Assembly: GCA_964514545.1 (NCBI GenBank)
Contig: CAZETR010000011.1
Span: 102,413 to 166,412, forward strand
From: an uncultured Gammaproteobacteria bacterium
GTDB lineage: Bacteria > Patescibacteriota > Microgenomatia > CAZETR01
Length of the DNA: 64,000 nt
Reading direction: 5' to 3'
The notes below the pieces were generated by a model. The model was not told the DNA's origin. It worked only from the letters and a program-made list of their open reading frames with translations, and did not search any database. Each line of letters opens with the position of its first letter. The first letter of the stretch is position 1. The position numbers were made by a program, and so were the translations under genes. Below are positions 1 through 64,000 of this stretch, in pieces.

Positions 1-125
1 AAAAATTCCTCGAATGTTTTGTCAGTTTTACCTCGGTCGACTCTTTTTTGATGATACTCGTGAAGCATATCCTTTGATTCAGAGGGCGCGGGAAGAGTTT
101 CGATGTCAAGATATAAGATGTTCAT
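1..125 (-). CDS. partial CDS (N-terminus only, continues off the window): possible RNase H-like / 3'-5' exonuclease-fold protein
   Basis: The reverse strand from ~125 translates MNILYLDIETLPAPSESKDMLHEYHQKRVDRGKTD.... The YLDIET start resembles exonuclease/RNase-H-like N-termini. The gene is truncated by the window edge. Confidence 0.3.
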   Translation of the reverse strand, partial: MNILYLDIETLPAPSESKDMLHEYHQKRVDRGKTDKTFEEF

Positions 126-139
126 AGAAGTAAGACCTC

Positions 140-781
140 TTACCTACCCAAAAATCTTGTGATTTTAGCTTTGGAGCGGAGATCGGTAATAAGTTTTGTT
201 AAGTTTTCAGTAATTTTTTGGCTGCGGAGGTATTGGTCTGCCTGGTTTCTTTTTTCGGCCGTCGTGGTTGCGGTCATTAACTTTTCGTTTTGTTTGATAA
301 AGCTATCGATATCTGTATCAGTAAGGCTTATGTCCTTGCCGGCTAGTTTCTCGGCTCCAAGTTGAAGTCTAAGCTGTCCCTTGACCTCTTCTAGGTTAGT
401 GTTTCTAAGTTCAAGTTCTTTTTCTAAACTTGAGTTTTGAGGAACGGTTTTTCTAATCTGGTCTATTCTGGAGTTTAATTCTTGCTCAGAAATTACAATG
501 TTCCGTTTTTTGATTTCATCTCTGAACAGGATTTCGGTGATCAGACTGTCTACGGTTTGGCCAGCATCGACTTGCTGGAGTCTTTGATTTACACGGAAAG
601 TTGAAATCGGTTTCCCGTTAACGATAGCGGCTATAAACAAGGGTTTATTTTTCCATGCAAATAAGACCAAGATGAAGGCTAAGAGAAGAAGTACATAGTA
701 TTTTGTTTTTAAGGGAAGGCGAACTATTGACTCATTCTCAGGTTTCTGAATAACTGGAGGGGTAATTTTTGAGCGAGGCAT
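140..781 (-). CDS. membrane-anchored SurA-N-like periplasmic chaperone domain protein
   Basis: 213-aa ORF with an N-terminal TM helix and a long helical domain that resembles the SurA N-terminal/PpiD-like chaperone region. Confidence 0.45.
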   Translation of the reverse strand: MPRSKITPPVIQKPENESIVRLPLKTKYYVLLLLAFILVLFAWKNKPLFIAAIVNGKPISTFRVNQRLQQVDAGQTVDSLITEILFRDEIKKRNIVISEQELNSRIDQIRKTVPQNSSLEKELELRNTNLEEVKGQLRLQLGAEKLAGKDISLTDTDIDSFIKQNEKLMTATTTAEKRNQADQYLRSQKITENLTKLITDLRSKAKITRFLGR

Positions 782-1012
782 TTACTTGGCTTGTTTAGAC
801 TTAGTTTTAGATTTAACGTTTTTGTGAGCTATCAATCGTAAATGGGCCAATACATCTTCAGCTTTTGTCTTTAGCTGAACCGCAATTTTTTTAACTTTGT
901 CCCTATTTTTCTTATCCGATAGAGCGACTGCTGCTGCAATTGAACTTGCAATGGCTGCTCCGGCTCCTACCAAAAGAGCTTTTTGGGAACGTTGATTGTT
1001 TTTGGTGGTCAT
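782..1012 (-). CDS. small hypothetical protein with an Ala/Gly-rich hydrophobic helix and a Lys-rich tail
   Basis: ORF track 782..1099. The likely start is the internal MTTKNN (about 1012). It contains LLVGAGAAIASSIAAAVAL and a KSKTKSKQAK tail. No family was recognised. Confidence 0.3.
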   Translation of the reverse strand: MTTKNNQRSQKALLVGAGAAIASSIAAAVALSDKKNRDKVKKIAVQLKTKAEDVLAHLRLIAHKNVKSKTKSKQAK

Positions 1013-1271
1013 TTTTGATTCACCCTCTTTTACAATATTACAAGTTAGATTACACTTAAATTGTTTGCTTGACAAGAGGTGAAGATCATAATAATGCAAA
1101 TGACTAATATGCCAATTGGGGAATCCTGGAGAGATAAGGCTTCGAGATCAGCCGCGAAAGAGTTGCCGGGTTTGGCAAAGAAGGTTATAACTTTGCTAGT
1201 TGAACTCGTGAAGGGAGCCGTTGGCTTCGTTGGAGAAATGATTGCCCAAGTTTTGGGAAAGGGATGAGAAA

Positions 1272-2165
1272 CTAAAGCAATCGTTTAACAATCGCTGTTT
1301 TTATCTTTTGCAATGATCTTCCACTGTGTGACCAGTGCATGTATCTTTTGATTGAAATATCAATCTGTTGCTTTACGCCTGATTCAAAATTGGTTTCCTC
1401 GATTTCGGCGAATTTGTCTTTTTCCCAGGCTTTGAGATAAAGAACAAGCTCAGAAAAAGATTGAAGCAATGCCAGGGCTAAGCCGTGAATGCCGTCCTTG
1501 TAACCTTGCCCCGCATAAAACCGACTAATAAACTCGTCTGTGGGGCGGTTAATCAGATCGATCCAGCTAAAGCGGTACCCTGCTTTACCCAATTTTTGTA
1601 ATTGGAAGTTGGTATATCTATCTAACCGACTTAAGTACTCGCTAATTGAACCGTAGTGATGGTGAATTATGGCGTATTCTTCTCCTTCGAGTTTTTTTCC
1701 CTGTCCTAGCGGAGTCGGTTGTTTGTGGATTTCAACCGGCCAGGAAAGGGAACCCTTTTTGAAAAATCTGATCAAGAAATCCGGCCAGTAGCGAGAGTGT
1801 TGGATCCATTTGCCAAAAATGATGTTTTTTCTGGGGATCTGGTAATAGGAAAAATGGGATTTTGTGAGTGAGCGTAACTTATTGCCTAGATAGGCCGGGA
1901 TTTCTTCGTCAGCATCGAGAATGAATACCCAATCTCCGGTTGACTTCTCGATCGAGTAGTTGCGGGCAGGTTCGACGTAGCCTGTGTATTTATGAGTGAA
2001 AACCTTGGCCCCGAGCTTTTTGGCGATTTCTTTTGTTTTATCTCGCGGGTCTGTCGACATGTCTACTACAACCACTTCATCCACAAAGTTTTTAATCGAA
2101 TTAACTGCACGGGCGAAATTTTTCTCTTCATTCCAGGTGATAATGGCAGCTGAGATTCTGGTCAT
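1272..2165 (-). CDS. glycosyltransferase family 2
   Basis: AIITWNEEKN...VVVDMSTD...ILDADE motifs mark the GT-A fold (DxD). Confidence 0.8.
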   Translation of the reverse strand: MTRISAAIITWNEEKNFARAVNSIKNFVDEVVVVDMSTDPRDKTKEIAKKLGAKVFTHKYTGYVEPARNYSIEKSTGDWVFILDADEEIPAYLGNKLRSLTKSHFSYYQIPRKNIIFGKWIQHSRYWPDFLIRFFKKGSLSWPVEIHKQPTPLGQGKKLEGEEYAIIHHHYGSISEYLSRLDRYTNFQLQKLGKAGYRFSWIDLINRPTDEFISRFYAGQGYKDGIHGLALALLQSFSELVLYLKAWEKDKFAEIEETNFESGVKQQIDISIKRYMHWSHSGRSLQKIKTAIVKRLL

Positions 2166-3893
2166 TCAGTCAATTTTATCATCAAACTTATAAACACTAA
2201 CTACGTGAGGATCGTCATATATTTCAGTGAGTCCAGTTTGACTGGGACCGAAAGAAAAGTTTTGTCCTTCTAGAAGGTATAGATATTTGATGTTGTTTCT
2301 TTTTAGAAAGGAGGAGGCGTGCTTGTTGTCGGGATCTGACAGAAATTTCTCTACTTGTTCACGTCTTTCCCGCCAGGGGTAAGAGCTGATTTCCAGATTT
2401 ATTTCGTCTTCAATAAATGTCTGGTGACTAGATATCGCTGAAACGTAGGCAGTTGTTTCATAGGCGAAGACAGGTCGAGGCTCCGTAAAACGTTGGAAAT
2501 CCTCTTTTTTAAACGGATATGTCAGGACAACTCCCGGGGGTTGTTTCTTAAGGAAATTTAACGCTTTTAGTTCTGAGCTGGGAATTGCAGCTGGCGGCCG
2601 ATTTGGCAAATAGTTCGGGAGAGTGCCTAAGGTTGAAGGAATTGTAAGTAGAACAATTGAAGTTCTAAGGACTACAGAAATTCCGGGGGATAGTCTGGAT
2701 ATAAAAATAGCCGCAAATATGCCAGCTATTATCTCTGTGTAGTAGAAAAATTGGATGGTGTTCCAGGGGTTGCCTCTCTGCACAAATATGAGCGTCGGGA
2801 TGACTGAGATAAAAAGTGAAATGGTAAGAATTTGTAATATCCAACTACTTGCGCTTTCTGTTTCATTGCTGGGGAAATACTTGTTTTTTCTCAGCAACAC
2901 AACAAACCCAATAGTTCGTGTCCCAAGATTGCCAATCAAAAATACCGTCAGGGCGAACAATTCAGCTGGGATCCATTTGGCTAGATTGCGGGAATTCATA
3001 TAATTTTGCCGGGCACTCGCGAACCTCTCCCAACCAACCCGATCCCGAAATTCCATCATTGTTCTGGGAAACCATAGTGGTTCAATTTTGATTAGTCCTC
3101 CGGCATTTCGGTTAAGGGGAAGAAAAGTAAACATTGAAATTATGAAGATGGCCAGAAATAGCTTTAGAACTGCAAAGTCCCGATAAACAAGAAATCTAAG
3201 GAGTCCGAATATAAAAAGGCTAACCAGGATAATTACTCCGCCGTATACCTTTATGATTGGCAGAAGTCCGAAGATAAATGCGGTTGTCCAAAAGTTTGTG
3301 GCTGTATTTTTTTTGAATAGTTTCAACAGCTGGTTAAAGCCAAGGAATAAAAAAACCAGGGATAACATGAAAGGCGGATTAACTGGGAAGGAGATGGACT
3401 GAATTGACCAGAAGGCAGATTCTCCTCCCAATCCATGTCCCTTAATTAAATTTACTAGATACCCAAAACTACCGCCAAAATAACAAAAAAATATTGCCCA
3501 TAGACCTGTTTTTTGGTTTGCGGTCAACTGGATAACGAGTCGGTACATAAGAAGCCCGACTCCTAGGGATAGTAAGGGGGGCAAGATTTGAAAATAGAGG
3601 ATTGGGATCGGAATTCTGGTCAACTGATAAAGAAGAGCTGCAAGCAAATCGAATCCGAAGTGGTAGTTCTGTATGAGGTTCCCCGCAAATGATGGGTGGG
3701 TAAAGTTAAATTTTGCCAACTGGTTTATAAGCGATATGTGCCAAAGACCGTCGTGCGCGTTGGGTCCCCAGAATCCCATACCATATTTGTAGGATATTCC
3801 ACTTTTGATCATCACCGCGGATTGAGTCGCGGTTCCGATAAGTATTAACAGAGCTGCGCGGAGATCAACACGACGATGAAGCTGCTTAGTCAT
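2166..3893 (-). CDS. polytopic GT-C-like membrane protein with a C-terminal periplasmic domain (putative glycosyltransferase/polymerase)
   Basis: The 583-aa ORF has more than 10 predicted TM helices and a ~200-aa soluble C-terminal domain. The start is probably MTKQLHRR, overlapping the upstream gene by 4 nt. Confidence 0.5.
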   Translation of the reverse strand: MTKQLHRRVDLRAALLILIGTATQSAVMIKSGISYKYGMGFWGPNAHDGLWHISLINQLAKFNFTHPSFAGNLIQNYHFGFDLLAALLYQLTRIPIPILYFQILPPLLSLGVGLLMYRLVIQLTANQKTGLWAIFFCYFGGSFGYLVNLIKGHGLGGESAFWSIQSISFPVNPPFMLSLVFLFLGFNQLLKLFKKNTATNFWTTAFIFGLLPIIKVYGGVIILVSLFIFGLLRFLVYRDFAVLKLFLAIFIISMFTFLPLNRNAGGLIKIEPLWFPRTMMEFRDRVGWERFASARQNYMNSRNLAKWIPAELFALTVFLIGNLGTRTIGFVVLLRKNKYFPSNETESASSWILQILTISLFISVIPTLIFVQRGNPWNTIQFFYYTEIIAGIFAAIFISRLSPGISVVLRTSIVLLTIPSTLGTLPNYLPNRPPAAIPSSELKALNFLKKQPPGVVLTYPFKKEDFQRFTEPRPVFAYETTAYVSAISSHQTFIEDEINLEISSYPWRERREQVEKFLSDPDNKHASSFLKRNNIKYLYLLEGQNFSFGPSQTGLTEIYDDPHVVSVYKFDDKID

Positions 3894-5386
3894 GAGGACT
3901 TCGTAGAAAATAACCAACCAAGGTTTCTGTCCTGAAGAATTCGTCTGAACTCCGGCTCCAATTGATTTTTACTAATCTTAGATAAAGCTAATGAGTAAAC
4001 AATAACCGCGACAATTATAGAAACTGGTATTCCCGTGGGTTTGCTGATAAGTTTGAGAGTTATTAAAAGACTAAGTGACATTAAAAGGGTCGAGGCTAGA
4101 GGATTGATGAAACAAACAACTAAATTAAATCTGATATAGAGCCTGGTAATGATAATCGGGACAATCGAGGTGAGCGCAATGATGGCAGTTGCGTATGCAA
4201 CGCCCATGAAACCCAATCTGAGTGCGAAGATGGGTACGATGGTAAGAGTCGCAATAGTCCACATAATCATTAAATAAAATGTAACCCTGATCTTACCTAT
4301 GGCATTGAGGGCGCTGGTAAGTGGAGTAGAAACTGCAGCCAAAGCTGCCGAGAAAAGATAAAAGTATAAAGGGGTAAGCCCGACTTCCCATTTTGAGTAT
4401 CTGGGAATGAGCTGGATTAATGGCTTGGCCAAAATTCCGAATCCAAAAAGTATCGGAAAGATAAGGGCACAGGAAAAGAAGAGGGACTTTTCTAAAGCTA
4501 GCTTGAGAATTGTTTTATCATCCTGAAGTCTAGAGAGCGCAGGAAACGTTACCTTAGTTACGTTGTCCATGATGAACCGTAAGGGTTTCTGGGACCAAGT
4601 TTGCGCCCAGCCAAGGATGCCAACTCCCTCCGCGCCAATTAATTTAAACAGGATTAGGTTGGTAAATCGATCTTTGATCACGGCCAAAAATGTATTTAAC
4701 TGATAGGGAATTCCGAATTTTAATAATTCTTTCAGCGAGGCAGTTGAAAATGAGAATCCTACCGACCAAGAACCGAGAATATAAAGAAGGGTTGTTCCTG
4801 CTATTCCTCGACCTAGGACGGCAAAAGTATAACTGCTCAGACCATAGCCATTTTTGGCAAGAACTACTGCAATTGAATAGAAAATGAGAGTTTCAACAAC
4901 CTCAACGTACGCGAGCTTGTCAAATTTTAGTGACCTTTCTAGCAGTATTGAGGGGATTGTCTTTAAAGAGGCCAGGAAAAACCCAGCCATCAATGCCAGG
5001 AGCAGATAAACCCCTGACTGAGGGAGATTGTAGAATTTAATCAATTTGGGGAGAGCAAGAAGGACGATTGAAATCAGACCAAGTACCAGCGCTTGTTGAA
5101 TTGTAAATGTAGTGCGAAGGTCCTTGGTACTAGGTTTTTCTTTCTTTTGGATAAGGGCAGCCGCAAGGCCGATATCCGAGAAGTAACCAAGAATTCCGAT
5201 AATTTCTGTTATCGCAAAAAAGAGACCGATCTCTGATCGTCCAAGAAGAACAGTCAAGAAGAAAAAACCGAAGGATGAGATAAGCTGAACTAAGACAGAT
5301 CTGCTTATAAGCGATGTCACTCCCTTAATTGAACGTGATTTGATTAGCTCTAGATCTAGTTCTTCCTGTTGATCGGTTGCTTCCAT
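3890..5386 (-). CDS. Wzx-like oligosaccharide flippase (MOP/polysaccharide biosynthesis protein family)
   Basis: 498 aa with about 12-14 TM helices. The topology and the N-terminal SRSIKGVTSLISRSVLVQLISSFGFFFL region resemble Wzx/RfbX flippases. Confidence 0.7.
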   Translation of the reverse strand: MEATDQQEELDLELIKSRSIKGVTSLISRSVLVQLISSFGFFFLTVLLGRSEIGLFFAITEIIGILGYFSDIGLAAALIQKKEKPSTKDLRTTFTIQQALVLGLISIVLLALPKLIKFYNLPQSGVYLLLALMAGFFLASLKTIPSILLERSLKFDKLAYVEVVETLIFYSIAVVLAKNGYGLSSYTFAVLGRGIAGTTLLYILGSWSVGFSFSTASLKELLKFGIPYQLNTFLAVIKDRFTNLILFKLIGAEGVGILGWAQTWSQKPLRFIMDNVTKVTFPALSRLQDDKTILKLALEKSLFFSCALIFPILFGFGILAKPLIQLIPRYSKWEVGLTPLYFYLFSAALAAVSTPLTSALNAIGKIRVTFYLMIMWTIATLTIVPIFALRLGFMGVAYATAIIALTSIVPIIITRLYIRFNLVVCFINPLASTLLMSLSLLITLKLISKPTGIPVSIIVAVIVYSLALSKISKNQLEPEFRRILQDRNLGWLFSTKSS

Positions 5387-5400
5387 AAACTCATTTTAGA

Positions 5401-6513
5401 CTAACTCTTGAAGAAATTCTTTCTAATGCTTTGTGAAAAGGACCAAAAAAAATAAATTGTTAGCATGCTGAGAAATGGAGAAACTAATAGAAAATATCTG
5501 GGAAAGGCGCTAGTCATAGAGATAAAGATTAGATAAGTTCCGACCCACAACCAGATTAATAAAGCCAGTATGTCTTTCCTTAAAGCTATGAAAACTATTG
5601 CTAATACGCCTAATAATGTTATTGAAGGCCATAAGATGTTCCATTCGGAAACCCTAATAAATTCCGGCCCGGGCCACCAAGTTCTCCACCATCCGGTGGC
5701 TATCATTCTGATTCCCCCTCCCCATGGGGCCTGAGCATTTCCGGCCCACCAACCGGTAAGCCATCGCTGAAATTTTAAAAAACTAATAAGGCTTGGGTCG
5801 TGGGCAAACCTCGGTAGATAGGGAATGAAATATCCGACGACTGTAAGTAATAAGCTTTTGTTGAAACTGATAAATGAATAAAATCTTTTATTCAGCACCA
5901 GAACAACTTGCAATATACTAAGAAGTAACAAACCGTTAAAGTAAAATTTGATCGTCATGGAAAGACCTAAACATAGAGCTGAAAGATAGAACCAATTCCT
6001 GCTCTTGAGACCTCGTATAAAAAAATAGATACTAAGGGAAAATGCTAATAATTGACTTGTGTCTAAATTTGCAGTGGTTAATAGATATCGGAACTCGGAA
6101 TCCATGCTTTCCAGAATGATGACTAAAATAGGCAGTGTAGAGTTCGGAAATAATTTAAGGGAAATTAAATAAAGAACTCCTAGTTCAAGCAATCCGAGAA
6201 TAAGGTTGATGATGTTTTGGTTGCGGAAAAGAACAATACTCAGTCCAATTAATTGTTTTCCAAGTGGGGGAACTTCGGGGTGCAGTGCTGTCGGATCTTG
6301 TCCTTTTATATATTTATAGCCTAATATAGAGTAAAGTTCGCTATCGGAAAACTCGTGTTTTGCCTTTCCCCCCATCACTACTTGTGACACTGAGAATTCC
6401 TTTTGCCAATAATCTATATCGTACGGCGTGAGGTATGCTTGGCGATTATTGTATATAAATTGACCAAGGTTGATGATTAGTATTACCAGAAGCAGTGTGT
6501 TCAGTTTTTTCAT
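5401..6513 (-). CDS. PMT/ArnT-like GT-C membrane glycosyltransferase (GT39-like)
   Basis: A first extracytoplasmic loop carries LHPEVPPLGKQL, matching the conserved HPPLGK motif of protein-O-mannosyltransferase/ArnT-type GT-C enzymes. Multiple TM helices. Confidence 0.5.
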   Translation of the reverse strand: MKKLNTLLLVILIINLGQFIYNNRQAYLTPYDIDYWQKEFSVSQVVMGGKAKHEFSDSELYSILGYKYIKGQDPTALHPEVPPLGKQLIGLSIVLFRNQNIINLILGLLELGVLYLISLKLFPNSTLPILVIILESMDSEFRYLLTTANLDTSQLLAFSLSIYFFIRGLKSRNWFYLSALCLGLSMTIKFYFNGLLLLSILQVVLVLNKRFYSFISFNKSLLLTVVGYFIPYLPRFAHDPSLISFLKFQRWLTGWWAGNAQAPWGGGIRMIATGWWRTWWPGPEFIRVSEWNILWPSITLLGVLAIVFIALRKDILALLIWLWVGTYLIFISMTSAFPRYFLLVSPFLSMLTIYFFWSFSQSIRKNFFKS

Positions 6514-7907
6514 TTTAGGGGCTGTTCGTCCCAGACCAAGCCAACTCCACCGGTTTGAAATTGGGGGGTGGTGTTGAGATATCTGGGCGGAATTACGATG
6601 CTATATATGATCTGCGGTTTATTTGGATCCAAGGTGATTTTACTTCGCCAAAAAAGATAGTCAAAGCCAGTATTGTATCCCGACGAAATAAGAGAGGGAG
6701 AGATGCTTAATCGTCTACCGCTTGAATGACTTATAATTTTGTCAACTATCTGCTTCTTGGCCAATAGATTTGGTTCCTTAGTGAAATTCACCCACTGGTA
6801 AAAGTTAATACCCGCCAGAATGAGAATGGACAAGATAGTGACCCGATTTAACTTTGGGTGTTTAATAAAGTATGTCATTATAAGGCTCCAAATTAGCACC
6901 GTTGGGGCATATATCACCATTGGGTAATAGTCGGTGATGTGTCCAGGATAGAGAAGAAGCGAGAACGTGGTAGTCATAAATAAGAGGATGTAGGTTTGAA
7001 AAGAAAGTTTAACTTTGGCAATTATTAGTTCGCGGTAACTGATAATGGCAAAGGTGAGAAAAATTGGGAAAAAATAGAATCCCCTGAGATGAAGTCCGTT
7101 GCCAAGAATGCCAACAGGATTGTTTAACATGATTCGGAGAGGATCCCAGAAATTGATACCACCCTGTGATAGTTTGCTAAACAGACTCACCAGTGAGTCC
7201 GTGATTCGAAAATTGTGCCTTAGGTCAAAGAGCGCTAATGGCAAGGTTGTGAAGAAAAATGAAAGAATAGGGATGAAAAACTGTTTTATTGTATCGAATT
7301 TATAGCGATTTAGAGAAAGATAGATTACTGAAGTCAAAAGAAGGATTATCGAGGTGGGGTGAAAGTGAAGCCCAAGGCCGAGGATAATAAAGTGAAGAGT
7401 AAGATATTTAGAATCCGAAAGTTTCAATAGTGTATAAAACCATAAAGTGGGAATCAAAAACATTCCGTTTAGGGGAGAGGCTCCGCTGTCCCAGGTTATT
7501 GTAAAAGTGGAAAATTGGTAAATAGCTGCTGCAATAAGGCCTGTAGTTTGGTTGTAAACGAAATCCCCTAGTTTAAATAATGCCAGAGTACTCAAAACCC
7601 CGAAGAGTATTGCAAGATAACCACCCCCGACGGGGTCCATGTTAAATATCCAGTAAAATAGATTGGAGAGGTAGGTGTAAAGAGGACCGATGAATAAACC
7701 ACGCACGCTTGCTTCCTGGCCAATTAAGGTAAATTTATGATCGACTAGCATTTTTTTTGCTTCCCAGGCAAAAAAACTGTTGTCGTACTCAAATGACAAA
7801 CGCGACTGAAAGTGATACAAACGGAGCAACGTTCCCAGTAAAACGAATGTGGCCAGAAGCATCCTGTTGCGGTCAGATTTTGCGAGAAGGCGGTTGAATT
7901 GGAGCAT
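6510..7907 (-). CDS. GT-C family membrane glycosyltransferase (ArnT/PMT_2-like paralog)
   Basis: 465 aa, polytopic. An N-terminal loop motif EYDNSFFAWEAK...LIGQEASVRGLFIGPLYTYL is shared with the 10184 and 11692 paralogs. Confidence 0.6.
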   Translation of the reverse strand: MLQFNRLLAKSDRNRMLLATFVLLGTLLRLYHFQSRLSFEYDNSFFAWEAKKMLVDHKFTLIGQEASVRGLFIGPLYTYLSNLFYWIFNMDPVGGGYLAILFGVLSTLALFKLGDFVYNQTTGLIAAAIYQFSTFTITWDSGASPLNGMFLIPTLWFYTLLKLSDSKYLTLHFIILGLGLHFHPTSIILLLTSVIYLSLNRYKFDTIKQFFIPILSFFFTTLPLALFDLRHNFRITDSLVSLFSKLSQGGINFWDPLRIMLNNPVGILGNGLHLRGFYFFPIFLTFAIISYRELIIAKVKLSFQTYILLFMTTTFSLLLYPGHITDYYPMVIYAPTVLIWSLIMTYFIKHPKLNRVTILSILILAGINFYQWVNFTKEPNLLAKKQIVDKIISHSSGRRLSISPSLISSGYNTGFDYLFWRSKITLDPNKPQIIYSIVIPPRYLNTTPQFQTGGVGLVWDEQPLK

Positions 7908-9438
7908 TTAACTTGAAAAACAAAAGGTGTTCTGTTTCGCGATTAGAATTAGCTGTTTTGGGATATGAATTTATTAGACTAAGCCCAACTAAGGCAGGGT
8001 TTTTAATTGATAAACGGGAGTCATTGATAACTAAATATACATCATTGTCGATCAGGCTATTTGATAAAGACTCGGGAACGTGATCCGGAAATAGTCCGAT
8101 GCCGATTATTCGAATGTGGCGAAAATCGTTAAGATACATTTGTAACCCATCTGGTAATGTTCCAAAATATCCTTCCGTTCCGACCAGAATTGGTTTCGTA
8201 GGTTGTTGTTTTAAATAGTTTGCGACCTCCCTAATGCCGTAACCTGCCGTCCACAACTCGAAATATCCTGATTTTTCCGATTGCGGGAGATTTTGGGTTT
8301 CTGGCTTCGTTACAAGCAAAAAGGACAAAATAATTGGCCAGGAAAAGAGAAAAAAAACGACAAAGATTGAAAGATTTAATTTATTCCTGGTATTTCGCTT
8401 GTTATTGAGAATAAAACTCGCACCGGACGCAGAAAGAATTAGGAAAAATGGTATCACGTAGAGGAAGTATCTTGCCGTCAATACTTTAGCTATTAAGTTT
8501 TGAGCCATGAACGGCACCAAAAAGAGAATGATTAGATATAATGTCGGTGTGGCTTTTTTCCTTAACCCAGTAACTACCCCGACAAGAGCGAGCAGTATTA
8601 CCGGCGGTGTCAGGAAATAACCCAAATACGAAACGGCCGTTGAGGTGTTGGGGATTATCGGGGTTAAGGGATGTTTTACAATTTCGGAAAGCGGAAAAAC
8701 ATAGTCTTTGTTTCGCAACGAAATCATATGAAACTGCGGACCCAGCCGAAGGATGTTATACATGCTAATAGCTATTAGATAAATGACAAGCAGTAGAAAT
8801 GAGTTAGAGATTACGGATTTGGTTTTTCCCTTTAGGCTTGCTTGGTGATTTAGACCATATAGCAAAAAGGGCAGCGGCAACATCAATGTGAATAACTGGG
8901 CCGGAGATTTGGTAAGCAGGGAAAACCCGAGAAAAAATCCGGTAATCATAGCTGTGTCCAGGCGATGTGTCTTGGCTGTAATCAGAGCGAGGACAAAGGT
9001 CCAAGTTCCAAGGAAGGCTAAAAGGCTATCGACAAGAGCAAATCTATCAAAAAAAATTAAATAGGGGCAGAGGGAGGCTAAGATCAAGCTAAAGAAGGTT
9101 GTTGACCTGTTTTTGTAAACTAAGTGGGCAAGAATAGTTATTCCTACAACTGAACCCAATCCCGAAAGAACTGAAACGAGGCGGCCTGCGAATAACGGAT
9201 CGGTGGGTATCAGCTTTAGGAAGGGAATTATAATCCACATGAATAGGGGCTGTTTACCATCGCTGAGCGGTAAAAACCTTAAAGTAGACTCGGCACGCAT
9301 AACCTGAGCCCACCGGATGTAAATTGCCTCATCTGCAAATATAGGAACATTGTTTAGGGAAAAAATTCTGAAGAGTGCACCCGCGAGAAAGATTAGGGTG
9401 ATCAAAAGCCAAGTTTTGAAAGAGGCGGCCTTATACAT
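7873..9438 (-). CDS. ArnT-like GT83/GT39 polyprenyl-phosphate-sugar-dependent glycosyltransferase
   Basis: FADEAIYIRWAQVM...GKQPLFMW matches the ArnT family DEAxY...KPPLxxW signature. 521 aa, polytopic. Confidence 0.65.
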   Translation of the reverse strand: MYKAASFKTWLLITLIFLAGALFRIFSLNNVPIFADEAIYIRWAQVMRAESTLRFLPLSDGKQPLFMWIIIPFLKLIPTDPLFAGRLVSVLSGLGSVVGITILAHLVYKNRSTTFFSLILASLCPYLIFFDRFALVDSLLAFLGTWTFVLALITAKTHRLDTAMITGFFLGFSLLTKSPAQLFTLMLPLPFLLYGLNHQASLKGKTKSVISNSFLLLVIYLIAISMYNILRLGPQFHMISLRNKDYVFPLSEIVKHPLTPIIPNTSTAVSYLGYFLTPPVILLALVGVVTGLRKKATPTLYLIILFLVPFMAQNLIAKVLTARYFLYVIPFFLILSASGASFILNNKRNTRNKLNLSIFVVFFLFSWPIILSFLLVTKPETQNLPQSEKSGYFELWTAGYGIREVANYLKQQPTKPILVGTEGYFGTLPDGLQMYLNDFRHIRIIGIGLFPDHVPESLSNSLIDNDVYLVINDSRLSIKNPALVGLSLINSYPKTANSNRETEHLLFFKLNAPIQPPSRKI

Positions 9439-10180
9439 ATCTACCCAGAAGATCGTTGATTCTAACTCTGGCGACTTCCTTGAGCATCTCTATAGACTCC
9501 TGAATAAATTTTCTTTCCTTTGAATTACTGGTATCTGTGTCACTCCAATCTACGGTAACTTCTTTAAGTTTAAATCCTTTCTTTAGAGTGACATAAAGAA
9601 GTTCTACGTCCCAAGCGCCTACTCTCCACCCAATTCCACGCTCCCGGCGAAAAACGAACAAATGTCTAAAAATCTCTCTGGCAACTTCTAACTTAAATAA
9701 TTTAAAACCGCACTGCGTGTCTTTAATTTGCGGGAGAATAAGAAAACGCCTAAAAAGGAGAAATAAAGGGGAGGCAATTTTTCGCAGAATAGGAAAATTC
9801 TCTCTTCTAAATCCCCTGGAACCAATGACTACGTCAAAGCCATCTGTTAGATAAGGCTTGAGCTTATCCAGTTCTCTGATCGGAGTAGACTGATCCATAT
9901 CGGAAAAGAGTACGAATTTACCGCGGGCTATATCGACAGCGCTTTTTATAGTAAAGGCTTTTCCCCCTTTGGAATTTTCCAGAAGCGAAAATCCCTTTTT
10001 TGTTTTTATGGCGTTTGAAACGTACTCACGGCTTCCGTCGGTTGAATAATCGTCGGAGATGATTACCTCCCAGTCAAAGTCCTGTTTTGTTAGATAGGTT
10101 TCAACTTCTTCTAAAACTCCCCGCCTTAAATTGGCAAGCTCGTTGTAGCAAGGAATGATAACTGTTAGGTATGTATTCAC
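9431..10180 (-). CDS. GT2 polyprenyl-phosphate sugar synthase (GtrB/Dpm1-like)
   Basis: VIIPCYNE...ISDDYSTDGS...FSDMDQS...VIGSR are typical Dpm1/GtrB motifs. Confidence 0.8.
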   Translation of the reverse strand: MNTYLTVIIPCYNELANLRRGVLEEVETYLTKQDFDWEVIISDDYSTDGSREYVSNAIKTKKGFSLLENSKGGKAFTIKSAVDIARGKFVLFSDMDQSTPIRELDKLKPYLTDGFDVVIGSRGFRRENFPILRKIASPLFLLFRRFLILPQIKDTQCGFKLFKLEVAREIFRHLFVFRRERGIGWRVGAWDVELLYVTLKKGFKLKEVTVDWSDTDTSNSKERKFIQESIEMLKEVARVRINDLLGRYV

Positions 10181-10183
10181 TTT

Positions 10184-11689
10184 TTATGGTTTATAGTCTT
10201 TGTTGCGGGTTCGTCTCTGGACCGTAATGCCTCCAAAGCTTGCCTCGTAGGATACCTGACCGATACCGGCCTGGCGATTTAGCCAAGCCGCTAGTCGCTC
10301 TGGATGAGGAGGATCTTGTTCGTAAAGAGTATAGAGCAGGGGCACCCACCCTGTCTGTGGGAGTTTGTGGGCGCGATTTCCCATCCAAAGAAATAGATAA
10401 TCGTAGGCATATGGAATGACTGGAGGAACGTATACGTCAACGTTAAATGGTGTTGTACCTGAGTCGGTTAAGACCCATTGAACTGCCTGCTTTTGGTTAC
10501 CGAGCGTGATGTGTGTCGGTCCGTCTGTCCCGGCAATAAGTGAGTTTTTAGCGAGAGGGATGTTTGTCCAGATAAAGGTGATCATGAATAGAGAAACTGC
10601 GATTTTTCCGATTGGCTTGTTTAGTTGAGAAGTTAATGAGATGGAAACCAGGAGAATGAAAATCGGAAAGCTTCCAGAGAGATGATAATCGTAGACATTT
10701 CCGTGGTTACCCTGATAAAACAAAAGCAGCAGAAGCTGGGGGATAGTGAGAATGAGAGCTGATTTTGTCAAAGGCGAATCCCAAGTTCTTACGGTAACTA
10801 ACATAAAAATGATTAAAACTGGTAATCCCCACTTGATCAAATTTTGATTGTAGGCGAAGAGCTTATTACCAAAGCCGTTTTGATAAAGTGCTAGTCTATC
10901 CCTGAATAAGTCTTGAGGTTGGCCTTGAAAGCTTTTTTCGGAAATTAATTGGTTTGTGATATTTTTAAGCATTATATGTTGGTGGCGAAAGTCAAAAACT
11001 GCCTGGGGCAGAAGAGTAAGTGAAAACAATAGCAAGGAGATGGCTAATGTCTTAAGCGGTGGTCTGTTCGGCCATTGCCAAATTAAAAAAAGAATCGTGG
11101 CCGGAATAAAAAACATGGCTGAAGCAACCTCAAACTGAAGCGATAGACCGATTGTCAGAAACGCCAGTGTCCAATAACTAGTTTTTCCGCCGGTAATTTT
11201 ATTGAAGCAATAGAGAAGTATGGTGCTACCGACCATGACCGGCGGGGGGTTACTTAACCAGCGATTGAGCCAAAACATTGGCTGGGAAAAAGCATATATA
11301 AATGCAGCCAAAACTCCGGCTGCTTTATTTGTTGTCCGTCCGAGCTTATAAAGGAGATAGATGGGAACAAGTTGAAGCGCACTAATAAACATGGCGGGTA
11401 TTACTGGATTTCCCTTACCCAACCAATAGAACGGCGCAATCAATAAGTAGAAGGCAGGACCCAAAAAAATGCCGTCTAGTCCCGTAACCGGGCCAACTAA
11501 AAAAAATTTTCCTCGAGTGAGAAACTGGTTAATGACCAGGGCATCTCTGCCTTGATCGTAATAGAATCCGAGCAGGTCACCTAAACGGAACCAGCGGACA
11601 AAGACGGCTCCAACAAGAATGAGCGCAATTGAAATTTTCTCTATCCTTGCCCAACTGAATGCGTTTTTAGTTTTTGCCTTATTTTTCAT
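10184..11689 (-). CDS. GT-C family membrane glycosyltransferase (paralog)
   Basis: Polytopic. YYDQGRDALV...LVGPVTGLDGIFLGPAFYLL loop motif as in the paralogs. Confidence 0.6.
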   Translation of the reverse strand: MKNKAKTKNAFSWARIEKISIALILVGAVFVRWFRLGDLLGFYYDQGRDALVINQFLTRGKFFLVGPVTGLDGIFLGPAFYLLIAPFYWLGKGNPVIPAMFISALQLVPIYLLYKLGRTTNKAAGVLAAFIYAFSQPMFWLNRWLSNPPPVMVGSTILLYCFNKITGGKTSYWTLAFLTIGLSLQFEVASAMFFIPATILFLIWQWPNRPPLKTLAISLLLFSLTLLPQAVFDFRHQHIMLKNITNQLISEKSFQGQPQDLFRDRLALYQNGFGNKLFAYNQNLIKWGLPVLIIFMLVTVRTWDSPLTKSALILTIPQLLLLLFYQGNHGNVYDYHLSGSFPIFILLVSISLTSQLNKPIGKIAVSLFMITFIWTNIPLAKNSLIAGTDGPTHITLGNQKQAVQWVLTDSGTTPFNVDVYVPPVIPYAYDYLFLWMGNRAHKLPQTGWVPLLYTLYEQDPPHPERLAAWLNRQAGIGQVSYEASFGGITVQRRTRNKDYKP

Positions 11690-11691
11690 TG

Positions 11692-13845
11692 TTAAGTTGG
11701 CTTTATGTGAGCTAATTTGAAAACTTTAACGCCCCAGGGGAAGTTCCATTCCGAATCAATTTTGGTCCATCCAAAGGCGGCTATTTCCCACTCGGGGTTG
11801 CCGACTGGCTGACATGTCTCGTCTTCGCAGACGACAAAAAGTTGATCGGTTACCTGATCTTTTACTTTCCTGTATGGGGCATCATTAAGCTCAAGAAAAT
11901 ACGCGTAGCTTTTGTCATAGTTTCGTTTAGCAATCAGGGCAAAGTTAAAGGGTTTTCCGGCTGATTTCTCTATTACAAACTGAGAAATAGTCCGAGTTCG
12001 CGAAAGCTGGTTATTGGGTGGAGTCTGAAGTGGATTGTTTTGTATACTAATTATGGCAATTGTCACAAATATTGGAACTGAAAGGTATTTGAGGGCCTTG
12101 AAAACGAAGCCGAGGAGAAGAAAAACTGCCGGAAACAGAAATCCATAGTAATGACTGTAGATATGCTGTTTGTAGAGACCTAATCCAATTAATCCGAATG
12201 TTACCCAGGCAAGAACAAAAAACTGGTCGAGAAAGTTGAATCTTTTTTTAAAAGAAAGAAGTGTTCCAATTGGGAAAAGAATTGAGATGATACTAGAGAA
12301 TAAGGCGTTACGGACACCGAAGAGGGCGGCATTTATGTCCTTCCATATGGGCCAGAGATTGGGAATTGCCTTATAGGCCTTGAAATTTACTGTTGTTTGA
12401 CGATTGGAAAAGAAGGCGATAATTGCCCTGGAATTTAGAAAATTGTGCCTGAGGTCAAACCAGAGAAGAGGTGACATAAGAAGTAAAAAAATGATTGCGG
12501 CTAAGGCTATGTGTTTTTTAAAGCCTGTTTTTTTGGGAGAAAGGGCCACAAATAATACAATTGTGGGAGCGAGTAAAAGACCTAAATAATGTGATTGCAG
12601 AACAAAGGCGAACGAAACGGCACTTGCCACAAGCCATCTCCAATAACCGAATTTAGCAACTTTCCAGATACCGTACATTGTGAGCAGGGCAAAGAAAGGC
12701 ATGACATTGGGATTCCAAGAGGAACGGGAATAAATTATCGTAGTTGATGAGATAGCGTAAAGAGTAGAAACTGCAAGAGCTTCAATTCTTCCGAACCATT
12801 GTCTGCCTGCCCACCAAATGAGGGCAATTGTAGCTAAGCTGAAAAGGGCAACCATGACTGCCGGGCCCACAGGTGAATAGTTGAAAAGAAGGAGTGGAGG
12901 CAGCATCAGGTAGTAATAGAGCGGACCGAGGTACATATTACCGACTGAGGTTTGGGGGCCGATCAGCGCCGGGTGGAGTTCCTGGATCATTCGCCGGACA
13001 ATAAGAACATCACGTCCTTCATCTCCTAGAAAGGTTAAGTATTGATCGATTTTGTAAAGTCTTAAAAATCCGCCCACAAGGAGTATAACTACTAAGGTTG
13101 CAAGTTCCCATTTGAAGACGGCCCGGCCCTGTTCAACGAGTATCTCCTTTTTTAATTGCCACCAAAAAATTATCAATTCCCGAAATGCTTTGAAGATAAC
13201 TTTGGGGTTCCCCCCCGTGGACTTTCCTGCTGTCCGAGGTAAATGGGTAACTGGAAGTTCTGCGATCGACATTCCCCTAGCCCGGGCGCCCGCGAAAAGC
13301 TGGGTGTCGATCATAGCTCCATTTGAGGGGAGGCTGATTTTTTCTAAAATATTCCGGCGAAAGAGTTTGAATCCGCAGTCTACGTCTGTGGCAAGATAGC
13401 CAAAGAGAGCCCGAACTATTGTGTTCCATCCCCATCTAAATATTCTCCGGTGAAAAGGATCACTGTCCTGGGTCCTGATGCCACTGACTATGTCGGCATT
13501 GGTCTGGGATTGTTTTTCAAGCAGCCTTTTAATCTCGGAAAAATCGAATTGGTTGTCAGATGGAACAAATGCTATAAAGTCGTTTTTGGCTGCATAAAAG
13601 CCAGTCTTAAGCGATCCTCCATAGCCCTGGTTTGGATTGTTTTCAATTACTCTGGTGTTTGGGATATTTTTGGCCAGGATTTTGGCTACTGTCCCGGTTT
13701 TATCTTTTGAGCCGTCGTTGACAATAATTATTTCCCAATCCAGACTTTTTAATCCTTTGAGGGCCTTAAATAAATTCTGTAAACAAGCGGCAATGTTCTT
13801 TTCTTCGTTGTAGGCTGGAACCACGACTGAGAGGCTTTTAGGCAT
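11692..13845 (-). CDS. bifunctional fusion: N-terminal GT2 polyprenyl-phosphate sugar synthase plus C-terminal GT-C membrane glycosyltransferase
   Basis: The N-terminus (VVVPAYNEEKNI...VNDGSKDKT...FVPSDNQ...SGIR) is GT2. After about 230 aa it becomes a polytopic GT-C carrying LGDEGRDVLIV...LIGPQTSVGNMYLGPLYYYL. It is one uninterrupted 717-aa ORF. Confidence 0.7.
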   Translation of the reverse strand: MPKSLSVVVPAYNEEKNIAACLQNLFKALKGLKSLDWEIIIVNDGSKDKTGTVAKILAKNIPNTRVIENNPNQGYGGSLKTGFYAAKNDFIAFVPSDNQFDFSEIKRLLEKQSQTNADIVSGIRTQDSDPFHRRIFRWGWNTIVRALFGYLATDVDCGFKLFRRNILEKISLPSNGAMIDTQLFAGARARGMSIAELPVTHLPRTAGKSTGGNPKVIFKAFRELIIFWWQLKKEILVEQGRAVFKWELATLVVILLVGGFLRLYKIDQYLTFLGDEGRDVLIVRRMIQELHPALIGPQTSVGNMYLGPLYYYLMLPPLLLFNYSPVGPAVMVALFSLATIALIWWAGRQWFGRIEALAVSTLYAISSTTIIYSRSSWNPNVMPFFALLTMYGIWKVAKFGYWRWLVASAVSFAFVLQSHYLGLLLAPTIVLFVALSPKKTGFKKHIALAAIIFLLLMSPLLWFDLRHNFLNSRAIIAFFSNRQTTVNFKAYKAIPNLWPIWKDINAALFGVRNALFSSIISILFPIGTLLSFKKRFNFLDQFFVLAWVTFGLIGLGLYKQHIYSHYYGFLFPAVFLLLGFVFKALKYLSVPIFVTIAIISIQNNPLQTPPNNQLSRTRTISQFVIEKSAGKPFNFALIAKRNYDKSYAYFLELNDAPYRKVKDQVTDQLFVVCEDETCQPVGNPEWEIAAFGWTKIDSEWNFPWGVKVFKLAHIKPT

Positions 13846-13859
13846 GGTACAATAATAAC

Positions 13860-14981
13860 ATGAAGCGCCTACGAGTTTGGGCGGTGCTTGCCTTAGTTAC
13901 CGTCCTTTCCACGTTTTTAGTCTGGGTGCCGTTTTGGCTAAGACTACCTTCTTTTTGGGGAATCAGGATTCCGCCTGACGGCATGGGAACAGTTTTTCGC
14001 AACTTTGACGGACCGTTATATCTGGTTGTTTCTAAAACTTTCTATAACTTTGCGCTGGGAAATCGATTTGAGTTCCCTTTGGCGAACGAATATTACTCGG
14101 CGCATTTTCCTCTCTATCCTCTAATTATCCGGGTTTTGGGAATCGGTTTTAGCTTTCCGTGGGCCATGCTCGTTGTCACTTTAATTTCCAGTGTCTTGGC
14201 TGCCTGGATCTTTTACGAGCTTGCCTTGGATTGGTTTGACCAGAAAAAGGCGTTTTGGCTTACCTGCTTATTTTTGATTTTTCCGGCTAGGTTCTTGGTC
14301 GTCCGCTCTATAGGGTCGCCAGAACCACTCTTTATGTTTTTAATGATGACCTTTGTCCTGGGTTTAATGAAGAAAAATTACTGGATGGTCGGGATTGCCG
14401 GGATTTTGGCGGTTCTAACTAAGAGCCCGGGGGTACTACTGATTGTAGGTTACGGGGTATACCTAATTTTGACAAGGACTGTCCTTGTCAGGCCGTTTAA
14501 GGAGTATTTAACTGTAGCTTTAATCCCGCTAGCACTTCTGGGGTTATTTGGTTTTTATAAATTCCGCTACGGAGATTTTTGGACCTATTTCCACTCGGGA
14601 AATAATATCCATCTCCAGTTTCTGCCATTTAGGGTTTTTAACTTTCAACAAGACTGGGTCGGAACTCATTGGCTGGAAGATATCATTTGGGTTTATACAT
14701 TTGGGTTGATTGGTCTTCTGAGACTGATTGATAAGAAGAAAAACGAGATGGTTGCATTTGTGGGAGTATATTTGTTGTCGATTTTCTTTGTCTCTCACCG
14801 AGACATTTCCAGATATGCATTACCAATTATGCCATTTGTGCTTCTGTCTCTCGGGGATGTTATTGAAGTCAAATATTTGAAATGGTTTATCTGGGTAATG
14901 TTTTTCCCCATACTTTTGTACTCAATTAATTTTATTGCCAATAATACTATGCCGGTTTCTGGTTGGGGACCTCTTCTTTAA
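13860..14981 (+). CDS. hypothetical polytopic membrane protein (possible GT-C/mannosyltransferase-like)
   Basis: 373 aa with about 10 TM helices. It is the only plus-strand gene inside the glycosylation cluster. No firm family was recognised. Confidence 0.4.
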   Translation: MKRLRVWAVLALVTVLSTFLVWVPFWLRLPSFWGIRIPPDGMGTVFRNFDGPLYLVVSKTFYNFALGNRFEFPLANEYYSAHFPLYPLIIRVLGIGFSFPWAMLVVTLISSVLAAWIFYELALDWFDQKKAFWLTCLFLIFPARFLVVRSIGSPEPLFMFLMMTFVLGLMKKNYWMVGIAGILAVLTKSPGVLLIVGYGVYLILTRTVLVRPFKEYLTVALIPLALLGLFGFYKFRYGDFWTYFHSGNNIHLQFLPFRVFNFQQDWVGTHWLEDIIWVYTFGLIGLLRLIDKKKNEMVAFVGVYLLSIFFVSHRDISRYALPIMPFVLLSLGDVIEVKYLKWFIWVMFFPILLYSINFIANNTMPVSGWGPLL

Positions 14982-14999
14982 TTTTTATTTATATCCAGG

Positions 15000-16121
15000 C
15001 TAATTTTTCTTCTTCCAAATGACGCGTGTATACATGAAGTAATTATACGGGAGAACTAAAAAGACAATTGCAAGAGCAAGAATAACTTGCCTGTGCTGTG
15101 AGCCAAAGAAATTTACTCCGATGGTACCTACAACTATTTGGATAAGTAGTCCCCCACTTGAGGTTAAATTGAATTGAAAAAACTTGGCGATTAAACTTTT
15201 GACACCCCTGATCTGGCCTGATTTGAATGTCCAAAGATTATTAAGGGTGAAATTGGATATAATTGCTAATTCTGTGGAGAAGGTCCACGAGGCCCATTCG
15301 AATAGCCCAATACGGGAGAAGAAATTGAGAGTGGTAGCATTTATAAGATAGCCTATAAAGCCGACAACGCAGAACTTGAAAAAACGCAGGAGTTTAGGGT
15401 TATGAGCTTGGAGAAGAAAAATGACTCTTAGGGTTTCCTGCATTTCGTTTTTAATAATTTTTGAGTCGCCAGATGTTCGGGGTTGAAACTGAATAGGAAT
15501 TTCTTTTACTTTGGCTCCTTTATGGACCATGTAGAAAAGAAGGTGGATTTTGTAGGCAAAGCTACGCGAGAGAAGTGTGTCAAAATCAAAATCGGCCATG
15601 AAACCTTTTACCCCGGAGAGTCGAAATCCTCCCGTGACGTCGTGGATCTGGGGCAGAAGAAGGAGTACGCGGGCGATGAGATTTCCGATCACGCTCAATA
15701 GTTTTCTGTCCAGTCCCCAATTTGCGGGAATAGACCCGCCTTTGATGTAACGGGACCCAATAATATAATCATACCCGTTGTCGATTTCATCAATAAGTTT
15801 AGGAATGTCTTCGGGCCGGTGCTGAAAATCTCCGTCGAATTCCATCAGATAGTCAGCATTTAATTTATCCATCGCAAACTTCATTCCCTTGGCATAGGCT
15901 TTTCCTAACCCCTCTTTTCTTTTTTCTAACAACAAATGCAGCCAAGGACGTGTTTTTTTCTTCTCGGATACTATTTGGGCTGTTTTATCCGGACTGTTGC
16001 CATCTACGTACAGGAGGCTTGTGTCGTGCTTAATTTTGGGAATTATTTTATCTAAAGCACTAATCATCCGTAGGGTGTTGTCTTTTTCGTTATATGTTGG
16101 AATAACAATGACTATTTTCAT
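15000..16121 (-). CDS. GT2 polyprenyl-phosphate sugar synthase with a C-terminal GtrA-like TM domain
   Basis: VIPTYNEKDN...YVDGNSPDKT...FDGDFQH...IGSRY, followed by a roughly 4-TM C-terminal GtrA-like region. Confidence 0.8.
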   Translation of the reverse strand: MKIVIVIPTYNEKDNTLRMISALDKIIPKIKHDTSLLYVDGNSPDKTAQIVSEKKKTRPWLHLLLEKRKEGLGKAYAKGMKFAMDKLNADYLMEFDGDFQHRPEDIPKLIDEIDNGYDYIIGSRYIKGGSIPANWGLDRKLLSVIGNLIARVLLLLPQIHDVTGGFRLSGVKGFMADFDFDTLLSRSFAYKIHLLFYMVHKGAKVKEIPIQFQPRTSGDSKIIKNEMQETLRVIFLLQAHNPKLLRFFKFCVVGFIGYLINATTLNFFSRIGLFEWASWTFSTELAIISNFTLNNLWTFKSGQIRGVKSLIAKFFQFNLTSSGGLLIQIVVGTIGVNFFGSQHRQVILALAIVFLVLPYNYFMYTRVIWKKKN

Positions 16122-16933
16122 GGCAGTATTTTAAGCTTTTCAAAGCGAATTTGAAAAGCGAGGAGGATGTATTCAATGATGTCGTGAAGATAAGTGCGCA
16201 GGTATTTGGGGTTAAAGCTGACTTTTGACTCACCGGCGGTACGAAATCTGTACGTTACTGGAAACTCGTGAAACTTTTGGGTAACTAGGGTTAGCTTGAA
16301 GAGAAAGTAGTTGAAAAAACCAAAGCCCACAGTACTCATGCGGCCAAAATCAACCCGGTCCAGGACACCCTTGACCCTAATAGCGCGAAAGGCGCCGTTG
16401 TGGTCGTAAACCTCCTTAACCCCCGCAACCCAGGTGGCAAATAATTTATTGGCAACCCAGTGATTTAGCTTGCGATTAAAATTCCAACCCTCGGTTTTAC
16501 CATTTCCAACGTGGCGGGAGCCAACAATTACATCGAATCCCTCGTCAATTTTTTTGAGCATATAGGGAATATGTTTTGGGTCGAAGCCAAAGTCTGCCTC
16601 GTTGGGGATAATCACGTCAGGGCGAAGATCTTTGAGAGCGTATTTGATTCCCCGGATCATAGCAACCCCCAGTCCCTGTTTCTTGCCGGTAAGTAAGAAT
16701 AGGCTTTTGTCTCTTTTTTGAAACTCTTTAACAACGTCTTGGGTTTTGTCCGGAGAATTGTCATCGACTACCAGGATTAAGTGTTTGTGTTTTTTGTCAT
16801 GCGCGGCAATATTTTGCAGAACCGGGATCATTTTGGTAATATTTTCCCTTTCGTTGTAGGTGGGAATTAAATTCACAACTACGGCCTTTTGCATACGACG
16901 AATATACTGCGAATTTGATACAATTGACATCAT
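16118..16933 (-). CDS. GT2 polyprenyl-phosphate mannose/glucose synthase (Dpm1-like)
   Basis: LIPTYNEREN...VVDDNSPDKT...VGSRH are Dpm1-like motifs. Its start codon abuts the trmD start on the opposite strand. Confidence 0.8.
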   Translation of the reverse strand: MMSIVSNSQYIRRMQKAVVVNLIPTYNERENITKMIPVLQNIAAHDKKHKHLILVVDDNSPDKTQDVVKEFQKRDKSLFLLTGKKQGLGVAMIRGIKYALKDLRPDVIIPNEADFGFDPKHIPYMLKKIDEGFDVIVGSRHVGNGKTEGWNFNRKLNHWVANKLFATWVAGVKEVYDHNGAFRAIRVKGVLDRVDFGRMSTVGFGFFNYFLFKLTLVTQKFHEFPVTYRFRTAGESKVSFNPKYLRTYLHDIIEYILLAFQIRFEKLKILP

Positions 16934-17597
16934 GAAAATCGATATATTAACGCTGTTTCCCCAGATGTTTTCGGGTCCATTTGATTTCTCAATTGTGAAA
17001 CGGGCAAGAGAGAGAAAATTGATTGAGCTCGATATCTATGACCTGCGCGATTGGGCTACTGACAAATATAAATCTGTCGACGATCGTCCGTATGGAGGTG
17101 GACCGGGGATGATACTACGGGTTGATATAATTGATGTTGCGGTAAGAGAAGTCAAAAGTCAAAAGGCAAAAGGCAAAAGAGCAAGTCAAAAATCAAAAGT
17201 TATTCTGCTAGATGCTACTGGCGAAAAGTTTACTCAGGAGAAGGCGGAGGAGTTAAGCCGGGAAGAGCATCTGATATTAATCGCCGGTCACTACGAGGGG
17301 GTAGATCATCGGGTGCATGAGCACATCGCGGACGAGGTGATTTCGATTGGTGACTATATTCTTTCCGGAGGGGAAGTCCCAATAATGGTATTGGTTGACT
17401 GTATTGTGAGATTACTACCTGGGTCTTTAGGTAATCCAGAGTCTCTCTCCGAAGAGTCATTTTCAATTGTCAATTCTCAACTGTCCACTACCGAATACCC
17501 CCAATACACGAGACCGGAGGAGTATAAGGGGTGGAAAGTGCCGGAAGTACTATTATCGGGGGACCACGGAAAAATTGAGAAGTGGAGGATGAGCTAG
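16932..17597 (+). CDS. trmD: tRNA (guanine37-N1)-methyltransferase TrmD
   Basis: MKIDILTLFPQMF...RPYGGGPGMIL...LIAGHYEGVDHRV...GDYILSGGE is the canonical TrmD sequence. The track ORF starts at an upstream GTG (16860); the ATG at 16932 fits the TrmD N-terminus. Confidence 0.9.
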   Translation: MKIDILTLFPQMFSGPFDFSIVKRARERKLIELDIYDLRDWATDKYKSVDDRPYGGGPGMILRVDIIDVAVREVKSQKAKGKRASQKSKVILLDATGEKFTQEKAEELSREEHLILIAGHYEGVDHRVHEHIADEVISIGDYILSGGEVPIMVLVDCIVRLLPGSLGNPESLSEESFSIVNSQLSTTEYPQYTRPEEYKGWKVPEVLLSGDHGKIEKWRMS

Positions 17598-17598
17598 T

Positions 17599-18633
17599 AT
17601 GTCAAAACTGTCAATTGTCGGCCCTCTGCACGATGGAGATGGGTTGATAAGACGTCGCCTAGAGTCTGGGGGTCTAAAAATCCTGTCAGAGATTGCCGAA
17701 CATATGCCTCTGCTATTCTCTGCTACACAATCAGAGTCTTCTAGGGCAATTGAGCAATTGCTAAGGGGGACAAAAATACGATTTATATATGAGCCATCAT
17801 CTGCGACTCAAGAACCAAATTTAAACACCAGGGTGAGGGATAATTATCTTCAATGCCTCTCCGATCCAGTCTCAGAATCCAAGGCTAGATTGTTTATTGG
17901 AATTGACAGGCTTGTCTATGCAGCAAGCGAACACCCAAGAGATCTTATTCGGATGATCAAAAATTTAAAAAGAAGAACAGACAAAAATGATTTTAAAGAA
18001 GGTGTCTTTTTGGCCGTAAATAGAGGTTTTGCTGGTGTTGATGTTCTTACAAGTCAAATTAGTGAACCGTGGGTAGATACGCCTTGGGGGTTTAAATATC
18101 CATTTGGTATCACAAGGGAAGAGGCTTTGGGAGCCGGATCTTATCCATTCGTTCAGTCTCTTCCAGAAGCATATCTCGTCAGGTATTATGGGGAAGTTTT
18201 TGGTAATGGAAAAGAAATCGATATGCCTAGCGGTGCATGGGTCATTTCTCAAAAAGCTGCTGAAGTTATTGTAGAATCCCAGAGTCAATCAAGCTTAAGG
18301 TTTCCAGAGGGCGAATGGCCATTTATAGTTAAAAGTGCGGGGGGAAGGGTTGATGGAGTCGGCCCATTTGGCAAGGCATTGGATTGGGAGCATAAACCTT
18401 TGGGTTGGCAAGAGAGAGGACAAAGTGGATATTTTGTTCAGGACTACGGGATTCCAGGTTCTTCGAGAATCGAGCCAACACTTGGCTGGCTCGGACTATT
18501 TAGAAAATATCCAAAACTGGTAGGCGAATCATTGTTGGACGAAATTGGGAGGACGATGGAATATTTGGCCGGTGTTAAGGAAGGAAAAAGTTGGGCGGAG
18601 GGATTAGAACAGAAAACGTACAGAAGAATATGA
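17599..18633 (+). CDS. hypothetical protein of unknown family, tightly coupled to trmD
   Basis: The 344-aa ORF starts 2 nt after the trmD stop. It is soluble, Gly/Trp-rich, and I recognised no family. Confidence 0.5.
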   Translation: MSKLSIVGPLHDGDGLIRRRLESGGLKILSEIAEHMPLLFSATQSESSRAIEQLLRGTKIRFIYEPSSATQEPNLNTRVRDNYLQCLSDPVSESKARLFIGIDRLVYAASEHPRDLIRMIKNLKRRTDKNDFKEGVFLAVNRGFAGVDVLTSQISEPWVDTPWGFKYPFGITREEALGAGSYPFVQSLPEAYLVRYYGEVFGNGKEIDMPSGAWVISQKAAEVIVESQSQSSLRFPEGEWPFIVKSAGGRVDGVGPFGKALDWEHKPLGWQERGQSGYFVQDYGIPGSSRIEPTLGWLGLFRKYPKLVGESLLDEIGRTMEYLAGVKEGKSWAEGLEQKTYRRI

Positions 18634-18688
18634 TGGCTGGAAAGAACCAGAATTGCTAGTATCTTAAAAATACGGAGAGCGCAACGTA

Positions 18689-19126
18689 ATGATGAGAAAG
18701 AATATTAAAATCAAGGTCAAAAACTCAGGCTTCGTAAAGCTCCAGGTTTTTAAAGACCCTCCAGATGGAGATTTGTTTATAGCGGAATATTCTCGCCATA
18801 TTCCTTTCAAAGTTAAACGTGCATACTTCATAAACCATCTCGATAATAAAAATGCAGTTCGCGGCAAACACGCACATAAAAAGCTCGAACAACTTGTCTT
18901 CTGTATAAACGGTTCTTTTTCTCTACACTTGGATGATGGAGATAAAAAACAGAAGGTTGCTCTCGAGGATCCATCTATCGGAGTAAGGTTAGGGCCATTG
19001 CTTTGGCACGTTATGACAGACTTTTCAAAAAACTGTGTTATTTTGGTTCTCGCTGATGACCTTTATAGAGAAAGTGACTATATTAGGAATTATCGAACAT
19101 TCCTGAAGCTTTCCAATAAATTATGA
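18689..19126 (+). CDS. fdtA: dTDP-4-keto-6-deoxyhexose 3,4-ketoisomerase (FdtA/QdtA/WxcM-like cupin)
   Basis: 145 aa. VRGKHAHKKLEQLVFCINGS...GPLLWH...DYIRNY is the WxcM/FdtA signature. A GGAGAG RBS lies upstream. Confidence 0.75.
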   Translation: MMRKNIKIKVKNSGFVKLQVFKDPPDGDLFIAEYSRHIPFKVKRAYFINHLDNKNAVRGKHAHKKLEQLVFCINGSFSLHLDDGDKKQKVALEDPSIGVRLGPLLWHVMTDFSKNCVILVLADDLYRESDYIRNYRTFLKLSNKL

Positions 19127-20253
19127 TTCCATTTAATGAGTTTGAAAGAAAATATAGTCGATATAGAAAAGAAATCCTAAAAGTCGTCGATGAAACATTT
19201 AAAAAAGGCTGGTTTATCTTGGGACCCGAACTGCAAAAATTTGAGGAAGATTTCGCAAAATATCTTGGGGTAAAGTTTGTAGTCGGGGTAAATTCAGGAA
19301 CTGACGCCTTGTATTTGGCGCTGAGGGCACTAGGAATAAGAAACGGGGACGGCGTAATAACGGTTGCTAATACAGCTACTCCTACGGTCTCTGCAATTCG
19401 AATGGCTGGTGCAGTCCCGATCTTTGCGGATATAGACCCTGAAACTTTAACTATTGATCCCCGGCATGTCGAGAGAAGAATTAATCCCAAGGTAAAAGCA
19501 ATTCTTCCTGTTCACTTGTTCGGCTACCCGGCAAACATGCCCGCACTCATAAAACTGGCCAAAAAACATAAAGTAAAATTGATCGAAGATGTCTGCCAAG
19601 CTCATGGGGCACAAATATCTAATAAGTTTCTGGGTACGTGGGGAGATATTGGCTGTTTCAGTTTTTATCCGACAAAAAACTTGGGCGCATTCGGAGACGC
19701 CGGGGCTATCGCCACAAACAACAGGAAAACTGCCGATGCAGTCAAGTCTCTTAGAAACTATGGAGAAATTCGAAAATACTATAATACCAGAGAGGGGGTC
19801 AATAGCCGGCTTGATGAACTTCAAGCAGCTTTTCTAAATTGGGGGCTTACCTATCTTGATCAATGGAATAAAGAAAGAGAGAGCATTGCCCGAATTTATC
19901 TCGCGAATCTAAAAGATATCCCCCTTGAATTGCCAAGCGAATCCGACAGTAAAGTTCGTCGAGTTTGGCATCTCTTTGTTATAAGGTCTCAAAGAAGAGA
20001 TGGCTTGAAAAAATATCTCGAGTCAAAAGGAATTCAAACTTCAATTCACTATCCTCTTGCTATCTACCAGCAACCGGCCTACAGTTTCTTGGAATACGGA
20101 AATAGAGATTTGCCTATTACGTCCATGGTAAATAAACAAATCCTCTCTCTGCCATTGTATCCAGAATTAACAAAAGAAGAGGTGGAAAGAGTTTGTAAGG
20201 AGATCAGGTCTTTTTATTCAACTACAAAGATATTTGAGGAGAGAAACCTATAA
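19123..20253 (+). CDS. fdtB: DegT/DnrJ/EryC1/StrS-family PLP-dependent sugar aminotransferase (FdtB/QdtB-like)
   Basis: GPELQKFEEDFAKYLG...GTDAL...SFYPTKNLGAFGDAG; the Lys of the YPTKNL motif is the PLP-binding residue. Overlaps fdtA by 4 nt. Confidence 0.85.
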   Translation: MIPFNEFERKYSRYRKEILKVVDETFKKGWFILGPELQKFEEDFAKYLGVKFVVGVNSGTDALYLALRALGIRNGDGVITVANTATPTVSAIRMAGAVPIFADIDPETLTIDPRHVERRINPKVKAILPVHLFGYPANMPALIKLAKKHKVKLIEDVCQAHGAQISNKFLGTWGDIGCFSFYPTKNLGAFGDAGAIATNNRKTADAVKSLRNYGEIRKYYNTREGVNSRLDELQAAFLNWGLTYLDQWNKERESIARIYLANLKDIPLELPSESDSKVRRVWHLFVIRSQRRDGLKKYLESKGIQTSIHYPLAIYQQPAYSFLEYGNRDLPITSMVNKQILSLPLYPELTKEEVERVCKEIRSFYSTTKIFEERNL

Positions 20254-20374
20254 GCCGGAAGGCTCCAGAAGTGATAGTATTGGTTGCGATACACAAATTC
20301 AAGAATGAAAATGGCGCTGCTTGGTGTTGACTTTGGTTTTGATGCGAATAAAACAGCTGCCGAAAAAATTTGTG

Positions 20375-21343
20375 CTACCTCAAGAGATCTTGCCAAGAAT
20401 CGTTAACAATTGTTCTGGTTTTGGATTGAGCTGCTGTTTTTTCTAACTGCTCTTTTAATAAATCCTTGTTAGCATTTTTAAGATTTGTTGCAAGTTGTTG
20501 AACTATTTCTTCGAGTCGTTGTTCGTATGGTTTGACTCCGGGAACTAAGCTTTGCAATTTTGAATTATCCAAGACTGTATCAACCCTTGTTTCCGGAGTG
20601 AGTTTGTTTAGCTCGTCCTTAGAAATTTTAATCAGTTTCATTTTGGGTAGTATGTTTTTTTTGAGAAGGAGTCCAATTTTATATGGGGTGGTCCAACCAG
20701 TATTTGCCACATGAATAATTCCGGTAATACGACCTTGAATTAATTTATCAGTCCATTCCATTAAGTCTTCGATTACAGTACCGCTATTTGGAGTGTCAAT
20801 AAAACGGGTAAAGGTCAACATTTTCATCAACATATTTTTGTAATTTACCTGAGCAGAAACTGGTTGACGAGGCCTCAAAATTAAATATTTAAATTGAAGA
20901 GATTTCTTGAAAAGAATCATGTTTTCGGCCCAGACTTTTGTCCAGGAATAATAAGAAACCGGACAAGGAAGATCTTCTTCCTTTTTGGCGTCGTTTTCGT
21001 TCTTGCTCTCTAAAATACAACCGCTTGACAAGTGGACAAAGAAGATCTTGTGTTTATCGCAAACTTGAGCAATATTATCTGCGCCCAAGGTATTGACGTT
21101 AAATGCTTCTAATTTGTTATTAGCACACCATTCAAGATTTGTTTTGGCGGCAGTATTGATGACTACGGTTGGGACAAAATCTGCAATACTCTTTTCTACT
21201 TCGGTTATGTCACGGATGTCGACTGAGACAATTTTGGCTGTGATGCTTTTTTCTGAAAAAAAACGAAGGTAGAAATTTCCAAGCTGGCCGTTACCGAAAA
21301 TTAAGATTTTATCTCGCATATTTCTTTTGTTCACTAGGGTCAA
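20375..21343 (-). CDS. RmlD-like NAD(P)H-dependent dTDP-4-keto-6-deoxyhexose reductase (SDR) with a C-terminal extension
   Basis: ILIFGNGQLG Rossmann motif, VVINTAAKTNLEWCANN, YSWTK (YxxxK). It aligns with RmlD/Fcd-type reductases, and the final ~70 aa are extra. Confidence 0.7.
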   Translation of the reverse strand: MTLVNKRNMRDKILIFGNGQLGNFYLRFFSEKSITAKIVSVDIRDITEVEKSIADFVPTVVINTAAKTNLEWCANNKLEAFNVNTLGADNIAQVCDKHKIFFVHLSSGCILESKNENDAKKEEDLPCPVSYYSWTKVWAENMILFKKSLQFKYLILRPRQPVSAQVNYKNMLMKMLTFTRFIDTPNSGTVIEDLMEWTDKLIQGRITGIIHVANTGWTTPYKIGLLLKKNILPKMKLIKISKDELNKLTPETRVDTVLDNSKLQSLVPGVKPYEQRLEEIVQQLATNLKNANKDLLKEQLEKTAAQSKTRTIVNDSWQDLLR

Positions 21344-22331
21344 CTATTGGGCGATTTTCCTTGAGTGGTCTCCACCACCATTCGTTATTCTGATACCACT
21401 CAACGGTTTTAGCAAGCCAGTTTTCAAATTTGTATTCAGGTTTCCAACCCAACGCTTTATTTATTTTTGCTGAATCTACGGCATATCTCGCATCGTGCCC
21501 CAAACGATGCTCAATGTGTTCAATCCACGAATCCTTTTTCCCGAGAAGATTTAGAATCGCCTTTGTTACTTGAAGGTTTGATCGCTCTGAATTTCCTCCA
21601 ACGCAAAAGGTTTGTCCAATTATTTCTTTGTCTTCTTCCAGAGCCGTATGGACTATCACATCAATTGCGCGGCAATGATCTGATACGTGAAGCCAATCGC
21701 GCACATTTTCTCCTTTTCCCATCAGTGGAACTTTTTTGTCTTGTAAGAGATTAGTAATAAATCTGGGAATTAATTTTTCGGGATCTTGGTAAGGTCCATA
21801 ATTATTTGAGGCATTTGTAATGGTTACAGGCAAACCGTAGGTATGGTACCAAGCTCTAACAAAATGATCTGATGCGGCCTTGCAGGCAGAATATGGACTA
21901 TGTGGATCATATAGAGAATTTTCACTAAATTTAAGTTTGGGCTGATCTAATGGCAAGGTTCCAAAAACCTCATCTGAGGATACATGATGAAATAGCTTAA
22001 CTTTGTGTTCTAAGGATTCCTGAAGTAAGACTTGGGTACCAATCACATTGGTTTTGAAGAAAACTGAAGATCCTGTAATACTTCTGTCCACGTGGGTTTC
22101 GGCGGCAAAGTGTACTACCACGTCTACCCCCCGCAAAGCTTGGTTGACTACAGAATAATCACAAATATCTCCTTGGATAAATTCAATGCTTAGTCCTTGA
22201 AGATTTTCTTTGTGCCCAGCATAAGTTAATTTATCCAAAACTCTAATCTCGTCCTTAGGATATTTTTCACTCCAATAATGAACAAAATTTGAACCAATAA
22301 ACCCAGCTCCACCAGTGACTAATAATTTCAT
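21309..22331 (-). CDS. rfbB: dTDP-glucose 4,6-dehydratase
   Basis: MKLLVTGGAGFIGSNFV...HFAAETHVDRS...YSACKAASDH is canonical RmlB. The track ORF extends upstream to 22427; MKLL is the homology-supported start. Confidence 0.9.
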   Translation of the reverse strand: MKLLVTGGAGFIGSNFVHYWSEKYPKDEIRVLDKLTYAGHKENLQGLSIEFIQGDICDYSVVNQALRGVDVVVHFAAETHVDRSITGSSVFFKTNVIGTQVLLQESLEHKVKLFHHVSSDEVFGTLPLDQPKLKFSENSLYDPHSPYSACKAASDHFVRAWYHTYGLPVTITNASNNYGPYQDPEKLIPRFITNLLQDKKVPLMGKGENVRDWLHVSDHCRAIDVIVHTALEEDKEIIGQTFCVGGNSERSNLQVTKAILNLLGKKDSWIEHIEHRLGHDARYAVDSAKINKALGWKPEYKFENWLAKTVEWYQNNEWWWRPLKENRPIVDPSEQKKYAR

Positions 22332-23058
22332 ACTTTGGCTCCTTTCTTTTTGGCCCAATAGACATTGGCTTGAAAAAGAGTGTCGAAGGTGCCTGCATCT
22401 TGCCAATAGCCTTTCAACTCTTGCCATTGCATAGTACCTTCCTGAATATAAAAATTCTGGACATCTGTAATTTCTAATTGACCGCGGGCCGACGGTTTAA
22501 GCTTTTTTGCTATTTCAAAACAACGGTTATCGAAAATATAAAGGCCTGCAGATGCATAGTTGGATGGTGGTTTTTTTGGCTTTTCAACTATTCCTATTAT
22601 TTTCTTTTTGTCTTTTTTGTCAAAAATCGGTACTCCAAATAGCTCTGGGTCCGGAACTTTCTTTAAAAACATTATTGCACCACGTTTGAAAGAGTGAACT
22701 GCTGAACTGATGTTTTCATCCGTAGTGTTATCTCCCAAAAGGAAGGCTATTGATTCACCTGCTGAAAAATTTTCAGCCACTTTTAGTCCATCTGCAAGTC
22801 CTCCAACTGGATTTTCTTGATACCCATACTCTAGGTGTTTAACCCCAAGCTCTTCCCCGTTTTTCAATACTTGAATAAATTGCCCGGAGTGTGGGCCACT
22901 GGCTATCACCATAATATCTGTAATCCCGCTCTGACTAAAGTTTGAATGGGATAAAAGATCATGGGCTGATCGTAAATGGGGAGAAGATGCTTGTTGGTAG
23001 TATAGGTAAGGGGAAAGAGTCGAGTCCCTAATCCCCCGGCTAAAATAACACCTTTCAT
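22328..23058 (-). pseudogene. rfbA: glucose-1-phosphate thymidylyltransferase RmlA, apparently split by a frameshift in a short C/G run
   Basis: The track ORF 22328..22912 begins ...[10 protein letters not shown] and lacks the nucleotide-binding N-terminus. Bases ~22909..23058 on the reverse strand translate [45 protein letters not shown] in another frame and end just before the ATG of the first ORF. The join ([14 protein letters not shown]) aligns without gap to RmlA. Confidence 0.6.
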
Positions 23059-23108
23059 GCGAAGATTATTGCCTTAATTGGGGCAAGAAATCAAGTAAGA
23101 AATTTGGT

Positions 23109-23606
23109 TTAAGTGTGTCTATCGGCAATTGACGAGGCGGCGTAGCTGGCTGGCTTGGTCTTGGCGGTGTAGCCGTTGCCGGTAACCATGCCCACGACTT
23201 CTTTGATTAGTTCGCGGGTCGGACCGACGTTACCCACATCGATATGGATTTCCAGCTCGTAATTGCCACCGTTTAGAACTCTACGAAGTGTGGGGACAAA
23301 CTCAGCTGCAAGTTCGAGGGAATAGGTAACCTCTTTGTAAATCCGGTCGCGAAGAAAGACTTTGGCAATGGCCTGCCTTTCCCGCTTCCAAAAATATCTA
23401 CCGCCATGTCCCAGTCTGTGGACTACAATCGCGCTAACATAGTCAACGTAGAGGCCCAGGGCGTTTCTTTTGACTTGGCTGTCGGTGCCGATAATAATCT
23501 TGTGGCTGGACGAAGCCGACGTGGCGACAAAAAGGGCGATTTCCTGGATTACAGTTTCCAGGTCCATTTCTCCCTTAGAAGGCGAAGTGAATACTTTTTC
23601 TCGCAT
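23109..23606 (-). CDS. DUF458/YkuK-like RNase H-fold protein
   Basis: 165 aa. DLETVIQEIALFV...IIIGTDSQ pattern resembles the YkuK (DUF458) family. Confidence 0.5.
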   Translation of the reverse strand: MREKVFTSPSKGEMDLETVIQEIALFVATSASSSHKIIIGTDSQVKRNALGLYVDYVSAIVVHRLGHGGRYFWKRERQAIAKVFLRDRIYKEVTYSLELAAEFVPTLRRVLNGGNYELEIHIDVGNVGPTRELIKEVVGMVTGNGYTAKTKPASYAASSIADRHT

Positions 23607-23617
23607 ATTGACTGATT

Positions 23618-24268
23618 TTACACCTGGCCGTGATTGCTGCCAAGCATAACGCTCGAGTTAAGGAAAAAATTACTGGTAATCCCTTTGCTATCAATGGCAC
23701 TTTTGAGAATATCCACTTTTTCGACCCAAAATGGGGAAAATTTCGGAGTTGACTCGAGGGCTACTTTAAAGAGAACTTCTTTTACCTGGTTGGGGTGGCG
23801 CATTCGCTTGAGCCGGGCTATCGCAACGTGGGGCTTGAACCGTTGAGGAGGGGAAAATTCTTTACTAATAAGCGTATCTCTGACTTCTTTTCCTAGTTTC
23901 TTAAGTTCATTTTCATTTTCGAGCTCCAGATAGACGATTGAGTCTGCGTGTTTTTTATAAAAATAGTTGAGGTGTGTAGGCCTGGTCTCAAATGGTTCAC
24001 TTTTGTTGAGTACGCTCTGTAGAGCCAAGTGAAGCTGGTGCAGGTCTGGGTCCTTAACTTTTCCTAAGAATGCGAGAGTGATATGAAGTTTTTCCGGAAG
24101 TTCCCAGGTGAGGGGGAAATTTAAACTTTGTAATTGCTCTTGGAGTCTACTAACTTCTACCTGCAACTCTGTCGGGAGAAATATGGCAAGAAAGCTCTGA
24201 AGAGTTTGTTGGCCCATGGGTAATTGATTGAGATGGTCTATTTTAGGCTTAAATTGATCCCCTATCAA
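23618..24268 (-). CDS. thpR: RNA 2',3'-cyclic phosphodiesterase (2H phosphoesterase, LigT/ThpR family)
   Basis: Two H-x-T/S motifs, HITLAFLG and HVAIARL, at the spacing typical of ThpR/LigT. Confidence 0.75.
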   Translation of the reverse strand: MIGDQFKPKIDHLNQLPMGQQTLQSFLAIFLPTELQVEVSRLQEQLQSLNFPLTWELPEKLHITLAFLGKVKDPDLHQLHLALQSVLNKSEPFETRPTHLNYFYKKHADSIVYLELENENELKKLGKEVRDTLISKEFSPPQRFKPHVAIARLKRMRHPNQVKEVLFKVALESTPKFSPFWVEKVDILKSAIDSKGITSNFFLNSSVMLGSNHGQV

Positions 24269-24331
24269 CCCCTTCGACTCCCTGGTCTAAAGACCGGAGT
24301 TCAGGGTTAATAATGAGCGACGTCGAACGTA

Positions 24332-24592
24332 TTAAGCATGGTAGAGAAGTGAAACCAGAATGACCAGGCCCAGAAGCGACATGGCCAGATATTCGATAAC
24401 TATTCTGAATTGGAGTTTTTCCTCGACTGCGTGGTGGGCTATCCCCCACAAGGCATAGCAAACACACATCGATACGGCTATCCACGTCTGGACATTTCTG
24501 TCAAAGGCAAAATAGACGATGCCCCAGAGCCCAACTGCCAGAATTCCAGCTAGCATAGTGTAGGCCCTTAGGTGGCGGTTAAGGTCTGACAT
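24332..24592 (-). CDS. small hypothetical membrane protein (about 2-3 TM helices)
   Basis: Track ORF 24332..24625. The internal MSDLNRHL start avoids overlap with the upstream gene. Hydrophobic; no family recognised. Confidence 0.35.
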   Translation of the reverse strand: MSDLNRHLRAYTMLAGILAVGLWGIVYFAFDRNVQTWIAVSMCVCYALWGIAHHAVEEKLQFRIVIEYLAMSLLGLVILVSLLYHA

Positions 24593-24594
24593 GT

Positions 24595-25503
24595 TTAGAG
24601 TATAACTCCGGCTTTGATTAACCAAACAATGATGGCAATGGTTAGGAGGAAGGCCATGTGTGCGGCCGAATCTGAAGACAGACGGTAAATCTTACGTCTC
24701 CAGATCACAAAGATATCAACAATTAAAAGCGCGAGTAGGAAGATGAGAATAAACGAAGCTAACCCCCGAGTGAGAACGAACGGGTTAACAACTAGTTTAG
24801 GTTCTCTAAGCGCAACTGATAAAGTCGAGCTTCTGTTCTTGCCCAGAGTCAGGAACGAGGCGGGGGGAGTTTTGGCTTCGGCAATATTTACGATTGATCG
24901 GGCATTCCCAACTTCCGGAACTCCAGTTAGACGAGTCCCGAACATCTGAACAACCAGTGTTGTCTCAACCCCTCCGAGTGTGCCATTGGCAACTGCAACT
25001 CCTATATCTTTGTATCTTGGGTTTAGCAGGTTTTCTCTGTGATATTGACTATTTACCCAAGCTTCTACGACGGCTTTTGAGTCGTTAAAGTCGCGGGCCA
25101 GATTTTCGCCAGCCAGCAAATAGTTGTACTTGGCTTGCGAGATAAAAAACCATGGCTCGGTGCCAGTGGGCGACACGTGAGCCCAGTAGTTTTTGGCAAA
25201 CATGTCCTGGGCTTTATTTTGGGCTGCTATGGTTAAGGAAGAGTCCGGGCTGACCTCTCCTATGCCTGCTTCTTTGCGTTTGCCGTTCGTTAGGTTGATC
25301 ACAGCTTCGGGTGAGATGTTGGACGCGTATCCCAGAACCAGAGGGCCGAGCTGCGGCCTGTTTATAGCGATCTGAATCAGGGCAAAAATACCAGCAAAGT
25401 AAACTATGGGGGAAGGATGGAGGAATCTAGCCCGATGGTTATTGGAAGGACGGGGGGCGAAATAGTGGTGGAGGCGGTGGGCAAGTGACATTTTGTCAAT
25501 CAA
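24595..25503 (-). CDS. CAP/SCP/PR-1-like domain protein flanked by N- and C-terminal TM helices
   Basis: NxxR...AQNKAQDMFAKNYWAHV...GENLA...AWVNSQYHRENLLNP...IGVA matches bacterial SCP (YkwD-like) domain motifs. Confidence 0.6.
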   Translation of the reverse strand: MIDKMSLAHRLHHYFAPRPSNNHRARFLHPSPIVYFAGIFALIQIAINRPQLGPLVLGYASNISPEAVINLTNGKRKEAGIGEVSPDSSLTIAAQNKAQDMFAKNYWAHVSPTGTEPWFFISQAKYNYLLAGENLARDFNDSKAVVEAWVNSQYHRENLLNPRYKDIGVAVANGTLGGVETTLVVQMFGTRLTGVPEVGNARSIVNIAEAKTPPASFLTLGKNRSSTLSVALREPKLVVNPFVLTRGLASFILIFLLALLIVDIFVIWRRKIYRLSSDSAAHMAFLLTIAIIVWLIKAGVIL

Positions 25504-25548
25504 TACTAACCTTCCGGGCTTTAAACAATCAAGAGATGTCTGGAATAT

Positions 25549-26160
25549 TTACTCCTTGGTCGCCAGGTCCGCGTTTACCTGTATCCGTGGGCCAGCCAAA
25601 AATGGGGCCCCTGCTAGGAGCACCAGTTTTTGATCTTCGGTCCCGGTCGGGATGTCGGGATAGCTTTCAACCGTGTTGATGGAGGAAACTTTATAGGTAA
25701 ATCTTGAGCTTTCAAATCCAATTGTGAGCTCGTCTCCGCTTTCAAGATTTTTTAAAAAATAGAAATAAGGGTTGGTTCCGGGCCAGTTTGCGTGGAATAG
25801 CTCGTGGGCTGAGAGAACTACGGTTCCCGGGGCTCCGGGGAGACTCGAGGCCAGAGAGTGAATTAGCTTGTTTTGTGCAACTTTTCGGCTTTTATCTTCG
25901 AAGTCAACATTTTTTTCTACACTTACCGCAATTCCCAACCTGGGGATCGCAAGCCAAAAATCTGTTTTAGGAAGCTGGATTTCTTTGGTTCGGGTTGTCT
26001 CCGGGAGGTTACTATCTTCAGGGTTTGTGCTTGGAAGTACATATATTACTCCCCCTTTCCTGGCAAGCGAGAGCTCGACTGAGGTTTTGAAATAGGGAAA
26101 GAAAATGGCGCTTGCGGCCAACAGGCAGGTAAACAGTAATAATGTAAAGATGGTCCTCAT
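25549..26160 (-). CDS. sortase-fold protein, membrane anchored, with the catalytic Cys apparently replaced
   Basis: LAIPRLGIAVSV...HSLASSLPGAPGTVVLSAHELF...FLKNLESGDELTI...FTYKV...GPRIQV follows the sortase pattern (LxIPxIG, H, FxxLxxLxxGD, YxYxV, R). The position of the TLxTC motif reads LVLLAGAP, with no Cys. Confidence 0.55.
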   Translation of the reverse strand: MRTIFTLLLFTCLLAASAIFFPYFKTSVELSLARKGGVIYVLPSTNPEDSNLPETTRTKEIQLPKTDFWLAIPRLGIAVSVEKNVDFEDKSRKVAQNKLIHSLASSLPGAPGTVVLSAHELFHANWPGTNPYFYFLKNLESGDELTIGFESSRFTYKVSSINTVESYPDIPTGTEDQKLVLLAGAPFLAGPRIQVNADLATKE

Positions 26161-26162
26161 AG

Positions 26163-26591
26163 CTAGAACTTAAATTTTTTGGCAATTTTGCGAATAACTG
26201 AAGGTGATCGGGGAAGGTAAAAATTAATTACGCTTATGGCAAAAGCTATTCCTGCTGAATCGATTATGACATCTCTTATCCTGCCTTCCCGGGTGGGAAT
26301 GAATGTCTGGTGAATTTCATCCGAAATTGCGTAGAGAACGGCAAGTACAACGCTGGCAAGATATAGATTACTTTTGCTGATTTTAGCTGTATTTCTTAGT
26401 GATCTGTAAATTAGTGTGGCTAGAACGAAGTATTCGATAAAGTGGGCGGTCTTTTTGAGGAGAAAGTCGTAAAGAATAAATCTTGAGGCCTGAACGCTCG
26501 GACGGCTGCTGAGCAGAAAAATTATTAACGCCCAGATTATTGCAGGCAACCAAAATTGCAATTTGCGGACCATTACTTGTCTATGATACAC
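26163..26591 (-). CDS. VanZ-like family membrane protein
   Basis: 142 aa with 4 TM helices. DEIHQTFIPTREGRIRDVIIDSAG is the VanZ signature. Confidence 0.6.
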   Translation of the reverse strand: MYHRQVMVRKLQFWLPAIIWALIIFLLSSRPSVQASRFILYDFLLKKTAHFIEYFVLATLIYRSLRNTAKISKSNLYLASVVLAVLYAISDEIHQTFIPTREGRIRDVIIDSAGIAFAISVINFYLPRSPSVIRKIAKKFKF

Positions 26592-27459
26592 GAGACGGGT
26601 GGCGGAGAAAATCCAGGACGAACCAACCTACGGAGATTAAAATTAAGATGACTCCGGGGGCAATGAACAAAATTGGCGAAGGCTCTGATGACTTTGGCGT
26701 AGTTTGAGCTCCAAGCACTTGCGGAACTGGGGAATCTGAAACGTTGGAAGTAACTTCGGTTGGGAATGTCTCAGCTATATATGAGTTTGGCTGGGAGGGT
26801 ATTGGCGATTTTGCGGTAGATGCGGTGAGTGTTAGGGTTAAACTACGGGTTACCGATGGCAAAGCTGTTGGTACTGGCGTTGTGGTTTGGACAGGTGGAG
26901 GAGTGTTTGTGGGGTTTGGAGATGGAGTCGGGGTCAAGCTAGGTGTTGGGGTTGACGTGGGAAGAGGAGAAGGGGTCGGAGTAGGGGTGGGAGTGCTGGT
27001 CGGAGCTGGACTAAGCGTAATTGAATAGGCTGTCGAGTCGGAATGATCTGAAGTGTTTGAGACTAGGGCAAGCCTAATAGTGAAATAGTTTTGGCTTATT
27101 TGGGCAGTAGATGTCTTTGGCCTGCCGGTAATTTGAAAGGCTGCATTACCTGAGGAATCTGTATTTATTAGCGGAAAGTTAGAATAGGCAGATGAGTCAG
27201 AATACCAGTTTGAGTTATTTTGTGTCTCGCCATCATTTAAGGAGCTTGTTGATGGGCCAATTCGAAATTTAGCATAATAGCTTACAGAAGGAGAAAACCC
27301 GGAAAGTGAGACAGAAATATTTAGTACTTCCCCTATTTGGGCTGAAATAGGGGGATTAGCAACCGTAACCGTAGACGCAGCTTGAGTGACTTGAGGGCGA
27401 AGTAAAAAGAATGTGAGCCAAATTGGAACAAAAACTAATCTTTTATATTTATCTAACAT
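26581..27459 (-). CDS. secreted Pro/Thr-rich cell-surface protein with a C-terminal hydrophobic anchor
   Basis: Signal-peptide-like MLDKYKRLVFVPIWLTFFLL...AAS, a Ser/Asn-rich beta-like domain, a (PT)n/TPTPSP linker of about 90 aa, then a hydrophobic stretch plus basic tail (ILFIAPGVILILISVGWFVLDFLRHPSRVS). No LPXTG. Confidence 0.6.
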   Translation of the reverse strand: MLDKYKRLVFVPIWLTFFLLRPQVTQAASTVTVANPPISAQIGEVLNISVSLSGFSPSVSYYAKFRIGPSTSSLNDGETQNNSNWYSDSSAYSNFPLINTDSSGNAAFQITGRPKTSTAQISQNYFTIRLALVSNTSDHSDSTAYSITLSPAPTSTPTPTPTPSPLPTSTPTPSLTPTPSPNPTNTPPPVQTTTPVPTALPSVTRSLTLTLTASTAKSPIPSQPNSYIAETFPTEVTSNVSDSPVPQVLGAQTTPKSSEPSPILFIAPGVILILISVGWFVLDFLRHPSRVS

Positions 27460-28597
27460 GCCAGTACCAAGAAACAATGCCAGATCCATGGTCCACGGCG
27501 ACATAATTCATTGTAGAACCCTTACAGGAGATACTTCCACGATAGAGAGTCCCCGGTTTCGGGGTACGAATGGTCGGGTCGTCGGAGACCATGTCAATTC
27601 CCGTGTGGGGCCCGCCATTGTACCAGCCCAATTTGGCCCAATATGTCATGCCAAATCCTTGGGTGATTTTGGGGTTCTGGACCGGAAAGTCCCAATCACC
27701 GGAGAGGCTAAAGGTTGAGTCTGGCTGATTGTCCCAGGAGAGTGAAGTCTGTTTTAGGTACTTGGTGGGGTCTTGGGGTTCACCGTCCTTATTTACTTCG
27801 AAGTGGACATGGGGCCCAGAGGAACAACCCGGGGAACCGCTATTGCCAATTAAGGCAATTGTGTCCCCTGTGTTTATTGCTGTTCCGTTTTGAAGCTTTG
27901 CTATTCTCATTGCAGATCTTATGGATGCCTGTTCTGCCATTGCAGAGGTGAGGAGCGCCTGATATTTTTTTTCGTCGTTTTTGGTTATGGCTAGGAGATG
28001 CTGTTTTTCTTTGATTTGCATGGCTAAAAGTTTTTTCTGGGACTCCATTTTTTCTTTTAGTTTCTCTTCTTGGGTTTTTTGTTCAGAGTAGCTGGCCTGG
28101 GTTTGGACAACTTGAGAGAGAAGCTTTCGGTCATGAAGCTGGGCTGCTTTGACATATTTGAACTTGAGAACGAAGTTGCTGAGGCTGTTTGAGGAAATTA
28201 ATACGGTCAGGGGCTCATAATAGCTTTGTTTGTAGGTTTGAGCCACTCTGTTCTCCAGAATTTTGGAGAGTTGGTCAAGCGATACTTCGAGTCGGTCAAT
28301 TTTTCCCGACAATGCCAGAATCTGGTCTTCCGTCTGGGAGATTTTAAGCAGGGTAACCTGAATTTGACTATTCATAAATGTTATCTGGTTCCCCAGAGTT
28401 TTCGCTTGACCTCTGAGTTCGGAAATTTTATCTTCCAAGGCCTTGATTTCAGCATCTTTCTTGCTGAGTTCCTCTGAGCTTTGCGAGAGGGTTGGAGAAA
28501 CGAGGTTGACCAGGAGAGCGACGGAGATTAAAACAGCCAGAATGAAGCGGGGTCTAAATATCTTAGCCAGTGAAGAGCAGCTGCCTGGTTTTTTCAT
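27449..28597 (-). CDS. coiled-coil M23 (LytM-type) metallopeptidase, EnvC-like partner of FtsEX, with permuted catalytic motifs
   Basis: An N-terminal TM/signal and about 200 aa of coiled coil precede the M23 elements GDTIALIGNSGSPGCSSGPHVHFEV, then ITQGFG...GGPHTGIDM...GSTMNYVAVDHGSGIVSWYWHV. Last gene of the ftsE-ftsX operon. Confidence 0.8.
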   Translation of the reverse strand: MKKPGSCSSLAKIFRPRFILAVLISVALLVNLVSPTLSQSSEELSKKDAEIKALEDKISELRGQAKTLGNQITFMNSQIQVTLLKISQTEDQILALSGKIDRLEVSLDQLSKILENRVAQTYKQSYYEPLTVLISSNSLSNFVLKFKYVKAAQLHDRKLLSQVVQTQASYSEQKTQEEKLKEKMESQKKLLAMQIKEKQHLLAITKNDEKKYQALLTSAMAEQASIRSAMRIAKLQNGTAINTGDTIALIGNSGSPGCSSGPHVHFEVNKDGEPQDPTKYLKQTSLSWDNQPDSTFSLSGDWDFPVQNPKITQGFGMTYWAKLGWYNGGPHTGIDMVSDDPTIRTPKPGTLYRGSISCKGSTMNYVAVDHGSGIVSWYWHVR

Positions 28598-28603
28598 GAA
28601 GAT

Positions 28604-29473
28604 TTACCTGAGGTACCTTTTGACCGCGAGGTGGCTACTTGCGAATCCCAAAATTAGCCCCATTAACAATAGACCCGCGAGAAGGGCAAAGTAGAACCAG
28701 ATCGGAATCGGGAGTAGCGGGAGACCAGCGAGAAACGTAACCAGAAAAGGGGTGGAGTAAAGGAGCGAAACAAGTGAAATTCCCCAGCCAATCAAAGCTC
28801 CGGAAACTCCATAGAAAATGCCTTCAAGTAAGAATGGGGTGATGATATACCACTTGTCGGCACCGATTAAGTTGAGCGTTTCTACCTCTTCCTTTTTTGA
28901 AGATATTTTCATTCCGATAACTATGAGGATTGTGAGTAGAGCAAGAAGAGAGAAAGAGCCCACAAGGGCGATGCCCACAATGCGAACTGCCCTAGTCCAT
29001 TTGGAAACTGCAGAGATGATATCTTCTTGGAAAAGGACTTCATCGACCAGAGGTTCCTTTCTGATTACATCGGCTAGCTGTTTAAGGGAGGGGGCGTCTT
29101 TGGCGGATATTTCCAGAGAAGCCGGAAGGATATTGGCGGTTACCATTTCTAACAGTTGCGGATCGTTTTTATTTTGCTCACGATATATGTTTAGAGCCTC
29201 TTCCTTGGAAACAAATTTAACCTCGGTCGCGAGGCCAGAAGAATTTAACTTATCCCGAGTTTTGGCAATTTGGCCTGCTGACGCATCATCTTTAAAAAAT
29301 GCAATTACCTGGGGGCGAGTTTCAAAGTAACTTAGAACTACCGTCGAACCCAGAGCTACCATTGTAAAAGTGGCTGCAAGGAAAAAGGTCATACTGGAAA
29401 TACTTATAGCAGCGAATGCCTGATAAGGAGAACGAACTATGTGTCGTAGGGTCGTACGAAAATGATTTCTCAT
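28604..29473 (-). CDS. ftsX: cell division permease FtsX
   Basis: 4-TM FtsX topology with a large periplasmic loop and a C-terminal FtsX-like TM bundle. Its start abuts the ftsE stop. Confidence 0.8.
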   Translation of the reverse strand: MRNHFRTTLRHIVRSPYQAFAAISISSMTFFLAATFTMVALGSTVVLSYFETRPQVIAFFKDDASAGQIAKTRDKLNSSGLATEVKFVSKEEALNIYREQNKNDPQLLEMVTANILPASLEISAKDAPSLKQLADVIRKEPLVDEVLFQEDIISAVSKWTRAVRIVGIALVGSFSLLALLTILIVIGMKISSKKEEVETLNLIGADKWYIITPFLLEGIFYGVSGALIGWGISLVSLLYSTPFLVTFLAGLPLLPIPIWFYFALLAGLLLMGLILGFASSHLAVKRYLR

Positions 29474-30162
29474 TAATTAATTTTATGGCGGGGGTATTGG
29501 CCGGACTTTTCGTCTTTAATTATCTTTCCTTTCTTTAGGGAAATCACTCTATGGCCTAGCTCGTCGACTATTGTGGCGTTGTGAGTAGCCATAAGAACAG
29601 TCGTTCCCTTTTCGTTAATTGACTTTAACAGTTTCATTATTTGCATTGAAGTCCCCGGATCCAGGTTGCCAGTTGGCTCATCTGCCAACAACAGATCAGG
29701 TTTGACCACTACCGCTCTGGCAATTACGGTCCGCTGAACTTCGCCTCCGGCAAGCTGGGCTGGGAAGAGGTCCGCTCTGTCTGAGAGCTCAGTAAGCTCT
29801 AGTATTTCCTTGACTTGGTCTCGAATTACTTTCGGTTTGAGACCTTGAATTTCTAGTGCCAGAGAGACATTTTCATACACTGTTCTGTCCAGCAGAAGCT
29901 TGAAATCCTGGAAAACAACCCCTAGCCGTCTTCGGAGCAGGGGAATTTTGTTTAACTTGATCTTGGTAATATCAGTATCGCCGATTTTAATGATTCCTGA
30001 AGTAGGCGTGGTTTGGCGCAAGATCAGTCTGATTATCGTGGTTTTGCCGGCACCAGATGGGCCTGTAAGAAAAACGAATTCCCCTTGTTTTACTTTGAAC
30101 GTGATATCTGAAAGAGCTTCTATGCCGCCGTACTTTTTGGTAACTTCATCAAACTGTATCAT
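29473..30162 (-). CDS. ftsE: cell division ATP-binding protein FtsE
   Basis: Walker A GPSGAGKTT, ABC signature LAGGEVQR, Walker B LLLADEPTGNLD. 229 aa. Confidence 0.9.
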   Translation of the reverse strand: MIQFDEVTKKYGGIEALSDITFKVKQGEFVFLTGPSGAGKTTIIRLILRQTTPTSGIIKIGDTDITKIKLNKIPLLRRRLGVVFQDFKLLLDRTVYENVSLALEIQGLKPKVIRDQVKEILELTELSDRADLFPAQLAGGEVQRTVIARAVVVKPDLLLADEPTGNLDPGTSMQIMKLLKSINEKGTTVLMATHNATIVDELGHRVISLKKGKIIKDEKSGQYPRHKIN

Positions 30163-30261
30163 TTAACTTTGGTCACTTCTGGTTAACTGGAGCAAGAGTA
30201 TTGTACGGGATTTGTTGACGGTTCGAAAGTAGCGGCGGAGAGTGACGAGAAATTAATGGAG

Positions 30262-30747
30262 CTAAATAATCTTGAGCTTGCCGACGTCCATAAACCATGG
30301 AACTGTTTTTGAGTTTAATGTTTGGCCGCAGACTTCAACGTTTTTACCTAAATAATTGTCTAACGTCACTACCGAGGAGACTATGTAAAGCGTTTGGCTT
30401 GGGCCACCTTCGCGAATGAGATGATGTGTACCGTCAGTTTTTTTGCCATTACCTTCGTTGACTTCCAGGGTACCTTTGGCGCAAGTGTCGAATGTTTTTT
30501 CATCGTTGAGGCCCACCTCTTTTTTATCGGGGGAATTTATTTGGGTCACTCCACCCTGGGAGACTACTCCCCGTGAACGCGAAATGAGAAATGCAGTCGC
30601 AATACCTCCTATGATTACCACGAAAAAGAGGATAAGTCTAAAATAGACAACTTTTTTGTTGTTCTGGGGCAGCTTGGCAAAATTTGTTTCCTGCCCGGGA
30701 GCTGTGGTTGATTCTGCTTCTGGTGTAATTTGTGGAGCCGGTGGCAT
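30262..30747 (-). CDS. hypothetical membrane-anchored protein
   Basis: 161 aa with one TM helix after a Pro-rich N-terminus and a small extracytoplasmic domain with 2 Cys. No family recognised. Confidence 0.4.
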   Translation of the reverse strand: MPPAPQITPEAESTTAPGQETNFAKLPQNNKKVVYFRLILFFVVIIGGIATAFLISRSRGVVSQGGVTQINSPDKKEVGLNDEKTFDTCAKGTLEVNEGNGKKTDGTHHLIREGGPSQTLYIVSSVVTLDNYLGKNVEVCGQTLNSKTVPWFMDVGKLKII

Positions 30748-30803
30748 AGTTTGGTATCACTATATCACATGTTTCTAGCCCTGATTCAATGGGCATTCGG
30801 GTC

Positions 30804-31907
30804 CTAGGCAAGATGCCTTAGTTCAGCATTGATAAATTCCTCAAGGTCGCCATCAAGAACTGCCTCGGGATTCGTAGTCTCGTAGCCTGTACGCAGATCT
30901 TTCACGAGTTTATATGGATGTAGGACATAGGAACGGATTTGGGTTCCCCAGGAAGCCATCGTTCGGCCACCTTTCAGCTCCAGTTTCTCCTTGTTGCGCC
31001 TGGATTCCTCTAATTCCCAAAGTTTTGCTTTAAGGATTTGAAAAGCTATCTTGCGGTTCTGCTCTTGGAATCTCTGGGTCTGGCATGAAACGATGATCCC
31101 GGTGGGTTTATGTTTGAGCCTGACAGCTGTTGAAACCTTGTTGACATTTTGACCGCCATGACCCGTAGCGCGATAGGCCTCAAATTCAATGTCGTCATCT
31201 TTTATTTCAATTTCGTTATCTTCGTCAAGAAGGGGTAGTACTTCAACCAAGGCAAATGATGTCTGGCGAAGGTTGTCTGCATTGAACGGTGACTGTCTAA
31301 CGAGCCTGTGGGATCCTGCCTCAAACTTGAGATTCCCATAGGCGTATAGGCCACTGATTGTGAAGGTAATGCTCTTAATTCCTGCCTCCTCGCCTGCGAT
31401 TTGATCCGTAACCTCTGCCTTGAAATCCCCTTTTTCAGCGAATCTTAAATACATCCTTGCTAGCATCTGGGCCCAATCCATAGCTTCCGTTCCCCCTTGC
31501 CCAGCATGTATTGTCAGAATTGCGTCTTTACTGTCGTATTTTTCAAAGAGGTAGGTGGCCAATTCTAGCTTTTCAATTGAGCTTTTTATTTGTCTGGTTT
31601 TTGCTTCTAACTCTCTTTTTTCACTTTCGGTTTCGTGAGTTGCACCTTGAGAGGCTATAAATTCGATGATTTCTTGGAGGTCACGAATTTCGTGTTCTAG
31701 TTTTTCCAGATTATTGAGCTGTTTTTGAAAATCGCCAATTTGGCGCATTATTTTTTGGGCTTTTTGTGAATCATTCCAAAAATCAAGATCCGAACTTTGA
31801 AGCTCGAGATCAGATAATTTAACCTTTAATTGGGGTGGGTCTAGCTTCTCTTTGACGCTGGCTAACTTTTCTTTTAGTTTTTGAAGTTCTTGACTTAGAT
31901 CGTCCAT
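30804..31907 (-). CDS. prfB: peptide chain release factor 2
   Basis: SPF tripeptide ([14 protein letters not shown]) and GGQ motif ([16 protein letters not shown]). A single uninterrupted ORF. Confidence 0.9.
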
Positions 31908-31930
31908 GTGGTTATTTTACCTTAATTGTC

Positions 31931-32746
31931 TTAGCTTCCGGGATTTCGAATTGGTGAAGTGAGTCGCAGGGCTTCTTTCACAAGTGTGACAAATTCCGAC
32001 GGAATAGCCCTACAGCCAAAATAACCCTGACCCCAGTATGGCCTCTCTTGGTTAAGCTGGGTAAGATACTCGACCACAGCTTTTTTCCCTTGAAACAAGA
32101 CTGGGATCGGAGTGTAAGTTGTTGGGCTACCGGAAACAAGAAGGCAGTTGAAGCTTTCCAAGTCAGCTAGGGCCGCAAGATAGGTCATGGAGTCGGGAGA
32201 ATTCCAAACCACTATCGTATTTTTTCCAATATTGTTTTCAGCTTTACTTTTCTTCCAGAGACGCAAGCAGTAATTTTTAAATACATCCCAGTCCACGCCG
32301 GTTGCAAACTTTTTTTTGTATCCCGATTCCCAAATTTGGTAAATTAAATTTTGGTGTTTGGGAAATTTGCGCATTGTTTTCCTAAGAAATTGAGAGTCGA
32401 TCGAGGCTATAATTTTCTGCCGCAGTGTTGGTTTTTTTCCCAAAAGTTTCAACAATTGAAGCAAAGAAGCGGGCTTTTTGCTTAAAAGGCCATGGTGATC
32501 GATAATTTTTACTTTTCCAGGAAAATCTCCCATCGGGCGACACTCGATAAAGACAAAGACAGAGAAGGTCTTGGCTGGTGTGGGTAGACTGTTGAATTTT
32601 ACCTTTATGTCCCCCCAATTTGTTTGTGGCTGAAAGAGAAAAAGAGAGTCGGTGTAAAGAACCTTTTTAATTTCTTCCATTTCATTATCCGTTCCACCGA
32701 GAATAAAGAAAGGCTCTTCAGGCCTGAGTGCTTTCATAACTTCCAC
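31931..32746 (-). CDS. hypothetical protein
   Basis: 271 aa, soluble and Lys-rich. No family recognised. Confidence 0.45.
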   Translation of the reverse strand: MEVMKALRPEEPFFILGGTDNEMEEIKKVLYTDSLFLFQPQTNWGDIKVKFNSLPTPAKTFSVFVFIECRPMGDFPGKVKIIDHHGLLSKKPASLLQLLKLLGKKPTLRQKIIASIDSQFLRKTMRKFPKHQNLIYQIWESGYKKKFATGVDWDVFKNYCLRLWKKSKAENNIGKNTIVVWNSPDSMTYLAALADLESFNCLLVSGSPTTYTPIPVLFQGKKAVVEYLTQLNQERPYWGQGYFGCRAIPSEFVTLVKEALRLTSPIRNPGS

Positions 32747-32898
32747 AGATTTTACCGTAAATGGCAGCTCTCTGGTGTTTTTTCATTGAATGCCACGTTG
32801 ACGTGGTACTTGGCAAAGTACGGGGAGAAGATACCCCGACCACAAAGACATGCCTAAGTTCATCTGGAATGGTAAGCAAATGATACAATCTATCAAGC

Positions 32899-34455
32899 AT
32901 GAGTGGATTATCACCAATTATAGAAGAGTTGACTTCAACGCTTAAAAAAAGACGTGTTTCAGCTAGCGAACAGGCTCTTAGAGTAACTCATATCGGAAGC
33001 AGCGTTGGGGGTTTCTATGAAAAACTACGCAATGTTATTGATTATAAAGATGAACACTTACTCAGAAGAAATGCAATCGAGAGAATACTGAAACGAAGAC
33101 TGCTGTTTAAAAACGGTGAACCAAACGGAGAAGGTTTGGTGAAGGAATTAACGTGGGCGGGGTATCTGAAGAATGAAACAGTCGGCCATTCGATTGTGGA
33201 AAAAATAGATCGGGCGGTTGAGAAACACGGGAAACTTCTGGGTCTATCTATCTCTGGTGTGAATGGTAATTCTCTTCGGGGGTGGTTGCTCGGAGTATTG
33301 TCGGCTGAAGTTGACGAGATCTTAGTGCCTCAGGTTATAGAAGAGGCTTTAAATCGAGCGATGTTTAGGTTGATGGCTGAGAAGTTGAAGCTGAGGGATA
33401 CAGTGAACAATGAAGATCGGGATGTGCAGATCTTCTTGGGAGTAAGAAAAGCGCTGTTTAGAGAAGATTTGGCAACTGTGAGATACCATCTTCTCTTGAC
33501 TTATGTGCCGGAGTGGGGAGAAGCGTATGGAGAGACACAAGAGAAGCTAATTCAAAGTTTCCCAACTTTATATCCAAAACTTGAGGGACAAATTAAAAAT
33601 CCACTTAACTCCCGTTTAGCTAAATTTTTCCAACCTTTAACACCTCCGTTTTTAATCATTAAAGATGTTATCGAGAGGTCCGAAAATTTTGAGACTTTGA
33701 TCTCTGACCATGATGAATTTTCTTACCAGATAGAAAAAGCTTGTGAGCGAAGATACCACTTTGCAAGAGTAAAATTATCTAGAAGTATTTTAAGAAGTAC
33801 TATTTATATCTTTTTGACGAAAATGACACTGGCGTACCTCTTGGAAATGCCAGCAGACTTGTATTTATACGGAAAGATTAAACTCCTGCCGCTGGGCATT
33901 AACATAGCATTCCCCCCAATACTTATGTTTATGGTTGGATCCTCAATAAAGATCCCCGGAAGGGAGAATACGGAGAGGATACGGAAAATGGTGTCTGATA
34001 TTGTCTACCAGGCAGAGACCCCGGCTCTGTTTCCGGAAAAATTTGAGGTTCCCAATTTCGCTTTTGGCAGAATCTTTGGAGGTCTTTATTTCGTTGGTTT
34101 TATTGTTTCTTTTGGTTTGATCATTTATCTTCTCCAGCTATTGCGCTTTGGATTTCCGTCAATCGTATTGTTTTTGTTCTTTTTGTCGGTAGTCTCGTTT
34201 TTTGCCTACAGGATCAGACTCACTGCAAGAGAGTACATGGTGCTGGGGCAAAAAGAGGGAATCATTTCGTCACTGATTGACTTTTTTACATTACCTTTTT
34301 TGCAAATGGGACACTGGCTGTCGAGCGAGTTTTCTAAAATTAATATTTTTATGTTTGTACTGGATTTTATTATAGAGGCGCCGTTTAAGGCGTTTATTGA
34401 GGTGGCTGAGGATTGGATACGGTTCTTAAAACAAAAGAAAGAGGAGATTATTTAA
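32899..34455 (+). CDS. hypothetical protein: ~300-aa soluble N-terminal domain plus a C-terminal multi-TM domain
   Basis: 518 aa, with about 6 hydrophobic helices in the last 200 aa. Its last 48 nt are duplicated downstream (see the repeat feature). Confidence 0.5.
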   Translation: MSGLSPIIEELTSTLKKRRVSASEQALRVTHIGSSVGGFYEKLRNVIDYKDEHLLRRNAIERILKRRLLFKNGEPNGEGLVKELTWAGYLKNETVGHSIVEKIDRAVEKHGKLLGLSISGVNGNSLRGWLLGVLSAEVDEILVPQVIEEALNRAMFRLMAEKLKLRDTVNNEDRDVQIFLGVRKALFREDLATVRYHLLLTYVPEWGEAYGETQEKLIQSFPTLYPKLEGQIKNPLNSRLAKFFQPLTPPFLIIKDVIERSENFETLISDHDEFSYQIEKACERRYHFARVKLSRSILRSTIYIFLTKMTLAYLLEMPADLYLYGKIKLLPLGINIAFPPILMFMVGSSIKIPGRENTERIRKMVSDIVYQAETPALFPEKFEVPNFAFGRIFGGLYFVGFIVSFGLIIYLLQLLRFGFPSIVLFLFFLSVVSFFAYRIRLTAREYMVLGQKEGIISSLIDFFTLPFLQMGHWLSSEFSKINIFMFVLDFIIEAPFKAFIEVAEDWIRFLKQKKEEII

Positions 34456-34621
34456 CTGCGCCTATATGTCTTACTTCGCTTTGGTCTTCGAGGTGTCTGG
34501 AGATTGGATACGGTTCTTATCAGGTGGACCAACCTGATATCTCTTACCGCGCTTGGTCGCTCAATGTGTTTCGCGAGTCGCGGGGGGCGAGAGAAAACAA
34601 AAGAAAGAGGAGATTATTTAA
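34409..34621 (+). repeat. local duplication of the 3' end of the 32899..34455 gene; the second copy is split by a GC-rich palindromic insert of about 74 nt
   Basis: GAGGATTGGATACGGTTCTTAAAACAAAAGAAAGAGGAGATTATTTAA (gene end) reappears as GGAGATTGGATACGGTTCTTA (~34499-34519) and AAAACAAAAGAAAGAGGAGATTATTTAA (~34594-34621). Between them lies TCAGGTGGACCAACCTGA...CGCGAGTCGCGGGGGG. Confidence 0.6.
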
Positions 34622-35075
34622 GCTCTCTTAAAACCTCTTGGCACAGTGAGAGCTTAAGCTCCCGAGCTTTTTGGGGTGCAAAAAGAGAAAGAAATTCGCT
34701 TAAAGTAGCCGGGGTTGATGGGCAAACAGTTGAGTTTCCTAATACTTGACTTTTTCCACCTGGAAGTATGGTTACTGGTGATGGTTTGGCCTGAAATAAA
34801 CTAGTTATTCGATCAAGGCCGATGAATTTATAGACCAATAAGCCTTCTACCAAGAGTGTCAAGACAACCCCGATTAAGACCCCAATCCCGGCACCTGTCA
34901 TTGAGGTATGAAAAAGGTGCTTCCGGTATGACGCGAAGGCAAATACCATGGCAATTGCGCCGATGGCCAAAACGCCCCAAACGACAGGAGTATTGAGACT
35001 TTGAAGCAACAACGAGTAGTCAATATATTTTAGATTCTGAAGAGGCTCGAGCAGATTGTTAATTTGGAAGGGCAT
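34614..35075 (-). CDS. hypothetical small membrane protein (about 3 TM helices)
   Basis: 153-aa ORF, hydrophobic. Its 3' end overlaps the repeat region and the start is uncertain. Confidence 0.35.
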   Translation of the reverse strand: MPFQINNLLEPLQNLKYIDYSLLLQSLNTPVVWGVLAIGAIAMVFAFASYRKHLFHTSMTGAGIGVLIGVVLTLLVEGLLVYKFIGLDRITSLFQAKPSPVTILPGGKSQVLGNSTVCPSTPATLSEFLSLFAPQKARELKLSLCQEVLRELK

Positions 35076-35162
35076 ATCTAGCTACTGGAAAGTAGCATTT
35101 GGAAAAATTATACAGTATCGAGATGGCGCCAAGGGTACCAGTTGACTGCCGTGCGATGAAAT

Positions 35163-36014
35163 TTAAAACCACTTTATAAAACTTCCTACGTAGCTTATTT
35201 CCTCTCCGCCAAAGCTTCTTTTAAAATGGGAAAACCCTTGCCATGCCTGGTTTGGCCAACGATGGTCATAAATTCCCTCGAAATCAAAAATTCTACATCC
35301 ACGGCCTTTCGCGATCTTAAGTGCTTCTAAGACAAGAAGATATGGTGCGTTGGAGTCCTTGCCTGTCGGGAGGTTTGAGGAATAATAATAATAGGCTGTT
35401 TGCTTTGCTGTAAGAACCACAAGCCCAGACATGGTTTGAGTATTTTTACTTGCAGTAAGACAAAAACAGTCAGTTGAAAAGGACTCTATTAGCCTTTGAA
35501 AATCAGTTTTTTTAGGTATCCAAAGTCGCTTGATTCGCGATGACTTTTGCCATAATGAATAATATAGATCAAAGTCGTTTTTCTCAATTTTCAGGCCAGA
35601 ATTTTGAGCTATGCGGAGACAATACCTGGCGTCTTTTTTAAAACGGCTGGAAATTATGTCTAGCGAAGGAGTCAGGTCAAGTTTGATGGTTTTTGTAGCT
35701 AATAACGGCCAGCTATCCTGGTGGAATCTGTTTTTTTTAAGAGCTGGGACTAGCCTAGGCTGATTTGTGTGGGACGAGAGAACATCGGGTTCGTATTTAC
35801 AAAACCAAACCCAATTATTTTTTAATATTTTTGTAAGTCTAATCCAGGGTAGAGGAAATCCGGCTCGTTGAACTTTGGCAATGGAACCGAACGGCCCTAG
35901 TTTTCTGATATAGATGAAAAGGCTACCTTTATTGGTGTTGTCAATTGAGATTACCTTCCAGCCAATTTTGTCCATGAAAGAAGCATATCTGGGCGACTGA
36001 CGCAAATCTTTCAC
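35163..36014 (-). CDS. FemAB/FemX-family peptidoglycan branch aminoacyl-tRNA transferase (short form)
   Basis: LRQSPRYASFMDKIGWKV N-terminus and C-terminal FDFEGI...WQGFSHFKRSFGG are FemX/MurM-like. Confidence 0.65.
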   Translation of the reverse strand: MKDLRQSPRYASFMDKIGWKVISIDNTNKGSLFIYIRKLGPFGSIAKVQRAGFPLPWIRLTKILKNNWVWFCKYEPDVLSSHTNQPRLVPALKKNRFHQDSWPLLATKTIKLDLTPSLDIISSRFKKDARYCLRIAQNSGLKIEKNDFDLYYSLWQKSSRIKRLWIPKKTDFQRLIESFSTDCFCLTASKNTQTMSGLVVLTAKQTAYYYYSSNLPTGKDSNAPYLLVLEALKIAKGRGCRIFDFEGIYDHRWPNQAWQGFSHFKRSFGGEEISYVGSFIKWF

Positions 36015-37060
36015 AGGTTTATGGGTAAATGTAATTTTCTGGTGATCTCGCGGGTTTTCTCTGCCAGTTTATAGATTTTGTACCATTTGAAATCGGTTAC
36101 CATGTCAAAACTACCAACGTAGGAAATCCAATTACCTCCGAACCCTTCCTTGAATTTTGTAAACCCTGCCCATGGATCTTGAGGCGAGTAATCAGGAGCT
36201 GCTGCTCCCCATAGATCAAACTTTTTGCAGCCTATTTTTTTTCCAAATAAAATTGATTCCCACATTATTCCGGAACTAGCCATTACTTCTTTGTGAGATT
36301 GGGATGATGCTCCGTAGGGATAATAGAGGGTGTCGTGGAACTTGAAAAGAATCCAAGCGGCCAGGATTTCATTTTGATATGTGGCGGTTAAGAGGTGGGC
36401 GCGCGGGTCGTCTGACCGCGCGAGGATTTGCCACATTTGTCGATGATAGTTCTCGTCATGTGAACGAAAGTTGTGGCGCTGGGTGGTGTGGGTAAACATT
36501 AAATCGAGATATGCTGAGAAGGCTTGATCAGAGTTGTTCTCGGTAATGATAACTTTATACTTTGTTGATAGTTTGATGTTGTAGCGTGTTTTCTCTTTCA
36601 TTGAAGCGAGGAGCTGCTCCTCTGTTTGAGAAAGATCAATCCAGAAACTGTGCGAGGCAAAAAATGGTTTTCCCGACTGGCACCCGTGTGCCAAAAGAAA
36701 GTTTGCAATTTGCTCGTGGCCTGACGGAGGGTGATCTCCCGTGATGACTCCCCCGACGTCTGGCTCGATTTTTATAAAAATTGCGTTTTTCTCAACTGCC
36801 AACCTCCTAAGTGATTCAAGAATCGGGGCGTTTGGCATCGGCCCACGAAGAAGCAGCCAAACTTTTTTCTCAGTATGGGGAAAGATTGTCGAATATAATT
36901 GAAGCCCCGAGATTATTTTCCCCGAGTTGAAAACACCCAAACGGATGACTTCACTTCCGCGATTTTTTCGGAATTCTCCCCATTCCCATGATTGTAGGGG
37001 GTGAGTGGCAACTGAATTAAATTGCTCTTTTTCTTCTTCTCGAACTTCCCTGATTATCAT
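36011..37060 (-). CDS. FemAB/FemX-family peptidoglycan branch aminoacyl-tRNA transferase
   Basis: HPLQSWEWGEF near the N-terminus and FDLWGA...WAGFTKFKEGFGG at the C-terminus. The track ORF extends to 37132; the homology start is probably MIIREV (~37060). Confidence 0.7.
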   Translation of the reverse strand: MIIREVREEEKEQFNSVATHPLQSWEWGEFRKNRGSEVIRLGVFNSGKIISGLQLYSTIFPHTEKKVWLLLRGPMPNAPILESLRRLAVEKNAIFIKIEPDVGGVITGDHPPSGHEQIANFLLAHGCQSGKPFFASHSFWIDLSQTEEQLLASMKEKTRYNIKLSTKYKVIITENNSDQAFSAYLDLMFTHTTQRHNFRSHDENYHRQMWQILARSDDPRAHLLTATYQNEILAAWILFKFHDTLYYPYGASSQSHKEVMASSGIMWESILFGKKIGCKKFDLWGAAAPDYSPQDPWAGFTKFKEGFGGNWISYVGSFDMVTDFKWYKIYKLAEKTREITRKLHLPINL

Positions 37061-37092
37061 TCGTCTTATTATCCGGTAAAAGCATCGCCTAA

Positions 37093-37800
37093 TCAATTCA
37101 AGATATAGACATCGACCAATCTTCGACTCCATTGGCCCATAAGACTATCGTAGCCCAGGTCCATGTGTTTCCCCTTGATGAGTCCCCCAGTATCACCTGC
37201 AATTGCCGTTCCATATCCAGGAACATAGAGACGCGATCGCAGGGGAATTACTTTGGGATCAACGGCTACAATACCAAATCCTTGTTTCATTCCAATTGCT
37301 GTGACGGTGTCGCACCCTTTGCAGGTGCTGTCGTAGGAGGTAGCCAAAACTTGGTCGATTTTGCACCAGTAACTTATGTCTCCGTCAATTGTATTTAGTG
37401 TTTTGAAGGTTTTTTTTGATCCTTTGACTATTATCCTGTCTGTTGGCTTGGTTATCTCGACTTTGTCGTTAATCTCTTCGTACTTCTGCCCGTAGTAATA
37501 ACTAAGCTTGGTAAAGACGACTTTTTCCCCACTTATTCCGTCCTGTTTAACCTCCACTTCCGAACAGGCGTCTTTGCTTGAATCGGTTTCTGTTTTTGTT
37601 TGATATGGGAGTGCTTTCTTGTTTTGCATTATTACTTCTGAGAATTGACTCTGAGTTTCCAAAGTTTCGGGAGGTAAGTAAACAAAAACCTGGTTGCTTT
37701 TGACAAATTTTAATGGGTCCAACCGGGGAGAGAAAAGAAAAAGAAGGCTAATTATAAATAGAAACATTGATCCCGTATGAATGACGAGTTTTCCTAACAT
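37093..37800 (-). CDS. G5 plus 3D-domain (RlpA/MltA-like double-psi beta-barrel) cell-wall protein
   Basis: N-terminal TM, a G5-like segment (VKQDGISGEKVVFTKLSYYYGQ...), then the 3D motif TASG-like ...GIVAVDPKVIPLRSRLYVPGYGTAIAGDTGGLIKGKHMDL. Confidence 0.6.
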   Translation of the reverse strand: MLGKLVIHTGSMFLFIISLLFLFSPRLDPLKFVKSNQVFVYLPPETLETQSQFSEVIMQNKKALPYQTKTETDSSKDACSEVEVKQDGISGEKVVFTKLSYYYGQKYEEINDKVEITKPTDRIIVKGSKKTFKTLNTIDGDISYWCKIDQVLATSYDSTCKGCDTVTAIGMKQGFGIVAVDPKVIPLRSRLYVPGYGTAIAGDTGGLIKGKHMDLGYDSLMGQWSRRLVDVYILN

Positions 37801-37807
37801 CTCAAGT

Positions 37808-39718
37808 TTAAAAAGGAAGGTCTTGAAGTTCTGAATCTAAAGAATCATAGTTTTGGCCAATTTGGTGTTTTTTCTTCCACTGTGTTGAAAAGTGCTGAAA
37901 TTCGCTAGCTGACGTTTGGGATTCAATTAAGTCTTCTGGGATGTCTGCTATGAATCTTGAGATTTCGTTCTGAGTTCGTTGGCCAAAATATAGTCTGCGA
38001 ATGGCATAACTTAAATATAGTTTTTCCTTGGCACGCGTGATGCCAACGTAGCACAATCGTCTTTCTTCTTCAAGCTCATTTTTGTCCATAAGAGAACGTG
38101 CGTGGGGGAAGAGTCCTTCTTCCATACCGACCAGAAAAACAACTGGAAATTCTAATCCCTTGGCTGAGTGCAAGGTCATAAGAGTCACTGCGCCTTCGGC
38201 GGAATGTTTCTTGCCACTCCTGGACTCTTTTTCAGTCAGAGATATATTTTCTAAAAACTCTGGGAGCCTGGGAAACTCCTCGGCTACCGACCTGAGTTCC
38301 TTAATGTTTTCCAAGCGGATCTGGTCGTCCGGGTCCTTAGGGTCAAAAAGTTCAAGATAGTTGGTGGCCTCAACAACTGAGTCCAGGAGTTCCAACGTGT
38401 TAAAATTATTATTTGCAATCCGATCTTTTGTCGCATCCCGAAATTCAAGAAATCTTCTGAATCTTCCTTTTCCAAACTTTTGTACTCTTTTTGCGGCGAT
38501 ATCATCTTTGGAATTTATTAACAATCTAAGGTAACCGAGAATGTCTTTAATTTCTTTTCTTTCGTAAAACCTGACCCCTCCCACTAAAATATACGGAATG
38601 GCTGAGTGAAGTAAAACCTCTTCAATGCATCGACTCTGGGCGTTAGTTCGATAAAGGATGGCAAAATCCGATAACGATTTGTTCTTTTGTTGCAGCAGGG
38701 AATTTAGTTCTTTTACGATAAACTGTGCCTCGTCAATCTCAGAAAGAGCTTCAAAAAGCTTAATTTTCTCTCCTCCAGTTTTCTGAGTCCAGAGTTTGAG
38801 AATAGGATGACCACTGTTTTTTTTAATAACAGAGGTGGCTGCGTCGAGGATTGTTTGGGTTGATCTATAATTCTGTTCGAGATTAATTGTCACCAGGTCG
38901 GGGTAATCGGACTTAAGATTAAGCAGGTTTTTGTAGTTTGCTCCTCTCCAGCCATAGATTGCCTGGCTGGCGTCGCCAACCACGGACAGGTTGCGCCATT
39001 TTGAAGCAAGCATTTTAGTTAGCTGATACTGAGCACGGTTTGTGTCCTGGTACTCATCGACTAAAAGATAACGATACTTGCTACGATATTTTTCCAGTAT
39101 TTTAGGTTCAGTTTGCCAAAGAACGACTGTTTTAAAAATTAAATCATCGAAGTCGAGGGCGTCGCGATCCTTTAAAATACTTTGGTATTGGATATAAACT
39201 TTGGTCACAATTTCCGTGAAGTAACCGCGAGCGTACTGGCCATATTCTATCGGACTAATTAGTTCGTTCTTGGCAGCTGATATGGCCCATGCGATCGCGC
39301 TTGGTTTTGTTTCTTTGGCCGAAATGTTTAGTTGATCCATTGCTTGTTTTACAGCTTCAAGCTTGTCCGATTCATCGTAAATGAGAAAGTTTTTGGAAAT
39401 AGAAATAGGAAGACCATCTTGACGCAAGATTTTGGCGCATAGGCTGTGAAATGTTCCAGCCCAGGGAAGGTGAGAATACTTTTCTCCAAGAAGATGGGCG
39501 ACTCTTCCTTTCATCTCCCCCGCGGCCTTATTTGTAAATGTCACCAGAAGAATCCGATCGGGACTGATTTCCAGCTTTTCGACCAGATAAGCCACCCTAT
39601 ACACCAAGACCCTCGTTTTGCCTGAACCGGCTCCGGCTAAAACAAGAAGAGGGCCATCGCCGTGGGTGACAGCTTTTTCTTGCACCGGATTAAGGTCGTT
39701 AACAAAATCTGATTTCAT
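37808..39718 (-). CDS. pcrA: ATP-dependent DNA helicase PcrA/UvrD (superfamily 1)
   Basis: LNPVQEKAV...LVLAGAGSGKTRVL (Walker A), LLVDEYQDTN, and helicase motifs III-VI. 636 aa. Confidence 0.9.
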   Translation of the reverse strand: MKSDFVNDLNPVQEKAVTHGDGPLLVLAGAGSGKTRVLVYRVAYLVEKLEISPDRILLVTFTNKAAGEMKGRVAHLLGEKYSHLPWAGTFHSLCAKILRQDGLPISISKNFLIYDESDKLEAVKQAMDQLNISAKETKPSAIAWAISAAKNELISPIEYGQYARGYFTEIVTKVYIQYQSILKDRDALDFDDLIFKTVVLWQTEPKILEKYRSKYRYLLVDEYQDTNRAQYQLTKMLASKWRNLSVVGDASQAIYGWRGANYKNLLNLKSDYPDLVTINLEQNYRSTQTILDAATSVIKKNSGHPILKLWTQKTGGEKIKLFEALSEIDEAQFIVKELNSLLQQKNKSLSDFAILYRTNAQSRCIEEVLLHSAIPYILVGGVRFYERKEIKDILGYLRLLINSKDDIAAKRVQKFGKGRFRRFLEFRDATKDRIANNNFNTLELLDSVVEATNYLELFDPKDPDDQIRLENIKELRSVAEEFPRLPEFLENISLTEKESRSGKKHSAEGAVTLMTLHSAKGLEFPVVFLVGMEEGLFPHARSLMDKNELEEERRLCYVGITRAKEKLYLSYAIRRLYFGQRTQNEISRFIADIPEDLIESQTSASEFQHFSTQWKKKHQIGQNYDSLDSELQDLPF

Positions 39719-39733
39719 AGTCTACAATTACTA

Positions 39734-40834
39734 TTGCCAATGGAAGCGCAATCTATTGTACCAGAGAAGAAAGAAGACAAAGTTTACTTAGTTGATATGG
39801 GTGTTTCGAGAGTTAGACGAAAACTTTTAAAGCACTATTTGTTACTAAGAATCCTTTTAGTTGTATCTATTTTATCCGCTCTAAGTTTATTCATAGGTTT
39901 TTTGTTTCCTAGCATTTCGGTGGGATTAAACGAGATCTTTACTGCTCCCAAACTGGCTATAGATTTTGTTATTGGAAGAACTAATTTACTTAAACAGGAC
40001 GGGGGCCGGGTCAATTTTTTAATTCTGGGATTAACTGATGAGAGTAAAAAGGGCGAAGACCTGACTGATTCAATTATTTTTGTTTCCATCGATATGAAAA
40101 GTGGTGACTCCGCGCTAGTTTCCATTCCAAGGGATGTTTGGGTAGATAGCATGAAGGCGAAAATTAATACAGCTTTCCATTACGGCGAGCTAAAGAAACC
40201 CGGTGGGGGCGGTCTAATTTTGGCTAAATCGTCTGTAGCCGAGCTGCTTGGTCAGCCAGTGCATTATGCATTGGTAATAAATTTTGATGGTTTTCGAAAA
40301 ATTATAGATAGTTTAGGGGGAGTTGACGTTGACGTAGAAAGGACATTCGATGATTTTAAGTATCCTGTGGTTGGTAATGAGACAGCCCAACCCGAATCTG
40401 ATCGCTATAAACATTTGCACTTTGATAAGGGGACCCAACACATGGACGGTGTGAGGGCCCTGGAATATGTCCGTAGCCGGCAGGCGGAAGGCGAGGAGGG
40501 AACTGATTTTGCAAGGAGTGAGAGACAAAAAAGATTAATCTTAGCTGTGAAGAAAAAGGCATTGTCAGCTGAGATTCTGCTTAATCCCAAAAGGGTTTTA
40601 GAGTTGAAGCTGGTTGGAAATGGATTAATTTTAAGTGATATTTCAGAAAGAGAATTCGCAGTAATGGGTAGAACACTGTTTCGGGCTCTCAATAAGTCTC
40701 CTAGGCTAGTGAGCGTTTCTAGTTTCTTGATTAACCCTCTCCCGGGCATGTATCAGGGCCAATATGTTTTGGTTCCAAAATCAGGAACTTGGAATGAGAT
40801 AAGGGGATATGTAAACGGCTTAGTTAAAGAGTAA
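39734..40834 (+). CDS. LytR-CpsA-Psr (LCP) family cell-wall polymer phosphotransferase
   Basis: NFLILGLTD...DSIIFVSID...VSIPRDVWV...YALVINFDGFRKIIDSLGGVDVDV are LCP-domain motifs behind an N-terminal TM helix. Confidence 0.8.
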   Translation: MPMEAQSIVPEKKEDKVYLVDMGVSRVRRKLLKHYLLLRILLVVSILSALSLFIGFLFPSISVGLNEIFTAPKLAIDFVIGRTNLLKQDGGRVNFLILGLTDESKKGEDLTDSIIFVSIDMKSGDSALVSIPRDVWVDSMKAKINTAFHYGELKKPGGGGLILAKSSVAELLGQPVHYALVINFDGFRKIIDSLGGVDVDVERTFDDFKYPVVGNETAQPESDRYKHLHFDKGTQHMDGVRALEYVRSRQAEGEEGTDFARSERQKRLILAVKKKALSAEILLNPKRVLELKLVGNGLILSDISEREFAVMGRTLFRALNKSPRLVSVSSFLINPLPGMYQGQYVLVPKSGTWNEIRGYVNGLVKE

Positions 40835-40857
40835 TACTTGATGTAACGTTTGTATTT

Positions 40858-42951
40858 CTAGATATCAACCTGGTAAATGCGGGTGCCAGAATACTCAAAA
40901 ACTTTTTTTCCCAGTTTAACAATTTTGTCTTCGTTTAGATTTTCGGAGTACTTTTCCCTCTCTTTCTCACCTATTACAATGTATTTTACCCGGTATTTTG
41001 CAAGTATGTCTTTTGTTTCTTGGTCGGAGCCATTCGTATAGATCTTCTCAACTTCGGTTATTCTAGCACTGACCTGGTCGTACCCGCCCCTCCAGAGCCA
41101 TTCGTGGACAGCCCAACCGACAATAGTGGGAAGCCCGGTCATGGCGGACACCCGATTAAATGTGGTGTAGGAATCTCCGGGGGCTTCTAAAACAACTGGT
41201 TGATCATTAACGTTTTTTTTGAACCAGTAGATTGCGGCTAGATCTCCCTTTGAGTCGTCTAAAAAACGCATGCCATAGAGACCTTTATAATCCTTAAGTT
41301 CTCCATAGTAGGATTTGATCGCAGACCACGGATAAATCGCAATTAGAGAAAATCCCGCAATGAAAATTAGAGTCCAGGCTTTCTTGATGAAACCTGAAAT
41401 CATATTCTTTTCACTGAGAACTCGCCAAATGATATATCCCCCTGTAACAGAAAAAAGAATAAAGGATTGGTAAACAAGCTTGAACATCGTGTTGGCTCGG
41501 TGGTAATCGGCAATATAGATATCCTTGACATAGATAATTTCGGGAAGTACCACTAAGACCCATCCGATAGAGATCCAGGCTAGTATAACTAGGTCGGCCT
41601 GGTTTATTTTTTGTTTGTTTCTACGATAAAGTATAAAAATAAAACTAAGAAAGCTAACCGTAAGAAGTAGCGGCCACCCATAGAGAATTGCGAGCTGGTA
41701 CACTGCTGATCTGGCATTTACAAACTTGATTCCTTCTGCAATTTGTCTAAAGTTAAGAAGAAATCCAAGAGCGGTAATTAAAGAAAAGATAAGGACAATC
41801 GCCCCCCGCCACATAGTTTCTTTTATAGCTTTCATAAATCCCCCTTGTTTCCATTCGAGAAAAAGAAGGGTGACTGCAAAAGTAAGTCCGTAGATGGGAA
41901 AATCCCAATAATTAGTCATTAACATGACTCCGAGAAGAAACCCAAATGGCAATGTTGCAATTATCTTTTCTCTACCCCCACTTTTTTGACTCTGGGTATC
42001 TTTTTCATATGACAGATTTGCTAAAAGCGCCAGGAACAGGAGGACAAAAGGAATATCGCTAACGTGACCATGAAGGTCTGCTACTACATAGCTATAAATA
42101 GGAAACTCGTGGATTGTATGGGGAATGAAGCGGGTGGCATTGGGATACCAATATGTTTGCGGGTTCCAGCCCATTTCTAATTTCCACGGTGGAACAGGCT
42201 TGTCGGGATCGTAAGCCCTGAAAAAGGCGTAAATTGTATGCCAATTTCCGCCGATATTAACAAGGAATGCGGCAAGTAAACCGCATAAAAGTAAAATTAT
42301 TCTTTTGGTGTTCCTTCGTGAGAGGTGGATGATATTTGAAGCTATTGAGAAAGTTCCGACCATGCCCAGTGCAAACAGGTGAGATAAAGACAGGTTGTAT
42401 GTAACTGATGGCTCGATCCCTGATAATTTTGTGATGAGGGCCGAGAGGTAGTGGCCAAAGTAGTAGTAATTGATCTGGCCTCCTGCCCACCACATGTCTA
42501 TTGGAGGAAAGAACTTTGAACGAAGTAAGGAATTGACAAATCCGAAGTCCATGAATTTCTCGAGACCTTCAATGTCCGGCTGGTGAGCCCGGACTATTGA
42601 CCAGCTGAATAAACAAACAGCAAAGAGAGCCTCTTCAAATAAAATTACTCTCCAGTTTTTAGTGTGCCAGGAGATAAACTCTTTCTTGTTTTTCTTGGAA
42701 ACCAGAAACCAACTAGCGATTCCGCTTATGATAATCCCCCCCCAAATTGTGGAAGGTGTGAATGGAGCTATTCTCACGATAGCTAAGATCCAGACTATCC
42801 AGCCAATAATAGCAAGTCCCGCGATTTTTGAAAATGCATATCCGCGATCCCAGAAGTTATTAAAGTAACACCAAACAAGTGGCCACGAAACGACTCCAAT
42901 CAAAAAAAGAAAGAACCACCAATAGGTAATTGCAATGATGTCGGACTTCAT
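40858..42951 (-). CDS. DUF2298 / 'YYY-domain' large polytopic membrane protein (putative GT-C-like glycosyltransferase)
   Basis: 697 aa with more than 12 TM helices. GGQINYYYFGHYL is the hallmark of the Chloroflexi/Archaea YYY-domain family. Confidence 0.65.
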   Translation of the reverse strand: MKSDIIAITYWWFFLFLIGVVSWPLVWCYFNNFWDRGYAFSKIAGLAIIGWIVWILAIVRIAPFTPSTIWGGIIISGIASWFLVSKKNKKEFISWHTKNWRVILFEEALFAVCLFSWSIVRAHQPDIEGLEKFMDFGFVNSLLRSKFFPPIDMWWAGGQINYYYFGHYLSALITKLSGIEPSVTYNLSLSHLFALGMVGTFSIASNIIHLSRRNTKRIILLLCGLLAAFLVNIGGNWHTIYAFFRAYDPDKPVPPWKLEMGWNPQTYWYPNATRFIPHTIHEFPIYSYVVADLHGHVSDIPFVLLFLALLANLSYEKDTQSQKSGGREKIIATLPFGFLLGVMLMTNYWDFPIYGLTFAVTLLFLEWKQGGFMKAIKETMWRGAIVLIFSLITALGFLLNFRQIAEGIKFVNARSAVYQLAILYGWPLLLTVSFLSFIFILYRRNKQKINQADLVILAWISIGWVLVVLPEIIYVKDIYIADYHRANTMFKLVYQSFILFSVTGGYIIWRVLSEKNMISGFIKKAWTLIFIAGFSLIAIYPWSAIKSYYGELKDYKGLYGMRFLDDSKGDLAAIYWFKKNVNDQPVVLEAPGDSYTTFNRVSAMTGLPTIVGWAVHEWLWRGGYDQVSARITEVEKIYTNGSDQETKDILAKYRVKYIVIGEKEREKYSENLNEDKIVKLGKKVFEYSGTRIYQVDI

Positions 42952-43409
42952 ATTTCGCGCACATGTTTCCCGTTGTCAACAACTACCATAATTCTGGCTG
43001 GAGTGTGTTTTTTTAAATAATCAGCAGTGAACAATTCGTCTTCATAAAATTCGGATATTCTCTTTTCCTTAATTTTTTCGGCTTTAAACTGATGTGGTTG
43101 GTGATTATCGATATTAATAAGCACTTGACTAAAATATTGAGTAAGGTGGTATTTTTCCAGCCACCAAAGAGTTAGGTTTTCTAGAAACGAGAGGCGACCG
43201 GTAATCAAATATAATTTATTTCCTTTCACTTTTAAGGATCTGAGTTTATTAATTAAGATCCAACTAGGGCGGCGAAGGCCCAAGACTAAGGCCCAAAACC
43301 ACTGCTCGGGAGTGGAGAGGTGAATGCGATACTGCCCCTGCGTGTGGTTGAGCTTAAAAATTAGTGGTCTGGCTGCAATTACCCCGTCAAGATCAAAGCC
43401 AATGTTCAT
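42948..43409 (-). CDS. HAD-superfamily hydrolase (nucleotidase-like)
   Basis: The N-terminal motif I IGFDLDGVIA (DxDGV) identifies HAD. 153 aa. Confidence 0.5.
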   Translation of the reverse strand: MNIGFDLDGVIAARPLIFKLNHTQGQYRIHLSTPEQWFWALVLGLRRPSWILINKLRSLKVKGNKLYLITGRLSFLENLTLWWLEKYHLTQYFSQVLINIDNHQPHQFKAEKIKEKRISEFYEDELFTADYLKKHTPARIMVVVDNGKHVREI

Positions 43410-43425
43410 GAGATAATTATATCCT

Positions 43426-44559
43426 ATGAAGATTTTAATTCTGAGCTCATATTTTTTTCCCTATATTAGCGGGATGGCCCTTTATGCCCGGAGTATGTCA
43501 AACGTTCTAGCAGAACTGGGTCATGAGGTGACTGTTTTAACAAATCTGCACGATACAGAGTTGAAAGCCTGGGAATTTGACGGAGGAGTTAAAGTCGTTC
43601 GGGCAAAAATTGCTTTCATGGTTTCGAAATCGCCAGTTTCCGGTGAGCTCTTGAAAATACTGCGACAGAAAATTCTCCTGAGTGATTTAGTGGTAATTAA
43701 TCTTCCATCGCTTGAGGGAGTTTGGGCGACTATCTTGGCAAGGGTTTATCGAAAAAGGATACTAGTAGTTCATCATTGTGACCCCGTAGTGACGGGGATT
43801 TTTGGCTTTGCGATTACCTGGGTGGCTATCTGGATTAATTTTTTTGTCTGCCTACTCGCCGATAGAATCGTGACTTATACTTTGGACTACGCTTATAATT
43901 CACCATCGCTAAAATGGTTTAAGCAAAAAACGATTGCTATTTTACCTCCAATTAAAGTCGGCCGGATAGACAAAAAGGTTGTTGAAACAATAAAAAAAAA
44001 GATTGGAAAAACAAATATTGTATTTGGCTTCGCTGGAAGATTTTCCGCTGATAAAGGAATTCGGTTCCTGCTTGAGACCATACCAATCATTGAAAGATCA
44101 ATAAGCAATTTTAAAGTCGCAGTAGCGGGCCCGACTAATCCAATCGGTGAGACTTATTTTGACGAGCTTTTGTTCTTGCGGAACAAATACTCGAAACGAT
44201 TGGTTTTTCTGAATACGCTTGAGCCCGCAGAGATGGTCAACTTTTATCGATGTCTTAATTGTTTAGTTTTGCCTTCTATAAATCGAACCGAGTCTTTTGG
44301 GATGGTTCAGGCAGAAGCACTACTTTGCGAAGTGCCAGTTGTGGCTAGCGATTTGCCCGGAGTCCGCTATTGTGTGAAGGAAACAGGAGGAGGGCTCATT
44401 GTGCCTTCTGGGAAGATTAATCTATTAGCGAAAGCAATGATTTTGGTCGCTGCCAATCGCCAGAACTTTAGACCGACGAATTTGCAAATTTTCTCTATTA
44501 AAAACTTCGTAACCTCTATGTCTGACCTCGTGAACCTAGCTACACGTTCTAAAATCTGA
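43426..44559 (+). CDS. glycosyltransferase family 4 (GT-B, retaining)
   Basis: The C-terminal domain carries FGFAGRFSADKGI...ESFGMVQAEALLCEVPVVASDLPG (E-x7-E). Confidence 0.8.
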   Translation: MKILILSSYFFPYISGMALYARSMSNVLAELGHEVTVLTNLHDTELKAWEFDGGVKVVRAKIAFMVSKSPVSGELLKILRQKILLSDLVVINLPSLEGVWATILARVYRKRILVVHHCDPVVTGIFGFAITWVAIWINFFVCLLADRIVTYTLDYAYNSPSLKWFKQKTIAILPPIKVGRIDKKVVETIKKKIGKTNIVFGFAGRFSADKGIRFLLETIPIIERSISNFKVAVAGPTNPIGETYFDELLFLRNKYSKRLVFLNTLEPAEMVNFYRCLNCLVLPSINRTESFGMVQAEALLCEVPVVASDLPGVRYCVKETGGGLIVPSGKINLLAKAMILVAANRQNFRPTNLQIFSIKNFVTSMSDLVNLATRSKI

Positions 44560-44563
44560 AAGG

Positions 44564-44965
44564 CTATCGCTTTGGAGATTGCTTCTTGCGTCTGGATTTT
44601 CCTCCCATTCCTACCATTCGTCGCTGACGTTCGCGGGGATCGCGTGTGAGAAGATCATGTTGACGCAGTTTTGGTTTGAAGTCCGGGTTTGCCACGGCCA
44701 GCGCCCTGGAAACTCCTAAAACTATGGCTTCTAATTGGCTGGCGGTTCCTCCACCTTCAACGACCGCCGAAAAATGATACTTGTCTTTAACTTCGCAGGC
44801 CATGAATGGCTTATTTAGCGCTTCTTTAGAAATGACTCCCGGGAAAATCTGTAATGCTGGTTTGCCATTGATTAAATCCTCTCCCTTGCCCGACGTTAAC
44901 CTAATTCTAGCCGTGGCTTCTTTACGTCGACCGATTGTTGAAATGAAATCCGTTTTTGGACTCAT
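44564..44965 (-). CDS. rpsI: 30S ribosomal protein S9
   Basis: GRRKEATARIRL...GGGTASQLEAIVLGVSRAL...RRKKQSPKR. Confidence 0.9.
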   Translation of the reverse strand: MSPKTDFISTIGRRKEATARIRLTSGKGEDLINGKPALQIFPGVISKEALNKPFMACEVKDKYHFSAVVEGGGTASQLEAIVLGVSRALAVANPDFKPKLRQHDLLTRDPRERQRRMVGMGGKSRRKKQSPKR

Positions 44966-45384
44966 GATTTCTTTACTAATTTATCTGAATACGGGTGGCT
45001 CTCGTCCGCGTAGATGTGGAGTCGTTTGAGCATGCGGTCGTGAAGTTTATTTCTGGGAAGCATCCCGGACACCGCTAACCGCAGTACTCTGTCTGGGTGC
45101 GTCTCATTCAATTTACCAAGTGTATCCCTGCGTAACCCTCCCGGAAATCCGGAATAGCGAAAGTATTCCTTTTGCTTGACTTTTTTCCCTGTCGTGACAA
45201 CTCCTCTGGCATTGATAACGACAACGTGATCACCGGCTTCTAGGTGGGTAACGTAGACGGGCTTGTGTTTTCCCATGAGAAGTGGGGCTATTTGAGATGC
45301 TAAGCGTCCAAGCACCTGGTCATTTGCATCGATTAAGTGCCAAAGAGGCACGAAACTGTTTTGGGAAGGAGTGAAGGTCTTCAT
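44962..45384 (-). CDS. rplM: 50S ribosomal protein L13
   Basis: WHLIDANDQVLGRLASQIAPLLMGKHKP...GDHVVVINA. Confidence 0.9.
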   Translation of the reverse strand: MKTFTPSQNSFVPLWHLIDANDQVLGRLASQIAPLLMGKHKPVYVTHLEAGDHVVVINARGVVTTGKKVKQKEYFRYSGFPGGLRRDTLGKLNETHPDRVLRLAVSGMLPRNKLHDRMLKRLHIYADESHPYSDKLVKKS

Positions 45385-45396
45385 GGAAAACTGCGT

Positions 45397-45873
45397 TTAG
45401 GCCGGCACCTTTCGGGATTTGCCGGCGGCTATTTTAGTTGCTTTTTTCCTAGCTGGATCATGCTTTGGTGCTGCGCTGGAAGGCGATTTGCTTTCCTTTA
45501 AATGATGCAAGGCGCTGTTGGGTTTGGGCTTTTCTATTTTGCTGGAAAATTCAACTCTTACAATTAAGGCATTGTCTCCCTTGCGTTTGCCGATGTTAGT
45601 GATACGGGTGTAGCCACTACTGCGGGTTTTGAGTGAAGGGGCTATTTCTTTAATAATTTTTTCGCTGTTCGTTTCATCCTCAAGAAAAGAGTGGACTTGG
45701 CGAAAAGCATTCTGTGTTTCTTTTTTGGCTTGAGTAATCAGGCTATCGATGACTCCCCTTATAGCTTTGGCCTTGACGTCGGTGGTCTCAATGGTTTCGT
45801 TTCTAATAAGCGCGTTAATTAACCCTCTAACTAGGGCTTTGCGTTCATTAAAATCTCGAGAAAGTTGGGGCAT
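45397..45873 (-). CDS. rplQ: 50S ribosomal protein L17 with a Lys/Ala-rich C-terminal extension
   Basis: ...SSGYTRITNIGKRKGDNALIVRVEF core. The track ORF extends to 45963; the homology start is MPQLSRDFNERK (~45873). Confidence 0.85.
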   Translation of the reverse strand: MPQLSRDFNERKALVRGLINALIRNETIETTDVKAKAIRGVIDSLITQAKKETQNAFRQVHSFLEDETNSEKIIKEIAPSLKTRSSGYTRITNIGKRKGDNALIVRVEFSSKIEKPKPNSALHHLKESKSPSSAAPKHDPARKKATKIAAGKSRKVPA

Positions 45874-45919
45874 ATGTTGAAATTGAAGCTGAATTAAATT
45901 TTCAGGGGCAGAGGAAAAT

Positions 45920-46852
45920 TTAATCGGTGAGCTCGATGGACTTCTCGCGCAAGGCCGCCTCAATAATTTTGACTGATTTGGTGCCGAGGTTTTTAACTTT
46001 GGCTATGTCTTTCTTTGGAGTTCTGATGATGTCTGAGACGTTTTCGAACCCTCCTTTTCTTAACGCGTTGGCGATCCTTGTGGGAAGATCCAGCTCTTCA
46101 ACCGTTAGGCGAAATGTATCGTTTACCGGGCTAGCGGAGACATTGTTCTCCTCAGCTGGAATTTCGACGGGGTTTATTACCTGATTAAAAAAATCGACTA
46201 AAACCTGTGCGGATTTTCTTACAGCCTCTACGGGGCCAATTGTTCCGTCTGTTGTAACTTCAAGAACAAGTTTGTCCAGATTGGTCATTCTCCCGACACG
46301 AGTTGTGCCGACGGTGTAGTTTACCAGTACAACTGGGCTAAACTTGGCATCTACAGGAATTAATCCCAGTGAACCTGTTTTTCTTTCTTCGGCAGGGGAG
46401 TATCCCAAACCACTTTCAACTGTAAACTCGACGTTTAATTTTCCTTCACGGTCAAGGTGGGCAATGATCAGTTCCGGATTAATAATTTCGACGCCGGCCG
46501 GCGTTTCAATGTCCCCTGCTTTGATCTCTTTTGGCCCTTTGACAGAAAGAGACATTGTGGCTGGTTTGTCTCCGGTGTAACGGATTCTAATTTGTTTAAC
46601 GTTGAGAATTAATTCGACTATGTCTTCTTTTAACCCCGGGAGAGTTGAAAACTGATGTCTAACACCTTCAATTTTTAAGAAAGTGACGGCAGCTCCTTCT
46701 AAAGATGTATAAAGAACCCGGCGAAGAGATGTCGCCAGGGTGTGGCCAAATCCTATTTCAAGAGGTTCAAAGATAACTCTGGCAAAATTGTCGGTTTCGT
46801 CCTGAATTGCAGTTTTAAACCTGGGTTTGATCATGGCGATATATTGTATCAA
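45920..46852 (-). CDS. rpoA: DNA-directed RNA polymerase subunit alpha
   Basis: FEPLEIGFGHTLATSLRRVLYTSLEGAAV... plus a C-terminal alpha-CTD. The start may be the internal MIKPRFK. Confidence 0.9.
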   Translation of the reverse strand: MIQYIAMIKPRFKTAIQDETDNFARVIFEPLEIGFGHTLATSLRRVLYTSLEGAAVTFLKIEGVRHQFSTLPGLKEDIVELILNVKQIRIRYTGDKPATMSLSVKGPKEIKAGDIETPAGVEIINPELIIAHLDREGKLNVEFTVESGLGYSPAEERKTGSLGLIPVDAKFSPVVLVNYTVGTTRVGRMTNLDKLVLEVTTDGTIGPVEAVRKSAQVLVDFFNQVINPVEIPAEENNVSASPVNDTFRLTVEELDLPTRIANALRKGGFENVSDIIRTPKKDIAKVKNLGTKSVKIIEAALREKSIELTD

Positions 46853-46878
46853 AAATTTGAGATTTTTGCAACTACTTG

Positions 46879-47493
46879 TTAACGGGAATAGAACTCAACA
46901 ATGAACTGTTCGTTAATTTCGAGATCAATCTGATCCCTTTTGGGAGCCGAGGCAATTTTCCCCACAGCCGCTTTCTTTTCTAGCCATGGAGGAACTTTAG
47001 GACTTTCATTTTTGAGTCCCTCGGCAATAAATGGGAATGATAACGATTTGGGATCGAGATTTATTACCTGTCCCGGTTTAACAAGAAAGGATGGAATATC
47101 GACTTTTTTGCCATCTACATTTACGTGCCCATGATTGACTAACTGTCTAGCCGATGCACGAGTTGGGGTTAAACCTAATCTGTACACTGTATTGTCGAGG
47201 CGGCTTTCGATTCTTTCGATCATGGTTGCTCCAGTTGCTCCCCGAGTTTTAGCGGCAACTTCAAAGTAGCGCCGGAGTTGTTTTTCAGTGAGGCCATAGA
47301 TCGCTTTAAGTTTCTGTTTTTCGGTAAGTTGTTGGCCGTACTCAGTCTGTCGCTTCCGACCCTTGGGCCCGTGCTGTCCGGGCGGGATGTTTAAACGACG
47401 GGCTAACTTTGCCGCCGCTGGGCCACTTTTAAGACCAAGGTCTGTTTCAAATTTTCTGGCTAGTCGATTTTTGGGACCGGTATAGCGGGACAT
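46879..47493 (-). CDS. rpsD: 30S ribosomal protein S4
   Basis: MSRYTGPKNRLARKF...LDNTVYRLGLTPTRASARQLVNHGHVNVDGKKVDIPSF. Confidence 0.9.
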   Translation of the reverse strand: MSRYTGPKNRLARKFETDLGLKSGPAAAKLARRLNIPPGQHGPKGRKRQTEYGQQLTEKQKLKAIYGLTEKQLRRYFEVAAKTRGATGATMIERIESRLDNTVYRLGLTPTRASARQLVNHGHVNVDGKKVDIPSFLVKPGQVINLDPKSLSFPFIAEGLKNESPKVPPWLEKKAAVGKIASAPKRDQIDLEINEQFIVEFYSR

Positions 47494-47520
47494 AAAGATG
47501 TTTTTGTATATTTATTTAGA

Positions 47521-47907
47521 TTATATTCGGCGCTTCTTTTTGGGCCTAACGCCATTGTGGGGAATAGGGGTAACGTCTGCGATTAAATTAAACTTGAGTC
47601 CGGCCGTGCGGAGAGACCTGAGAGCTGCATCACGACCTGATCCTGGGCCTTTTATATAAATTTCAACCTCCTTTATTCCGAGTCCGAGAGCCTTTTTGGC
47701 GACTGCTTCAACGGCCGTCGAGGCGGCAAAGGGAGTAGCCCTCCTGGCACCCTTAAAACCGACCGAGCCTGAACTACCCCAAGCTAAAGTCTGACCACTG
47801 CGATCAGTAATTGTTACGAGAGTGTTGTTAAAGGTTGAAGTAATGTATACCTTGCCCAGTGATAAGTCATGTACTGCTCCGGATTTTTTGGTGGTTTTTG
47901 TGGTCAT
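47521..47907 (-). CDS. rpsK: 30S ribosomal protein S11
   Basis: [30 protein letters not shown]...[15 protein letters not shown]. Confidence 0.9.
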
Positions 47908-47915
47908 ATGATTAC

Positions 47916-48332
47916 TTATTTGGTTTCGTCCTTATTTGGTTTTCCTGATTCAAGTTTCGCTGCGATTTCCTTTTTGAGGGCTCCAATTGTCACCCTCTTG
48001 CCCCGTTTTGTGCGGGCATTTGTTCTGGTTCTCTGTCCCCGAACGGGAAGCCCGCGGGAATGGCGGATACCTCGATAAGAATTAATTTCCTTGAGTCTAG
48101 TAATATTTGATGAGATTTCCTTTCGCAGGTCCCCTTCTACTTTGATAATATCAATTATTTTCTGTAATCTGGAGATTTCCTCGTCGGTTAGATCTTTTGC
48201 CCGTTTCGCCATGTTGACATCGGCTTTTTTTAAAATTCCTTGCACGTTAACGGGTCCTATTCCGTAGATATAGCGGAGTGAAAATTCGATTCGTTTGTTT
48301 TCTGGGATGTCGATTCCGGCTAGTCTAGGCAT
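47916..48332 (-). CDS. rpsM: 30S ribosomal protein S13
   Basis: [29 protein letters not shown]...[19 protein letters not shown]. Confidence 0.9.
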
Positions 48333-48344
48333 ATTGTAAATTGG

Positions 48345-48458
48345 TTAACCCTGACGCTGTTTATGGCGAGGGTTAGAACAGATAATATAGAGCTTTCCAC
48401 GGCGACGGATAACTTTGCAATTTCGGCAGCGTGGTTTAATGCTCGCTTGTACTTTCAT
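48345..48458 (-). CDS. rpmJ: 50S ribosomal protein L36 (below the ORF-track size cut-off)
   Basis: Reverse-strand translation [37 protein letters not shown] shows a C-x2-C...C...H zinc-ribbon L36. Coordinates are +/-1. Confidence 0.7.
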
Positions 48459-48528
48459 ATGTCGACTTAGTTTGAAAAAGTAAACGTTTTTTCAAGCCCT
48501 CTAGTGGCTGTGTCAGTTTGATTTCGGA

Positions 48529-48750
48529 TTATGTCTTGAGCTTGAAAACGATTCTGCCCCTGGCCGCGTCATACGGAGTAAACTCCACTTTGACTCTGTC
48601 TCCAGGGAAAAGCCTGACTCTGGAAATGCGCAATCTTCCCATAACCGTAGCAACTGCCAACTGGCCGTTGTCGAGCTTGATCCTGTACATGGCGTTGGGT
48701 AGAGATTCTGTGATTATGCCATTTAGCTCGTGTGTGTCTTTATGCGCCAT
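48529..48750 (-). CDS. infA: translation initiation factor IF-1
   Basis: MAHKDTHELNGIITESLPNAMYRIKLDNGQLAVATVMGRLRISRVRLFPGDRVKVEFTPYD. The track ORF starts 12 codons upstream. Confidence 0.85.
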   Translation of the reverse strand: MAHKDTHELNGIITESLPNAMYRIKLDNGQLAVATVMGRLRISRVRLFPGDRVKVEFTPYDAARGRIVFKLKT

Positions 48751-48801
48751 CTTTACGGTTGAGCGGATCTTGAGGGATTGTACCAAAAACTAGCTTGAGT
48801 T

Positions 48802-49563
48802 TCAACATCGAAGAGGAGTAAGAACTTTCGTTCCCGCGGGGGTAATAGCTATGGTGACTTCAAAAACTGCTGAGAGTGACCCGTCGCGAGTAGAAATTGT
48901 CCAATTATCATCGTTTTTGTATGTAATATCAGGTCGGCCCTGATTGTAAATTGTTTCGATGGCTAGACACAACCCCGGCTGAAGCTGGGTTGAGTGACCA
49001 GAATCTCCCAAGGAAAAACAAGGAACTGCAGGCTCCTCGTGGAGATCTTTTCCAATTCCGTGGCCAGTAAGACTTTTGACTGGAGAGAAGCCTTTATCGA
49101 GTAGAGGGATCTCCATGGCTCGGGAGACATGCCAAACCGTCTTGCCGACGATTGCGGCTGATACGGCCTTTTTAAGTGACTCTCTGCCGCTTTCGAGAAA
49201 AGACATAACATCGGCTGCGACTGTCCCGATGGGGACAGTAACCGAGGTATCGGAGTGAAATCCCTGATAAAATAATCCTATATCGATTCCTAAGATGTCT
49301 CCAGATTTAAGTTTGTAGTGAGTCGGTATCCCATGGACAACTTCATCATTTACGGTCAGACACGTGGTATGAAGATATCCGGGAACCATTTGAAAGGAGG
49401 GTTTTCCCCCTGTAGCCAAAATTAGCTTTTGAGCCTGGGTATCGAGTTCGAGGGTAGTAACTCCAGGTTTGGCTAGTGGCGCAAGTCGGCTTAAAACCCG
49501 GGATAACTTTTCTCCTCCAATCGCCATTATCTTTATTTGTTCGTCGGTTTTAAGTTTGATCAC
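48802..49563 (-). CDS. map: type I methionine aminopeptidase
   Basis: The pita-bread fold metal ligands are in expected places (D..D..H..E..E pattern: GIDIGL..., HGIGKDLHEEP). Confidence 0.85.
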   Translation of the reverse strand: MIKLKTDEQIKIMAIGGEKLSRVLSRLAPLAKPGVTTLELDTQAQKLILATGGKPSFQMVPGYLHTTCLTVNDEVVHGIPTHYKLKSGDILGIDIGLFYQGFHSDTSVTVPIGTVAADVMSFLESGRESLKKAVSAAIVGKTVWHVSRAMEIPLLDKGFSPVKSLTGHGIGKDLHEEPAVPCFSLGDSGHSTQLQPGLCLAIETIYNQGRPDITYKNDDNWTISTRDGSLSAVFEVTIAITPAGTKVLTPLRC

Positions 49564-50206
49564 CTCTGGTTTTGTTAATAATACTAACGATACTTTGATG
49601 GATTTCTGTTATCGGACGTTCGCCATTGATTTCGTACCCTACCCCTTGCCTAACCGCCTTTAGAAATACCGGATGCGTTGAATCTCGGTAAATGTCCAGC
49701 CTGTGCGAAATTGCTTCCGGTGTATCGTCGCTGCGTTGGATTAAAGCTCCTCCGCATTTACACTTATCACTGGCTGGCGGGTTTAAGATCAGGCTATAGA
49801 CCTCTCCGCATTTTTCACATGTTCGTCGCGCTGCCAATCTTCTTATTGATTCTTCACGACTAATTTCGATATTTAATACCAGGTCTATTTTTTTACCGAA
49901 TTTGCACAACATGTCCTCTAGGTGATCGAACTGGGCGATAGATCTGGGGTATCCATCGAAGATAAATCCTTTGTTTCGATCGTGTTTGTTAATGAAGTCC
50001 CATGCTATTAGCCTCACAAGTTCGTCGGGAACAAGGTTTCCAGATTCCAGAGCTTGTTTTACCCGAAGTGAATGGGGATTATCGGAAAGAGCGATTGAGC
50101 GGAGAATTTTGCCGGCTTCGTAATGGATAAGTCCATATTTCTGGACAAGAAGATCTGCTTGTGTTCCCTTGCCAGACCCTTGCGGCCCAAGAAGAACGAT
50201 GTTCAT
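49550..50206 (-). CDS. adk: adenylate kinase (zinc-lid type)
   Basis: P-loop GPQGSGKGTQ, and a lid with CEKCGEVY...CKCGG. Confidence 0.9.
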   Translation of the reverse strand: MNIVLLGPQGSGKGTQADLLVQKYGLIHYEAGKILRSIALSDNPHSLRVKQALESGNLVPDELVRLIAWDFINKHDRNKGFIFDGYPRSIAQFDHLEDMLCKFGKKIDLVLNIEISREESIRRLAARRTCEKCGEVYSLILNPPASDKCKCGGALIQRSDDTPEAISHRLDIYRDSTHPVFLKAVRQGVGYEINGERPITEIHQSIVSIINKTRGDQT

Positions 50207-50207
50207 T

Positions 50208-51491
50208 TCACTTAAGGAAGCTGTCGTAGCTTCGCATTACAAGCTGGGATTCGAGGGACTTGGTAGTCTCAAGGATGACTGAGACGACGATGAGCACCCC
50301 GGTTCCTCCGATGGTTAAAGTGGCGACGTTTGATATCGACTGAGCGAGTGAAGGAAGAATCGCTATGATGCCAAGAAAAACAGCACCTGCCAGGGTAATT
50401 CGGGTGATAATGTAATTGAGATACTGAGAAGTCGGACCCCCGGGGCGAACGCCGGGAATAAAACCACCATTTTTCTTTATTTCATCTGAGATCTTTTGGG
50501 GGTTGAAAACGACAGCTGTATAAAAATATGTAAATCCGATGACCAGGATAAAGTACGAAACGCTATAGATAAGCGTATCGGGGCGGAAACTAGAAATCAA
50601 GTTTCTGGCAAGTCCTGCGATAGCTGGGTTTCGTATTTGGGAGAGAAAGTTTCCAAGTAGAGATGGCAATAATACTAGAGAAACAGCAAAGATGATGGGA
50701 ATTACTCCCGCCTGATTTATTTTTAGCGGCAGATGGGTGGACTGACCACCAAATAGCTTCCCGCCTCTGATGCGCTTTGCGTATTGGATGGGAATTTGAC
50801 GAGTAGCTTCGTTAACAAAAATAACCCCGGCGACTACGATCAAGGCAATCGCCATAAATAAAATAATATTGAGGTAGTTCGCGGCCTCAAGAGTAGTTAA
50901 GGTTTGGCCTAAAACTACAGGAAGCCGGCCAACGATTCCGGCAAAAATTAACAGGGAAATGCCGTTGCCAACTCCTTTCTCCGAGATTAACTCACCTAGC
51001 CACATGACAAAGACCGATCCGGCAGTCATGGTAATCACAAGTCCGAGAAGTTGTATTGGATTAAGCCCACTTATAATGTTTGAGCCTTTAAGCAGGGCGT
51101 ACATTCCAAATGATTGGACCGCTGCCAGTGGGACCGTAATCAACCGGGTGTACTGGTTAATTTTTTCCCGCCCAAACTCTCCTTCTTTGCTAAGCTCCTC
51201 TAGTTTTGGAAAGACCATGGTTAAAAGCTGGAGAATAATTGAAGCGTTAATGTACGGATTAAGGCCGAGGGCCATAATCGAAAAGTTCGCCAGGGTGCCC
51301 CCTGAAAAAATGTCGAGGAGCCCTAGGAGTTGATTACGAGCAAAGAGACTTTTTAATGAAGCTGTATTGATTCCCGAAACCGGAATGTGGGCTGCTAGCC
51401 GGAAAACAACGATCATCAGAGCTGTGAAAATGATTTTTTGTCGAAGTTCCGGGACTCGCCAAGCTCGGGTGATGCTCTGTAAAAAATTCAT
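50208..51491 (-). CDS. secY: preprotein translocase subunit SecY
   Basis: 427 aa with 10 TM helices. It sits between rplO and adk, and has a [11 protein letters not shown]-type C-terminal region. Confidence 0.9.
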
Positions 51492-51811
51492 TCTTTTGTT
51501 TTGCCTCCGGATCTATTAATCTTAACATTAGCTCCTGGGGATACAGGAGTTGTCGTTTTCGAGATGCTAAGATGGTAGTCTTTAATTTTGGTTCTTAAAG
51601 GCTTAAACTTGCCTTTTCCCCGAAGGACTGGAAGGCGTTTGAGAAGTGATTTTTTAATTTTGGTTCCCTCGAATGTCAATGGAATCTTGCCGCGGGTTTT
51701 CTGGCCTTTTTGACCCCGACCGGAGGTGTGTCCCCCCTTGCCGGACCCAATTCCACGACCAACCCGCTTGTGTGATCTGCTGACGATTTTGGGTAGAAAG
51801 TTTAATTTCAT
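51488..51811 (-). CDS. rplO: 50S ribosomal protein L15 (short form)
   Basis: [26 protein letters not shown]. Confidence 0.8.
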
Positions 51812-52284
51812 ATGTTATGAAGGCTTGCCAGAGCCTTGAGAGTTGCGTAAACGTTATTTGCCTTATTGTCGGACCCCAAAACTTTACTAACGATGTCCTT
51901 AATTCCGGCGGCGCTGACGACAGCTCTGACGGCTCCTCCGGCGATAATTCCAGTTCCCGGGGGAGCTGGTTTGAGGAGGACCCTGGCGGCGGAGAATTTT
52001 ACGTTTATCTCGTGCGGAATTGATGAGTTTTTCATAGGTACTGTCAGTAAATGTTTCTGGGCATAGGTGCTAGCTTTTCGCACAGCTGAGGCAACGTCTT
52101 TTGCCTTACCAAGACCGACCCCAACGCGTCCCTTCTTGTCTCCGACAACTACCAATACTGAAAATCCTATTGAGTTGCCTCCTTGGGTTTTTTTGGACAC
52201 ACGGTTTACCTGGACTATTTTTTCGTCGAACTCTTTGGGCTGGGACGAAAATGGACGATTTGACTGGTATCTGCGATTGTTCAT
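51808..52284 (-). CDS. rpsE: 30S ribosomal protein S5
   Basis: [39 protein letters not shown]...[13 protein letters not shown]. It directly abuts rplO, with no rpmD (L30) between. Confidence 0.9.
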
Positions 52285-52293
52285 TGCGATTAA

Positions 52294-52623
52294 TTAAAAA
52301 TTTAGGCCGGCTTTTCGAGCTGAATCTGCAATTGTTTTTATCTGCCCGTGATAGCGATAAGGACCACGATCAAAAACTATAGTTTTAATGTTTTTTTTCA
52401 GGCAATCTTTGGCGATTTTTTCTCCTAGCTCGGATGCGTGTTTGAGGTCCCCGGCAAGTTTACCTGCGACGAGAGTTTTACCTACCATGTCGTCGATTAC
52501 CTGCACATAAACATAGCGGTTTGAACGAAAGACTGTAAGTCTGGGCTTTTGGGACGAACCTTTGAACTTACTTCTGGTTCTTGTCTTTCTCTGATTTGAT
52601 TTTGAATTATAGCGTTTTATCAT
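52294..52623 (-). CDS. rplR: 50S ribosomal protein L18
   Basis: [27 protein letters not shown]...[24 protein letters not shown]. Confidence 0.9.
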
Positions 52624-52629
52624 ATAAGA

Positions 52630-53187
52630 CTACTTTCCAGTAGTTGCGCCGGCAGTTTTGGCTGCCTTTCCAGCTTTGCGGCGGATATATTCACCTAGGT
52701 ACTTAATACCTTTGGCTTTATAGGGGTCGGGGGGTCTGAGAGACTTAATTTTGGCCGCAGTTTCGCCGACTAGCGCTTTATCAAACCCTGAAATCAAAAT
52801 CTTATTTTCCTTTACTTCAAAGTTTATCCCCTCGCGTGGCTTGACGGTTATCTGATGAGAAAAACCGAGGTTTAAAACTAAGTCCTGGCCGGTTATGCTA
52901 GCTTTAAATCCAGTTCCGTTTATTTCCAGAGTTTTTGACCATCCCAGCGTGACACCCAAGACCATGTTGGCAATGAGCGTCCTGGAGACTCCGTGGAGCT
53001 GGCGGCTGACCCTGGAGTCCACCGTGGGCTTGACTACCAGCTGGCTTGAATTTAGCTCTACTTTGATCAAGGAAGCTAACGGGATTTGTAGCTCGCCTTT
53101 TGGGCCGGTTACCTTTACAATATTTCCTTCGAGATTCACGGTTACCCCGTCTGGGATATTGATGGGTTGCTTGCCTATTCGTGCCAT
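52630..53187 (-). CDS. rplF: 50S ribosomal protein L6
   Basis: MARIGKQPINIPDGVTVNLEGNIVKVTGPKGEL... Confidence 0.9.
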   Translation of the reverse strand: MARIGKQPINIPDGVTVNLEGNIVKVTGPKGELQIPLASLIKVELNSSQLVVKPTVDSRVSRQLHGVSRTLIANMVLGVTLGWSKTLEINGTGFKASITGQDLVLNLGFSHQITVKPREGINFEVKENKILISGFDKALVGETAAKIKSLRPPDPYKAKGIKYLGEYIRRKAGKAAKTAGATTGK

Positions 53188-53233
53188 AATTTAGTAGTGA
53201 GTAATTTAAGATAATTCATTGATAGATAAATCG

Positions 53234-53623
53234 TTACCAGACTTGACAAATAAGCTCACCGCCTAAGTGCTGGGACCTGGCTTCTTGGCTTCCCATAATA
53301 CCCTTGGGGGTCGAGAGAATGCTGATCCCCAATCCCCCCAGAACTCGTGGAATCTGGGCTGATTTAGTGTAGATTCTGACACCTGGTTTGCTGATTTGGC
53401 GAATGTTAGTTATCTTTGGTTTGCCGGCAATATATATAAGATCAATTTTGATGATTCTTCGATTAGGTTCACCCTCGATAGAAACTGATTTTACATATCC
53501 TTCATGGGCAAGAATTTGGGCGATTGCATACTTCACTTTTGAGGATGGGACACTGAGACTCACGTGTTTTGCCATATAAGCGTTTTTAATTCGGATTAAT
53601 AAGTCTGCGGTGGGGTCGGTCAT
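53234..53623 (-). CDS. rpsH: 30S ribosomal protein S8
   Basis: MTDPTADLLIRIKNAYMAKH...ILAHEGYV...GLGISILSTPKGIM. Confidence 0.9.
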   Translation of the reverse strand: MTDPTADLLIRIKNAYMAKHVSLSVPSSKVKYAIAQILAHEGYVKSVSIEGEPNRRIIKIDLIYIAGKPKITNIRQISKPGVRIYTKSAQIPRVLGGLGISILSTPKGIMGSQEARSQHLGGELICQVW

Positions 53624-53652
53624 GTGTTAATTATTGGTTTGTATTATTAGGC

Positions 53653-53844
53653 TTACCAGCTGGCTTTAGTAACTCCGGAAAGTTCGCCTCTGTTTGCAAG
53701 GTCCCTAAAGCAGAGTCGACAGAGACCAAACTCACGAATAAACCCACGGGGTCTGCCGCAGAGACTGCAGCGGTTCCGATAGCGAACTACGAACTTTAGC
53801 TTTTTGGGTAATATTTGTTTGACAACTTTACTTGTTGTAGCCAT
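53653..53844 (-). CDS. rpsZ: 30S ribosomal protein S14 type Z (zinc-binding, 61 aa)
   Basis: [10 protein letters not shown]...[23 protein letters not shown]. Confidence 0.85.
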
Positions 53845-53858
53845 AGATCTTCGATTTT

Positions 53859-54401
53859 TCAAGCCTTTTTAAATGGCATGCCGAGTAATTCTAACAGTCT
53901 ATAGGCCTTTTTGTCATCTGGGCTTGATGTTACAAGGGTAATCTCCAATCCCCGGATTTTGTCAATTTTGGAATAGTCGACTTCAGGAAAGACAACTTGC
54001 TCCGAGATTCCCAGAGTGTAGTTGCCATGGCCGTCGAAGCTGGTTTTGGGTATTCCTCTAAAATCGCGGACGCGGGGCAGGACGATCGTGACAAGTTTGT
54101 CAATAAACGCATACATTCGGTCACCTCGCAACGTAGTAGTGAGGCCAATTGGATCTCCTTCTCTAATTTTGAATGCGGCTATCGATTTCTTTGCGGCTCT
54201 ACGGGATGGGGTTTGACCGGTGATTACAGATAGCCAGGCGGTTGTTTTGTCCATGGCCAATTTATCTACAGCACCTTCTTTTATACCAACGTTGACTACT
54301 ACTTTTACCACGCGGGGGGCGGCAAGAGAATTACCGAGGCTAAATTCGTCCACTAAAGCCGGTAGGATTTTTTGATGGTATTTTTGGATTAATCTATTCA
54401 T
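53859..54401 (-). CDS. rplE: 50S ribosomal protein L5
   Basis: [20 protein letters not shown]...GLEITLVTS. Confidence 0.9.
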
Positions 54402-54408
54402 ATTTTAT

Positions 54409-54708
54409 TTAAATTGGATTTTTACATTTTTTGCAAATTCTTACTTTTTTGCCATCTGTGAGCAAAAAAGAAATTCTGGTCAATTCACTGCACTTGGGGC
54501 AGATGAGGCTAAATTTGCCGAAGAAAATTGGTTTGGGGATGTGAATCCTGGCTCCAGGCTTTCCCTCCCCTTGGGATTTTTGGTGTTTTAGAGACAAATT
54601 TAGGGAAGAAATGATCACTCCTTCCCGGGTAATTTTATCTATCTTTCCGGTTTTGTTTTTGTCTTTGCCGGAGGTAATTTTTATGGTGTCGTTTTTTCTA
54701 AACTTCAT
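54409..54708 (-). CDS. rplX: 50S ribosomal protein L24 with an extra C-terminal C4 zinc-ribbon
   Basis: KOW core (MKFRKNDTIKITSGKDKNKTGKI) followed by CPKCSELTR...RICKKCKN. Confidence 0.85.
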   Translation of the reverse strand: MKFRKNDTIKITSGKDKNKTGKIDKITREGVIISSLNLSLKHQKSQGEGKPGARIHIPKPIFFGKFSLICPKCSELTRISFLLTDGKKVRICKKCKNPI

Positions 54709-54722
54709 AGAGGTTTGCTTAT

Positions 54723-55094
54723 CTAAAGAACTTCTTGGGCAAGGGAGGCTATTTTTAAGTAACCTCTGTCTCTGACTTCGCGGGCGATTGGGCCAAAGAT
54801 TCGTGTTCCGCGAGGTTCTCCTGTTTTGGGGTCGATAATGACTCCGGCATTGTCATCAAAACGGATGTATGATCCGTCACCCCGCCGATATTCTTTACGG
54901 GTTCGAACAACTACGGCTTTGACTACTTCGGAGTCTTTGACAACTCCATCCGGTGTGGCTCTGTCGACAACGCAGGTTACCCGATCGCCGAGGTAACCCC
55001 ACTTGCGAGTCGAGCCCCTTTCTATGTGGATAATCCTTAGGGCCTTGGCCCCGGTATTGTCTGCTGGGATTAGCATCGTGCGTAACTGAACCAT
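54723..55094 (-). CDS. rplN: 50S ribosomal protein L14
   Basis: [24 protein letters not shown].... Confidence 0.9.
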
Positions 55095-55098
55095 AGTT

Positions 55099-55419
55099 TT
55101 ATGTAATTTTGGCTTTGGTTTTTTTGATTTTGGTTACTTTTTTAGCGGGTTGGGGATCTGGTTTTTCAGTCTTGGCTTTTCTGGTAATGACTGCTTGGGT
55201 TTGCCAGCGAACAGATCGGCTCAGGGGCTTGGTCTCGACAAATGTCACTGTGTCGGATTCCAAAGCCTGTAAATTATCTTTGACGTGGTATTTTTTGGTT
55301 CGCTTGACTGACTTTTTGTAGAGATTGTGAGTTTTTTGACGTGAGACCTCGACCACGATTACCCCGTCCATTTTTGTTGATAAGACAGTGCCTGTATAGA
55401 CTCGTTGAAACTTTTGCAT
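55099..55419 (-). CDS. rpsQ: 30S ribosomal protein S17 (Lys-rich C-terminal tail)
   Basis: [37 protein letters not shown]. Confidence 0.85.
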
Positions 55420-55420
55420 A

Positions 55421-55636
55421 TTATTTGGTTTTGGCTGCTATTAATTCTTGGGCTCTGACGATGGTTTTTAGCCGGGCTATTTCTTTTCGCTTATGAAAGA
55501 TAGATCTGAGATCTTTTAGCTTGCCGGTGTATTTTTCCAGTTGAAGTTTAACCAACTCCTCGCTTAGAGATATTAACTTGGCCCGATCTTCAACTGGGTT
55601 TTGGCTGACTGATTTTGATGGTTTGGTTTTGGACAT
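55421..55636 (-). CDS. rpmC: 50S ribosomal protein L29
   Basis: 71-aa helical protein between rplP and rpsQ: LSEELVKLQLEKYTGKL. Confidence 0.8.
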   Translation of the reverse strand: MSKTKPSKSVSQNPVEDRAKLISLSEELVKLQLEKYTGKLKDLRSIFHKRKEIARLKTIVRAQELIAAKTK

Positions 55637-55647
55637 ATATTTGCTGC

Positions 55648-56055
55648 TTATTCTTTAGAAACAATTTTGGTCAGGACGGGCAATTTGGCCCGGGCTCGGT
55701 TTAGGGCTTCATCGGCGATAGTTCTGGGAACGCCGCCGAGTTCAAACAGAATTCGACCTGGAGTGACAACTGAAACATATTCAAAGATGTCTCCTTTGCC
55801 AGACCCCATTCTGGTGCCCAGGGCCTTTTTGGTGATAGGCTTGTCCGGAAAAATCCTAATCCACACCATGCCGGCTCTTTTAGTGTGATGGGCAAGGGTT
55901 TTTCTGGCCGATTCGATTTGGCGGGAAGATACCCACCCCCGAGTTAGAGATTTGATCCCATACTCGCCATAGCTAATTCGATTTCCTGAATGCGCGAGGC
56001 CCTTCATTTTACCGCGGAATTGTTTTCTGAATTTAGAACGTTTAGGTTGTAGCAT
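55648..56055 (-). CDS. rplP: 50S ribosomal protein L16
   Basis: MLQPKRSKFRKQFRGKMKG...MGSGKG. Confidence 0.9.
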   Translation of the reverse strand: MLQPKRSKFRKQFRGKMKGLAHSGNRISYGEYGIKSLTRGWVSSRQIESARKTLAHHTKRAGMVWIRIFPDKPITKKALGTRMGSGKGDIFEYVSVVTPGRILFELGGVPRTIADEALNRARAKLPVLTKIVSKE

Positions 56056-56078
56056 ATTTAATAAGAAATTCGCGTAAC

Positions 56079-56726
56079 TTAGTTTTCACTAATCTTATGG
56101 ATCCAAACTTTGACTCCGATAAAACCCGATCTGGTGTAACTTGGAACCTTGGCGAAATCAATGTTTGCGCGCAGAGTCTGGAGGGGGATTGAACCAAGGG
56201 AGTATTTTTCCCGTCGGGAGATTTCGGCTCCGTTAATTCGACCTGAAAGCATGATCTTGACGCCAATGGCTCCTGATTGCATAGTCTTTTCCATCGTTTT
56301 ATTGACCACTCTTCTTTGAGGCATCCGGCGTTCTAGTTGTTCAGCTACTCTGGATGCAACTAGAAAGGCTGATAAATCGGGATTTTTTATTTCCTCAACG
56401 CGAATATCGATTTTGGGGAGGATAGTTCTTAGTTTTGACTGGAGGGACTTAATAATCAAGAGTTTTATCTCCTCTAAACCTCCTCCCCCGCGCCCAATAA
56501 CTAAACCGGGCCTGGTGACGAAAAGAATTATGCGCAGGCTTTTGAGTGAACGCTCAATGTCAACCCGGGCAATGCCCGCGGGTTTTAGTTTTTTCATGAG
56601 CATCTCACGGAGCATGATGTCCTCCACGAGAAATTCACGGTAGGTTTTTTTCTCTGCAAACCACCGCGATTTCCATGTGTCCTGGATCTGGAGTCTGAAG
56701 CTGGTTGGATTAATTTTTTGACCCAT
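56079..56726 (-). CDS. rpsC: 30S ribosomal protein S3
   Basis: MGQKINPTSFRL...KH-domain GIARVDIER...GRGG. Confidence 0.9.
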   Translation of the reverse strand: MGQKINPTSFRLQIQDTWKSRWFAEKKTYREFLVEDIMLREMLMKKLKPAGIARVDIERSLKSLRIILFVTRPGLVIGRGGGGLEEIKLLIIKSLQSKLRTILPKIDIRVEEIKNPDLSAFLVASRVAEQLERRMPQRRVVNKTMEKTMQSGAIGVKIMLSGRINGAEISRREKYSLGSIPLQTLRANIDFAKVPSYTRSGFIGVKVWIHKISEN

Positions 56727-56728
56727 AT

Positions 56729-57091
56729 TTAAATTCGTCCGCTTTTGGAATCTAATTTATCCGGTGACTCAAGAGTTACAGAGATGTGTGATGTGCGTTT
56801 TTTGATTTGGTGGTATTGGCCTCGAGACACCGGATTACCCCGTTTGAGAGTTGGGCCGGGGTTGATCTCGATTGACTTAACTAAAAGTTTGTTCTCATCG
56901 AGCTTAAAATTATTTTTGGCGTTCGCAATCCCAGTTTTGACTACTTTTGCAATTAGTTCGGCGGCTGCCTTTTCCGCAAACTTGAGTTTGGCTAACGCAA
57001 TCTGGGGAGACATCCCTTTCAGGCTATTTGCAATGAGCCTAAGTTTTCGAGGACTTGTGCGAATATACTTTTGAGTAGATTTGATAAGCAT
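56729..57091 (-). CDS. rplV: 50S ribosomal protein L22
   Basis: IRTSPRKLRLIANSLKGMS...RGQYHQIKKRTSHISV. Confidence 0.9.
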   Translation of the reverse strand: MLIKSTQKYIRTSPRKLRLIANSLKGMSPQIALAKLKFAEKAAAELIAKVVKTGIANAKNNFKLDENKLLVKSIEINPGPTLKRGNPVSRGQYHQIKKRTSHISVTLESPDKLDSKSGRI

Positions 57092-57096
57092 AGTTT

Positions 57097-57378
57097 TTAG
57101 GTTTTATCCATTGTTCGTTTAACTATTTTTCCGTGGCTTCTAAAGGTTCTGGTTGGGGCAAACTCGCCAAGCCTATGGCCAACCATCGGTTCGCTGACGA
57201 ACACATCGGCGAACTTATTTCCGGTGTGAACCTGAAATGTGTGACCGACAAACTCCGGTGGTATCTGACTGGCCCTAGCCCAAGTTTTGATAGGCCGTTT
57301 GCTTTCAGAAGGCATCGCCAGAACTTTTTTAAGGAGTTTCCGGTCTATGTATGGTCCTTTTTTAGATGATCGGGACAT
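57097..57378 (-). CDS. rpsS: 30S ribosomal protein S19
   Basis: [12 protein letters not shown]...[12 protein letters not shown]...[14 protein letters not shown]. Confidence 0.9.
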
Positions 57379-57391
57379 GATTTAAAGAAAA

Positions 57392-58213
57392 TTATTTTCT
57401 TCTGGTAAGAATCAATTTTGTTGAGAATTTGTTTTTGTTCCTGGTTCTTGTTCCGCGGGCTGATTTTCCCCACGGAGTTTTGGGGTGCATACCTTCTCCT
57501 GATCTGCCTTCACCGCCCCCGTGGGGATGAGAATCTGGATGCTGGGCTGTACCTCGGACTGTGGGCTTAATTCCCATGTTGCGTTTGCGCCCCGCCTTGC
57601 CAAAAGTGACATTTTTCCAGTCGATATTTCCAAGCTGGCCGATTGTAGCGTAACAGGTTACTCTAACTAGCCTGACCTCGCGCGATGGCATGAGAATATT
57701 GGCAAAGGTAGCGTCTTTTGACTGAATCGAGGCTGATGTTCCGGCACTTCTGACAATTTGAGCCCCCTTTCCTGATTTCAATTCTATATTGTGAATGGGA
57801 GTGCCTACGGGAATGTTTGCCAGAGGAAGGCTATTCCCGGGTTTAATTTCCGCAGCCGGCCCTGATTCTACCACATCTGCCGGCTTGAGACTTTCCGGGG
57901 CCAGGATATAACTTCTGGTTCCATTGCGATAAAGAATCAGGGCGACATTCGCTGTTCTGTTGGGGTCGTATTCTATTGATTGAACTATGCCCGAAACTCC
58001 CCGCAGGCTACGCTTCCAGTCGATTTCCCGCAGGAATCTCTTGTGTCGTCCAGCCTGGTGGCGCATGGCTAACTTGCCAGTCGTGTCCCTGCCTGAATGT
58101 TTTTTAAGTATTGAAAGAAGCTTTCGGGATTTGGGTTTAGTCAGACCCTTCATCCGCAGGGGTGTGTAGAAGCGAGATGAGCTGGTAGTGTTGGCTGAGG
58201 GCGTTATCGGCAT
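57392..58213 (-). CDS. rplB: 50S ribosomal protein L2
   Basis: GRDTTGKLAMRHQAGRHKR...the C-terminus GGGEGRSGEGMHPKTPWGK. The N-terminal start is uncertain (MKGLTKPKSRK is also possible). Confidence 0.9.
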   Translation of the reverse strand: MPITPSANTTSSSRFYTPLRMKGLTKPKSRKLLSILKKHSGRDTTGKLAMRHQAGRHKRFLREIDWKRSLRGVSGIVQSIEYDPNRTANVALILYRNGTRSYILAPESLKPADVVESGPAAEIKPGNSLPLANIPVGTPIHNIELKSGKGAQIVRSAGTSASIQSKDATFANILMPSREVRLVRVTCYATIGQLGNIDWKNVTFGKAGRKRNMGIKPTVRGTAQHPDSHPHGGGEGRSGEGMHPKTPWGKSARGTRTRNKNKFSTKLILTRRK

Positions 58214-58214
58214 A

Positions 58215-58514
58215 TTATTTTGAGGAACTTAAAGCTCCGGTGTCGAAAAGGTCAATTTTCTGACCCTTAGCTAAGGTAACTATGGCTTTTTTTATATCAG
58301 ATCTAGTTCTAAGTGTTCGATTGCGGGAGTTTTTTGTGGTATTGCCTTTATTGATTAGGGTTTGGGTGGAGATAACTTTGACTCCAAACTGGTGTTCTAT
58401 GGCTCGCTTGATTTGGGTTTTTGAGGCAAAAAGACCGACCTCAAAGGCATATTTACCTTGGTTTGTTTCCCGAAGGGACTTTTCGGTAATGATGGGCTTA
58501 ATTAGAATCCTCAT
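58215..58514 (-). CDS. rplW: 50S ribosomal protein L23
   Basis: 99 aa between rplD and rplB: PIITEKSLRETNQGKYAFEV. Confidence 0.85.
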   Translation of the reverse strand: MRILIKPIITEKSLRETNQGKYAFEVGLFASKTQIKRAIEHQFGVKVISTQTLINKGNTTKNSRNRTLRTRSDIKKAIVTLAKGQKIDLFDTGALSSSK

Positions 58515-59446
58515 TTTTTCTCTTTTGGCTTGACTATTTTGGGTTTGGCTTTGAGGGACGGATTTTTAATGATTTCAGGTATCGGGCTTGATTTGCTGGA
58601 TGCGGGTCCTGTCGCGAGTTGTCCTTCCCGCCAGTGCTCGCGGGATTTACCCGTCTGCGCGCTGTCGGGCGTACTCGCTGCAGCTGCGTATCTGACGATC
58701 CTTCCTCTCGCACCACCCGCGTTATTTGTGGGCGCTAAGCTTGTGGTGGAACTAGTTTTCTTCTTTTTGAGCTCTGGCGTTATCTTTGGCAATTGAGGTG
58801 GAGTTGTAGAAGACATGCTGGATTGAGAACGCTGGGTTAAAATTTCGATTGCGTCCTCCTGAAAAATCAGCTTGTTGCAGTCGAGAACGTCATAAACGTT
58901 TAACTGAGAGGCGTTTCGTAGTGCCACGCGGGGGAGATTGCGGGCTGCTTTGACTAAGCTTGCGAGTGGCTTGCCAATTACCCAGGTGGTTTTTAAATTC
59001 TCTAACTTGAGATTTTTGAGGATTTCGACGGCTTTTTTGGTTTTTGGCTCAAGGCTATGGGCGTTTTCCAGAATTAGAATGTCGCTCGTTATATACCGGG
59101 AGGTGAGTGCAGAAGCCAGGGCAAGGCGCTTCATCTTCACCGGGAAAGACATCCGGTAACTTCGAGGTTTGGGGCCGTGGGCAATTCCTCCCCCGACAAA
59201 GATAGGGGCACTTCTGGCACCATGCCGGGCGTGTCCGGTACCTTTTTGCTTAAACCACTTGGCTTTTGTGCGATTAATATAGGCCCGGGTCTTGGTTTTC
59301 GCCGTCCCTTGTCTACGGTTGGCTAAAAATACCCTAACTGCCTGGGCCATAAGTGAAGGATTTACTTGGGCGGCAAAGATCTGCTCTGGTAGCCCAATTT
59401 GCGACTTAGCCTTGCCGTCGAGTGAATAAAGTGTGGTTTTGATCAT
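58511..59446 (-). CDS. rplD: 50S ribosomal protein L4 with a ~100-aa low-complexity C-terminal extension
   Basis: L4 core (…[30 protein letters not shown]…) to about residue 205, then a Ser/Thr/Pro/Lys-rich tail. Confidence 0.85.
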
Positions 59447-59466
59447 AAGAGATAAGGATTGTTTAA

Positions 59467-60267
59467 CTATTTGCTTGGGGTTTCCGGATCTGTTTGACTT
59501 GACCCAGTTTGGGTTGTTTGCGCCTGTGTTGTCCCGTCTGAACCTTCTGCCTGGGACTCGGCTTGTGACTGTTCTACCGCGATGGCTTCTTTGTCTAAGC
59601 CCTTGGTTGAGAGCAGGGGCTGGAAGTGTTTAGCTTCTCCAACCCGAGTGATTTTGGCGAGGGATTTAAGCGGGCCGGGAATAGTTCCTTTAAGCTCGAT
59701 TTGGGTATCTGAGACAGAAAGGACGATTAGATTTCTTTGGGTTCTTTTTACTCCCCCCATATGCCCTGCCATGCGTTTGCCTTTGTAAACACGTCCTGGA
59801 GTCGTGGTTTGACCAATTGATCCCGGGGCTCTCTCCCGATCGGACTGGCCATGCGTACGCGGGCCGCCCGCAAAGTGGTGACGCTTGACGACACCGGCGA
59901 AGCCTTTACCTTTGGATACAGCGGAGACATTAACGGAATCTCCGGGTTTTAAAAATGAGGTGGATTTTATTTCTTCACCTCGTTTAAAAGTCGACTCTTC
60001 CAGTCCGAGTTTTATTTCACGAATGAAGCGGGGGGATTGAAGCCCCTTGAGCGTCTGGATTGATTTGAGATTACCTGATAGAGGTTTGGACAAGCTTTTT
60101 TTGTACCCTAACATAATTTGGACGGCTGAATAGCCGTCCTTGTCTTTTGTTTTAATCTGGGTCACTGTGTTGGAAAGAATTTTGACCACAGTTACCGGAA
60201 TTCTCTTGCCGGCAGAGGTATATTTTTGAGTTTGATTAGTCTTGATTGCGTAAATTGTACTAAGCAT
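59467..60267 (-). CDS. rplC: 50S ribosomal protein L3 with an acidic/Gln-rich C-terminal extension
   Basis: ...GKGFAGVVKRHHFAGGPRTHGQSDRERAPGSIG... core, then a ~45-aa tail EQSQAESQAEGSDGTTQAQTTQ.... Confidence 0.9.
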   Translation of the reverse strand: MLSTIYAIKTNQTQKYTSAGKRIPVTVVKILSNTVTQIKTKDKDGYSAVQIMLGYKKSLSKPLSGNLKSIQTLKGLQSPRFIREIKLGLEESTFKRGEEIKSTSFLKPGDSVNVSAVSKGKGFAGVVKRHHFAGGPRTHGQSDRERAPGSIGQTTTPGRVYKGKRMAGHMGGVKRTQRNLIVLSVSDTQIELKGTIPGPLKSLAKITRVGEAKHFQPLLSTKGLDKEAIAVEQSQAESQAEGSDGTTQAQTTQTGSSQTDPETPSK

Positions 60268-60385
60268 AATATTGCATAAAAAAATGGCCCGGATGGGCCA
60301 CTTTGATGTGGTTTTCCCTTCCGCACTTACAAGGACCTAGGTTTGCGATCGGTGCGTCCTCACAGTATGCGAGATTTTAACAGAA

Positions 60386-60694
60386 TTACATCTTGACTTC
60401 AATATCTACACCGGCGGGCAGATCCAGATGCGAAAGTGTGTCTATTGTCTTTTCGGTAGGATCCATAATATCAATCAAGCGTTTATGGGTTAGCATTTGA
60501 AAGTGGTCTCTGGCGTTTTTATCGACGTGGGGGCTGGTTGTGACGGCGAAAAGTTTGCGGTCTGTGGGCAGAGGAACTGGTCCGATGACCTTGGCGCCGG
60601 TTGAAAGAGCTGCCTCAAGTATCTTGGCAGCTGCCTCGTCTATAACGCGGTGGTCAAATGATTTAAGTTTTACCCGAATGCGTCCTTTAGGCAT
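60386..60694 (-). CDS. rpsJ: 30S ribosomal protein S10
   Basis: [20 protein letters not shown]...GPVPLPT. Confidence 0.9.
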
Positions 60695-60705
60695 ATATGA
60701 ATTAA

Positions 60706-60772
60706 TTTAAAAAGACCAGTGATTGGTCGCTATACCGCTCTTTGTCAAGCTTTTAGCAAGCAATCACTGGTC
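60706..60772 (-). terminator. putative intrinsic terminator downstream of tuf (long-loop hairpin followed by a U-run on the minus strand)
   Basis: AGACCAGTGATTG (~60713-60725) pairs with CAATCACTGGTCT (~60760-60772). AAAAA at ~60708-60712 on the plus strand gives UUUUU on the minus strand. It lies between the tuf stop and the rpsJ start. Confidence 0.45.
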
Positions 60773-60800
60773 TTCTAACAAAAAGTGCGAGTGGTAAAAA

Positions 60801-61979
60801 TTAGGCGATTACTTTGGAAATAACCCCGGCTCCAACGGTGTGACCGCCTTCGCGGATTGCAAATCGCAGGCCCTCTTCCATGGCAACCGGAGCAATGAGT
60901 TTGACTGTCATCTTGGCATTGTCCCCAGGCATAACCATTTCGACTCCCTGGGGAAGGCCAATTTCTCCGGTGACGTCGGTCGTCCTGATATAGAACTGGG
61001 GGCGGTAACCGGTAAAAAATGGCGTATGTCTGCCGCCCTCTTCCTTGGTAAGGATATAAACCTCGGCCTCAAATTCGGTGTGTGGGGTAATCGAGCCGGG
61101 CTTGGCTAGGATTTGGCCCCTTTCAACCTGATCTTTTTCGACTCCGCGCAGAAGAATTCCGACATTATCGCCTGCCTGACCTTCGTCAAGCTGTTTTCTA
61201 AACATCTCAACACCCGTGACCACTGTCTTCTGGGTCGGTTTGATACCGATTATTTCGACTTCCTCACCAACCTTGACTCTGCCGCGCTCAATTCTACCGG
61301 TCACAACCGTGCCACGACCTTTGATTGAGAATACGTCCTCGACCGGCATCAGAAATGGTTTTTCCAGGTCGCGCACCGGTGTGGGAATATACTCGTCCAC
61401 CTTGGCCATAAGCTCGAGAATTGCTTCTTCCGCTTTGGGGTCGCCTTCGGTGGCTTTGAGGGCTGAACCGCGAATGATGGGAATTTCATCACCCGGGTAA
61501 TTATATTTTTTGAGGAGTTCGCGAACTTCCATTTCGACTAAGTCCAGAAGTTCGGCATCGTCAACCATGTCACATTTATTGAGAAAGACGACTAAGGCGG
61601 GAACGTTTACTTGCTTGGCCAGAAGAATATGCTCGCGGGTTTGGGGCATGGGCCCATCTGGGGCGCTAACAACCAGAATAGCTCCGTCCATTTGAGCCGC
61701 GCCGGTAATCATGTTTTTGATGTAGTCAGCGTGGCCGGGAGCGTCGATGTGGGCGTAGTGGCGCTTCTCTGTCTCGTATTCCTGGTGGGAAATGTTAATC
61801 GTGACGCCACGAGCCCTTTCTTCCGGGGCGTTATCTATGTCCTCATATTTTTTGGCCTCGGCCATTCCTTTTTTGGCCAAAACCATGGTAATTGCCGATG
61901 TCAGGGTTGTCTTTCCGTGATCAACATGACCGATGGTGCCAATATTTACGTGCGGTTTGGTTCTTTGATAAGTAGCCAT
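60801..61979 (-). CDS. tuf: elongation factor Tu
   Basis: [22 protein letters not shown], and the C-terminal domains. 392 aa. Confidence 0.95.
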
Positions 61980-62068
61980 AAAAAATGGTTTGGGGCGAAA
62001 AAATTAGTTCCACCTCTGGACCATGAGTGGTATTTTAAATACTCACCAAGGTTTTCGCAAGGGGGAAA

Positions 62069-62692
62069 TTAATTCTTTCCTATTTCTTTTTCTACTTCCT
62101 GTAAAAATTGATCAAAGGTGCTGAGGTTCAATTTTTTGCCGTTGAGGAAAAATGTCGGAGTGGAATTTACTTTGAATTGAGCACCGGCTGCGATATCTTT
62201 ATCAATTAGTTCTACGGTTAAATCGGACGTGAAATCAGCCGCGAATTTGGTTTCGTCCAGTCCTATCTCCCTCGCCGAACTCTTCAGAAATTCTTCAGTG
62301 AACTTTTCCTGGTTGGCAAACAGGTAGTTGTACATCTCCCAGAATTTGCCCTGGTTTTGCGCTGAAACGGCTACCAGGGCAGCTTTTTTGCCAAACTGGT
62401 GTTGCGTCAAAGGAAAGTGGCGATAGGCGAAAAGCAGCTTGTCCGGATATTTTGCCAGCAACTCATCAACATAAGGCTTAAATTCTTTACACGCCGGGCA
62501 CTGCAAATCTGAAAATTCAACCAGGTAGGTTTTGGCGTCAGGAGGGCCCTTGGTGACAGTCCCCGCGGGGATTAGATCCTGGCGGGAGAGAACTACCTCC
62601 GGACGGGAAACTAAGGCGATGCCGATGCCGACCACAATTACCGTGGCCGCGACAATCCCGACGATTAATTTGGATTCGCTGGTCAGATTCAT
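62069..62692 (-). CDS. membrane-anchored DsbA-like thiol:disulfide oxidoreductase (thioredoxin fold, CPAC active site)
   Basis: N-terminal TM helix, then FSDLQCPACKEF... with a DsbA-like insertion domain. Confidence 0.7.
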   Translation of the reverse strand: MNLTSESKLIVGIVAATVIVVGIGIALVSRPEVVLSRQDLIPAGTVTKGPPDAKTYLVEFSDLQCPACKEFKPYVDELLAKYPDKLLFAYRHFPLTQHQFGKKAALVAVSAQNQGKFWEMYNYLFANQEKFTEEFLKSSAREIGLDETKFAADFTSDLTVELIDKDIAAGAQFKVNSTPTFFLNGKKLNLSTFDQFLQEVEKEIGKN

Positions 62693-62747
62693 GGCCTATT
62701 GTTGTTGAACTGCATTCTCCTAACTTTGCCTTGGTGTGAAGTTTACT

Positions 62748-63446
62748 TCAAGTGGTTTGTCGGGCGCGGGATTTAAGACGGGAGTAAATTAGCGACGTAC
62801 TAATAAGCAGGGACAGGTTTATGGCTATTGCTATCCCCAGATACAGGTCGGCTGTTTGAAACAAAGAAGTGATTTTTACTATAAAGGCTTGGGGAATGGT
62901 AATTGAGGGGATTTTTAGCTTGACCAGAAATCCTAAAAATAACAGAATTGCCGACAGAATCGATAGCTCCAGAACGGCACGCAAATCCTTGGGGCTTGAG
63001 AACATATTGGAGCTAATCTGAAAAACGGCGTAACTTGAGACGAGATAGAGCGGAATATGGGTAGAAAGATCTTTTGTAGAAAGTATGTAAATCATCCAGA
63101 AAATTAAGCCTAACCCAATTAAAAGCGGGGCAATACCGATTATAGATTCCCTGACGAGATCAGTCCTTCCAATCGGAACACTGCCGAGCTTTACTCCACG
63201 GCCATCCTCGTCAATTTCCGGCACCAGATTTATATCGTGCACCGGAACAAGCAGAAATAGCGCGGTAATAAAGTGGGCGATTTCGTGGATAAATGTTCCC
63301 GGGAGAAAGATGGCCGAGAGGACCATGACGGTTTTTCTTTTATCGTGAGTTTTGAGGAAAAGGGTTCTGGCGATTGTATTTACGGTCGCTCTGGAGATCA
63401 GGTATTGGAGGAAAAGCTCGAGGAGAAAAAGAAGAACATATACCAC
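62748..63446 (-). CDS. polytopic membrane protein with an intramembrane HExxH motif (putative zinc metalloprotease)
   Basis: 232 aa with about 6 TM helices. HEIAHF lies near the end of TM2. No firm family was recognised. Confidence 0.4.
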   Translation of the reverse strand: MVYVLLFLLELFLQYLISRATVNTIARTLFLKTHDKRKTVMVLSAIFLPGTFIHEIAHFITALFLLVPVHDINLVPEIDEDGRGVKLGSVPIGRTDLVRESIIGIAPLLIGLGLIFWMIYILSTKDLSTHIPLYLVSSYAVFQISSNMFSSPKDLRAVLELSILSAILLFLGFLVKLKIPSITIPQAFIVKITSLFQTADLYLGIAIAINLSLLISTSLIYSRLKSRARQTT

Positions 63447-63478
63447 GCCTCTAGTTTACCTTATGTCAAACTGTGCGT

Positions 63479-64000
63479 TTAGTGGTGGCTGACTTTCCCG
63501 CTTTTGGCGATAATCTGTTCAGCAATCATCTTGGGAACCTCCTCGTAATGGCTGGGTTCCATGTAGTAATTGGCCCGACCCTGGGACATGGAGCGGAGGT
63601 TGGTTGAGTAGCCGGAAAGCTCGGCCAGGGGAACGAGAGCGACGATTATTGTCAGGTGTCCGCGCTTTTCCGTTCCCTGGATTTGGGCCCGTTTGGAGGA
63701 TAAATCACCGATAACATCTCCCATAAACTCATCCGGGGTCGAGACCTCGACTTTCATAATTGGCTCGAGAAGCACGGGGTCGGCTTTTTTGATCGCAGCT
63801 TGAAGGGCCATGCTGCCGGCGATTTTGAAAGCAATTTCGGATGAGTCAACGTCGTGATAAGTGCCGTCGTAGACGGCTACCGAGATATCGACCATGGGGT
63901 AGCCCGCGATAAGGCCGTTGTCCAGAGCTTCCTTGACGCCTTTGTTAATCGCCGGAATAAATTCATTGGGGATGGACCCGCCTTTGATTTCGTCGATAAA
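63479..64000 (-). CDS. fusA: elongation factor G, C-terminal part (gene continues beyond the window end)
   Basis: The reverse strand reads ...[64 protein letters not shown]... (domains IV-V), ending ...AKSGKVSHH. Confidence 0.9.

Follow-up and report, generated by a model that had tools for sequence, protein, structure and literature searches.

The window, the whole 64,000-nucleotide stretch of DNA analysed in this study, belongs to an uncultivated Microgenomates (CPR) bacterium with a tiny genome, about 2% of which is taken up by one 15.7-kb cluster encoding five GT2 enzymes, seven GT-C enzymes and one Wzx flippase as judged from family searches together with two structure models of high confidence (Table 1; genes are named by their lower coordinate). 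All 13 open reading frames listed in an earlier note on this DNA were recovered with the same ends in an ORF check of the window. The co-directional run of about 16 kb described there holds for the minus-strand genes, whose start and stop codons overlap or are closely spaced, but not for 13860, which lies on the plus strand, its start and that of the divergently oriented 11692 being 14 bp apart; additionally, the locus reaches to about 23.06 kb once functionally linked sugar-nucleotide genes are counted. The trmD and rml genes adjoin the conserved chromosomal core.

Table 1. Genes of the cluster and related features elsewhere in the window
Coordinates	Strand	Feature	Family match or other basis
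1272..2165	-	Soluble GT2, 297 aa, not Dpm1-type	Pfam Glycos_transf_2 3e-17
2166..3893	-	GT-C-fold membrane glycosyltransferase, AglB/STT3-like C-terminal globular domain	Conserved D48; structure-based fold match
3890..5386	-	Wzx-type MOP-superfamily flippase	Polysacc_synt_3 1e-44, Polysacc_synt 5e-21
5401..6513	-	Short GT-C, 370 aa, accessory	PMT_2 3e-9 (37.7 bits, cut-off 26.1)
6510..7907	-	GT-C, paralogue of 10184 and 11692 C-domain	PMT_2 2e-9
7873..9438	-	Core GT-C, DE motif in first outer loop	PMT_2 5.5e-8, PMT 2e-5
9431..10180	-	Core polyprenyl-phosphate sugar synthase-like GT2, 249 aa	Pfam GT2 1e-21
10184..11689	-	GT-C, paralogue of fusion C-domain	PMT_2 4e-7
11692..13845	-	Fusion: Dpm1/ArnC-like GT2 (~1-240), amphipathic helix, GT-C (~245-717)	Pfam Glycos_transf_2 (N) and PMT_2 (C)
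13860..14981	+	Core GT-C, 373 aa, between DPMS gene and fusion gene	PMT_2 4e-6 (27.6 bits, cut-off 26.1)
15000..16121	-	Full-length dolichyl/polyprenyl-phosphate mannose synthase type, GT2 plus GtrA-like 4-TM domain	Pfam GT2 1e-22, GtrA_DPMS_TM 5e-15
16118..16933	-	Second DPMS-like GT2, catalytic domain only, 271 aa, accessory	Pfam GT2 1e-22
18689-19126	+	FdtA/WxcM-like sugar ketoisomerase	Pfam FdtA 8e-42
19123-20253	+	DegT-family sugar aminotransferase	Pfam DegT_DnrJ_EryC1 4e-112
20375-21343	-	RmlD-like reductase	NCBIfam rmlD 3e-27, under cut-off
21309 to about 22331	-	RmlB dTDP-glucose 4,6-dehydratase	NCBIfam dTDP_gluc_dehyt 1e-125, over cut-off
22328-23057	-	RmlA thymidylyltransferase	NCBIfam rmlA 4e-42, under cut-off
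26581-27504		Secreted protein, long Pro/Thr/Ser-rich linker and C-terminal anchor	
39734-40834	+	LCP ligase	LytR_cpsA_psr 5e-32
40858-42951	-	DUF2298 membrane protein, related to 2166 family	DUF2298 4e-114
43426-44559	+	GT4	Glycos_transf_1 4e-23

The cluster was compared with 54 long loci from other species, in which counterparts were assigned by best hit. The core, comprising the DPMS gene, the opposite-strand GT-C, the GT2 plus GT-C pair, a GT2, a GT-C, and usually Wzx with a 2166-type GT-C, keeps the same order in over 50 relatives at species level, usually adjoining rml genes; core genes occur in 51-54 of the 54 loci at about 30-60% identity with order and orientation kept. Because the gene order recurs in 54 loci of other species, the arrangement is not due to chance.

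All five GT2 enzymes carry PF00535, but only four have DPMS, ArnC and GtrB, not processive synthases, as their closest relatives (15000 at 1e-44, 16118 at 4e-26, the 11692 N-domain at 9e-15, and 9431 at 5e-10), reducing by one the five Dpm1-like synthases counted in the earlier note. In a search against solved structures, 15000 aligned with the Pyrococcus furiosus DPMS (5MLZ, 1.3e-44, residues 1-369) from end to end, 4-TM domain included, while in the other three the alignment covers the catalytic domain, with the DxD(x)Q motif retained. The conserved D96-x-D98-x-Q100 of 15000 (51 of 54 loci) and D94-x-D96-Q97 of 9431 (54 of 54) were traced across 66-86 orthologues. The closest solved relatives of 9431 are DPMS (5e-10), ArnC (1.5e-8) and GtrB (3e-7), whereas 16118 matches 5MLZ at 4e-26, is 34% identical to 15000, and has counterparts in 5 of the 54 loci. 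Unlike DPMS, ArnC and GtrB, neither 9431 nor 16118 has a predicted TM segment, and by analogy with Dpm1 types that lack one they may need a partner; the 11692 N-domain differs in being joined straight to a GT-C. The fifth enzyme, 1272, is ruled out as Dpm1-like, its nearest solved relatives being GmaR (8e-16, residues 4-184) and SunS (1e-6), both protein or peptide glycosyltransferases, versus 0.0066 for DPMS. Its counterparts, found in 3 of 54 loci, each lie directly after a 2166-type gene.

The six or seven GT-C enzymes previously proposed proved to be seven, including 13860, which scores above the PMT_2 gathering threshold, and 2166. These polytopic membrane proteins have the GT-C fold and do not fall into unrelated families such as transporters; six of the genes pass the PMT_2 gathering threshold, with modest scores (27-39 bits). 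Only 10184, 6510 and the 11692 C-domain align mutually by blastp (6510 with 10184 at 2e-18 and with the 11692 C-domain at 1e-19; 10184 with the latter at 1.5e-12), the GT-C paralogues being ancient, which fits distinct specificities. Acidic residues of the first outer loop are invariant or at least 93% conserved: D36/E37 in 7873, D50 in 13860, D45/D49 in 10184 (within D45-QGR-D49), D42 in 6510 (29 orthologues), D275/E276/D279 in 11692, and D48 in 2166. For 7873, which follows and overlaps the GT2 gene 9431 and occurs in 53 of the 54 loci, R42, D60, K62, R132, D137 and K177 reach the same level of at least 93% (n=70 sequences). Conserved positions of 13860, found in 52 of 54 loci and every time on the opposite strand, further include G51, H82, R144, E155 and H313-R-D315, and the protein matches the NCBIfam model AZOBR_p60025, 'cell surface glycopolymer formation', at 6.5e-10 (under cut-off). 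Counterparts of 10184 occur in 33 of the 54 loci and those of 5401, which reads from an MKK N-terminus through TM1 into a YDIDY loop, in only three.

The fusion protein 11692 ties the two enzyme classes together. An amphipathic helix (214-238) follows its GT2 domain, in which D97 and Q99 are invariant, and precedes the TM helices. The nucleotide-sugar-using GT2 must be cytoplasmic, and only one TM helix (245-263) lies between it and the invariant GDEGRD loop, which is therefore outside; the remaining GT-Cs have K/R-rich N-termini ahead of TM1, from which the external position of their acidic loops follows. The two domains form one gene in 34 loci and separate adjacent genes in 43; in about half of the relatives the fusion corresponds to two neighbouring genes. 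This fusion and fission independently backs the proposal that GT2 enzymes feed the GT-Cs, and fusion or adjacency with a GT2 synthase indirectly suggests that the GT-Cs use a lipid-phosphate-linked sugar donor.

Purified archaeal Agl23 translocates lipid-linked oligosaccharide and was proposed as a hexose-P-dolichol flippase (PMC11182771); because this PMT_2-like protein acts as a flippase, not every GT-C-like protein of the cluster is necessarily a transferase. Some of them could be flippases or scramblases of lipid-linked sugars, with 11692 a synthase-flippase like Agl22 (GT2) and Agl23, which would be mechanistically sensible and would supply the dedicated donor flippases otherwise missing from a cluster in which four synthases face one GtrA-like domain and one Wzx. 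The matches of 7873 and the 11692 C-domain to the Agl23 model TIGR03663 (6e-8 and 2e-7) amount to about 30 bits, however, far under the family cut-off of 126, the fold matches are bona fide transferases, and the outer-loop acidics that are catalytic in GT-C transferases are invariant. This explanation is considered improbable.

The flippase itself was confirmed at 3890, with a Polysacc_synt-type fold, a type with about 12-14 TM segments that differs from MurJ, and no Pfam match to MurJ/MVIN. Its NCBIfam matches, to a MOP flippase (6e-37), an O-glycosylation flippase (2e-29) and TuaB (2e-23), are all under cut-offs, and its substrate may be a monophosphate donor or a glycan linked through diphosphate. 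The overlap with 2166 is ATGA, the two genes are translationally coupled, and in one relative (P0273) Wzx is fused to a 2166-type GT-C. The likely start of 2166 is the ATG at 3893, the frame being open to 3917. Its family has no Pfam or NCBIfam model and no sequence-level similarity to solved chains, but is related to DUF2298 (hhalign probability 95.5%, E 1.6e-8), and its fold matches AglB/STT3B with the C-terminal globular domain included. Compared with STT3, AglB and PglB, the family consensus has no WWDYG-type motif, and Pmt4 scores slightly above them.

The sugars, left unnamed in the earlier note, can be narrowed to dTDP-6-deoxyhexose derivatives from the genes of the locus. The ketoisomerase and aminotransferase constitute a predicted route to dTDP-3-amino-3,6-dideoxyhexose, for which no NCBIfam equivalog was reached at cut-off and no counterparts were found in the relatives' flanks. 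The rml genes lie beside the cluster in 24-28 of the 54 relatives; in this assembly rmlA reads with a 1-nt frameshift near 22930. We know of no polyprenyl-phosphate rhamnose or amino-dideoxyhexose synthase, and therefore only position ties these genes to the GT2 synthases.

Elsewhere in the window, the LCP ligase, the DUF2298 protein and the GT4 form a second wall-glycan group, possibly linked to the cluster but outside it. A small ORF lies between the latter two genes. A sortase gene is adjacent to that of the secreted Pro/Thr/Ser-rich protein. Bac_transf, Glycos_transf_4, Wzy_C and Wzz were not found in the ORFs scanned between 140 and 44,559, nor was an initiating phosphoglycosyltransferase, a Wzy polymerase or an O-antigen-type ligase found among the window ORFs scanned; therefore, the primer and acceptor pathway is not visible in those ORFs. 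A Wzx/Wzy-dependent polysaccharide pathway was thus not recovered from the scanned ORFs, and its parts may sit elsewhere in the genome.

Combined, the results point to a conserved Microgenomates envelope-glycan locus that is probably a multi-donor version of three-component transmembrane glycosylation, with a secondary wall or membrane-anchored heteropolysaccharide as the preferred acceptor. Its components are each backed by family matches, fold and catalytic motifs. Gram-positive wall polymers are decorated by multi-component systems (reviewed in PMC8035078), and the LCP ligase, GT4 and further GT-C-like DUF2298 protein in the same window count in favor of a wall polymer, whereas the 23 kb between the LCP gene and the cluster count against it. 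The fold matches to the protein-modifying Pmt4 and STT3/AglB would suit a protein acceptor equally well. Such protein glycosylation is a tentative alternative. The PMT-like GT-Cs would then draw on polyprenyl-phosphate sugars to O-glycosylate stretches rich in Ser, Thr and Pro in proteins that are secreted or anchored in the membrane (surface proteins, pilins, S-layer), and Wzx with the OST-like 2166 would transfer a whole lipid-linked oligosaccharide to protein at once. In its favor, rhamnose and sugars of the FdtA type are characteristic of S-layer glycans in Gram-positive bacteria, Pmt4 and Pmt2 (for 2166, AglB/STT3B) give the best fold matches, 7873 carries the loop-1 DE motif and passes the Pfam PMT threshold, Wzx matches the O-glycosylation flippase model, and the window encodes the anchored Pro/Thr/Ser-rich protein beside a sortase. 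Furthermore, streptococcal GtrB together with a GT-C enzyme glycosylates Ser/Thr-rich disordered regions (PMC11092751). Nevertheless, seven mutually divergent GT-Cs and four donors exceed known bacterial O-glycosylation systems, the 2166 family is without a WWDYG-type motif, and Pfam detected no MIR domain in any GT-C of the cluster.

It is also conceivable, if unlikely, that the locus is not one assembly line but a set of co-located independent modification systems with different targets such as lipid, peptidoglycan and protein. Gram-positive bacteria harbor three-component systems for several targets side by side (PMC8035078), most of the GT-Cs show no sequence-level relationship to one another, and accessory members are gained and lost between lineages; against this, core order and orientation are kept across Microgenomates families at 30-60% identity, starts and stops overlap tightly, and the cluster shares one Wzx and one sugar-nucleotide gene set.

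For the preferred envelope heteropolysaccharide, 15000, 16118, the 11692 N-domain and 9431 would, judging from strong homology, move sugar from nucleotide sugars to polyprenyl phosphate in the cytoplasm. The lipid-linked sugars would then reach the outer leaflet via the GtrA-like TM domain of 15000, Wzx, or possibly GT-C-like domains; MOP-superfamily flippases for polyprenyl-monophosphate donors have precedent (PMC11127046). Dedicated GT-Cs, whose fold, topology and outer-loop acidics were established above, would pass the sugars to the growing acceptor outside, with the 11692 C-domain and its paralogues 10184 and 6510 paired with the 11692 N-domain, 7873 with 9431, and 13860 with 15000. The gene overlap, together with the fusion seen in one relative, suggests that Wzx and the OST-like 2166 deal with a lipid-linked glycan, which they would attach or for which they would provide an acceptor module. 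The adjoining dTDP-sugar genes would supply 6-deoxyhexoses, here 3-amino-3,6-dideoxyhexose or 6-deoxyhexose and in relatives rhamnose, and the variable accessory genes 5401, 6510, 10184, 16118 and 1272 would diversify glycan structure between lineages. The components are familiar, in contrast to the scale, the two gene fusions and the unclassified enzyme family, which have not been described before. More speculatively, and with low confidence, Microgenomates might build a lineage-defining surface heteroglycan wholly outside the membrane from three or four polyprenyl-monophosphate donors, in mycobacterial style but with an independent origin in CPR. The GT2-GT-C fusion would be a self-contained make-flip-transfer machine (or a synthase-flippase like Agl22/Agl23), 2166 with Wzx a new oligosaccharyltransferase or ligase class, and one synthase would make polyprenyl-phosphate 6-deoxyhexose, which, if true, is a donor so far undescribed.

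Of the known systems, eukaryote-type PMT (GT39) is marked by a loop-1 DE motif and luminal MIR domains; 7873 has the conserved DE motif and passes Pfam PMT narrowly (24.7 vs 22.7 bits), and no MIR domain was detected in any of the cluster GT-Cs. Mycobacterial and corynebacterial lipomannan, LAM and arabinogalactan are assembled by Ppm1 with MptA/B/C and PimE, and by DPA with EmbA/B/C and AftA-D. The likeness lies in serial GT-Cs acting outside the membrane on polyprenyl-monophosphate donors and in an LCP ligase that joins the polymer to peptidoglycan, and the fold matches of the cluster GT-Cs include AftA, AftB and AftD. The mycobacterial genes, however, do not sit together and fall in other GT-C families (GT53, GT85, GT87, GT89), and the cluster has no arabinose/PRPP pathway genes and is unrelated in sequence beyond the fold. 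Haloarcula Agl22/Agl23 likewise partners a GT2 synthase with a PMT_2/TIGR03663-like polytopic protein (PMC11182771), weakly similar to 7873 and the 11692 C-domain, but the cluster is bacterial and scores far under the family cut-off. ArnC/ArnT and mycobacterial PPM/DPA with GT-C enzymes count among the three-component transmembrane glycosylation systems. Like the cluster, such systems encode a GT2 that makes polyprenyl-phosphate sugar together with a GT-C and a flippase of the GtrA-like or MOP kind, the donor being synthesized in the cytoplasm and consumed on the other side of the membrane (PMC11127046, PMC8035078). The same three component types occur in GtrA/GtrB/GtrX of Shigella/Salmonella phages, CsbB/GtcA/YfhO, GacI/GacK/GacL and the Citrobacter pentofuranose system; whereas these combine one of each, the cluster combines four synthases, seven GT-Cs and one Wzx, fuses one synthase to its own GT-C, and forms a conserved chromosomal core by trmD and rml rather than a serotype-converting add-on.

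The ORF list returned every gene that the earlier note had listed for the glycosylation locus, with identical ends; the genes, named here by their left-end coordinate, are collected in the table with other features of the window. The run had been described as co-directional, which holds for eleven of the listed genes on the minus strand but not for 13860, a GT-C gene on the plus strand. Neighbours mostly overlap by a few bases or sit 2-14 bases apart, suggesting translational coupling, and the stop of the Wzx gene (3890) and the annotated start of 2166 share an ATGA overlap. The start codons of 11692 and 13860 diverge across a 14 bp spacer (13846-13859), so that each promoter has to be inside the coding sequence of the opposing gene or still further upstream, and this back-to-back arrangement is also kept in relatives. 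Promoter and terminator scans scored close to shuffled expectation and did not define transcription units, and neither tRNA genes nor Rfam matches were found in the window. A mobile or horizontally acquired island was rejected because the GC content (0.40-0.44 across the region) is similar to that of the surroundings, housekeeping genes such as trmD flank the locus, the ribosomal protein operon (which includes SecY and EF-Tu) is 21 kb away, and synteny is class-wide.

Genes of the glycosylation locus and other features of the window
Position	Strand	Assignment
1272-2165	-	GT2; Pfam Glycos_transf_2
2166-3917	-	GT-C by fold model
3890-5386	-	Wzx-type MOP flippase; Polysacc_synt_3 1e-44
5401-6513	-	GT-C; Pfam PMT_2
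6510-7907	-	GT-C; Pfam PMT_2
7873-9438	-	GT-C; Pfam PMT_2 and PMT
9431-10180	-	GT2; Pfam Glycos_transf_2
10184-11689	-	GT-C; Pfam PMT_2
11692-13845	-	Pfam Glycos_transf_2 (N-terminal part) and PMT_2 (C-terminal part)
13860-14981	+	GT-C; Pfam PMT_2
15000-16121	-	Pfam Glycos_transf_2 and GtrA/DPMS transmembrane domain
16118-16933	-	GT2; Pfam Glycos_transf_2
16860-17597		trmD
17599-18633	+	unclassified soluble 344-aa protein, between trmD and FdtA-like gene
22328-23057	-	rmlA, glucose-1-phosphate thymidylyltransferase (frameshifted)
25549-27504	-	sortase, VanZ-like protein, 307-aa secreted anchored protein
35163-37800 and 27449-30162	-	two adjacent FemAB genes, G5/3D-domain protein, FtsE/FtsX, M23 peptidase
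32899-34455	+	518-aa protein, mostly soluble N-terminal region of large size, then several TM helices at the C-terminus; no family match
39734-44559		second envelope-glycan group: LCP (LytR-CpsA-Psr) ligase, 697-aa DUF2298 membrane protein, small ORF, GT4

Searches against solved structures place four GT2 enzymes as Dpm1/GtrB/ArnC-like. Gene 15000 aligned over its whole length with the Pyrococcus dolichyl-phosphate mannose synthase (DPMS) 5MLZ (1.3e-44) and 16118 with the catalytic domain of the same structure (4e-26), while the N-terminal part of 11692 matched ArnC (9e-15) and DPMS (6e-14), and 9431 matched DPMS (5e-10) together with ArnC and GtrB. A fifth Dpm1-like member had been proposed in 1272; its closest solved relative is instead GmaR (8e-16, residues 4-184), the Listeria flagellin O-GlcNAc transferase, followed by the peptide S-glycosyltransferase SunS, with DPMS at 0.0066.

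The GT-C membrane transferases were borne out for six genes by Pfam PMT_2 (5401, 6510, 7873, 10184, the C-terminal part of 11692 and the formerly doubtful 13860), all above the gathering score with modest values of 27-39 bits, and for 2166 by its AlphaFold model. The modelled C-terminal domain of 11692 (pLDDT 86) matched Pmt4 (25.6), ALG12 (24.5), ArnT (23.0) and AglB (21.1) in fold comparison. Acidic residues are kept directly after TM1 in 7873 (D36/E37), 13860 (D50), 10184 (D45/D49), 6510 (D42), 11692 (D275/E276/D279) and 2166 (D48), and these first loops should face outwards. For the fusion this follows from the modelled order of GT2, amphipathic helix, exactly one TM helix and GDEGRD loop, since the cytoplasmic GT2 precedes a single membrane crossing; for the remaining GT-C proteins it follows from their K/R-rich N-termini under the positive-inside rule. 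Only 10184, 6510 and the C-terminal domain of 11692 are mutually recognisable by blastp (22-28% identity), the rest being too divergent; they are old paralogues rather than recent duplicates. Gene 3890 matched only Wzx-type families, in agreement with the flippase previously proposed, and its assignment as the lipid II flippase MurJ was ruled out.

The product of 2166 had no match in Pfam or NCBIfam, and its homologues carry only hypothetical-protein annotations and no precomputed Pfam domain. Single-sequence and profile searches against solved structures returned nothing for this family, as for 7873 and 13860, and 2166 was placed solely by fold comparison, its AlphaFold model (pLDDT 93, from a 44-sequence alignment) being unambiguously of GT-C type. 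At E ≤ 1e-3, about 1,666 cluster representatives in a set of 1.84 billion proteins belong to the family. It is a GT-C family missed by current domain libraries. Many other members carry an N-terminal secreted extension of 450-590 aa that the window protein lacks (P0128, P0151, P0199, P0254 and P0258, 1,000-1,150 aa long), for which a sub-threshold DUF3863 match was the only family hint. One representative, the predicted protein P0273 (1,639 aa), joins an N-terminal Wzx domain (Polysacc_synt_3 1e-54) through a middle region to a C-terminal 2166-type GT-C domain. By hhalign (95.5%, E 1.6e-8), DUF2298 is distantly related to the 2166 family, so that an eighth GT-C-like protein is encoded in the window.

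Homologues of the fusion protein were found in Microgenomates, among them Candidatus Amesbacteria, Woesebacteria and Daviesbacteria. Scanning species-representative genomes yielded at least 80 loci, which were relied on rather than the 524 matching stretches, a number that is not a species count since one gene can match two patterns. All informatively named organisms among the 80 loci listed are Microgenomates or Patescibacteria. Many cluster-bearing species-representative MAGs carry the title "uncultured Gammaproteobacteria" or "Pseudomonadales", and a single one that of "Clostridia bacterium" (L005-L007, L010, L011, L012, L014 and others); these titles look like submitter placeholders or wrong labels in public records.

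ORFs were called in the loci and compared with the window proteins, and counts were taken from the 54 that span 20 kb or more. The 11692 fusion or both of its halves and 9431 were each present in 54/54, followed by 7873 (53/54), 13860 (52/54), 15000 (51/54), 10184 (33/54), trmD (28/54), rmlA/B/D-like genes (24-28/54) and 6510 (24/54); the values for Wzx (30/54) and 2166 (19/54) are both undercounts because the 10-kb flank ends close to these genes. Gene order and orientation are conserved, with 13860 again on the opposite strand. Genes 16118, 5401 and 1272 are rare (3-5/54 loci), and other lineages fill the same slot with different extra GT-C proteins, such as a PTPS_related protein; the locus has a conserved core and a variable periphery. 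An accessory synthase/GT-C pair of 16118 and 5401 was dropped, as the two never co-occur in relatives' loci. The GT2 and GT-C parts of 11692 form one ORF in 34/83 loci and adjacent same-strand genes in 43/83, with an identical domain boundary and gaps of -19 to +45 bp, a few overlapping cases of which could be sequencing frameshifts. These fusions and P0273 lend support to two functional pairs, one of synthase and GT-C, the other of Wzx and 2166-type GT-C.

Beyond trmD, gene 17599 matched nothing in Pfam or NCBIfam, had no meaningful solved-structure match and lacked a counterpart in the relatives' flanks; its product could supply the acyl or other tailoring step missing from the amino-sugar pathway. 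It is followed by genes for an FdtA-like ketoisomerase, a DegT-family aminotransferase, an RmlD-like reductase, RmlB (above its NCBIfam cut-off) and RmlA. A 1-nt frameshift near 22,930 (22925-22935) puts the first 42 codons of rmlA, from 23,057, in a different frame from the remainder; intact copies in relatives encode 239-243 aa (e.g., L004, 77% identical), and the break reflects an assembly error or else a gene that recently became a pseudogene. Relatives carry rmlA/B/(C)/D at the same place and lack the FdtA-aminotransferase pair, suggesting that the deoxysugar differs between lineages.

Overall, the logic of the earlier note stands, and all components fall within known superfamilies. Family membership, fold, motifs, topology, synteny and fusions were observed directly; each catalytic activity, the sugars and the acceptor are inferred. 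On the inside, the four GT2s would charge polyprenyl phosphate; the GtrA-like domain of 15000 and Wzx are the candidates for moving donors across the membrane, MOP-family flippases having precedent in serving monophosphate donors (PMC11127046); and on the outside the seven GT-Cs would consume them. Their neighbouring positions suggest that 9431 pairs with 7873, that 15000 pairs with 13860, and that the N-domain of 11692 pairs with its own C-domain and the paralogues 10184 and 6510; Wzx and 2166 may together handle a lipid-linked glycan as one module. Among the window ORFs scanned there was no initiating phosphoglycosyltransferase, Wzy or O-antigen-type ligase. One rival reading is that some of the GT-C-like proteins are themselves flippases, as reported for the archaeal PMT_2-like Agl23, which partners the synthase Agl22 (PMC11182771); 7873 and the C-domain of 11692 match the Agl23 family only weakly.

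We lean towards a wall-linked or membrane-anchored heteropolysaccharide, given the number of GT-Cs that could act sequentially, the linked rml genes and the presence of an LCP gene in the window. A protein acceptor competes seriously with this reading, since the top fold matches are PMT and OST enzymes, streptococcal GtrB with a GT-C glycosylates Ser/Thr-rich regions (PMC11092751), and a PT-rich surface protein is encoded in the window. This 307-aa protein, anchored in the membrane at its C-terminus and equipped with a long linker rich in Pro, Thr and Ser, is a plausible O-glycosylation or sortase substrate; no canonical LPXTG motif was seen. The FemAB, G5/3D-domain, FtsE/FtsX and M23 genes represent peptidoglycan cross-bridge and cell-division hydrolase functions of the kind that a Gram-positive-like envelope typically has.

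Few CPR/Patescibacteria have been cultivated; they live attached to other cells and are almost without biosynthetic capacity, so that surface display is central to their biology. The finding is real, conserved and testable, and is a prediction from homology. The conservation of the locus, its core chromosomal position and share of about 2% of the genome make it a concrete candidate for the main surface-glycan pathway. The synthase/GT-C and Wzx/2166-type fusions provide testable enzyme pairs, and the fused synthase-GT-C could inform the question of how membrane passage of polyprenyl-monophosphate sugars is achieved, and whether GT-C-like proteins are themselves capable of it.

A literature search, with subscription-only papers outside its scope, found no report of this cluster in Patescibacteria or Microgenomates and did return the known three-component transmembrane glycosylation systems. 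Relative to the searched literature, a conserved core-chromosomal supercluster of such size in CPR, the fusion and fission of synthase and GT-C, and a Wzx-coupled GT-C family without any domain model are not described. The best-supported reading of the locus is a multi-donor form of these three-component systems (PMC11127046, PMC8035078).

Follow-up and report, generated by a model that had tools for sequence, protein, structure and literature searches.

For ArnC/ArnT, GtrB/Gtr and Ppm1/Mpt it is established that the polyprenyl-phosphate sugars which GT2 synthases make are used by GT-C transferases. In the three-component systems (ArnC/ArnE-F/ArnT, GtrB/GtrA/Gtr-type GT-C, CsbB/GtcA/YfhO, and streptococcal GtrB/PgfS with its GT-C), a cytoplasmic-face GT2 synthase and an outside GT-C are encoded by adjacent genes, as at the locus described here. 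The components of those systems are separate proteins, however, whereas here they form a single polypeptide or, in relatives, a coupled pair. GtrB and ArnC also have two TM helices, while the synthase part of our protein has none of its own, and no gene for the small dedicated GtrA/SMR flippase of such systems was found in our cluster, which holds only a GtrA-like domain on another GT2 and a MOP flippase. PfDPMS (type III, PDB 5mlz) differs in carrying a 4-TM GtrA-like membrane domain where the protein studied here has a GT-C of about 11 TM helices. Ppm1 of M. tuberculosis (Rv2051c) is a fused D1-D2 protein, and in M. smegmatis and C. glutamicum the two parts are split into adjacent genes with interacting products, Ms-ppm2/Ms-ppm1 (PMC3485146). 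The polymorphism we describe is the same, in that a TM-less polyprenyl-phosphate sugar synthase occurs fused to or split from a polytopic membrane protein (PMC3485146), but the membrane part of Ppm1 is an N-terminal six-TM domain that does not consume the product, whereas here the partner is C-terminal and is a GT-C. Among archaeal proteins, H. volcanii AglD was considered as a possible analogue; it is a GT2 whose soluble region (residues 1-259) implies that a membrane-associated C-terminal part follows. Our search of the literature on GT2/GT-C fusions, on three-component systems and on GT39, GT83 and ArnT proteins of CPR/Patescibacteria found neither a GT2-GT-C fusion nor such a CPR cluster described, which is a weak absence because subscription journals were mostly outside its coverage.

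The gene that we characterized lies in a 64,000-nucleotide stretch of DNA (the window) and encodes a GT2 in residues 1-240 followed by a GT-C in residues 245-717. Its parts are as follows.

11692..13845, minus strand: the fusion gene, 717 aa plus stop, ATG at 13845; an open reading frame whose protein recurs with 100% identity in an independent Logan assembly
13210..13845, minus strand: predicted cytoplasmic GT2 catalytic domain of GT-A fold, apparently of the polyprenyl-phosphate glycosyltransferase type, residues 1-212, including interface helix 1 (131-148)
13549..13563, minus strand: P-S-D-N-Q, residues 95-99, a DADLQ variant, from alignment to 5mlz and ArnC and the invariance of D97/Q99, with roles from PMC5526996
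13114..13209, minus strand: fusion junction, residues 213-244, made of interface helix 2 (214-238, amphipathic, with conserved W228) and a short linker into TM1, with T6 and A6 runs inside
12040..13113, minus strand: GT-C membrane domain, residues 245-602, about 11 TM helices, PMT_2 match at 308-462
13009..13029, minus strand: L-G-D-E-G-R-D, residues 273-279, in the first extracytoplasmic loop after TM1, the presumed GT-C catalytic site, from conservation and its presence in the paralogs
11695..12039, minus strand: C-terminal alpha/beta domain, residues 603-717, probably extracytoplasmic, with an invariant Cys pair, C673 and C678

An earlier note, made from the letters of the window, had read this gene as an intact Dpm1-like GT2 joined to a GT-C. 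The frame indeed runs for 717 codons without an internal stop; it is read from the minus strand, and translation of the plus strand meets many stops. Pfam matches PF00535 (Glycos_transf_2) to residues 6-170 with an E-value of 4.9e-33 (114.9 bits; cut-off 23.3) and PF13231 (PMT_2) to residues 308-462 with 9.8e-10 (39.3 bits; cut-off 26.1), and because both scores exceed the curated thresholds, a chance match is excluded. The Logan assembly that holds the identical 717-aa protein is that of run ERR3478687. The database search for the architecture that the note had proposed returned more than 100 full-length homologues with both PF00535 and PF13231, counted as protein clusters at 90% identity from unrelated assemblies, which share 43-68% identity with our protein and align across the junction. 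We therefore regard the protein as a genuine single polypeptide that combines a GT2 resembling Dpm1, ArnC and GtrB with a GT-C.

Residues 1-212 contain the GT-A fold catalytic domain, and the best PDB matches of the GT2 half, by sequence and by structure, are exclusively the polyprenyl-phosphate glycosyltransferases ArnC, PfDPMS and GtrB. The alignments cover residues 3-217 to ArnC and 4-262 to PfDPMS, and thus run through the interface helices and the A-loop. Five residues, E14, D44, D97, Q99 and R204, are the counterparts of PfDPMS Glu12, Asp39, Asp91, Gln93 and Arg202 and are invariant among 39 homologues; R124 and R133, at the positions of PfDPMS Arg117 and Arg131, are kept in at least 90% of the same sequences. 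In the predicted structure, two interface helices are present at 131-148 and 214-238, the first in the stretch aligned to the IFH1 region of PfDPMS (Arg131, Ser135) and the second in that aligned to the IFH2-bearing segment behind the A-loop. In PfDPMS, Asp91 and Gln93 are metal/diphosphate ligands, while Asp89, His94 and Lys178 contact the sugar; Asp89 is not a metal ligand, and the D89A variant retains residual activity (PMC5526996). These three sugar-contact positions are not conserved in the fusion protein. The first Asp of the DXD motif, at the Asp89 position, is replaced by Pro95 (Pro or His in its own clade), although it is Asp (DSDGQ) in more distant fused and split homologues, and the His94 and Lys178 positions are Phe and Met. 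The sugar specificity of DPMS is thus not transferable, and mannose bound as in PfDPMS is probably not the sugar used here. The altered positions may also mean a reduced activity of the predicted synthase. Taken together, the matches and conserved residues point to a GT2 half of the DPMS/ArnC/GtrB type.

A polytopic GT-C fold was found in residues 245-717. In its first outer loop L273, G274, D275, G277, R278 and D279 are invariant, with E276 at least 90% conserved; the acidic residues D275, E276 and D279 fall 12-16 residues past TM1. Further motifs are invariant down to 44% identity: S376, W377, N378, P379 and N380; H419-Y420; D464 and H467; and Y563, H565 and Y566. The best fold matches are PMT and ArnT, but the identity in these structural alignments is only 13-14%. 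When the GT-C half alone was compared with the PDB by sequence, there were no matches even at E<=10, so that fold comparison alone succeeded, and Pfam found no MIR domain in the fusion protein. In these respects it departs from GT39 (yeast Pmt1/2/4, bacterial Pmt) and from GT83 ArnT, while its C-terminal alpha/beta domain occupies a position similar to that in ArnT and PglB. The GT-C half belongs to a separate, uncharacterised GT-C subfamily and is not to be filed as a GT39 PMT. The subfamily comprises 497 representatives at E<=1e-30, and in this wider set the fused state is in the minority, with about 9 fused members among the best 150 representatives at 50% identity. The topology that we infer, with the GT2 inside and the DE loop outside, is drawn from where the helices lie, from how charge is distributed and from analogy. 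The features that bear on it are the placement of the GT2 ahead of TM1, the odd number of TM helices, the basic short loops on the presumed inner side and the C-terminal Cys pair.

We compared the orthologous locus in the best 80 species-level Microgenomates genomes, where it sits in a conserved multi-GT-C cluster; related genomes include those of Ames-, Woese-, Davies- and Shapirobacteria. The gene is fused at 32 of the 80 loci and split into a TM-less GT2 gene and a GT-C gene at about 46, where the two usually overlap (ATGA-type). An overlap in the -1 frame accounts for 32 of the 80, with the downstream ATG inside conserved Leu-Trp codons or as an ATGA overlap; at 10 the split genes share a frame and are separated by a spacer. 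The other 6 are for the most part split as well or contig-edge cases. The split GT2 proteins are 230-247 aa long and end at interface helix 2 without a TM helix. Because such a protein has no membrane anchor of its own, its GT-C partner is most likely also its membrane tether. Fused or split, the pairing is kept at this locus in nearly all of the 80 genomes.

In an approximate neighbour-joining tree, fused forms fall into at least two or three separate clades. Compared with L015 and L034, the GT2 half in the clade of the window is 42% identical and the GT-C half 57-59%, so that this GT2 may have been replaced or may have evolved fast once fused. Across the fused homologues the junction is continuous, with clades differing by about 10 residues in linker length, and within the clade of the window the linker EILVEQGRAVF(K/R)WE is conserved as amino acids. 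The fusion is a natural covalent form, and the minority state, of a conserved and usually translationally coupled synthase-transferase gene pair, and it is common in the Microgenomates lineage. It arose more than once, probably through small frame-restoring indels in the short gene overlap. A6 runs occur in some of the overlaps (as in TGG AAA AAA CTT), with the GT-C frame at -1, and such A-rich Lys codons may have eased these indels. Programmed -1 frameshifting was also considered as a general mechanism in the split genomes and was rejected, since the A-run is not conserved across 31 overlaps, most of which have an ordinary ATG or ATGA restart. In view of these counts, the description of the fusion as rare in the earlier note is not supported for this lineage.

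The surrounding genes belong to the same conserved cluster.

10184..11689, minus strand: GT-C paralog, 501 aa, with a D-x-GRD loop motif and a stop-to-start gap of 2 nt from the fusion gene; syntenic in most related loci
9431..10180, minus strand: stand-alone TM-less GT2, 249 aa, with an 8-nt overlap with the next GT-C gene
7873..9438, minus strand: GT-C paralog, 521 aa, with PMT_2 and PMT matches, partner of the 249-aa GT2
5401..7907, minus strand: two more GT-C paralogs, of 465 aa (6510-7907) and 370 aa (5401-6513)
3890..5386, minus strand: MOP/Wzx-type flippase (Polysacc_synt_3), a candidate translocase of lipid-linked sugars; syntenic in related loci
13860..14981, plus strand: divergent GT-C paralog, 373 aa, start codons 14 nt apart; nearly all related loci are alike
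15000..16121, minus strand: GT2 fused to a GtrA/DPMS-type 4-TM domain, 373 aa, similar to type III PfDPMS and a candidate flippase source; syntenic, with the GtrA-like role discussed in PMC12992685

The conserved order is GT2-GtrA / GT-C(-) / fusion / GT-C / GT-C / GT2 / GT-C ... MOP flippase, and the cluster holds about 5 GT2 and 7 GT-C genes. The 249-aa GT2 and the 521-aa GT-C are an unfused version of the same arrangement within the operon of the fusion gene, to which the MOP flippase gene also belongs. A small dedicated stand-alone GtrA flippase gene was not found in the cluster, where the GtrA_DPMS_TM domain sits on the GT2 at 15000-16121. The downstream paralog (10184-11689) has D-x-GRD and an LxGP...G...LGP motif in common with the fused GT-C, and the loop signature that the earlier note had seen in the neighbouring paralogs is borne out to the extent that the Asp just after TM1 is kept in four of five GT-C ORFs. 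A BLASTP search from the fusion protein matched only two neighbouring paralogs, at 25-26% identity; since the paralogs in the window are so distant, we rejected a recent origin of the fusion from a neighbouring GT2/GT-C pair. A scan around the fusion gene found promoter and terminator sites to be no more numerous than expected by chance. Elsewhere in the window, the frame of an rmlA-like gene appears to be broken, by a 1-nt indel in a G-run.

We think it likely that this CPR/Microgenomates protein is a bifunctional membrane glycosyltransferase, in a pathway of synthesis, flipping and transfer. Judging from the conserved residues and the fold, the cytoplasmic GT2 would use E14, D44 and the D97/Q99 metal site to bind a nucleotide sugar. 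The sugar would then pass to a polyprenyl (probably undecaprenyl) phosphate lodged between the two amphipathic interface helices, where R124, R133 and R204 would hold the phosphates in place, to give a polyprenyl-phosphate monosaccharide. This lipid-linked sugar would next be flipped to the outer leaflet, for which the GtrA-like domain (15000-16121) and the MOP flippase (3890-5386) are candidates. Finally, as the fold and the invariant motifs suggest, the GT-C with its roughly 11 TM helices would use the DE-containing first outer loop, SSWNPN, HY and D464/H467 to move the sugar to an extracytoplasmic acceptor, a cell-wall glycopolymer or a surface protein, and the released polyprenyl phosphate would go back to the synthase. 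A polyprenyl-phosphate-linked sugar is the donor suggested for the GT-C by its family membership and by its fusion or pairing with a synthase. Because one active site is predicted on each face of the membrane, a flipping step would be needed, and fusion alone would not channel the intermediate. Fusion does fix a 1:1 stoichiometry and the co-localisation of GT2 and GT-C.

Other readings of the gene and its product were weighed against this one. The idea that an indel near residue 230, from sequencing or assembly, joined adjacent GT2 and GT-C genes has some points in its favor: the T6 and A6 homopolymers lie inside the junction, in many relatives two genes overlap in different frames at just this position, and the rmlA-like gene indicates that indel errors or real frameshifts occur in the assembly. 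Yet we find such an artefact hardly credible, given the same protein in the independent assembly of ERR3478687 and the fused homologues, all from unrelated assemblies. Within the clade of the window, the linker is kept as protein in L002, L004, L008 and L019, with the frame intact before and after the homopolymers, and in-frame invariant residues stand before the junction (H201, R204, T210, G211 and V216, with W228 at least 90% conserved) and after it (R262, F272-D279); the misjoin is thus not borne out. It also seems improbable to us that the GT2 is a conventional enzyme acting on another cytoplasmic-face acceptor, such as a lipid-linked oligosaccharide, a glycolipid or a polymer, with the GT-C acting on an unrelated substrate. 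This would fit the NCBIfam equivalog scores, which are far under their cut-offs (the best is ArnC, 66 bits vs 529), the weaker NCBIfam matches to EPS and teichuronic-acid GT2s, and the dissimilarity to DPMS of the first DXD Asp and two sugar-contact residues. It is at odds with the top matches, all of them polyprenyl-phosphate GT2s aligned through interface helices and A-loop, with the conservation of the lipid-phosphate-binding Arg residues and the A-loop Arg, and with the end of the domain in an amphipathic helix abutting the membrane, as in DPMS.

The fusion could instead be a mere tether, in which the GT-C anchors the synthase, as Ppm1-D1 and DPM3 do, and the product is used by other GT-Cs, or in which the fused GT-C takes the donor of another GT2. 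The membrane protein to which Mt-Ppm1 is fused makes no use of the synthase's product (PMC3485146), unfused GT2 orthologues without a TM helix need a membrane partner, and GT-C genes outnumber GT2 genes in the cluster. We consider this unlikely, as the invariance of the extracytoplasmic motifs indicates a catalytically constrained GT-C and not a bare anchor, and as the locus retains the pairing so widely; in any case, the roles of tether and transferase are not mutually exclusive. With the gene numbers given above, the fused GT2 might supply several GT-Cs and not only its own. A bolder extension is that the fused protein, or the obligate complex of TM-less GT2 and GT-C, is a self-contained machine in which the GT-C domain or the helix 2/TM1 interface conducts the polyprenyl-phosphate sugar across the membrane without a separate flippase. 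For PfDPMS it has been suggested that the enzyme flips the lipid-linked sugar it makes (PMC12992685), but for the protein described here we would call this a long shot. If true, synthase, translocase, transferase and carrier recycling would reside in one polypeptide, which would be a tractable model for the transit of polyprenyl-phosphate monosaccharides.

The preferred reading of a bifunctional synthase-transferase leaves the paradigm in place, as the Arn, Gtr and Ppm/Mpt systems had already established the two-step logic, and the fused protein is a variant of a known two-enzyme pairing and not a new kind of system. The coupling of synthase and GT-C that the earlier note drew from the fusion is supported by it, in the manner of a Rosetta-stone argument strengthened by the fused/split polymorphism at one locus; the claim of direct evidence that these GT-Cs use GT2-made donors was overstated. 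Repeated fusion and fission at one locus in several clades is comparative evidence that a synthase and a specific GT-C act as a unit, and it suggests that the transferase serves the TM-less synthase as a membrane tether. One polypeptide with cytoplasmic and extracytoplasmic half-reactions, both predicted, would offer a handle on donor hand-over, lipid flipping and carrier recycling. For the Microgenomates, which to our knowledge are not culturable, our analysis brings to light a GT-C subfamily that is large and uncharacterised, together with a conserved multi-GT-C envelope-glycan cluster.

At 11692-13845, the minus strand carries an unbroken reading frame of 717 codons that begins with ATG at 13845; many stops interrupt the plus strand over the same interval. 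Two Pfam profiles match its product above their curated cut-offs, PF00535 (GT2) at residues 6-170 (E 4.9e-33) and PF13231 (PMT_2-type GT-C) at residues 308-462 (E 9.8e-10). The earlier note had proposed a GT2/GT-C fusion in a single polypeptide, and both domains indeed lie in one chain that no internal stop interrupts. NCBIfam gave no equivalog-level match to this protein, and the best partial matches of the N-terminal part were to ArnC, PgfS, AglJ, a haloarchaeal Dol-P-hexose transferase and PpgS, mostly polyprenyl-phosphate sugar synthases.

A frameshift or misassembly near residue ~230 could have joined two genes artificially, and T6 and A6 runs are present in the junction DNA. This possibility is contradicted by the finding of the identical protein, with the same neighbours, in a 220-kb NCBI contig and in a separate Logan assembly of run ERR3478687, and by the alignment of the junction. 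Across 39 relatives, the junction (residues ~213-262) aligns continuously, apart from a linker whose length differs by ~10 residues between clades. H201, R204, T210, G211 and V216 are invariant in frame before it (W228 is conserved in at least 90%), as are R262 and F272-D279 after it, and the linker EILVEQGRAVF(K/R)WE, 3´ of the T6 and A6 runs, is kept as protein in the closest fused relatives. The architecture is also well represented in databases: among 5.8 billion proteins searched, full-length relatives number more than 100 (43-68% identity). Essentially all are annotated PF00535+PF13231, and their sources are many unrelated metagenomes as well as named Amesbacteria, Woesebacteria, Daviesbacteria and Microgenomates genomes. 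Given the second assembly, these relatives and the in-frame invariant residues flanking the junction, the fusion is almost certainly not an assembly artefact.

The fusion gene sits within a minus-strand series of envelope-glycan genes:

16118-16933, minus-strand run, GT2
15000-16121, minus-strand run, GT2 fused to a GtrA/DPMS-type TM domain
13860-14981, plus, divergent GT-C of 373 aa
11692-13845, minus, fusion gene
10184-11689, minus-strand run, GT-C
9431-10180, minus, TM-less GT2 of 249 aa with a GTG start, overlapping the next GT-C by 8 nt
7873-9438, minus, GT-C of 521 aa
6510-7907, minus-strand run, GT-C
5401-6513, minus-strand run, GT-C
3890-5386, minus-strand run, MOP/Wzx flippase
beyond the flippase, a 583-aa membrane protein, then another GT2

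Fused and unfused GT2-then-GT-C arrangements thus coexist within one operon of the window (11692-13845 and 7873-10180), and the paralogs are only 25-26% identical. In related genomes, one or two copies of the 249-aa GT2 often precede the GT-C. The divergent starts of the fusion gene and the 373-aa GT-C gene are separated by 14 nt (13846-13859), a head-to-head arrangement with a tiny gap that is kept in nearly all related loci. Each promoter must therefore lie within the opposite gene; a promoter scan around these starts gave no signal above chance.

When the N-terminal 260 residues were searched against the PDB, the top of the list consisted only of polyprenyl-phosphate glycosyltransferases, including ArnC (E ~2e-15, residues 3-217) and the Pyrococcus furiosus Dol-P-Man synthase, PfDPMS (E 1.3e-14, residues 4-262, an alignment that extends past the catalytic core through both interface helices). 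Roles have been assigned in PfDPMS to Glu12, Asp39, Asp91, Gln93, Arg117, Arg131 and Arg202 (PMC5526996). Transferred through the PDB alignment, and with conservation read from the 39 relatives, these correspond to invariant E14 (Glu12, A-loop lock), D44 (Asp39, base recognition), D97 and Q99 (Asp91 and Gln93, metal-diphosphate ligands) and R204 (Arg202, A-loop), and to R124 and R133 (Arg117 and Arg131, lipid phosphate), conserved in at least 90%. The tested features that define polyprenyl-P GT2 synthases are present except for the first Asp of the DXD motif and a TM anchor of the domain's own. Judged from these residues, the GT2 domain resembles an active polyprenyl-P sugar synthase. The sugar-contacting positions differ from those of PfDPMS (Asp89 is Pro95, His94 is Phe100 and Lys178 is Met), so the sugar cannot be deduced from DPMS. 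The Pro95 position is Asp in more distant relatives (motif DSDGQ), and specificity may have shifted in the window's clade.

The C-terminal half has the fold of the GT-C superfamily and its acidic motif in loop 1. In the model, interface helix 2 (residues 214-238) leads almost directly into TM1 (residues 245-263), which is followed by a 45-residue loop carrying a conserved L-G-D-E-G-R-D motif, ~10 further TM helices and a C-terminal alpha/beta domain (residues 603-717) with an invariant Cys pair. Further invariant polar motifs (SSWNPN 375-380; H419-Y420; S458-P-L...D464...H467...N471; Y563/H565/Y566) are all in loops that share the side of the DEGRD loop, provided that the GT2 domain is cytoplasmic, and the short loops on the opposite side are basic. 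Residues of catalytic type are thus conserved in both halves, and the predicted topology would place the GT2 site inside and the GT-C site outside. Identity as a GT39 PMT was rejected, as the half has neither a MIR domain nor a sequence-level match; an uncharacterised GT-C subfamily is its best assignment.

When one genome per GTDB species was scanned, a relative was present in at least 524 genomes. Among the best 80 loci, the pairing and the cluster order are strongly conserved, and the cluster is still recognisable around a fused relative of 35% identity (L082). A fused gene occupies the orthologous position in 32 of the 80; contrary to the earlier note, the fusion is therefore not rare within the lineage. 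Another 32 have a GT2 gene (230-247 aa) whose end briefly overlaps a following GT-C gene (~480-560 aa) in another frame, and 10 have the two in the same frame with a stop and spacer between them. The remaining six mostly lie at contig edges or have an upstream GT2 that is more divergent; one (L038) has an apparently fused gene with its GT2 part disrupted by a frameshift. In the overlapping pairs, the GT2 ends in ...LW(K/R)KL(R/K)* and the start codon of the GT-C is an ATG that either lies within the conserved Leu-Trp codons, giving a 19-nt overlap, or belongs to an ATGA overlap, an arrangement that has the sequence hallmarks of classical translational coupling. Interface helix 2 is the last element of the unfused GT2 proteins, which lack a TM helix. 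Database records label many of the related genomes "uncultured Gammaproteobacteria/Pseudomonadales bacterium" and one of them "Clostridia bacterium"; genomes so labelled carry the Microgenomates-type cluster, among them a CPR-sized "chromosome" of 810,692 bp (OZ246419.1, 0.81 Mb). These labels look like placeholders or errors.

In a neighbour-joining tree built from the GT-C halves, fused genes fall within a large Daviesbacteria-like clade and within the Amesbacteria-like clade of the window protein, and one more (L009) is a singleton among split genes. The window's clade also contains a nested sub-group of split genes (L015, L034 and L017). The GT-C proteins of this sub-group are 57-59% identical to the window protein, whereas the GT2 proteins of L015 and L034 are only 42% identical (L017 is cut at a contig edge). 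Fused members of the clade have 58-70% identity in the GT2 half, with P/H-[SA]-D-N-Q in place of D-S-D-G-Q. These differences suggest that the GT2 either evolved fast after or around fusion or was exchanged. For the wider subfamily, the GT-C half alone was compared with 1.84 billion representatives at 50% identity, and 497 relatives reached E<=1e-30. Fused length is seen in only ~9 of the best 150, and most of those checked have PF00535+PF13231. In one (P0131, 736 aa), the GT-C half begins at residue 246 and shares 45% identity with the query, and its N-terminal 245 residues gave no GT2 or other Pfam match at E<=0.001; its N-terminal domain may be different or degenerate. The locus counts, the tree and the low frequency in the wider subfamily together show that the fused state is a recurrent, derived minority form of a conserved gene pair, common in the lineage without being the rule.

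Other envelope genes in the window bear on the donor and the acceptor:

18689-19126, FdtA-type 3,4-ketoisomerase
19123-20253, DegT-type aminotransferase
20375-21343, RmlD-like reductase
21309-22427, 4,6-dehydratase
35163-36014 and 36011-37132, two FemAB-family ORFs
39734-40834, LCP (LytR-CpsA-Psr) ligase
40858-42951, 697-aa DUF2298 membrane protein
43426-44559, GT4

The first four form a dTDP-3-amino-3,6-dideoxyhexose set, which might supply the neighbouring GT2s with an unusual sugar donor. Beside them, an rmlA-like glucose-1-phosphate nucleotidyltransferase gene (22328-23060, minus) appears to have lost 1 nt within a G-run (GCGGGATTACAG), which puts the N-terminal ~50 aa out of frame with the remainder (ORF 22328-22912, with a match only to Pfam profile positions 51-241). 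Either the gene is a pseudogene or the assembly has an indel error at this homopolymer. The genes at 35163-44559 are consistent with a Gram-positive-type wall glycopolymer pathway, and together with the dideoxyhexose set make a wall glycopolymer a fitting acceptor; surface proteins are equally possible. The tandem GT-C array recalls mycobacterial arabinan and mannan, which are assembled extracytoplasmically by many GT-C enzymes.

In the mechanism we propose, a polyprenyl-P-monosaccharide made by the GT2 domain at the inner face would be flipped, and the GT-C domain would pass its sugar to an acceptor outside, after which the freed carrier would return. Two syntenic candidates for the flippase are the GtrA-like domain carried by the GT2 two genes upstream, and the MOP protein. 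The scheme is functionally that of a three-component (Gtr/Arn-type) system. The architecture described in the earlier note was largely right, but its reading of the fusion as direct evidence for GT2-made donors was overstated. Since the two sites would lie on opposite membrane faces, the fusion could not channel the intermediate directly; its likely benefits are tethering of the synthase to the membrane, fixed stoichiometry and local carrier recycling. There are precedents. In Mycobacterium tuberculosis, Ppm1 and a six-TM membrane domain form one protein; M. smegmatis and C. glutamicum encode the two parts separately, and an interaction has been shown for the M. smegmatis pair (PMC3485146). 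PfDPMS carries a fused GtrA-like domain, recently suggested to flip the product (PMC12992685).

In the searchable literature, the coverage of which is incomplete, we found neither a GT2-GT-C fusion nor the CPR cluster described; the proteins have been public in databases since 2015 under generic names. The interest of the fusion is moderate and lies mainly in its being a natural Rosetta stone, and it offers a convenient single-chain target for studying both the hand-over from synthase to GT-C and lipid flipping.

Follow-up and report, generated by a model that had tools for sequence, protein, structure and literature searches.

A gene for a sortase-like protein without the catalytic cysteine lies in the 64-kb stretch of DNA analyzed here (the window, meaning the whole stretch), within a string of genes that are all read from the minus strand (Table 1). 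Its immediate neighbors are a VanZ-family gene on the upstream side and a CAP/YkwD-family gene on the downstream side. The M23 domain of the FtsEX-associated protein in this string appears to be circularly permuted. Rfam and tRNA scans of the 64-kb window found nothing, and a promoter and terminator scan of the region from 23 to 33 kb gave results close to or within the expectation from shuffling.

Table 1. Genes of the pseudo-sortase locus and features of the pseudo-sortase, with their positions in the window
Feature	Position	Strand	Basis or remark
RF2-type release factor	30804-31907	minus	First of the listed gene string
161-aa protein without family match	between RF2 and FtsE	minus	
FtsE	29473-30162	minus	Pfam
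FtsX	28604-29473	minus	Pfam
Coiled-coil M23 peptidase	27449-28597	minus	Pfam
Pro/Thr-rich secreted surface protein	26581..27504	minus	Sequence
VanZ-family membrane protein	26163..26591	minus	Pfam VanZ 57.5 bits; NCBIfam vanZ_1 86.5 bits
Cysteine-less sortase paralogue (pseudo-sortase)	25549..26160	minus	ORF, 203 aa plus stop codon
N-terminal membrane anchor, residues 1-35	26056..26160	minus	Helix 2-35 in model; hydrophobic MRTIFTLLLFTCLLAASAIFFPYF
Sortase beta-barrel domain, residues 66-203	25552..25965	minus	Modeled strands; superposition on solved sortases
His119, equivalent of the catalytic His, retained	25804..25806	minus	LSAHE; alignments
beta6/beta7 loop, about residues 165-178, subclade motif ESYPD	25627..25668	minus	Between strands 152-163 and 177-184 (model)
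Gly184 (GGG), column of the TLxTC catalytic Cys	25609..25611	minus	Alignments, family profile, DNA
Arg192, equivalent of the conserved sortase Arg on strand beta8, retained	25585..25587	minus	GPRIQV; alignments
CAP/YkwD-family membrane protein, directly downstream of the pseudo-sortase	24595..25503	minus	Pfam CAP 69.9 bits
97-aa membrane protein, then LigT	downstream of the CAP gene	minus	

The surface protein of the string is built from an N-terminal hydrophobic segment, a beta-rich domain, a P/T linker, a C-terminal membrane helix, and a basic tail. A single-sequence model of it is poor (pLDDT 49.8) and shows beta strands and a helix at residues 278 to 301 only. The earlier note on this DNA had placed this protein next to the pseudo-sortase and had ascribed to it a sorting-signal-like tail. 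The VanZ gene in fact separates the two, the surface protein being encoded two genes upstream; as for the tail, the C-terminal membrane helix and the basic end are there, but an LPXTG motif is not. The C-terminal P-x-x-F-I-x-P-G sequence, followed by the transmembrane helix and the basic tail, aligns with lamin-tail (LTD)-domain proteins encoded at the same position in the related loci L003, L005, and L006. [quoted passage not shown] A scan of all window ORFs for LPXTG-type motifs found none in real ORFs, spurious matches falling in short, unlikely ORFs only, and a cognate LPXTG-type substrate was not found within the 64-kb window. Unlike class D and class E sortases, the window protein has no LPXTG or LAXTG substrate nearby. 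As a separate observation, the surface proteins of these loci, which are without LPXTG, carry the tripeptide VLG in six cases of eight and ILG in one, located 9 to 55 residues before the C-terminal helix. The background frequency is 5.9% of 80-residue windows, giving a P value of about 1e-6 if the proteins are treated as independent and of about 8e-4 when counted as three of four independent families.

Sortases are textbook cysteine transpeptidases, defined by a His-Cys-Arg triad and known as drug targets and as protein-ligation tools. The sortase motifs that the earlier note had read along the window ORF are all present (LAIPRLGI, IHSLASSLPGAPGTVVLSAH, FYFLKNLESGD, FTYKV, GPRIQV, and LVLLAGAP). 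An AlphaFold2 model built from a 70-sequence alignment has a mean pLDDT of 94.2 and a pTM of 0.88, and consists of a helix at residues 2 to 35 followed by an eight-stranded sortase beta-barrel with strands at residues 68-72, 77-85, 98-102, 112-117, 144-149, 152-163, 177-184, and 191-202. Between 120 and 130 residues of solved sortases superpose on the model at 2.0 to 2.5 A. Sequence identity to Clostridium perfringens SrtD (4d70) and Streptomyces coelicolor SrtE1 (5cuw) is 17 to 24%, and the window protein differs from both in having no catalytic cysteine. From the hydrophobic helix at residues 2 to 35 we infer that the protein is membrane anchored, with a predicted extracytoplasmic domain. 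The only cysteine of the whole protein, C12, is inside this N-terminal membrane helix.

Against the Pfam Sortase profile (PF04203/MEROPS C60) the window protein scores 40.0 bits, above the gathering score of 26.6, with an alignment that spans only profile positions 1 to 88 of 125 and so leaves the half with the Cys and the Arg unaligned. The NCBIfam models for sortase classes C, D, SrtD, E, F, and GN gave 13.7 to 23.8 bits against cut-offs of 140 to 166, the best being SrtD/class D (23.7 to 23.8 bits against cut-offs of 140 to 165), and the generic NCBIfam sortase_fam model gave 20.9 against 39.35. Membership of any defined sortase class was rejected, as every NCBIfam class score fell below its cut-off. 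By fold and by Pfam score, the window protein is a member of the sortase superfamily, and it retains the catalytic His (His119) and the beta8 Arg (Arg192) of that family. Since the catalytic Cys is missing and all NCBIfam class cut-offs were missed, it is best filed as a sortase-fold homologue, that is, a non-peptidase homologue, and not as a sortase. Peptidase databases flag such non-peptidase homologues in many families, and the mere existence of sequences of this kind is therefore not unexpected.

The position of the missing cysteine could be fixed precisely. The family profile aligns end to end with solved sortases, and its stretch LtLqTCwPpgt..krlvV falls on their TC...R. The catalytic cysteine of sortases closes the TLxTC motif, where strand beta7 ends. 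In the window protein its column is occupied by Gly184 (LVLLAGAP, the stretch that the earlier note had read, without Cys, in place of the motif), and the domain contains no cysteine at all. A cysteine that is merely shifted was rejected, because the alignment of the family profile with solved sortases fixes the column and Gly184 is there; the doubts attached to the original proposal, a displaced Cys or a wrong fold assignment, are thus answered by the model, the superposition, and the profile alignment alike. Metagenome assemblies do contain errors, and this general prior is all that speaks for the reading that a mistake in sequencing or assembly removed the Cys codon from a normal sortase gene; we give it practically no credence. 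To turn the GGG codon of Gly184 into a codon for Cys (TGT or TGC) would take two substitutions, and the reading frame is undisturbed before and after it. The identical protein is found in two sources, the NCBI contig (220 kb) and an independent Logan assembly of run ERR3478687, and all the nearest relatives, which come from other samples, are likewise without the cysteine. Sequencing error was rejected on the two-nucleotide difference and the cysteine-less relatives. A domain without Cys cannot form a thioacyl intermediate, and the window protein is in all likelihood neither a thiol transpeptidase nor catalytically active at the canonical site.

An exhaustive HMMER search of 1.84 billion representatives returned 346 proteins at an E value of <=1e-3, nearly all of them sortases of about 200 to 250 aa with the signature LQTC[WY]PPGT..KRL. 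Those that carry a source name are called "sortase [Candidatus Levybacteria bacterium]" or "sortase [Patescibacteria group bacterium]," and a Patescibacteria/CPR sortase family, fam000526, has been described (Meheust et al. 2019, PMC6744442); the placing in Patescibacteria rests on these source names and on that paper. Other searches found little more. The single protein, used in a word-index homologue search, retrieved nothing but itself, and pattern scans run with it and with alignment A5 on 185,579 species-representative genomes yielded no relative. A metagenome scan added no new organism, its contigs being from those known from the other searches (L011 corresponds to L005, and L012 to P0004), and a profile search with the cysteine-less alignment found almost only canonical sortases and one new cysteine-less member, P0153. 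In sequence family, in having an N-terminal membrane helix and one sortase domain, and in its core residues and His, the window protein resembles the LQTC[WY]PPGT sortases of Patescibacteria. It is unlike them in that Cys has become Gly and TCWPPGT has degraded to AGAPFLAG.

The window protein is not alone in lacking the cysteine. The earlier note had suggested a look at orthologs, and related proteins proved to lack it too. The four nearest relatives, P0002 to P0005 (E values of 2e-37 to 2e-28, 33 to 41% identity), have Ser in the Cys column (LIFLSSSPF, LLLIASQPF, LVLLTSSPF, and LILLSSSPF). More distant members have Gly (P0007, P0009, and P0022, and also P0027, in which the His is replaced by Gln), Asn (P0018, P0039, and P0153), Ala (P0047), or Leu (P0082). 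P0119, which also has Ala in the column and carries a Cys one position earlier, was counted as cysteine-less. The group is rare, making up about 15 of the roughly 260 family members examined. In a neighbor-joining tree of the catalytic domain, calculated with the best 150 representatives, 13 of 14 cysteine-less sequences clustered in a single clade that has 14 members; the other member, P0054, has the cysteine, and P0082 was the cysteine-less sequence left outside. This clade could partly reflect long-branch attraction.

A column-by-column comparison of 14 cysteine-less with 244 canonical proteins showed what else has changed. All 244 canonical proteins have Cys in column 184, and none of the 14 does. 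Residues around the active site have relaxed with it. Thr183 is Thr in 98% of the canonical set versus 36% of the cysteine-less set, Ser120 is Ser in 99% versus 36%, Arg192 is Arg in 98% versus a mixture of Arg, Lys, or Trp, and Ala100 and Phe117 (94% and 92% in the canonical set) are not conserved in the cysteine-less proteins. His119, invariant in the canonical set (244/244), is kept in 13/14 (93%) of the cysteine-less proteins, and core positions F68, I72, P108, G112, L139, G142, D143, Y156, P186, and A197 are common to both sets. An active-site shell that is relaxed as a block while the fold is preserved is the usual signature of a pseudoenzyme.

The retained His, together with the Ser in all four nearest relatives, could mean that some residual or altered chemistry persists in this subclade. 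In the strongest form of this reading, the subclade has switched from a Cys-His to a Ser-His pair and the window protein is an active sortase-like enzyme with another nucleophile, for example Ser166 with His119 as the base. Arg or Lys is kept at position 192 in the subclade, and in the beta6/beta7 loop, which is next to the active site, E165, S166, P168, and D169 are invariant in P0001 to P0004 (P0001 being the window protein) and present in P0005 too. However, the window protein itself has Gly at the site, and its LLAGAPF stretch contains no Ser, Thr, or Cys, hence neither a hydroxyl nor a thiol residue. In the other cysteine-less subclades the column holds Gly, Ala, or Asn, and the ESYPD motif is not kept beyond the closest five sequences, P0047 having SGFPS and P0119 NSFPS. 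What stands in place of the Cys changes from one subclade to the next (G, S, A, and N), so that no alternative nucleophile is conserved there, and Thr183, Ser120, and Arg192 have relaxed together with the Cys. It is general knowledge, moreover, that S. aureus SrtA is crippled when its Cys is replaced by Ser. The earlier note had left two alternatives standing, a catalytically dead pseudo-sortase or an enzyme with another nucleophile; the first fits these columns better, and we regard the second as quite improbable.

In S. aureus SrtA the beta6/beta7 loop forms the wall that binds the sorting signal. The conserved ESYPD loop, with His119 and Arg192 lining the former active site, suggests that a ligand site is still maintained in the window protein.

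The gene order is shared with the relatives. In the window it runs RF2-x-FtsE-FtsX-M23-surface protein-VanZ-pseudo-sortase, and the full string from FtsE to the pseudo-sortase is found in the window, in L005 and L006 (both around P0002), and in L013 and L014 (with the Gly-type P0009); the surface protein of the strings in L005, L006, L013, and L014 has an LTD domain. The gene just upstream of the cysteine-less one is VanZ in L003, L004, L005, L006, L007, L013, and L014, among which L003 and L004 (P0004), on shorter contigs, and L007 show VanZ and then the cysteine-less gene. In L002 (P0047), TsaE and a TsaD-family fragment are inserted between the two, and in L008 and L009 (P0007) a TsaE/TsaD-family pair directly precedes the cysteine-less gene, with no VanZ on these short contigs. 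The spacing between VanZ and the cysteine-less gene is tight. In the window DNA the ATG of the pseudo-sortase lies 2 nt past the VanZ stop codon, the gap is 1 nt in L003 and L004, and in L013 the genes overlap by 14 nt. A CAP gene follows the cysteine-less gene in L002 as it does in the window.

A canonical sortase gene directly follows the cysteine-less gene in L008 and L009 (LQTCWPPGT) and in L013 and L014 (LQTCYPPGT), and in L013 and L014 it is itself followed by a gene for a surface protein of 1,142 aa, which matches SpaA faintly and SdrD_B weakly in Pfam. In L005, a canonical sortase (TLYTC) is encoded 7.6 kb downstream of the cysteine-less gene, with the CAP gene coming right after it. 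In L008 and in L013 alike, the pseudo-sortase is 33 to 35% identical to the adjacent sortase. No canonical sortase gene is next to or near the cysteine-less gene in the 64-kb window or in L002, and an HMM scan of the six-frame translation of the 64-kb window found no second sortase-like ORF. The earlier note had raised the question of a canonical sortase and LPXTG substrates in the genome; the window holds neither, but related loci do have the sortase, adjacent or nearby.

How well the pseudo-sortase gene is preserved bears on whether it is functional at all. Between the window and L005, FtsE is 67.8% identical, M23 63.1%, FtsX 56.4%, and VanZ 49.2%, and the pseudo-sortase, at 35.5%, is the most diverged gene of the string. 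Such fast evolution is also compatible with weak function, and it counts in favor of a relic, meaning a second sortase copy that no longer has its Cys and is on its way to disappearing. The rarity of the group in the family, the fact that pattern scans of the species-representative genomes yielded none, and the relaxed active-site residues point the same way. Against this stand ORFs that are intact and nearly constant in length (200 to 210 aa), in the same syntenic position, at 27 to 42% identity, with the hydrophobic core and the His conserved, a very confident fold prediction, and a tight VanZ stop-start spacing that has been maintained in several lineages. The divergence is also similar to that of the neighboring active sortase. 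When L013 is compared with L008, the pseudo-sortases (P0009 versus P0007) are 41.9% identical and the adjacent active sortases 48.0%. Judging from the intact ORFs and from divergence like that of the neighboring sortase, the cysteine-less group appears to be still under purifying selection, and a functionless relic seems unlikely to us.

We therefore favor the explanation that the window protein is probably a catalytically inactive paralogue of the Patescibacteria housekeeping sortase of the LQTC[WY]PPGT family, one in which, as in other paralogues of enzymes that have gone dead, binding would have taken the place of catalysis. The simplest history would be that the sortase gene of this locus was duplicated in tandem long ago and that one copy then lost its Cys; the active copy would later have been lost or relocated in some lineages, including that of the window. 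In its most likely form, the pseudo-sortase would use the retained groove, with His119, Arg192, and the beta6/beta7 loop, to hold a cell-wall precursor or a surface protein by its C-terminal tail, or else to partner an active sortase, the VanZ protein with which it would be translationally coupled, or both. The outcome in either case would be a modulated retention or attachment of surface proteins. If the neighboring active sortase has been lost from the window locus, then the partner of the pseudo-sortase is encoded elsewhere, or the pseudo-sortase works alone. This functional proposal is built from sequence and gene order only, and a specific binding or regulatory role is put forward tentatively, as a possibility. 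A bolder version can be imagined, in which cysteine-less sortases are dedicated to receiving or holding surface proteins by a C-terminal sorting signal other than LPXTG (candidates being the recurrent [VI]LG or the P-x-x-F-I-x-P-G with which the C-terminal helix starts), working with VanZ and handing substrates to an active sortase where one is present, or in which the Ser-bearing members are the first natural Ser-His sortases and the window protein is a secondary loss. We consider this a long shot.

A parallel may be drawn with the degenerate LytM/M23 factors EnvC and NlpD, which activate cell-wall amidases, EnvC working with FtsEX. As proposed here for the pseudo-sortase, each of them is an envelope protein outside the cytoplasm whose enzyme fold is stripped of catalytic residues and serves as a subunit for binding or regulation. 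FtsEX and an M23 protein are themselves encoded in the pseudo-sortase gene string. However, the folds and chemistry are unrelated, and the likeness is one of analogy only. In the literature searched, neither sortases that naturally lack the cysteine nor pseudo-sortases are described, and no paper links VanZ to sortase or FtsX. What is new here is that the group is conserved, that its locus is fixed, that it is paired with an active sortase, and that it is coupled to VanZ.

Pseudoenzyme branches exist in many enzyme families. The episymbiotic lifestyle of Patescibacteria depends on the cell surface. Sortase is unusually widespread in Patescibacteria (PMC6744442). A conserved, syntenic, membrane-anchored paralogue without the catalytic cysteine would add sortases to the families that have regulatory pseudoenzymes, especially given its pairing with an active sortase in two relatives, and it would hint that Patescibacteria handle their surface proteins at a further level that is as yet unexplored.

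The window has a G+C content of 43.4%, and its genes are densely packed, lie for the most part on the minus strand, and frequently overlap by a few nucleotides. Over positions 1 to 64000 (64 kb), a tRNA scan found no tRNA genes and no Rfam family reached its gathering score. Following FtsE and FtsX is the gene for a coiled-coil M23 peptidase whose M23 domain, reported by Pfam as two stretches, seems to be circularly permuted. Against M23 domains of known structure, residues 238 to 283, the HxH half (GPHVHFEV), match the C-terminal half, and residues 299 to 381, the HxxxD half (GPHTGID ... VAVDHGSGIVSWYWHV), match the N-terminal half. The halves occur in the same order in the orthologue on L005/L011, contigs of relatives with the corresponding locus.

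Sortase or pseudo-sortase genes were always followed by a gene of the CAP/YkwD family (in the window, L002, and L005). In the encoded proteins, an N-terminal transmembrane helix and a CAP domain are combined with a conserved module at the C-terminus, made up of P-[FL]-x-LTR-[GN], a transmembrane helix, a basic patch, [RL][RK]-x-I-x-R, and a second helix ending in G[VA]IL. In the organism with the Ser-type protein P0002, the pseudo-sortase gene is set apart from the genes for CAP and the canonical sortase by a block of about 7.6 kb. Encoded in this block are secreted proteins (201 and 435 amino acids in L011) that contain numerous repeats of the type SGNGADSxN...DTGDNKANKNTGGN, as well as large proteins without a family match. 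Immediately upstream of the gene for the cysteine-less sortase, two lineages carry TsaE together with a short fragment of the TsaD family (possibly TsaB); in L002 this pair separates the gene from VanZ. This common insertion links the Ala-type (P0047, L002) and Gly-type (P0007, L008) loci.

Features of the locus in the window and in contigs of relatives
Feature	Sequence	Positions	Strand	Remark
M23 peptidase	window	27449-28597	-	
CAP/YkwD-family protein	window	24595-25503	-	
CAP/YkwD-family protein	L002	3304-4191		
CAP/YkwD-family protein	L005	18795-19778		
Inserted block	L005	10650-18250		equals L011 6650-12600
TsaE and TsaD-family fragment	L002	1777-2511		
TsaE and TsaD-family fragment	L008	1021-1780		
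Surface protein	window	26581-27504	-	tail residues about 262-307
Surface protein	L003	674-1501		
Surface proteins	L005	8788-9531 and 14716-17022		
Surface protein	L008	2-676		
Surface proteins	L013	6479-7558 and 9352-12780		

At the position syntenic with the Pro/Thr-rich surface protein of the window, relatives (L003, L005, L006, and L013) encode a lamin-tail-domain (LTD) protein. The window protein retains the P/T linker and C-terminal anchor of these proteins, but its N-terminal domain is beta-rich, unlike their LTD, and has no Pfam match; a single-sequence structure model was too poor for its fold to be named. The proteins look as if one domain had been exchanged for another while the stalk and anchor stayed conserved.

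Secreted surface proteins at the pseudo-sortase locus end in a transmembrane helix and a basic tail, and the LTD orthologues have P-x-x-F-I-x-P-G in common at the helix start. LPXTG was absent from all eight such proteins compared. The tripeptide VLG was present in six of the eight and ILG in one, 9 to 55 residues N-terminal of the helix (e.g., PQVLGAQTT..., NRVLGISNE..., and GQVLGGEGEGEFEEFLPEEDGFPWAW...). The background frequency of the tripeptide is 5.9% of 80-amino-acid windows, giving an enrichment P of about 1e-6 if the proteins are assumed to be independent and of about 8e-4 when counted as three of four independent families. The VLG/ILG tripeptide could be the sorting motif of Patescibacteria sortases.
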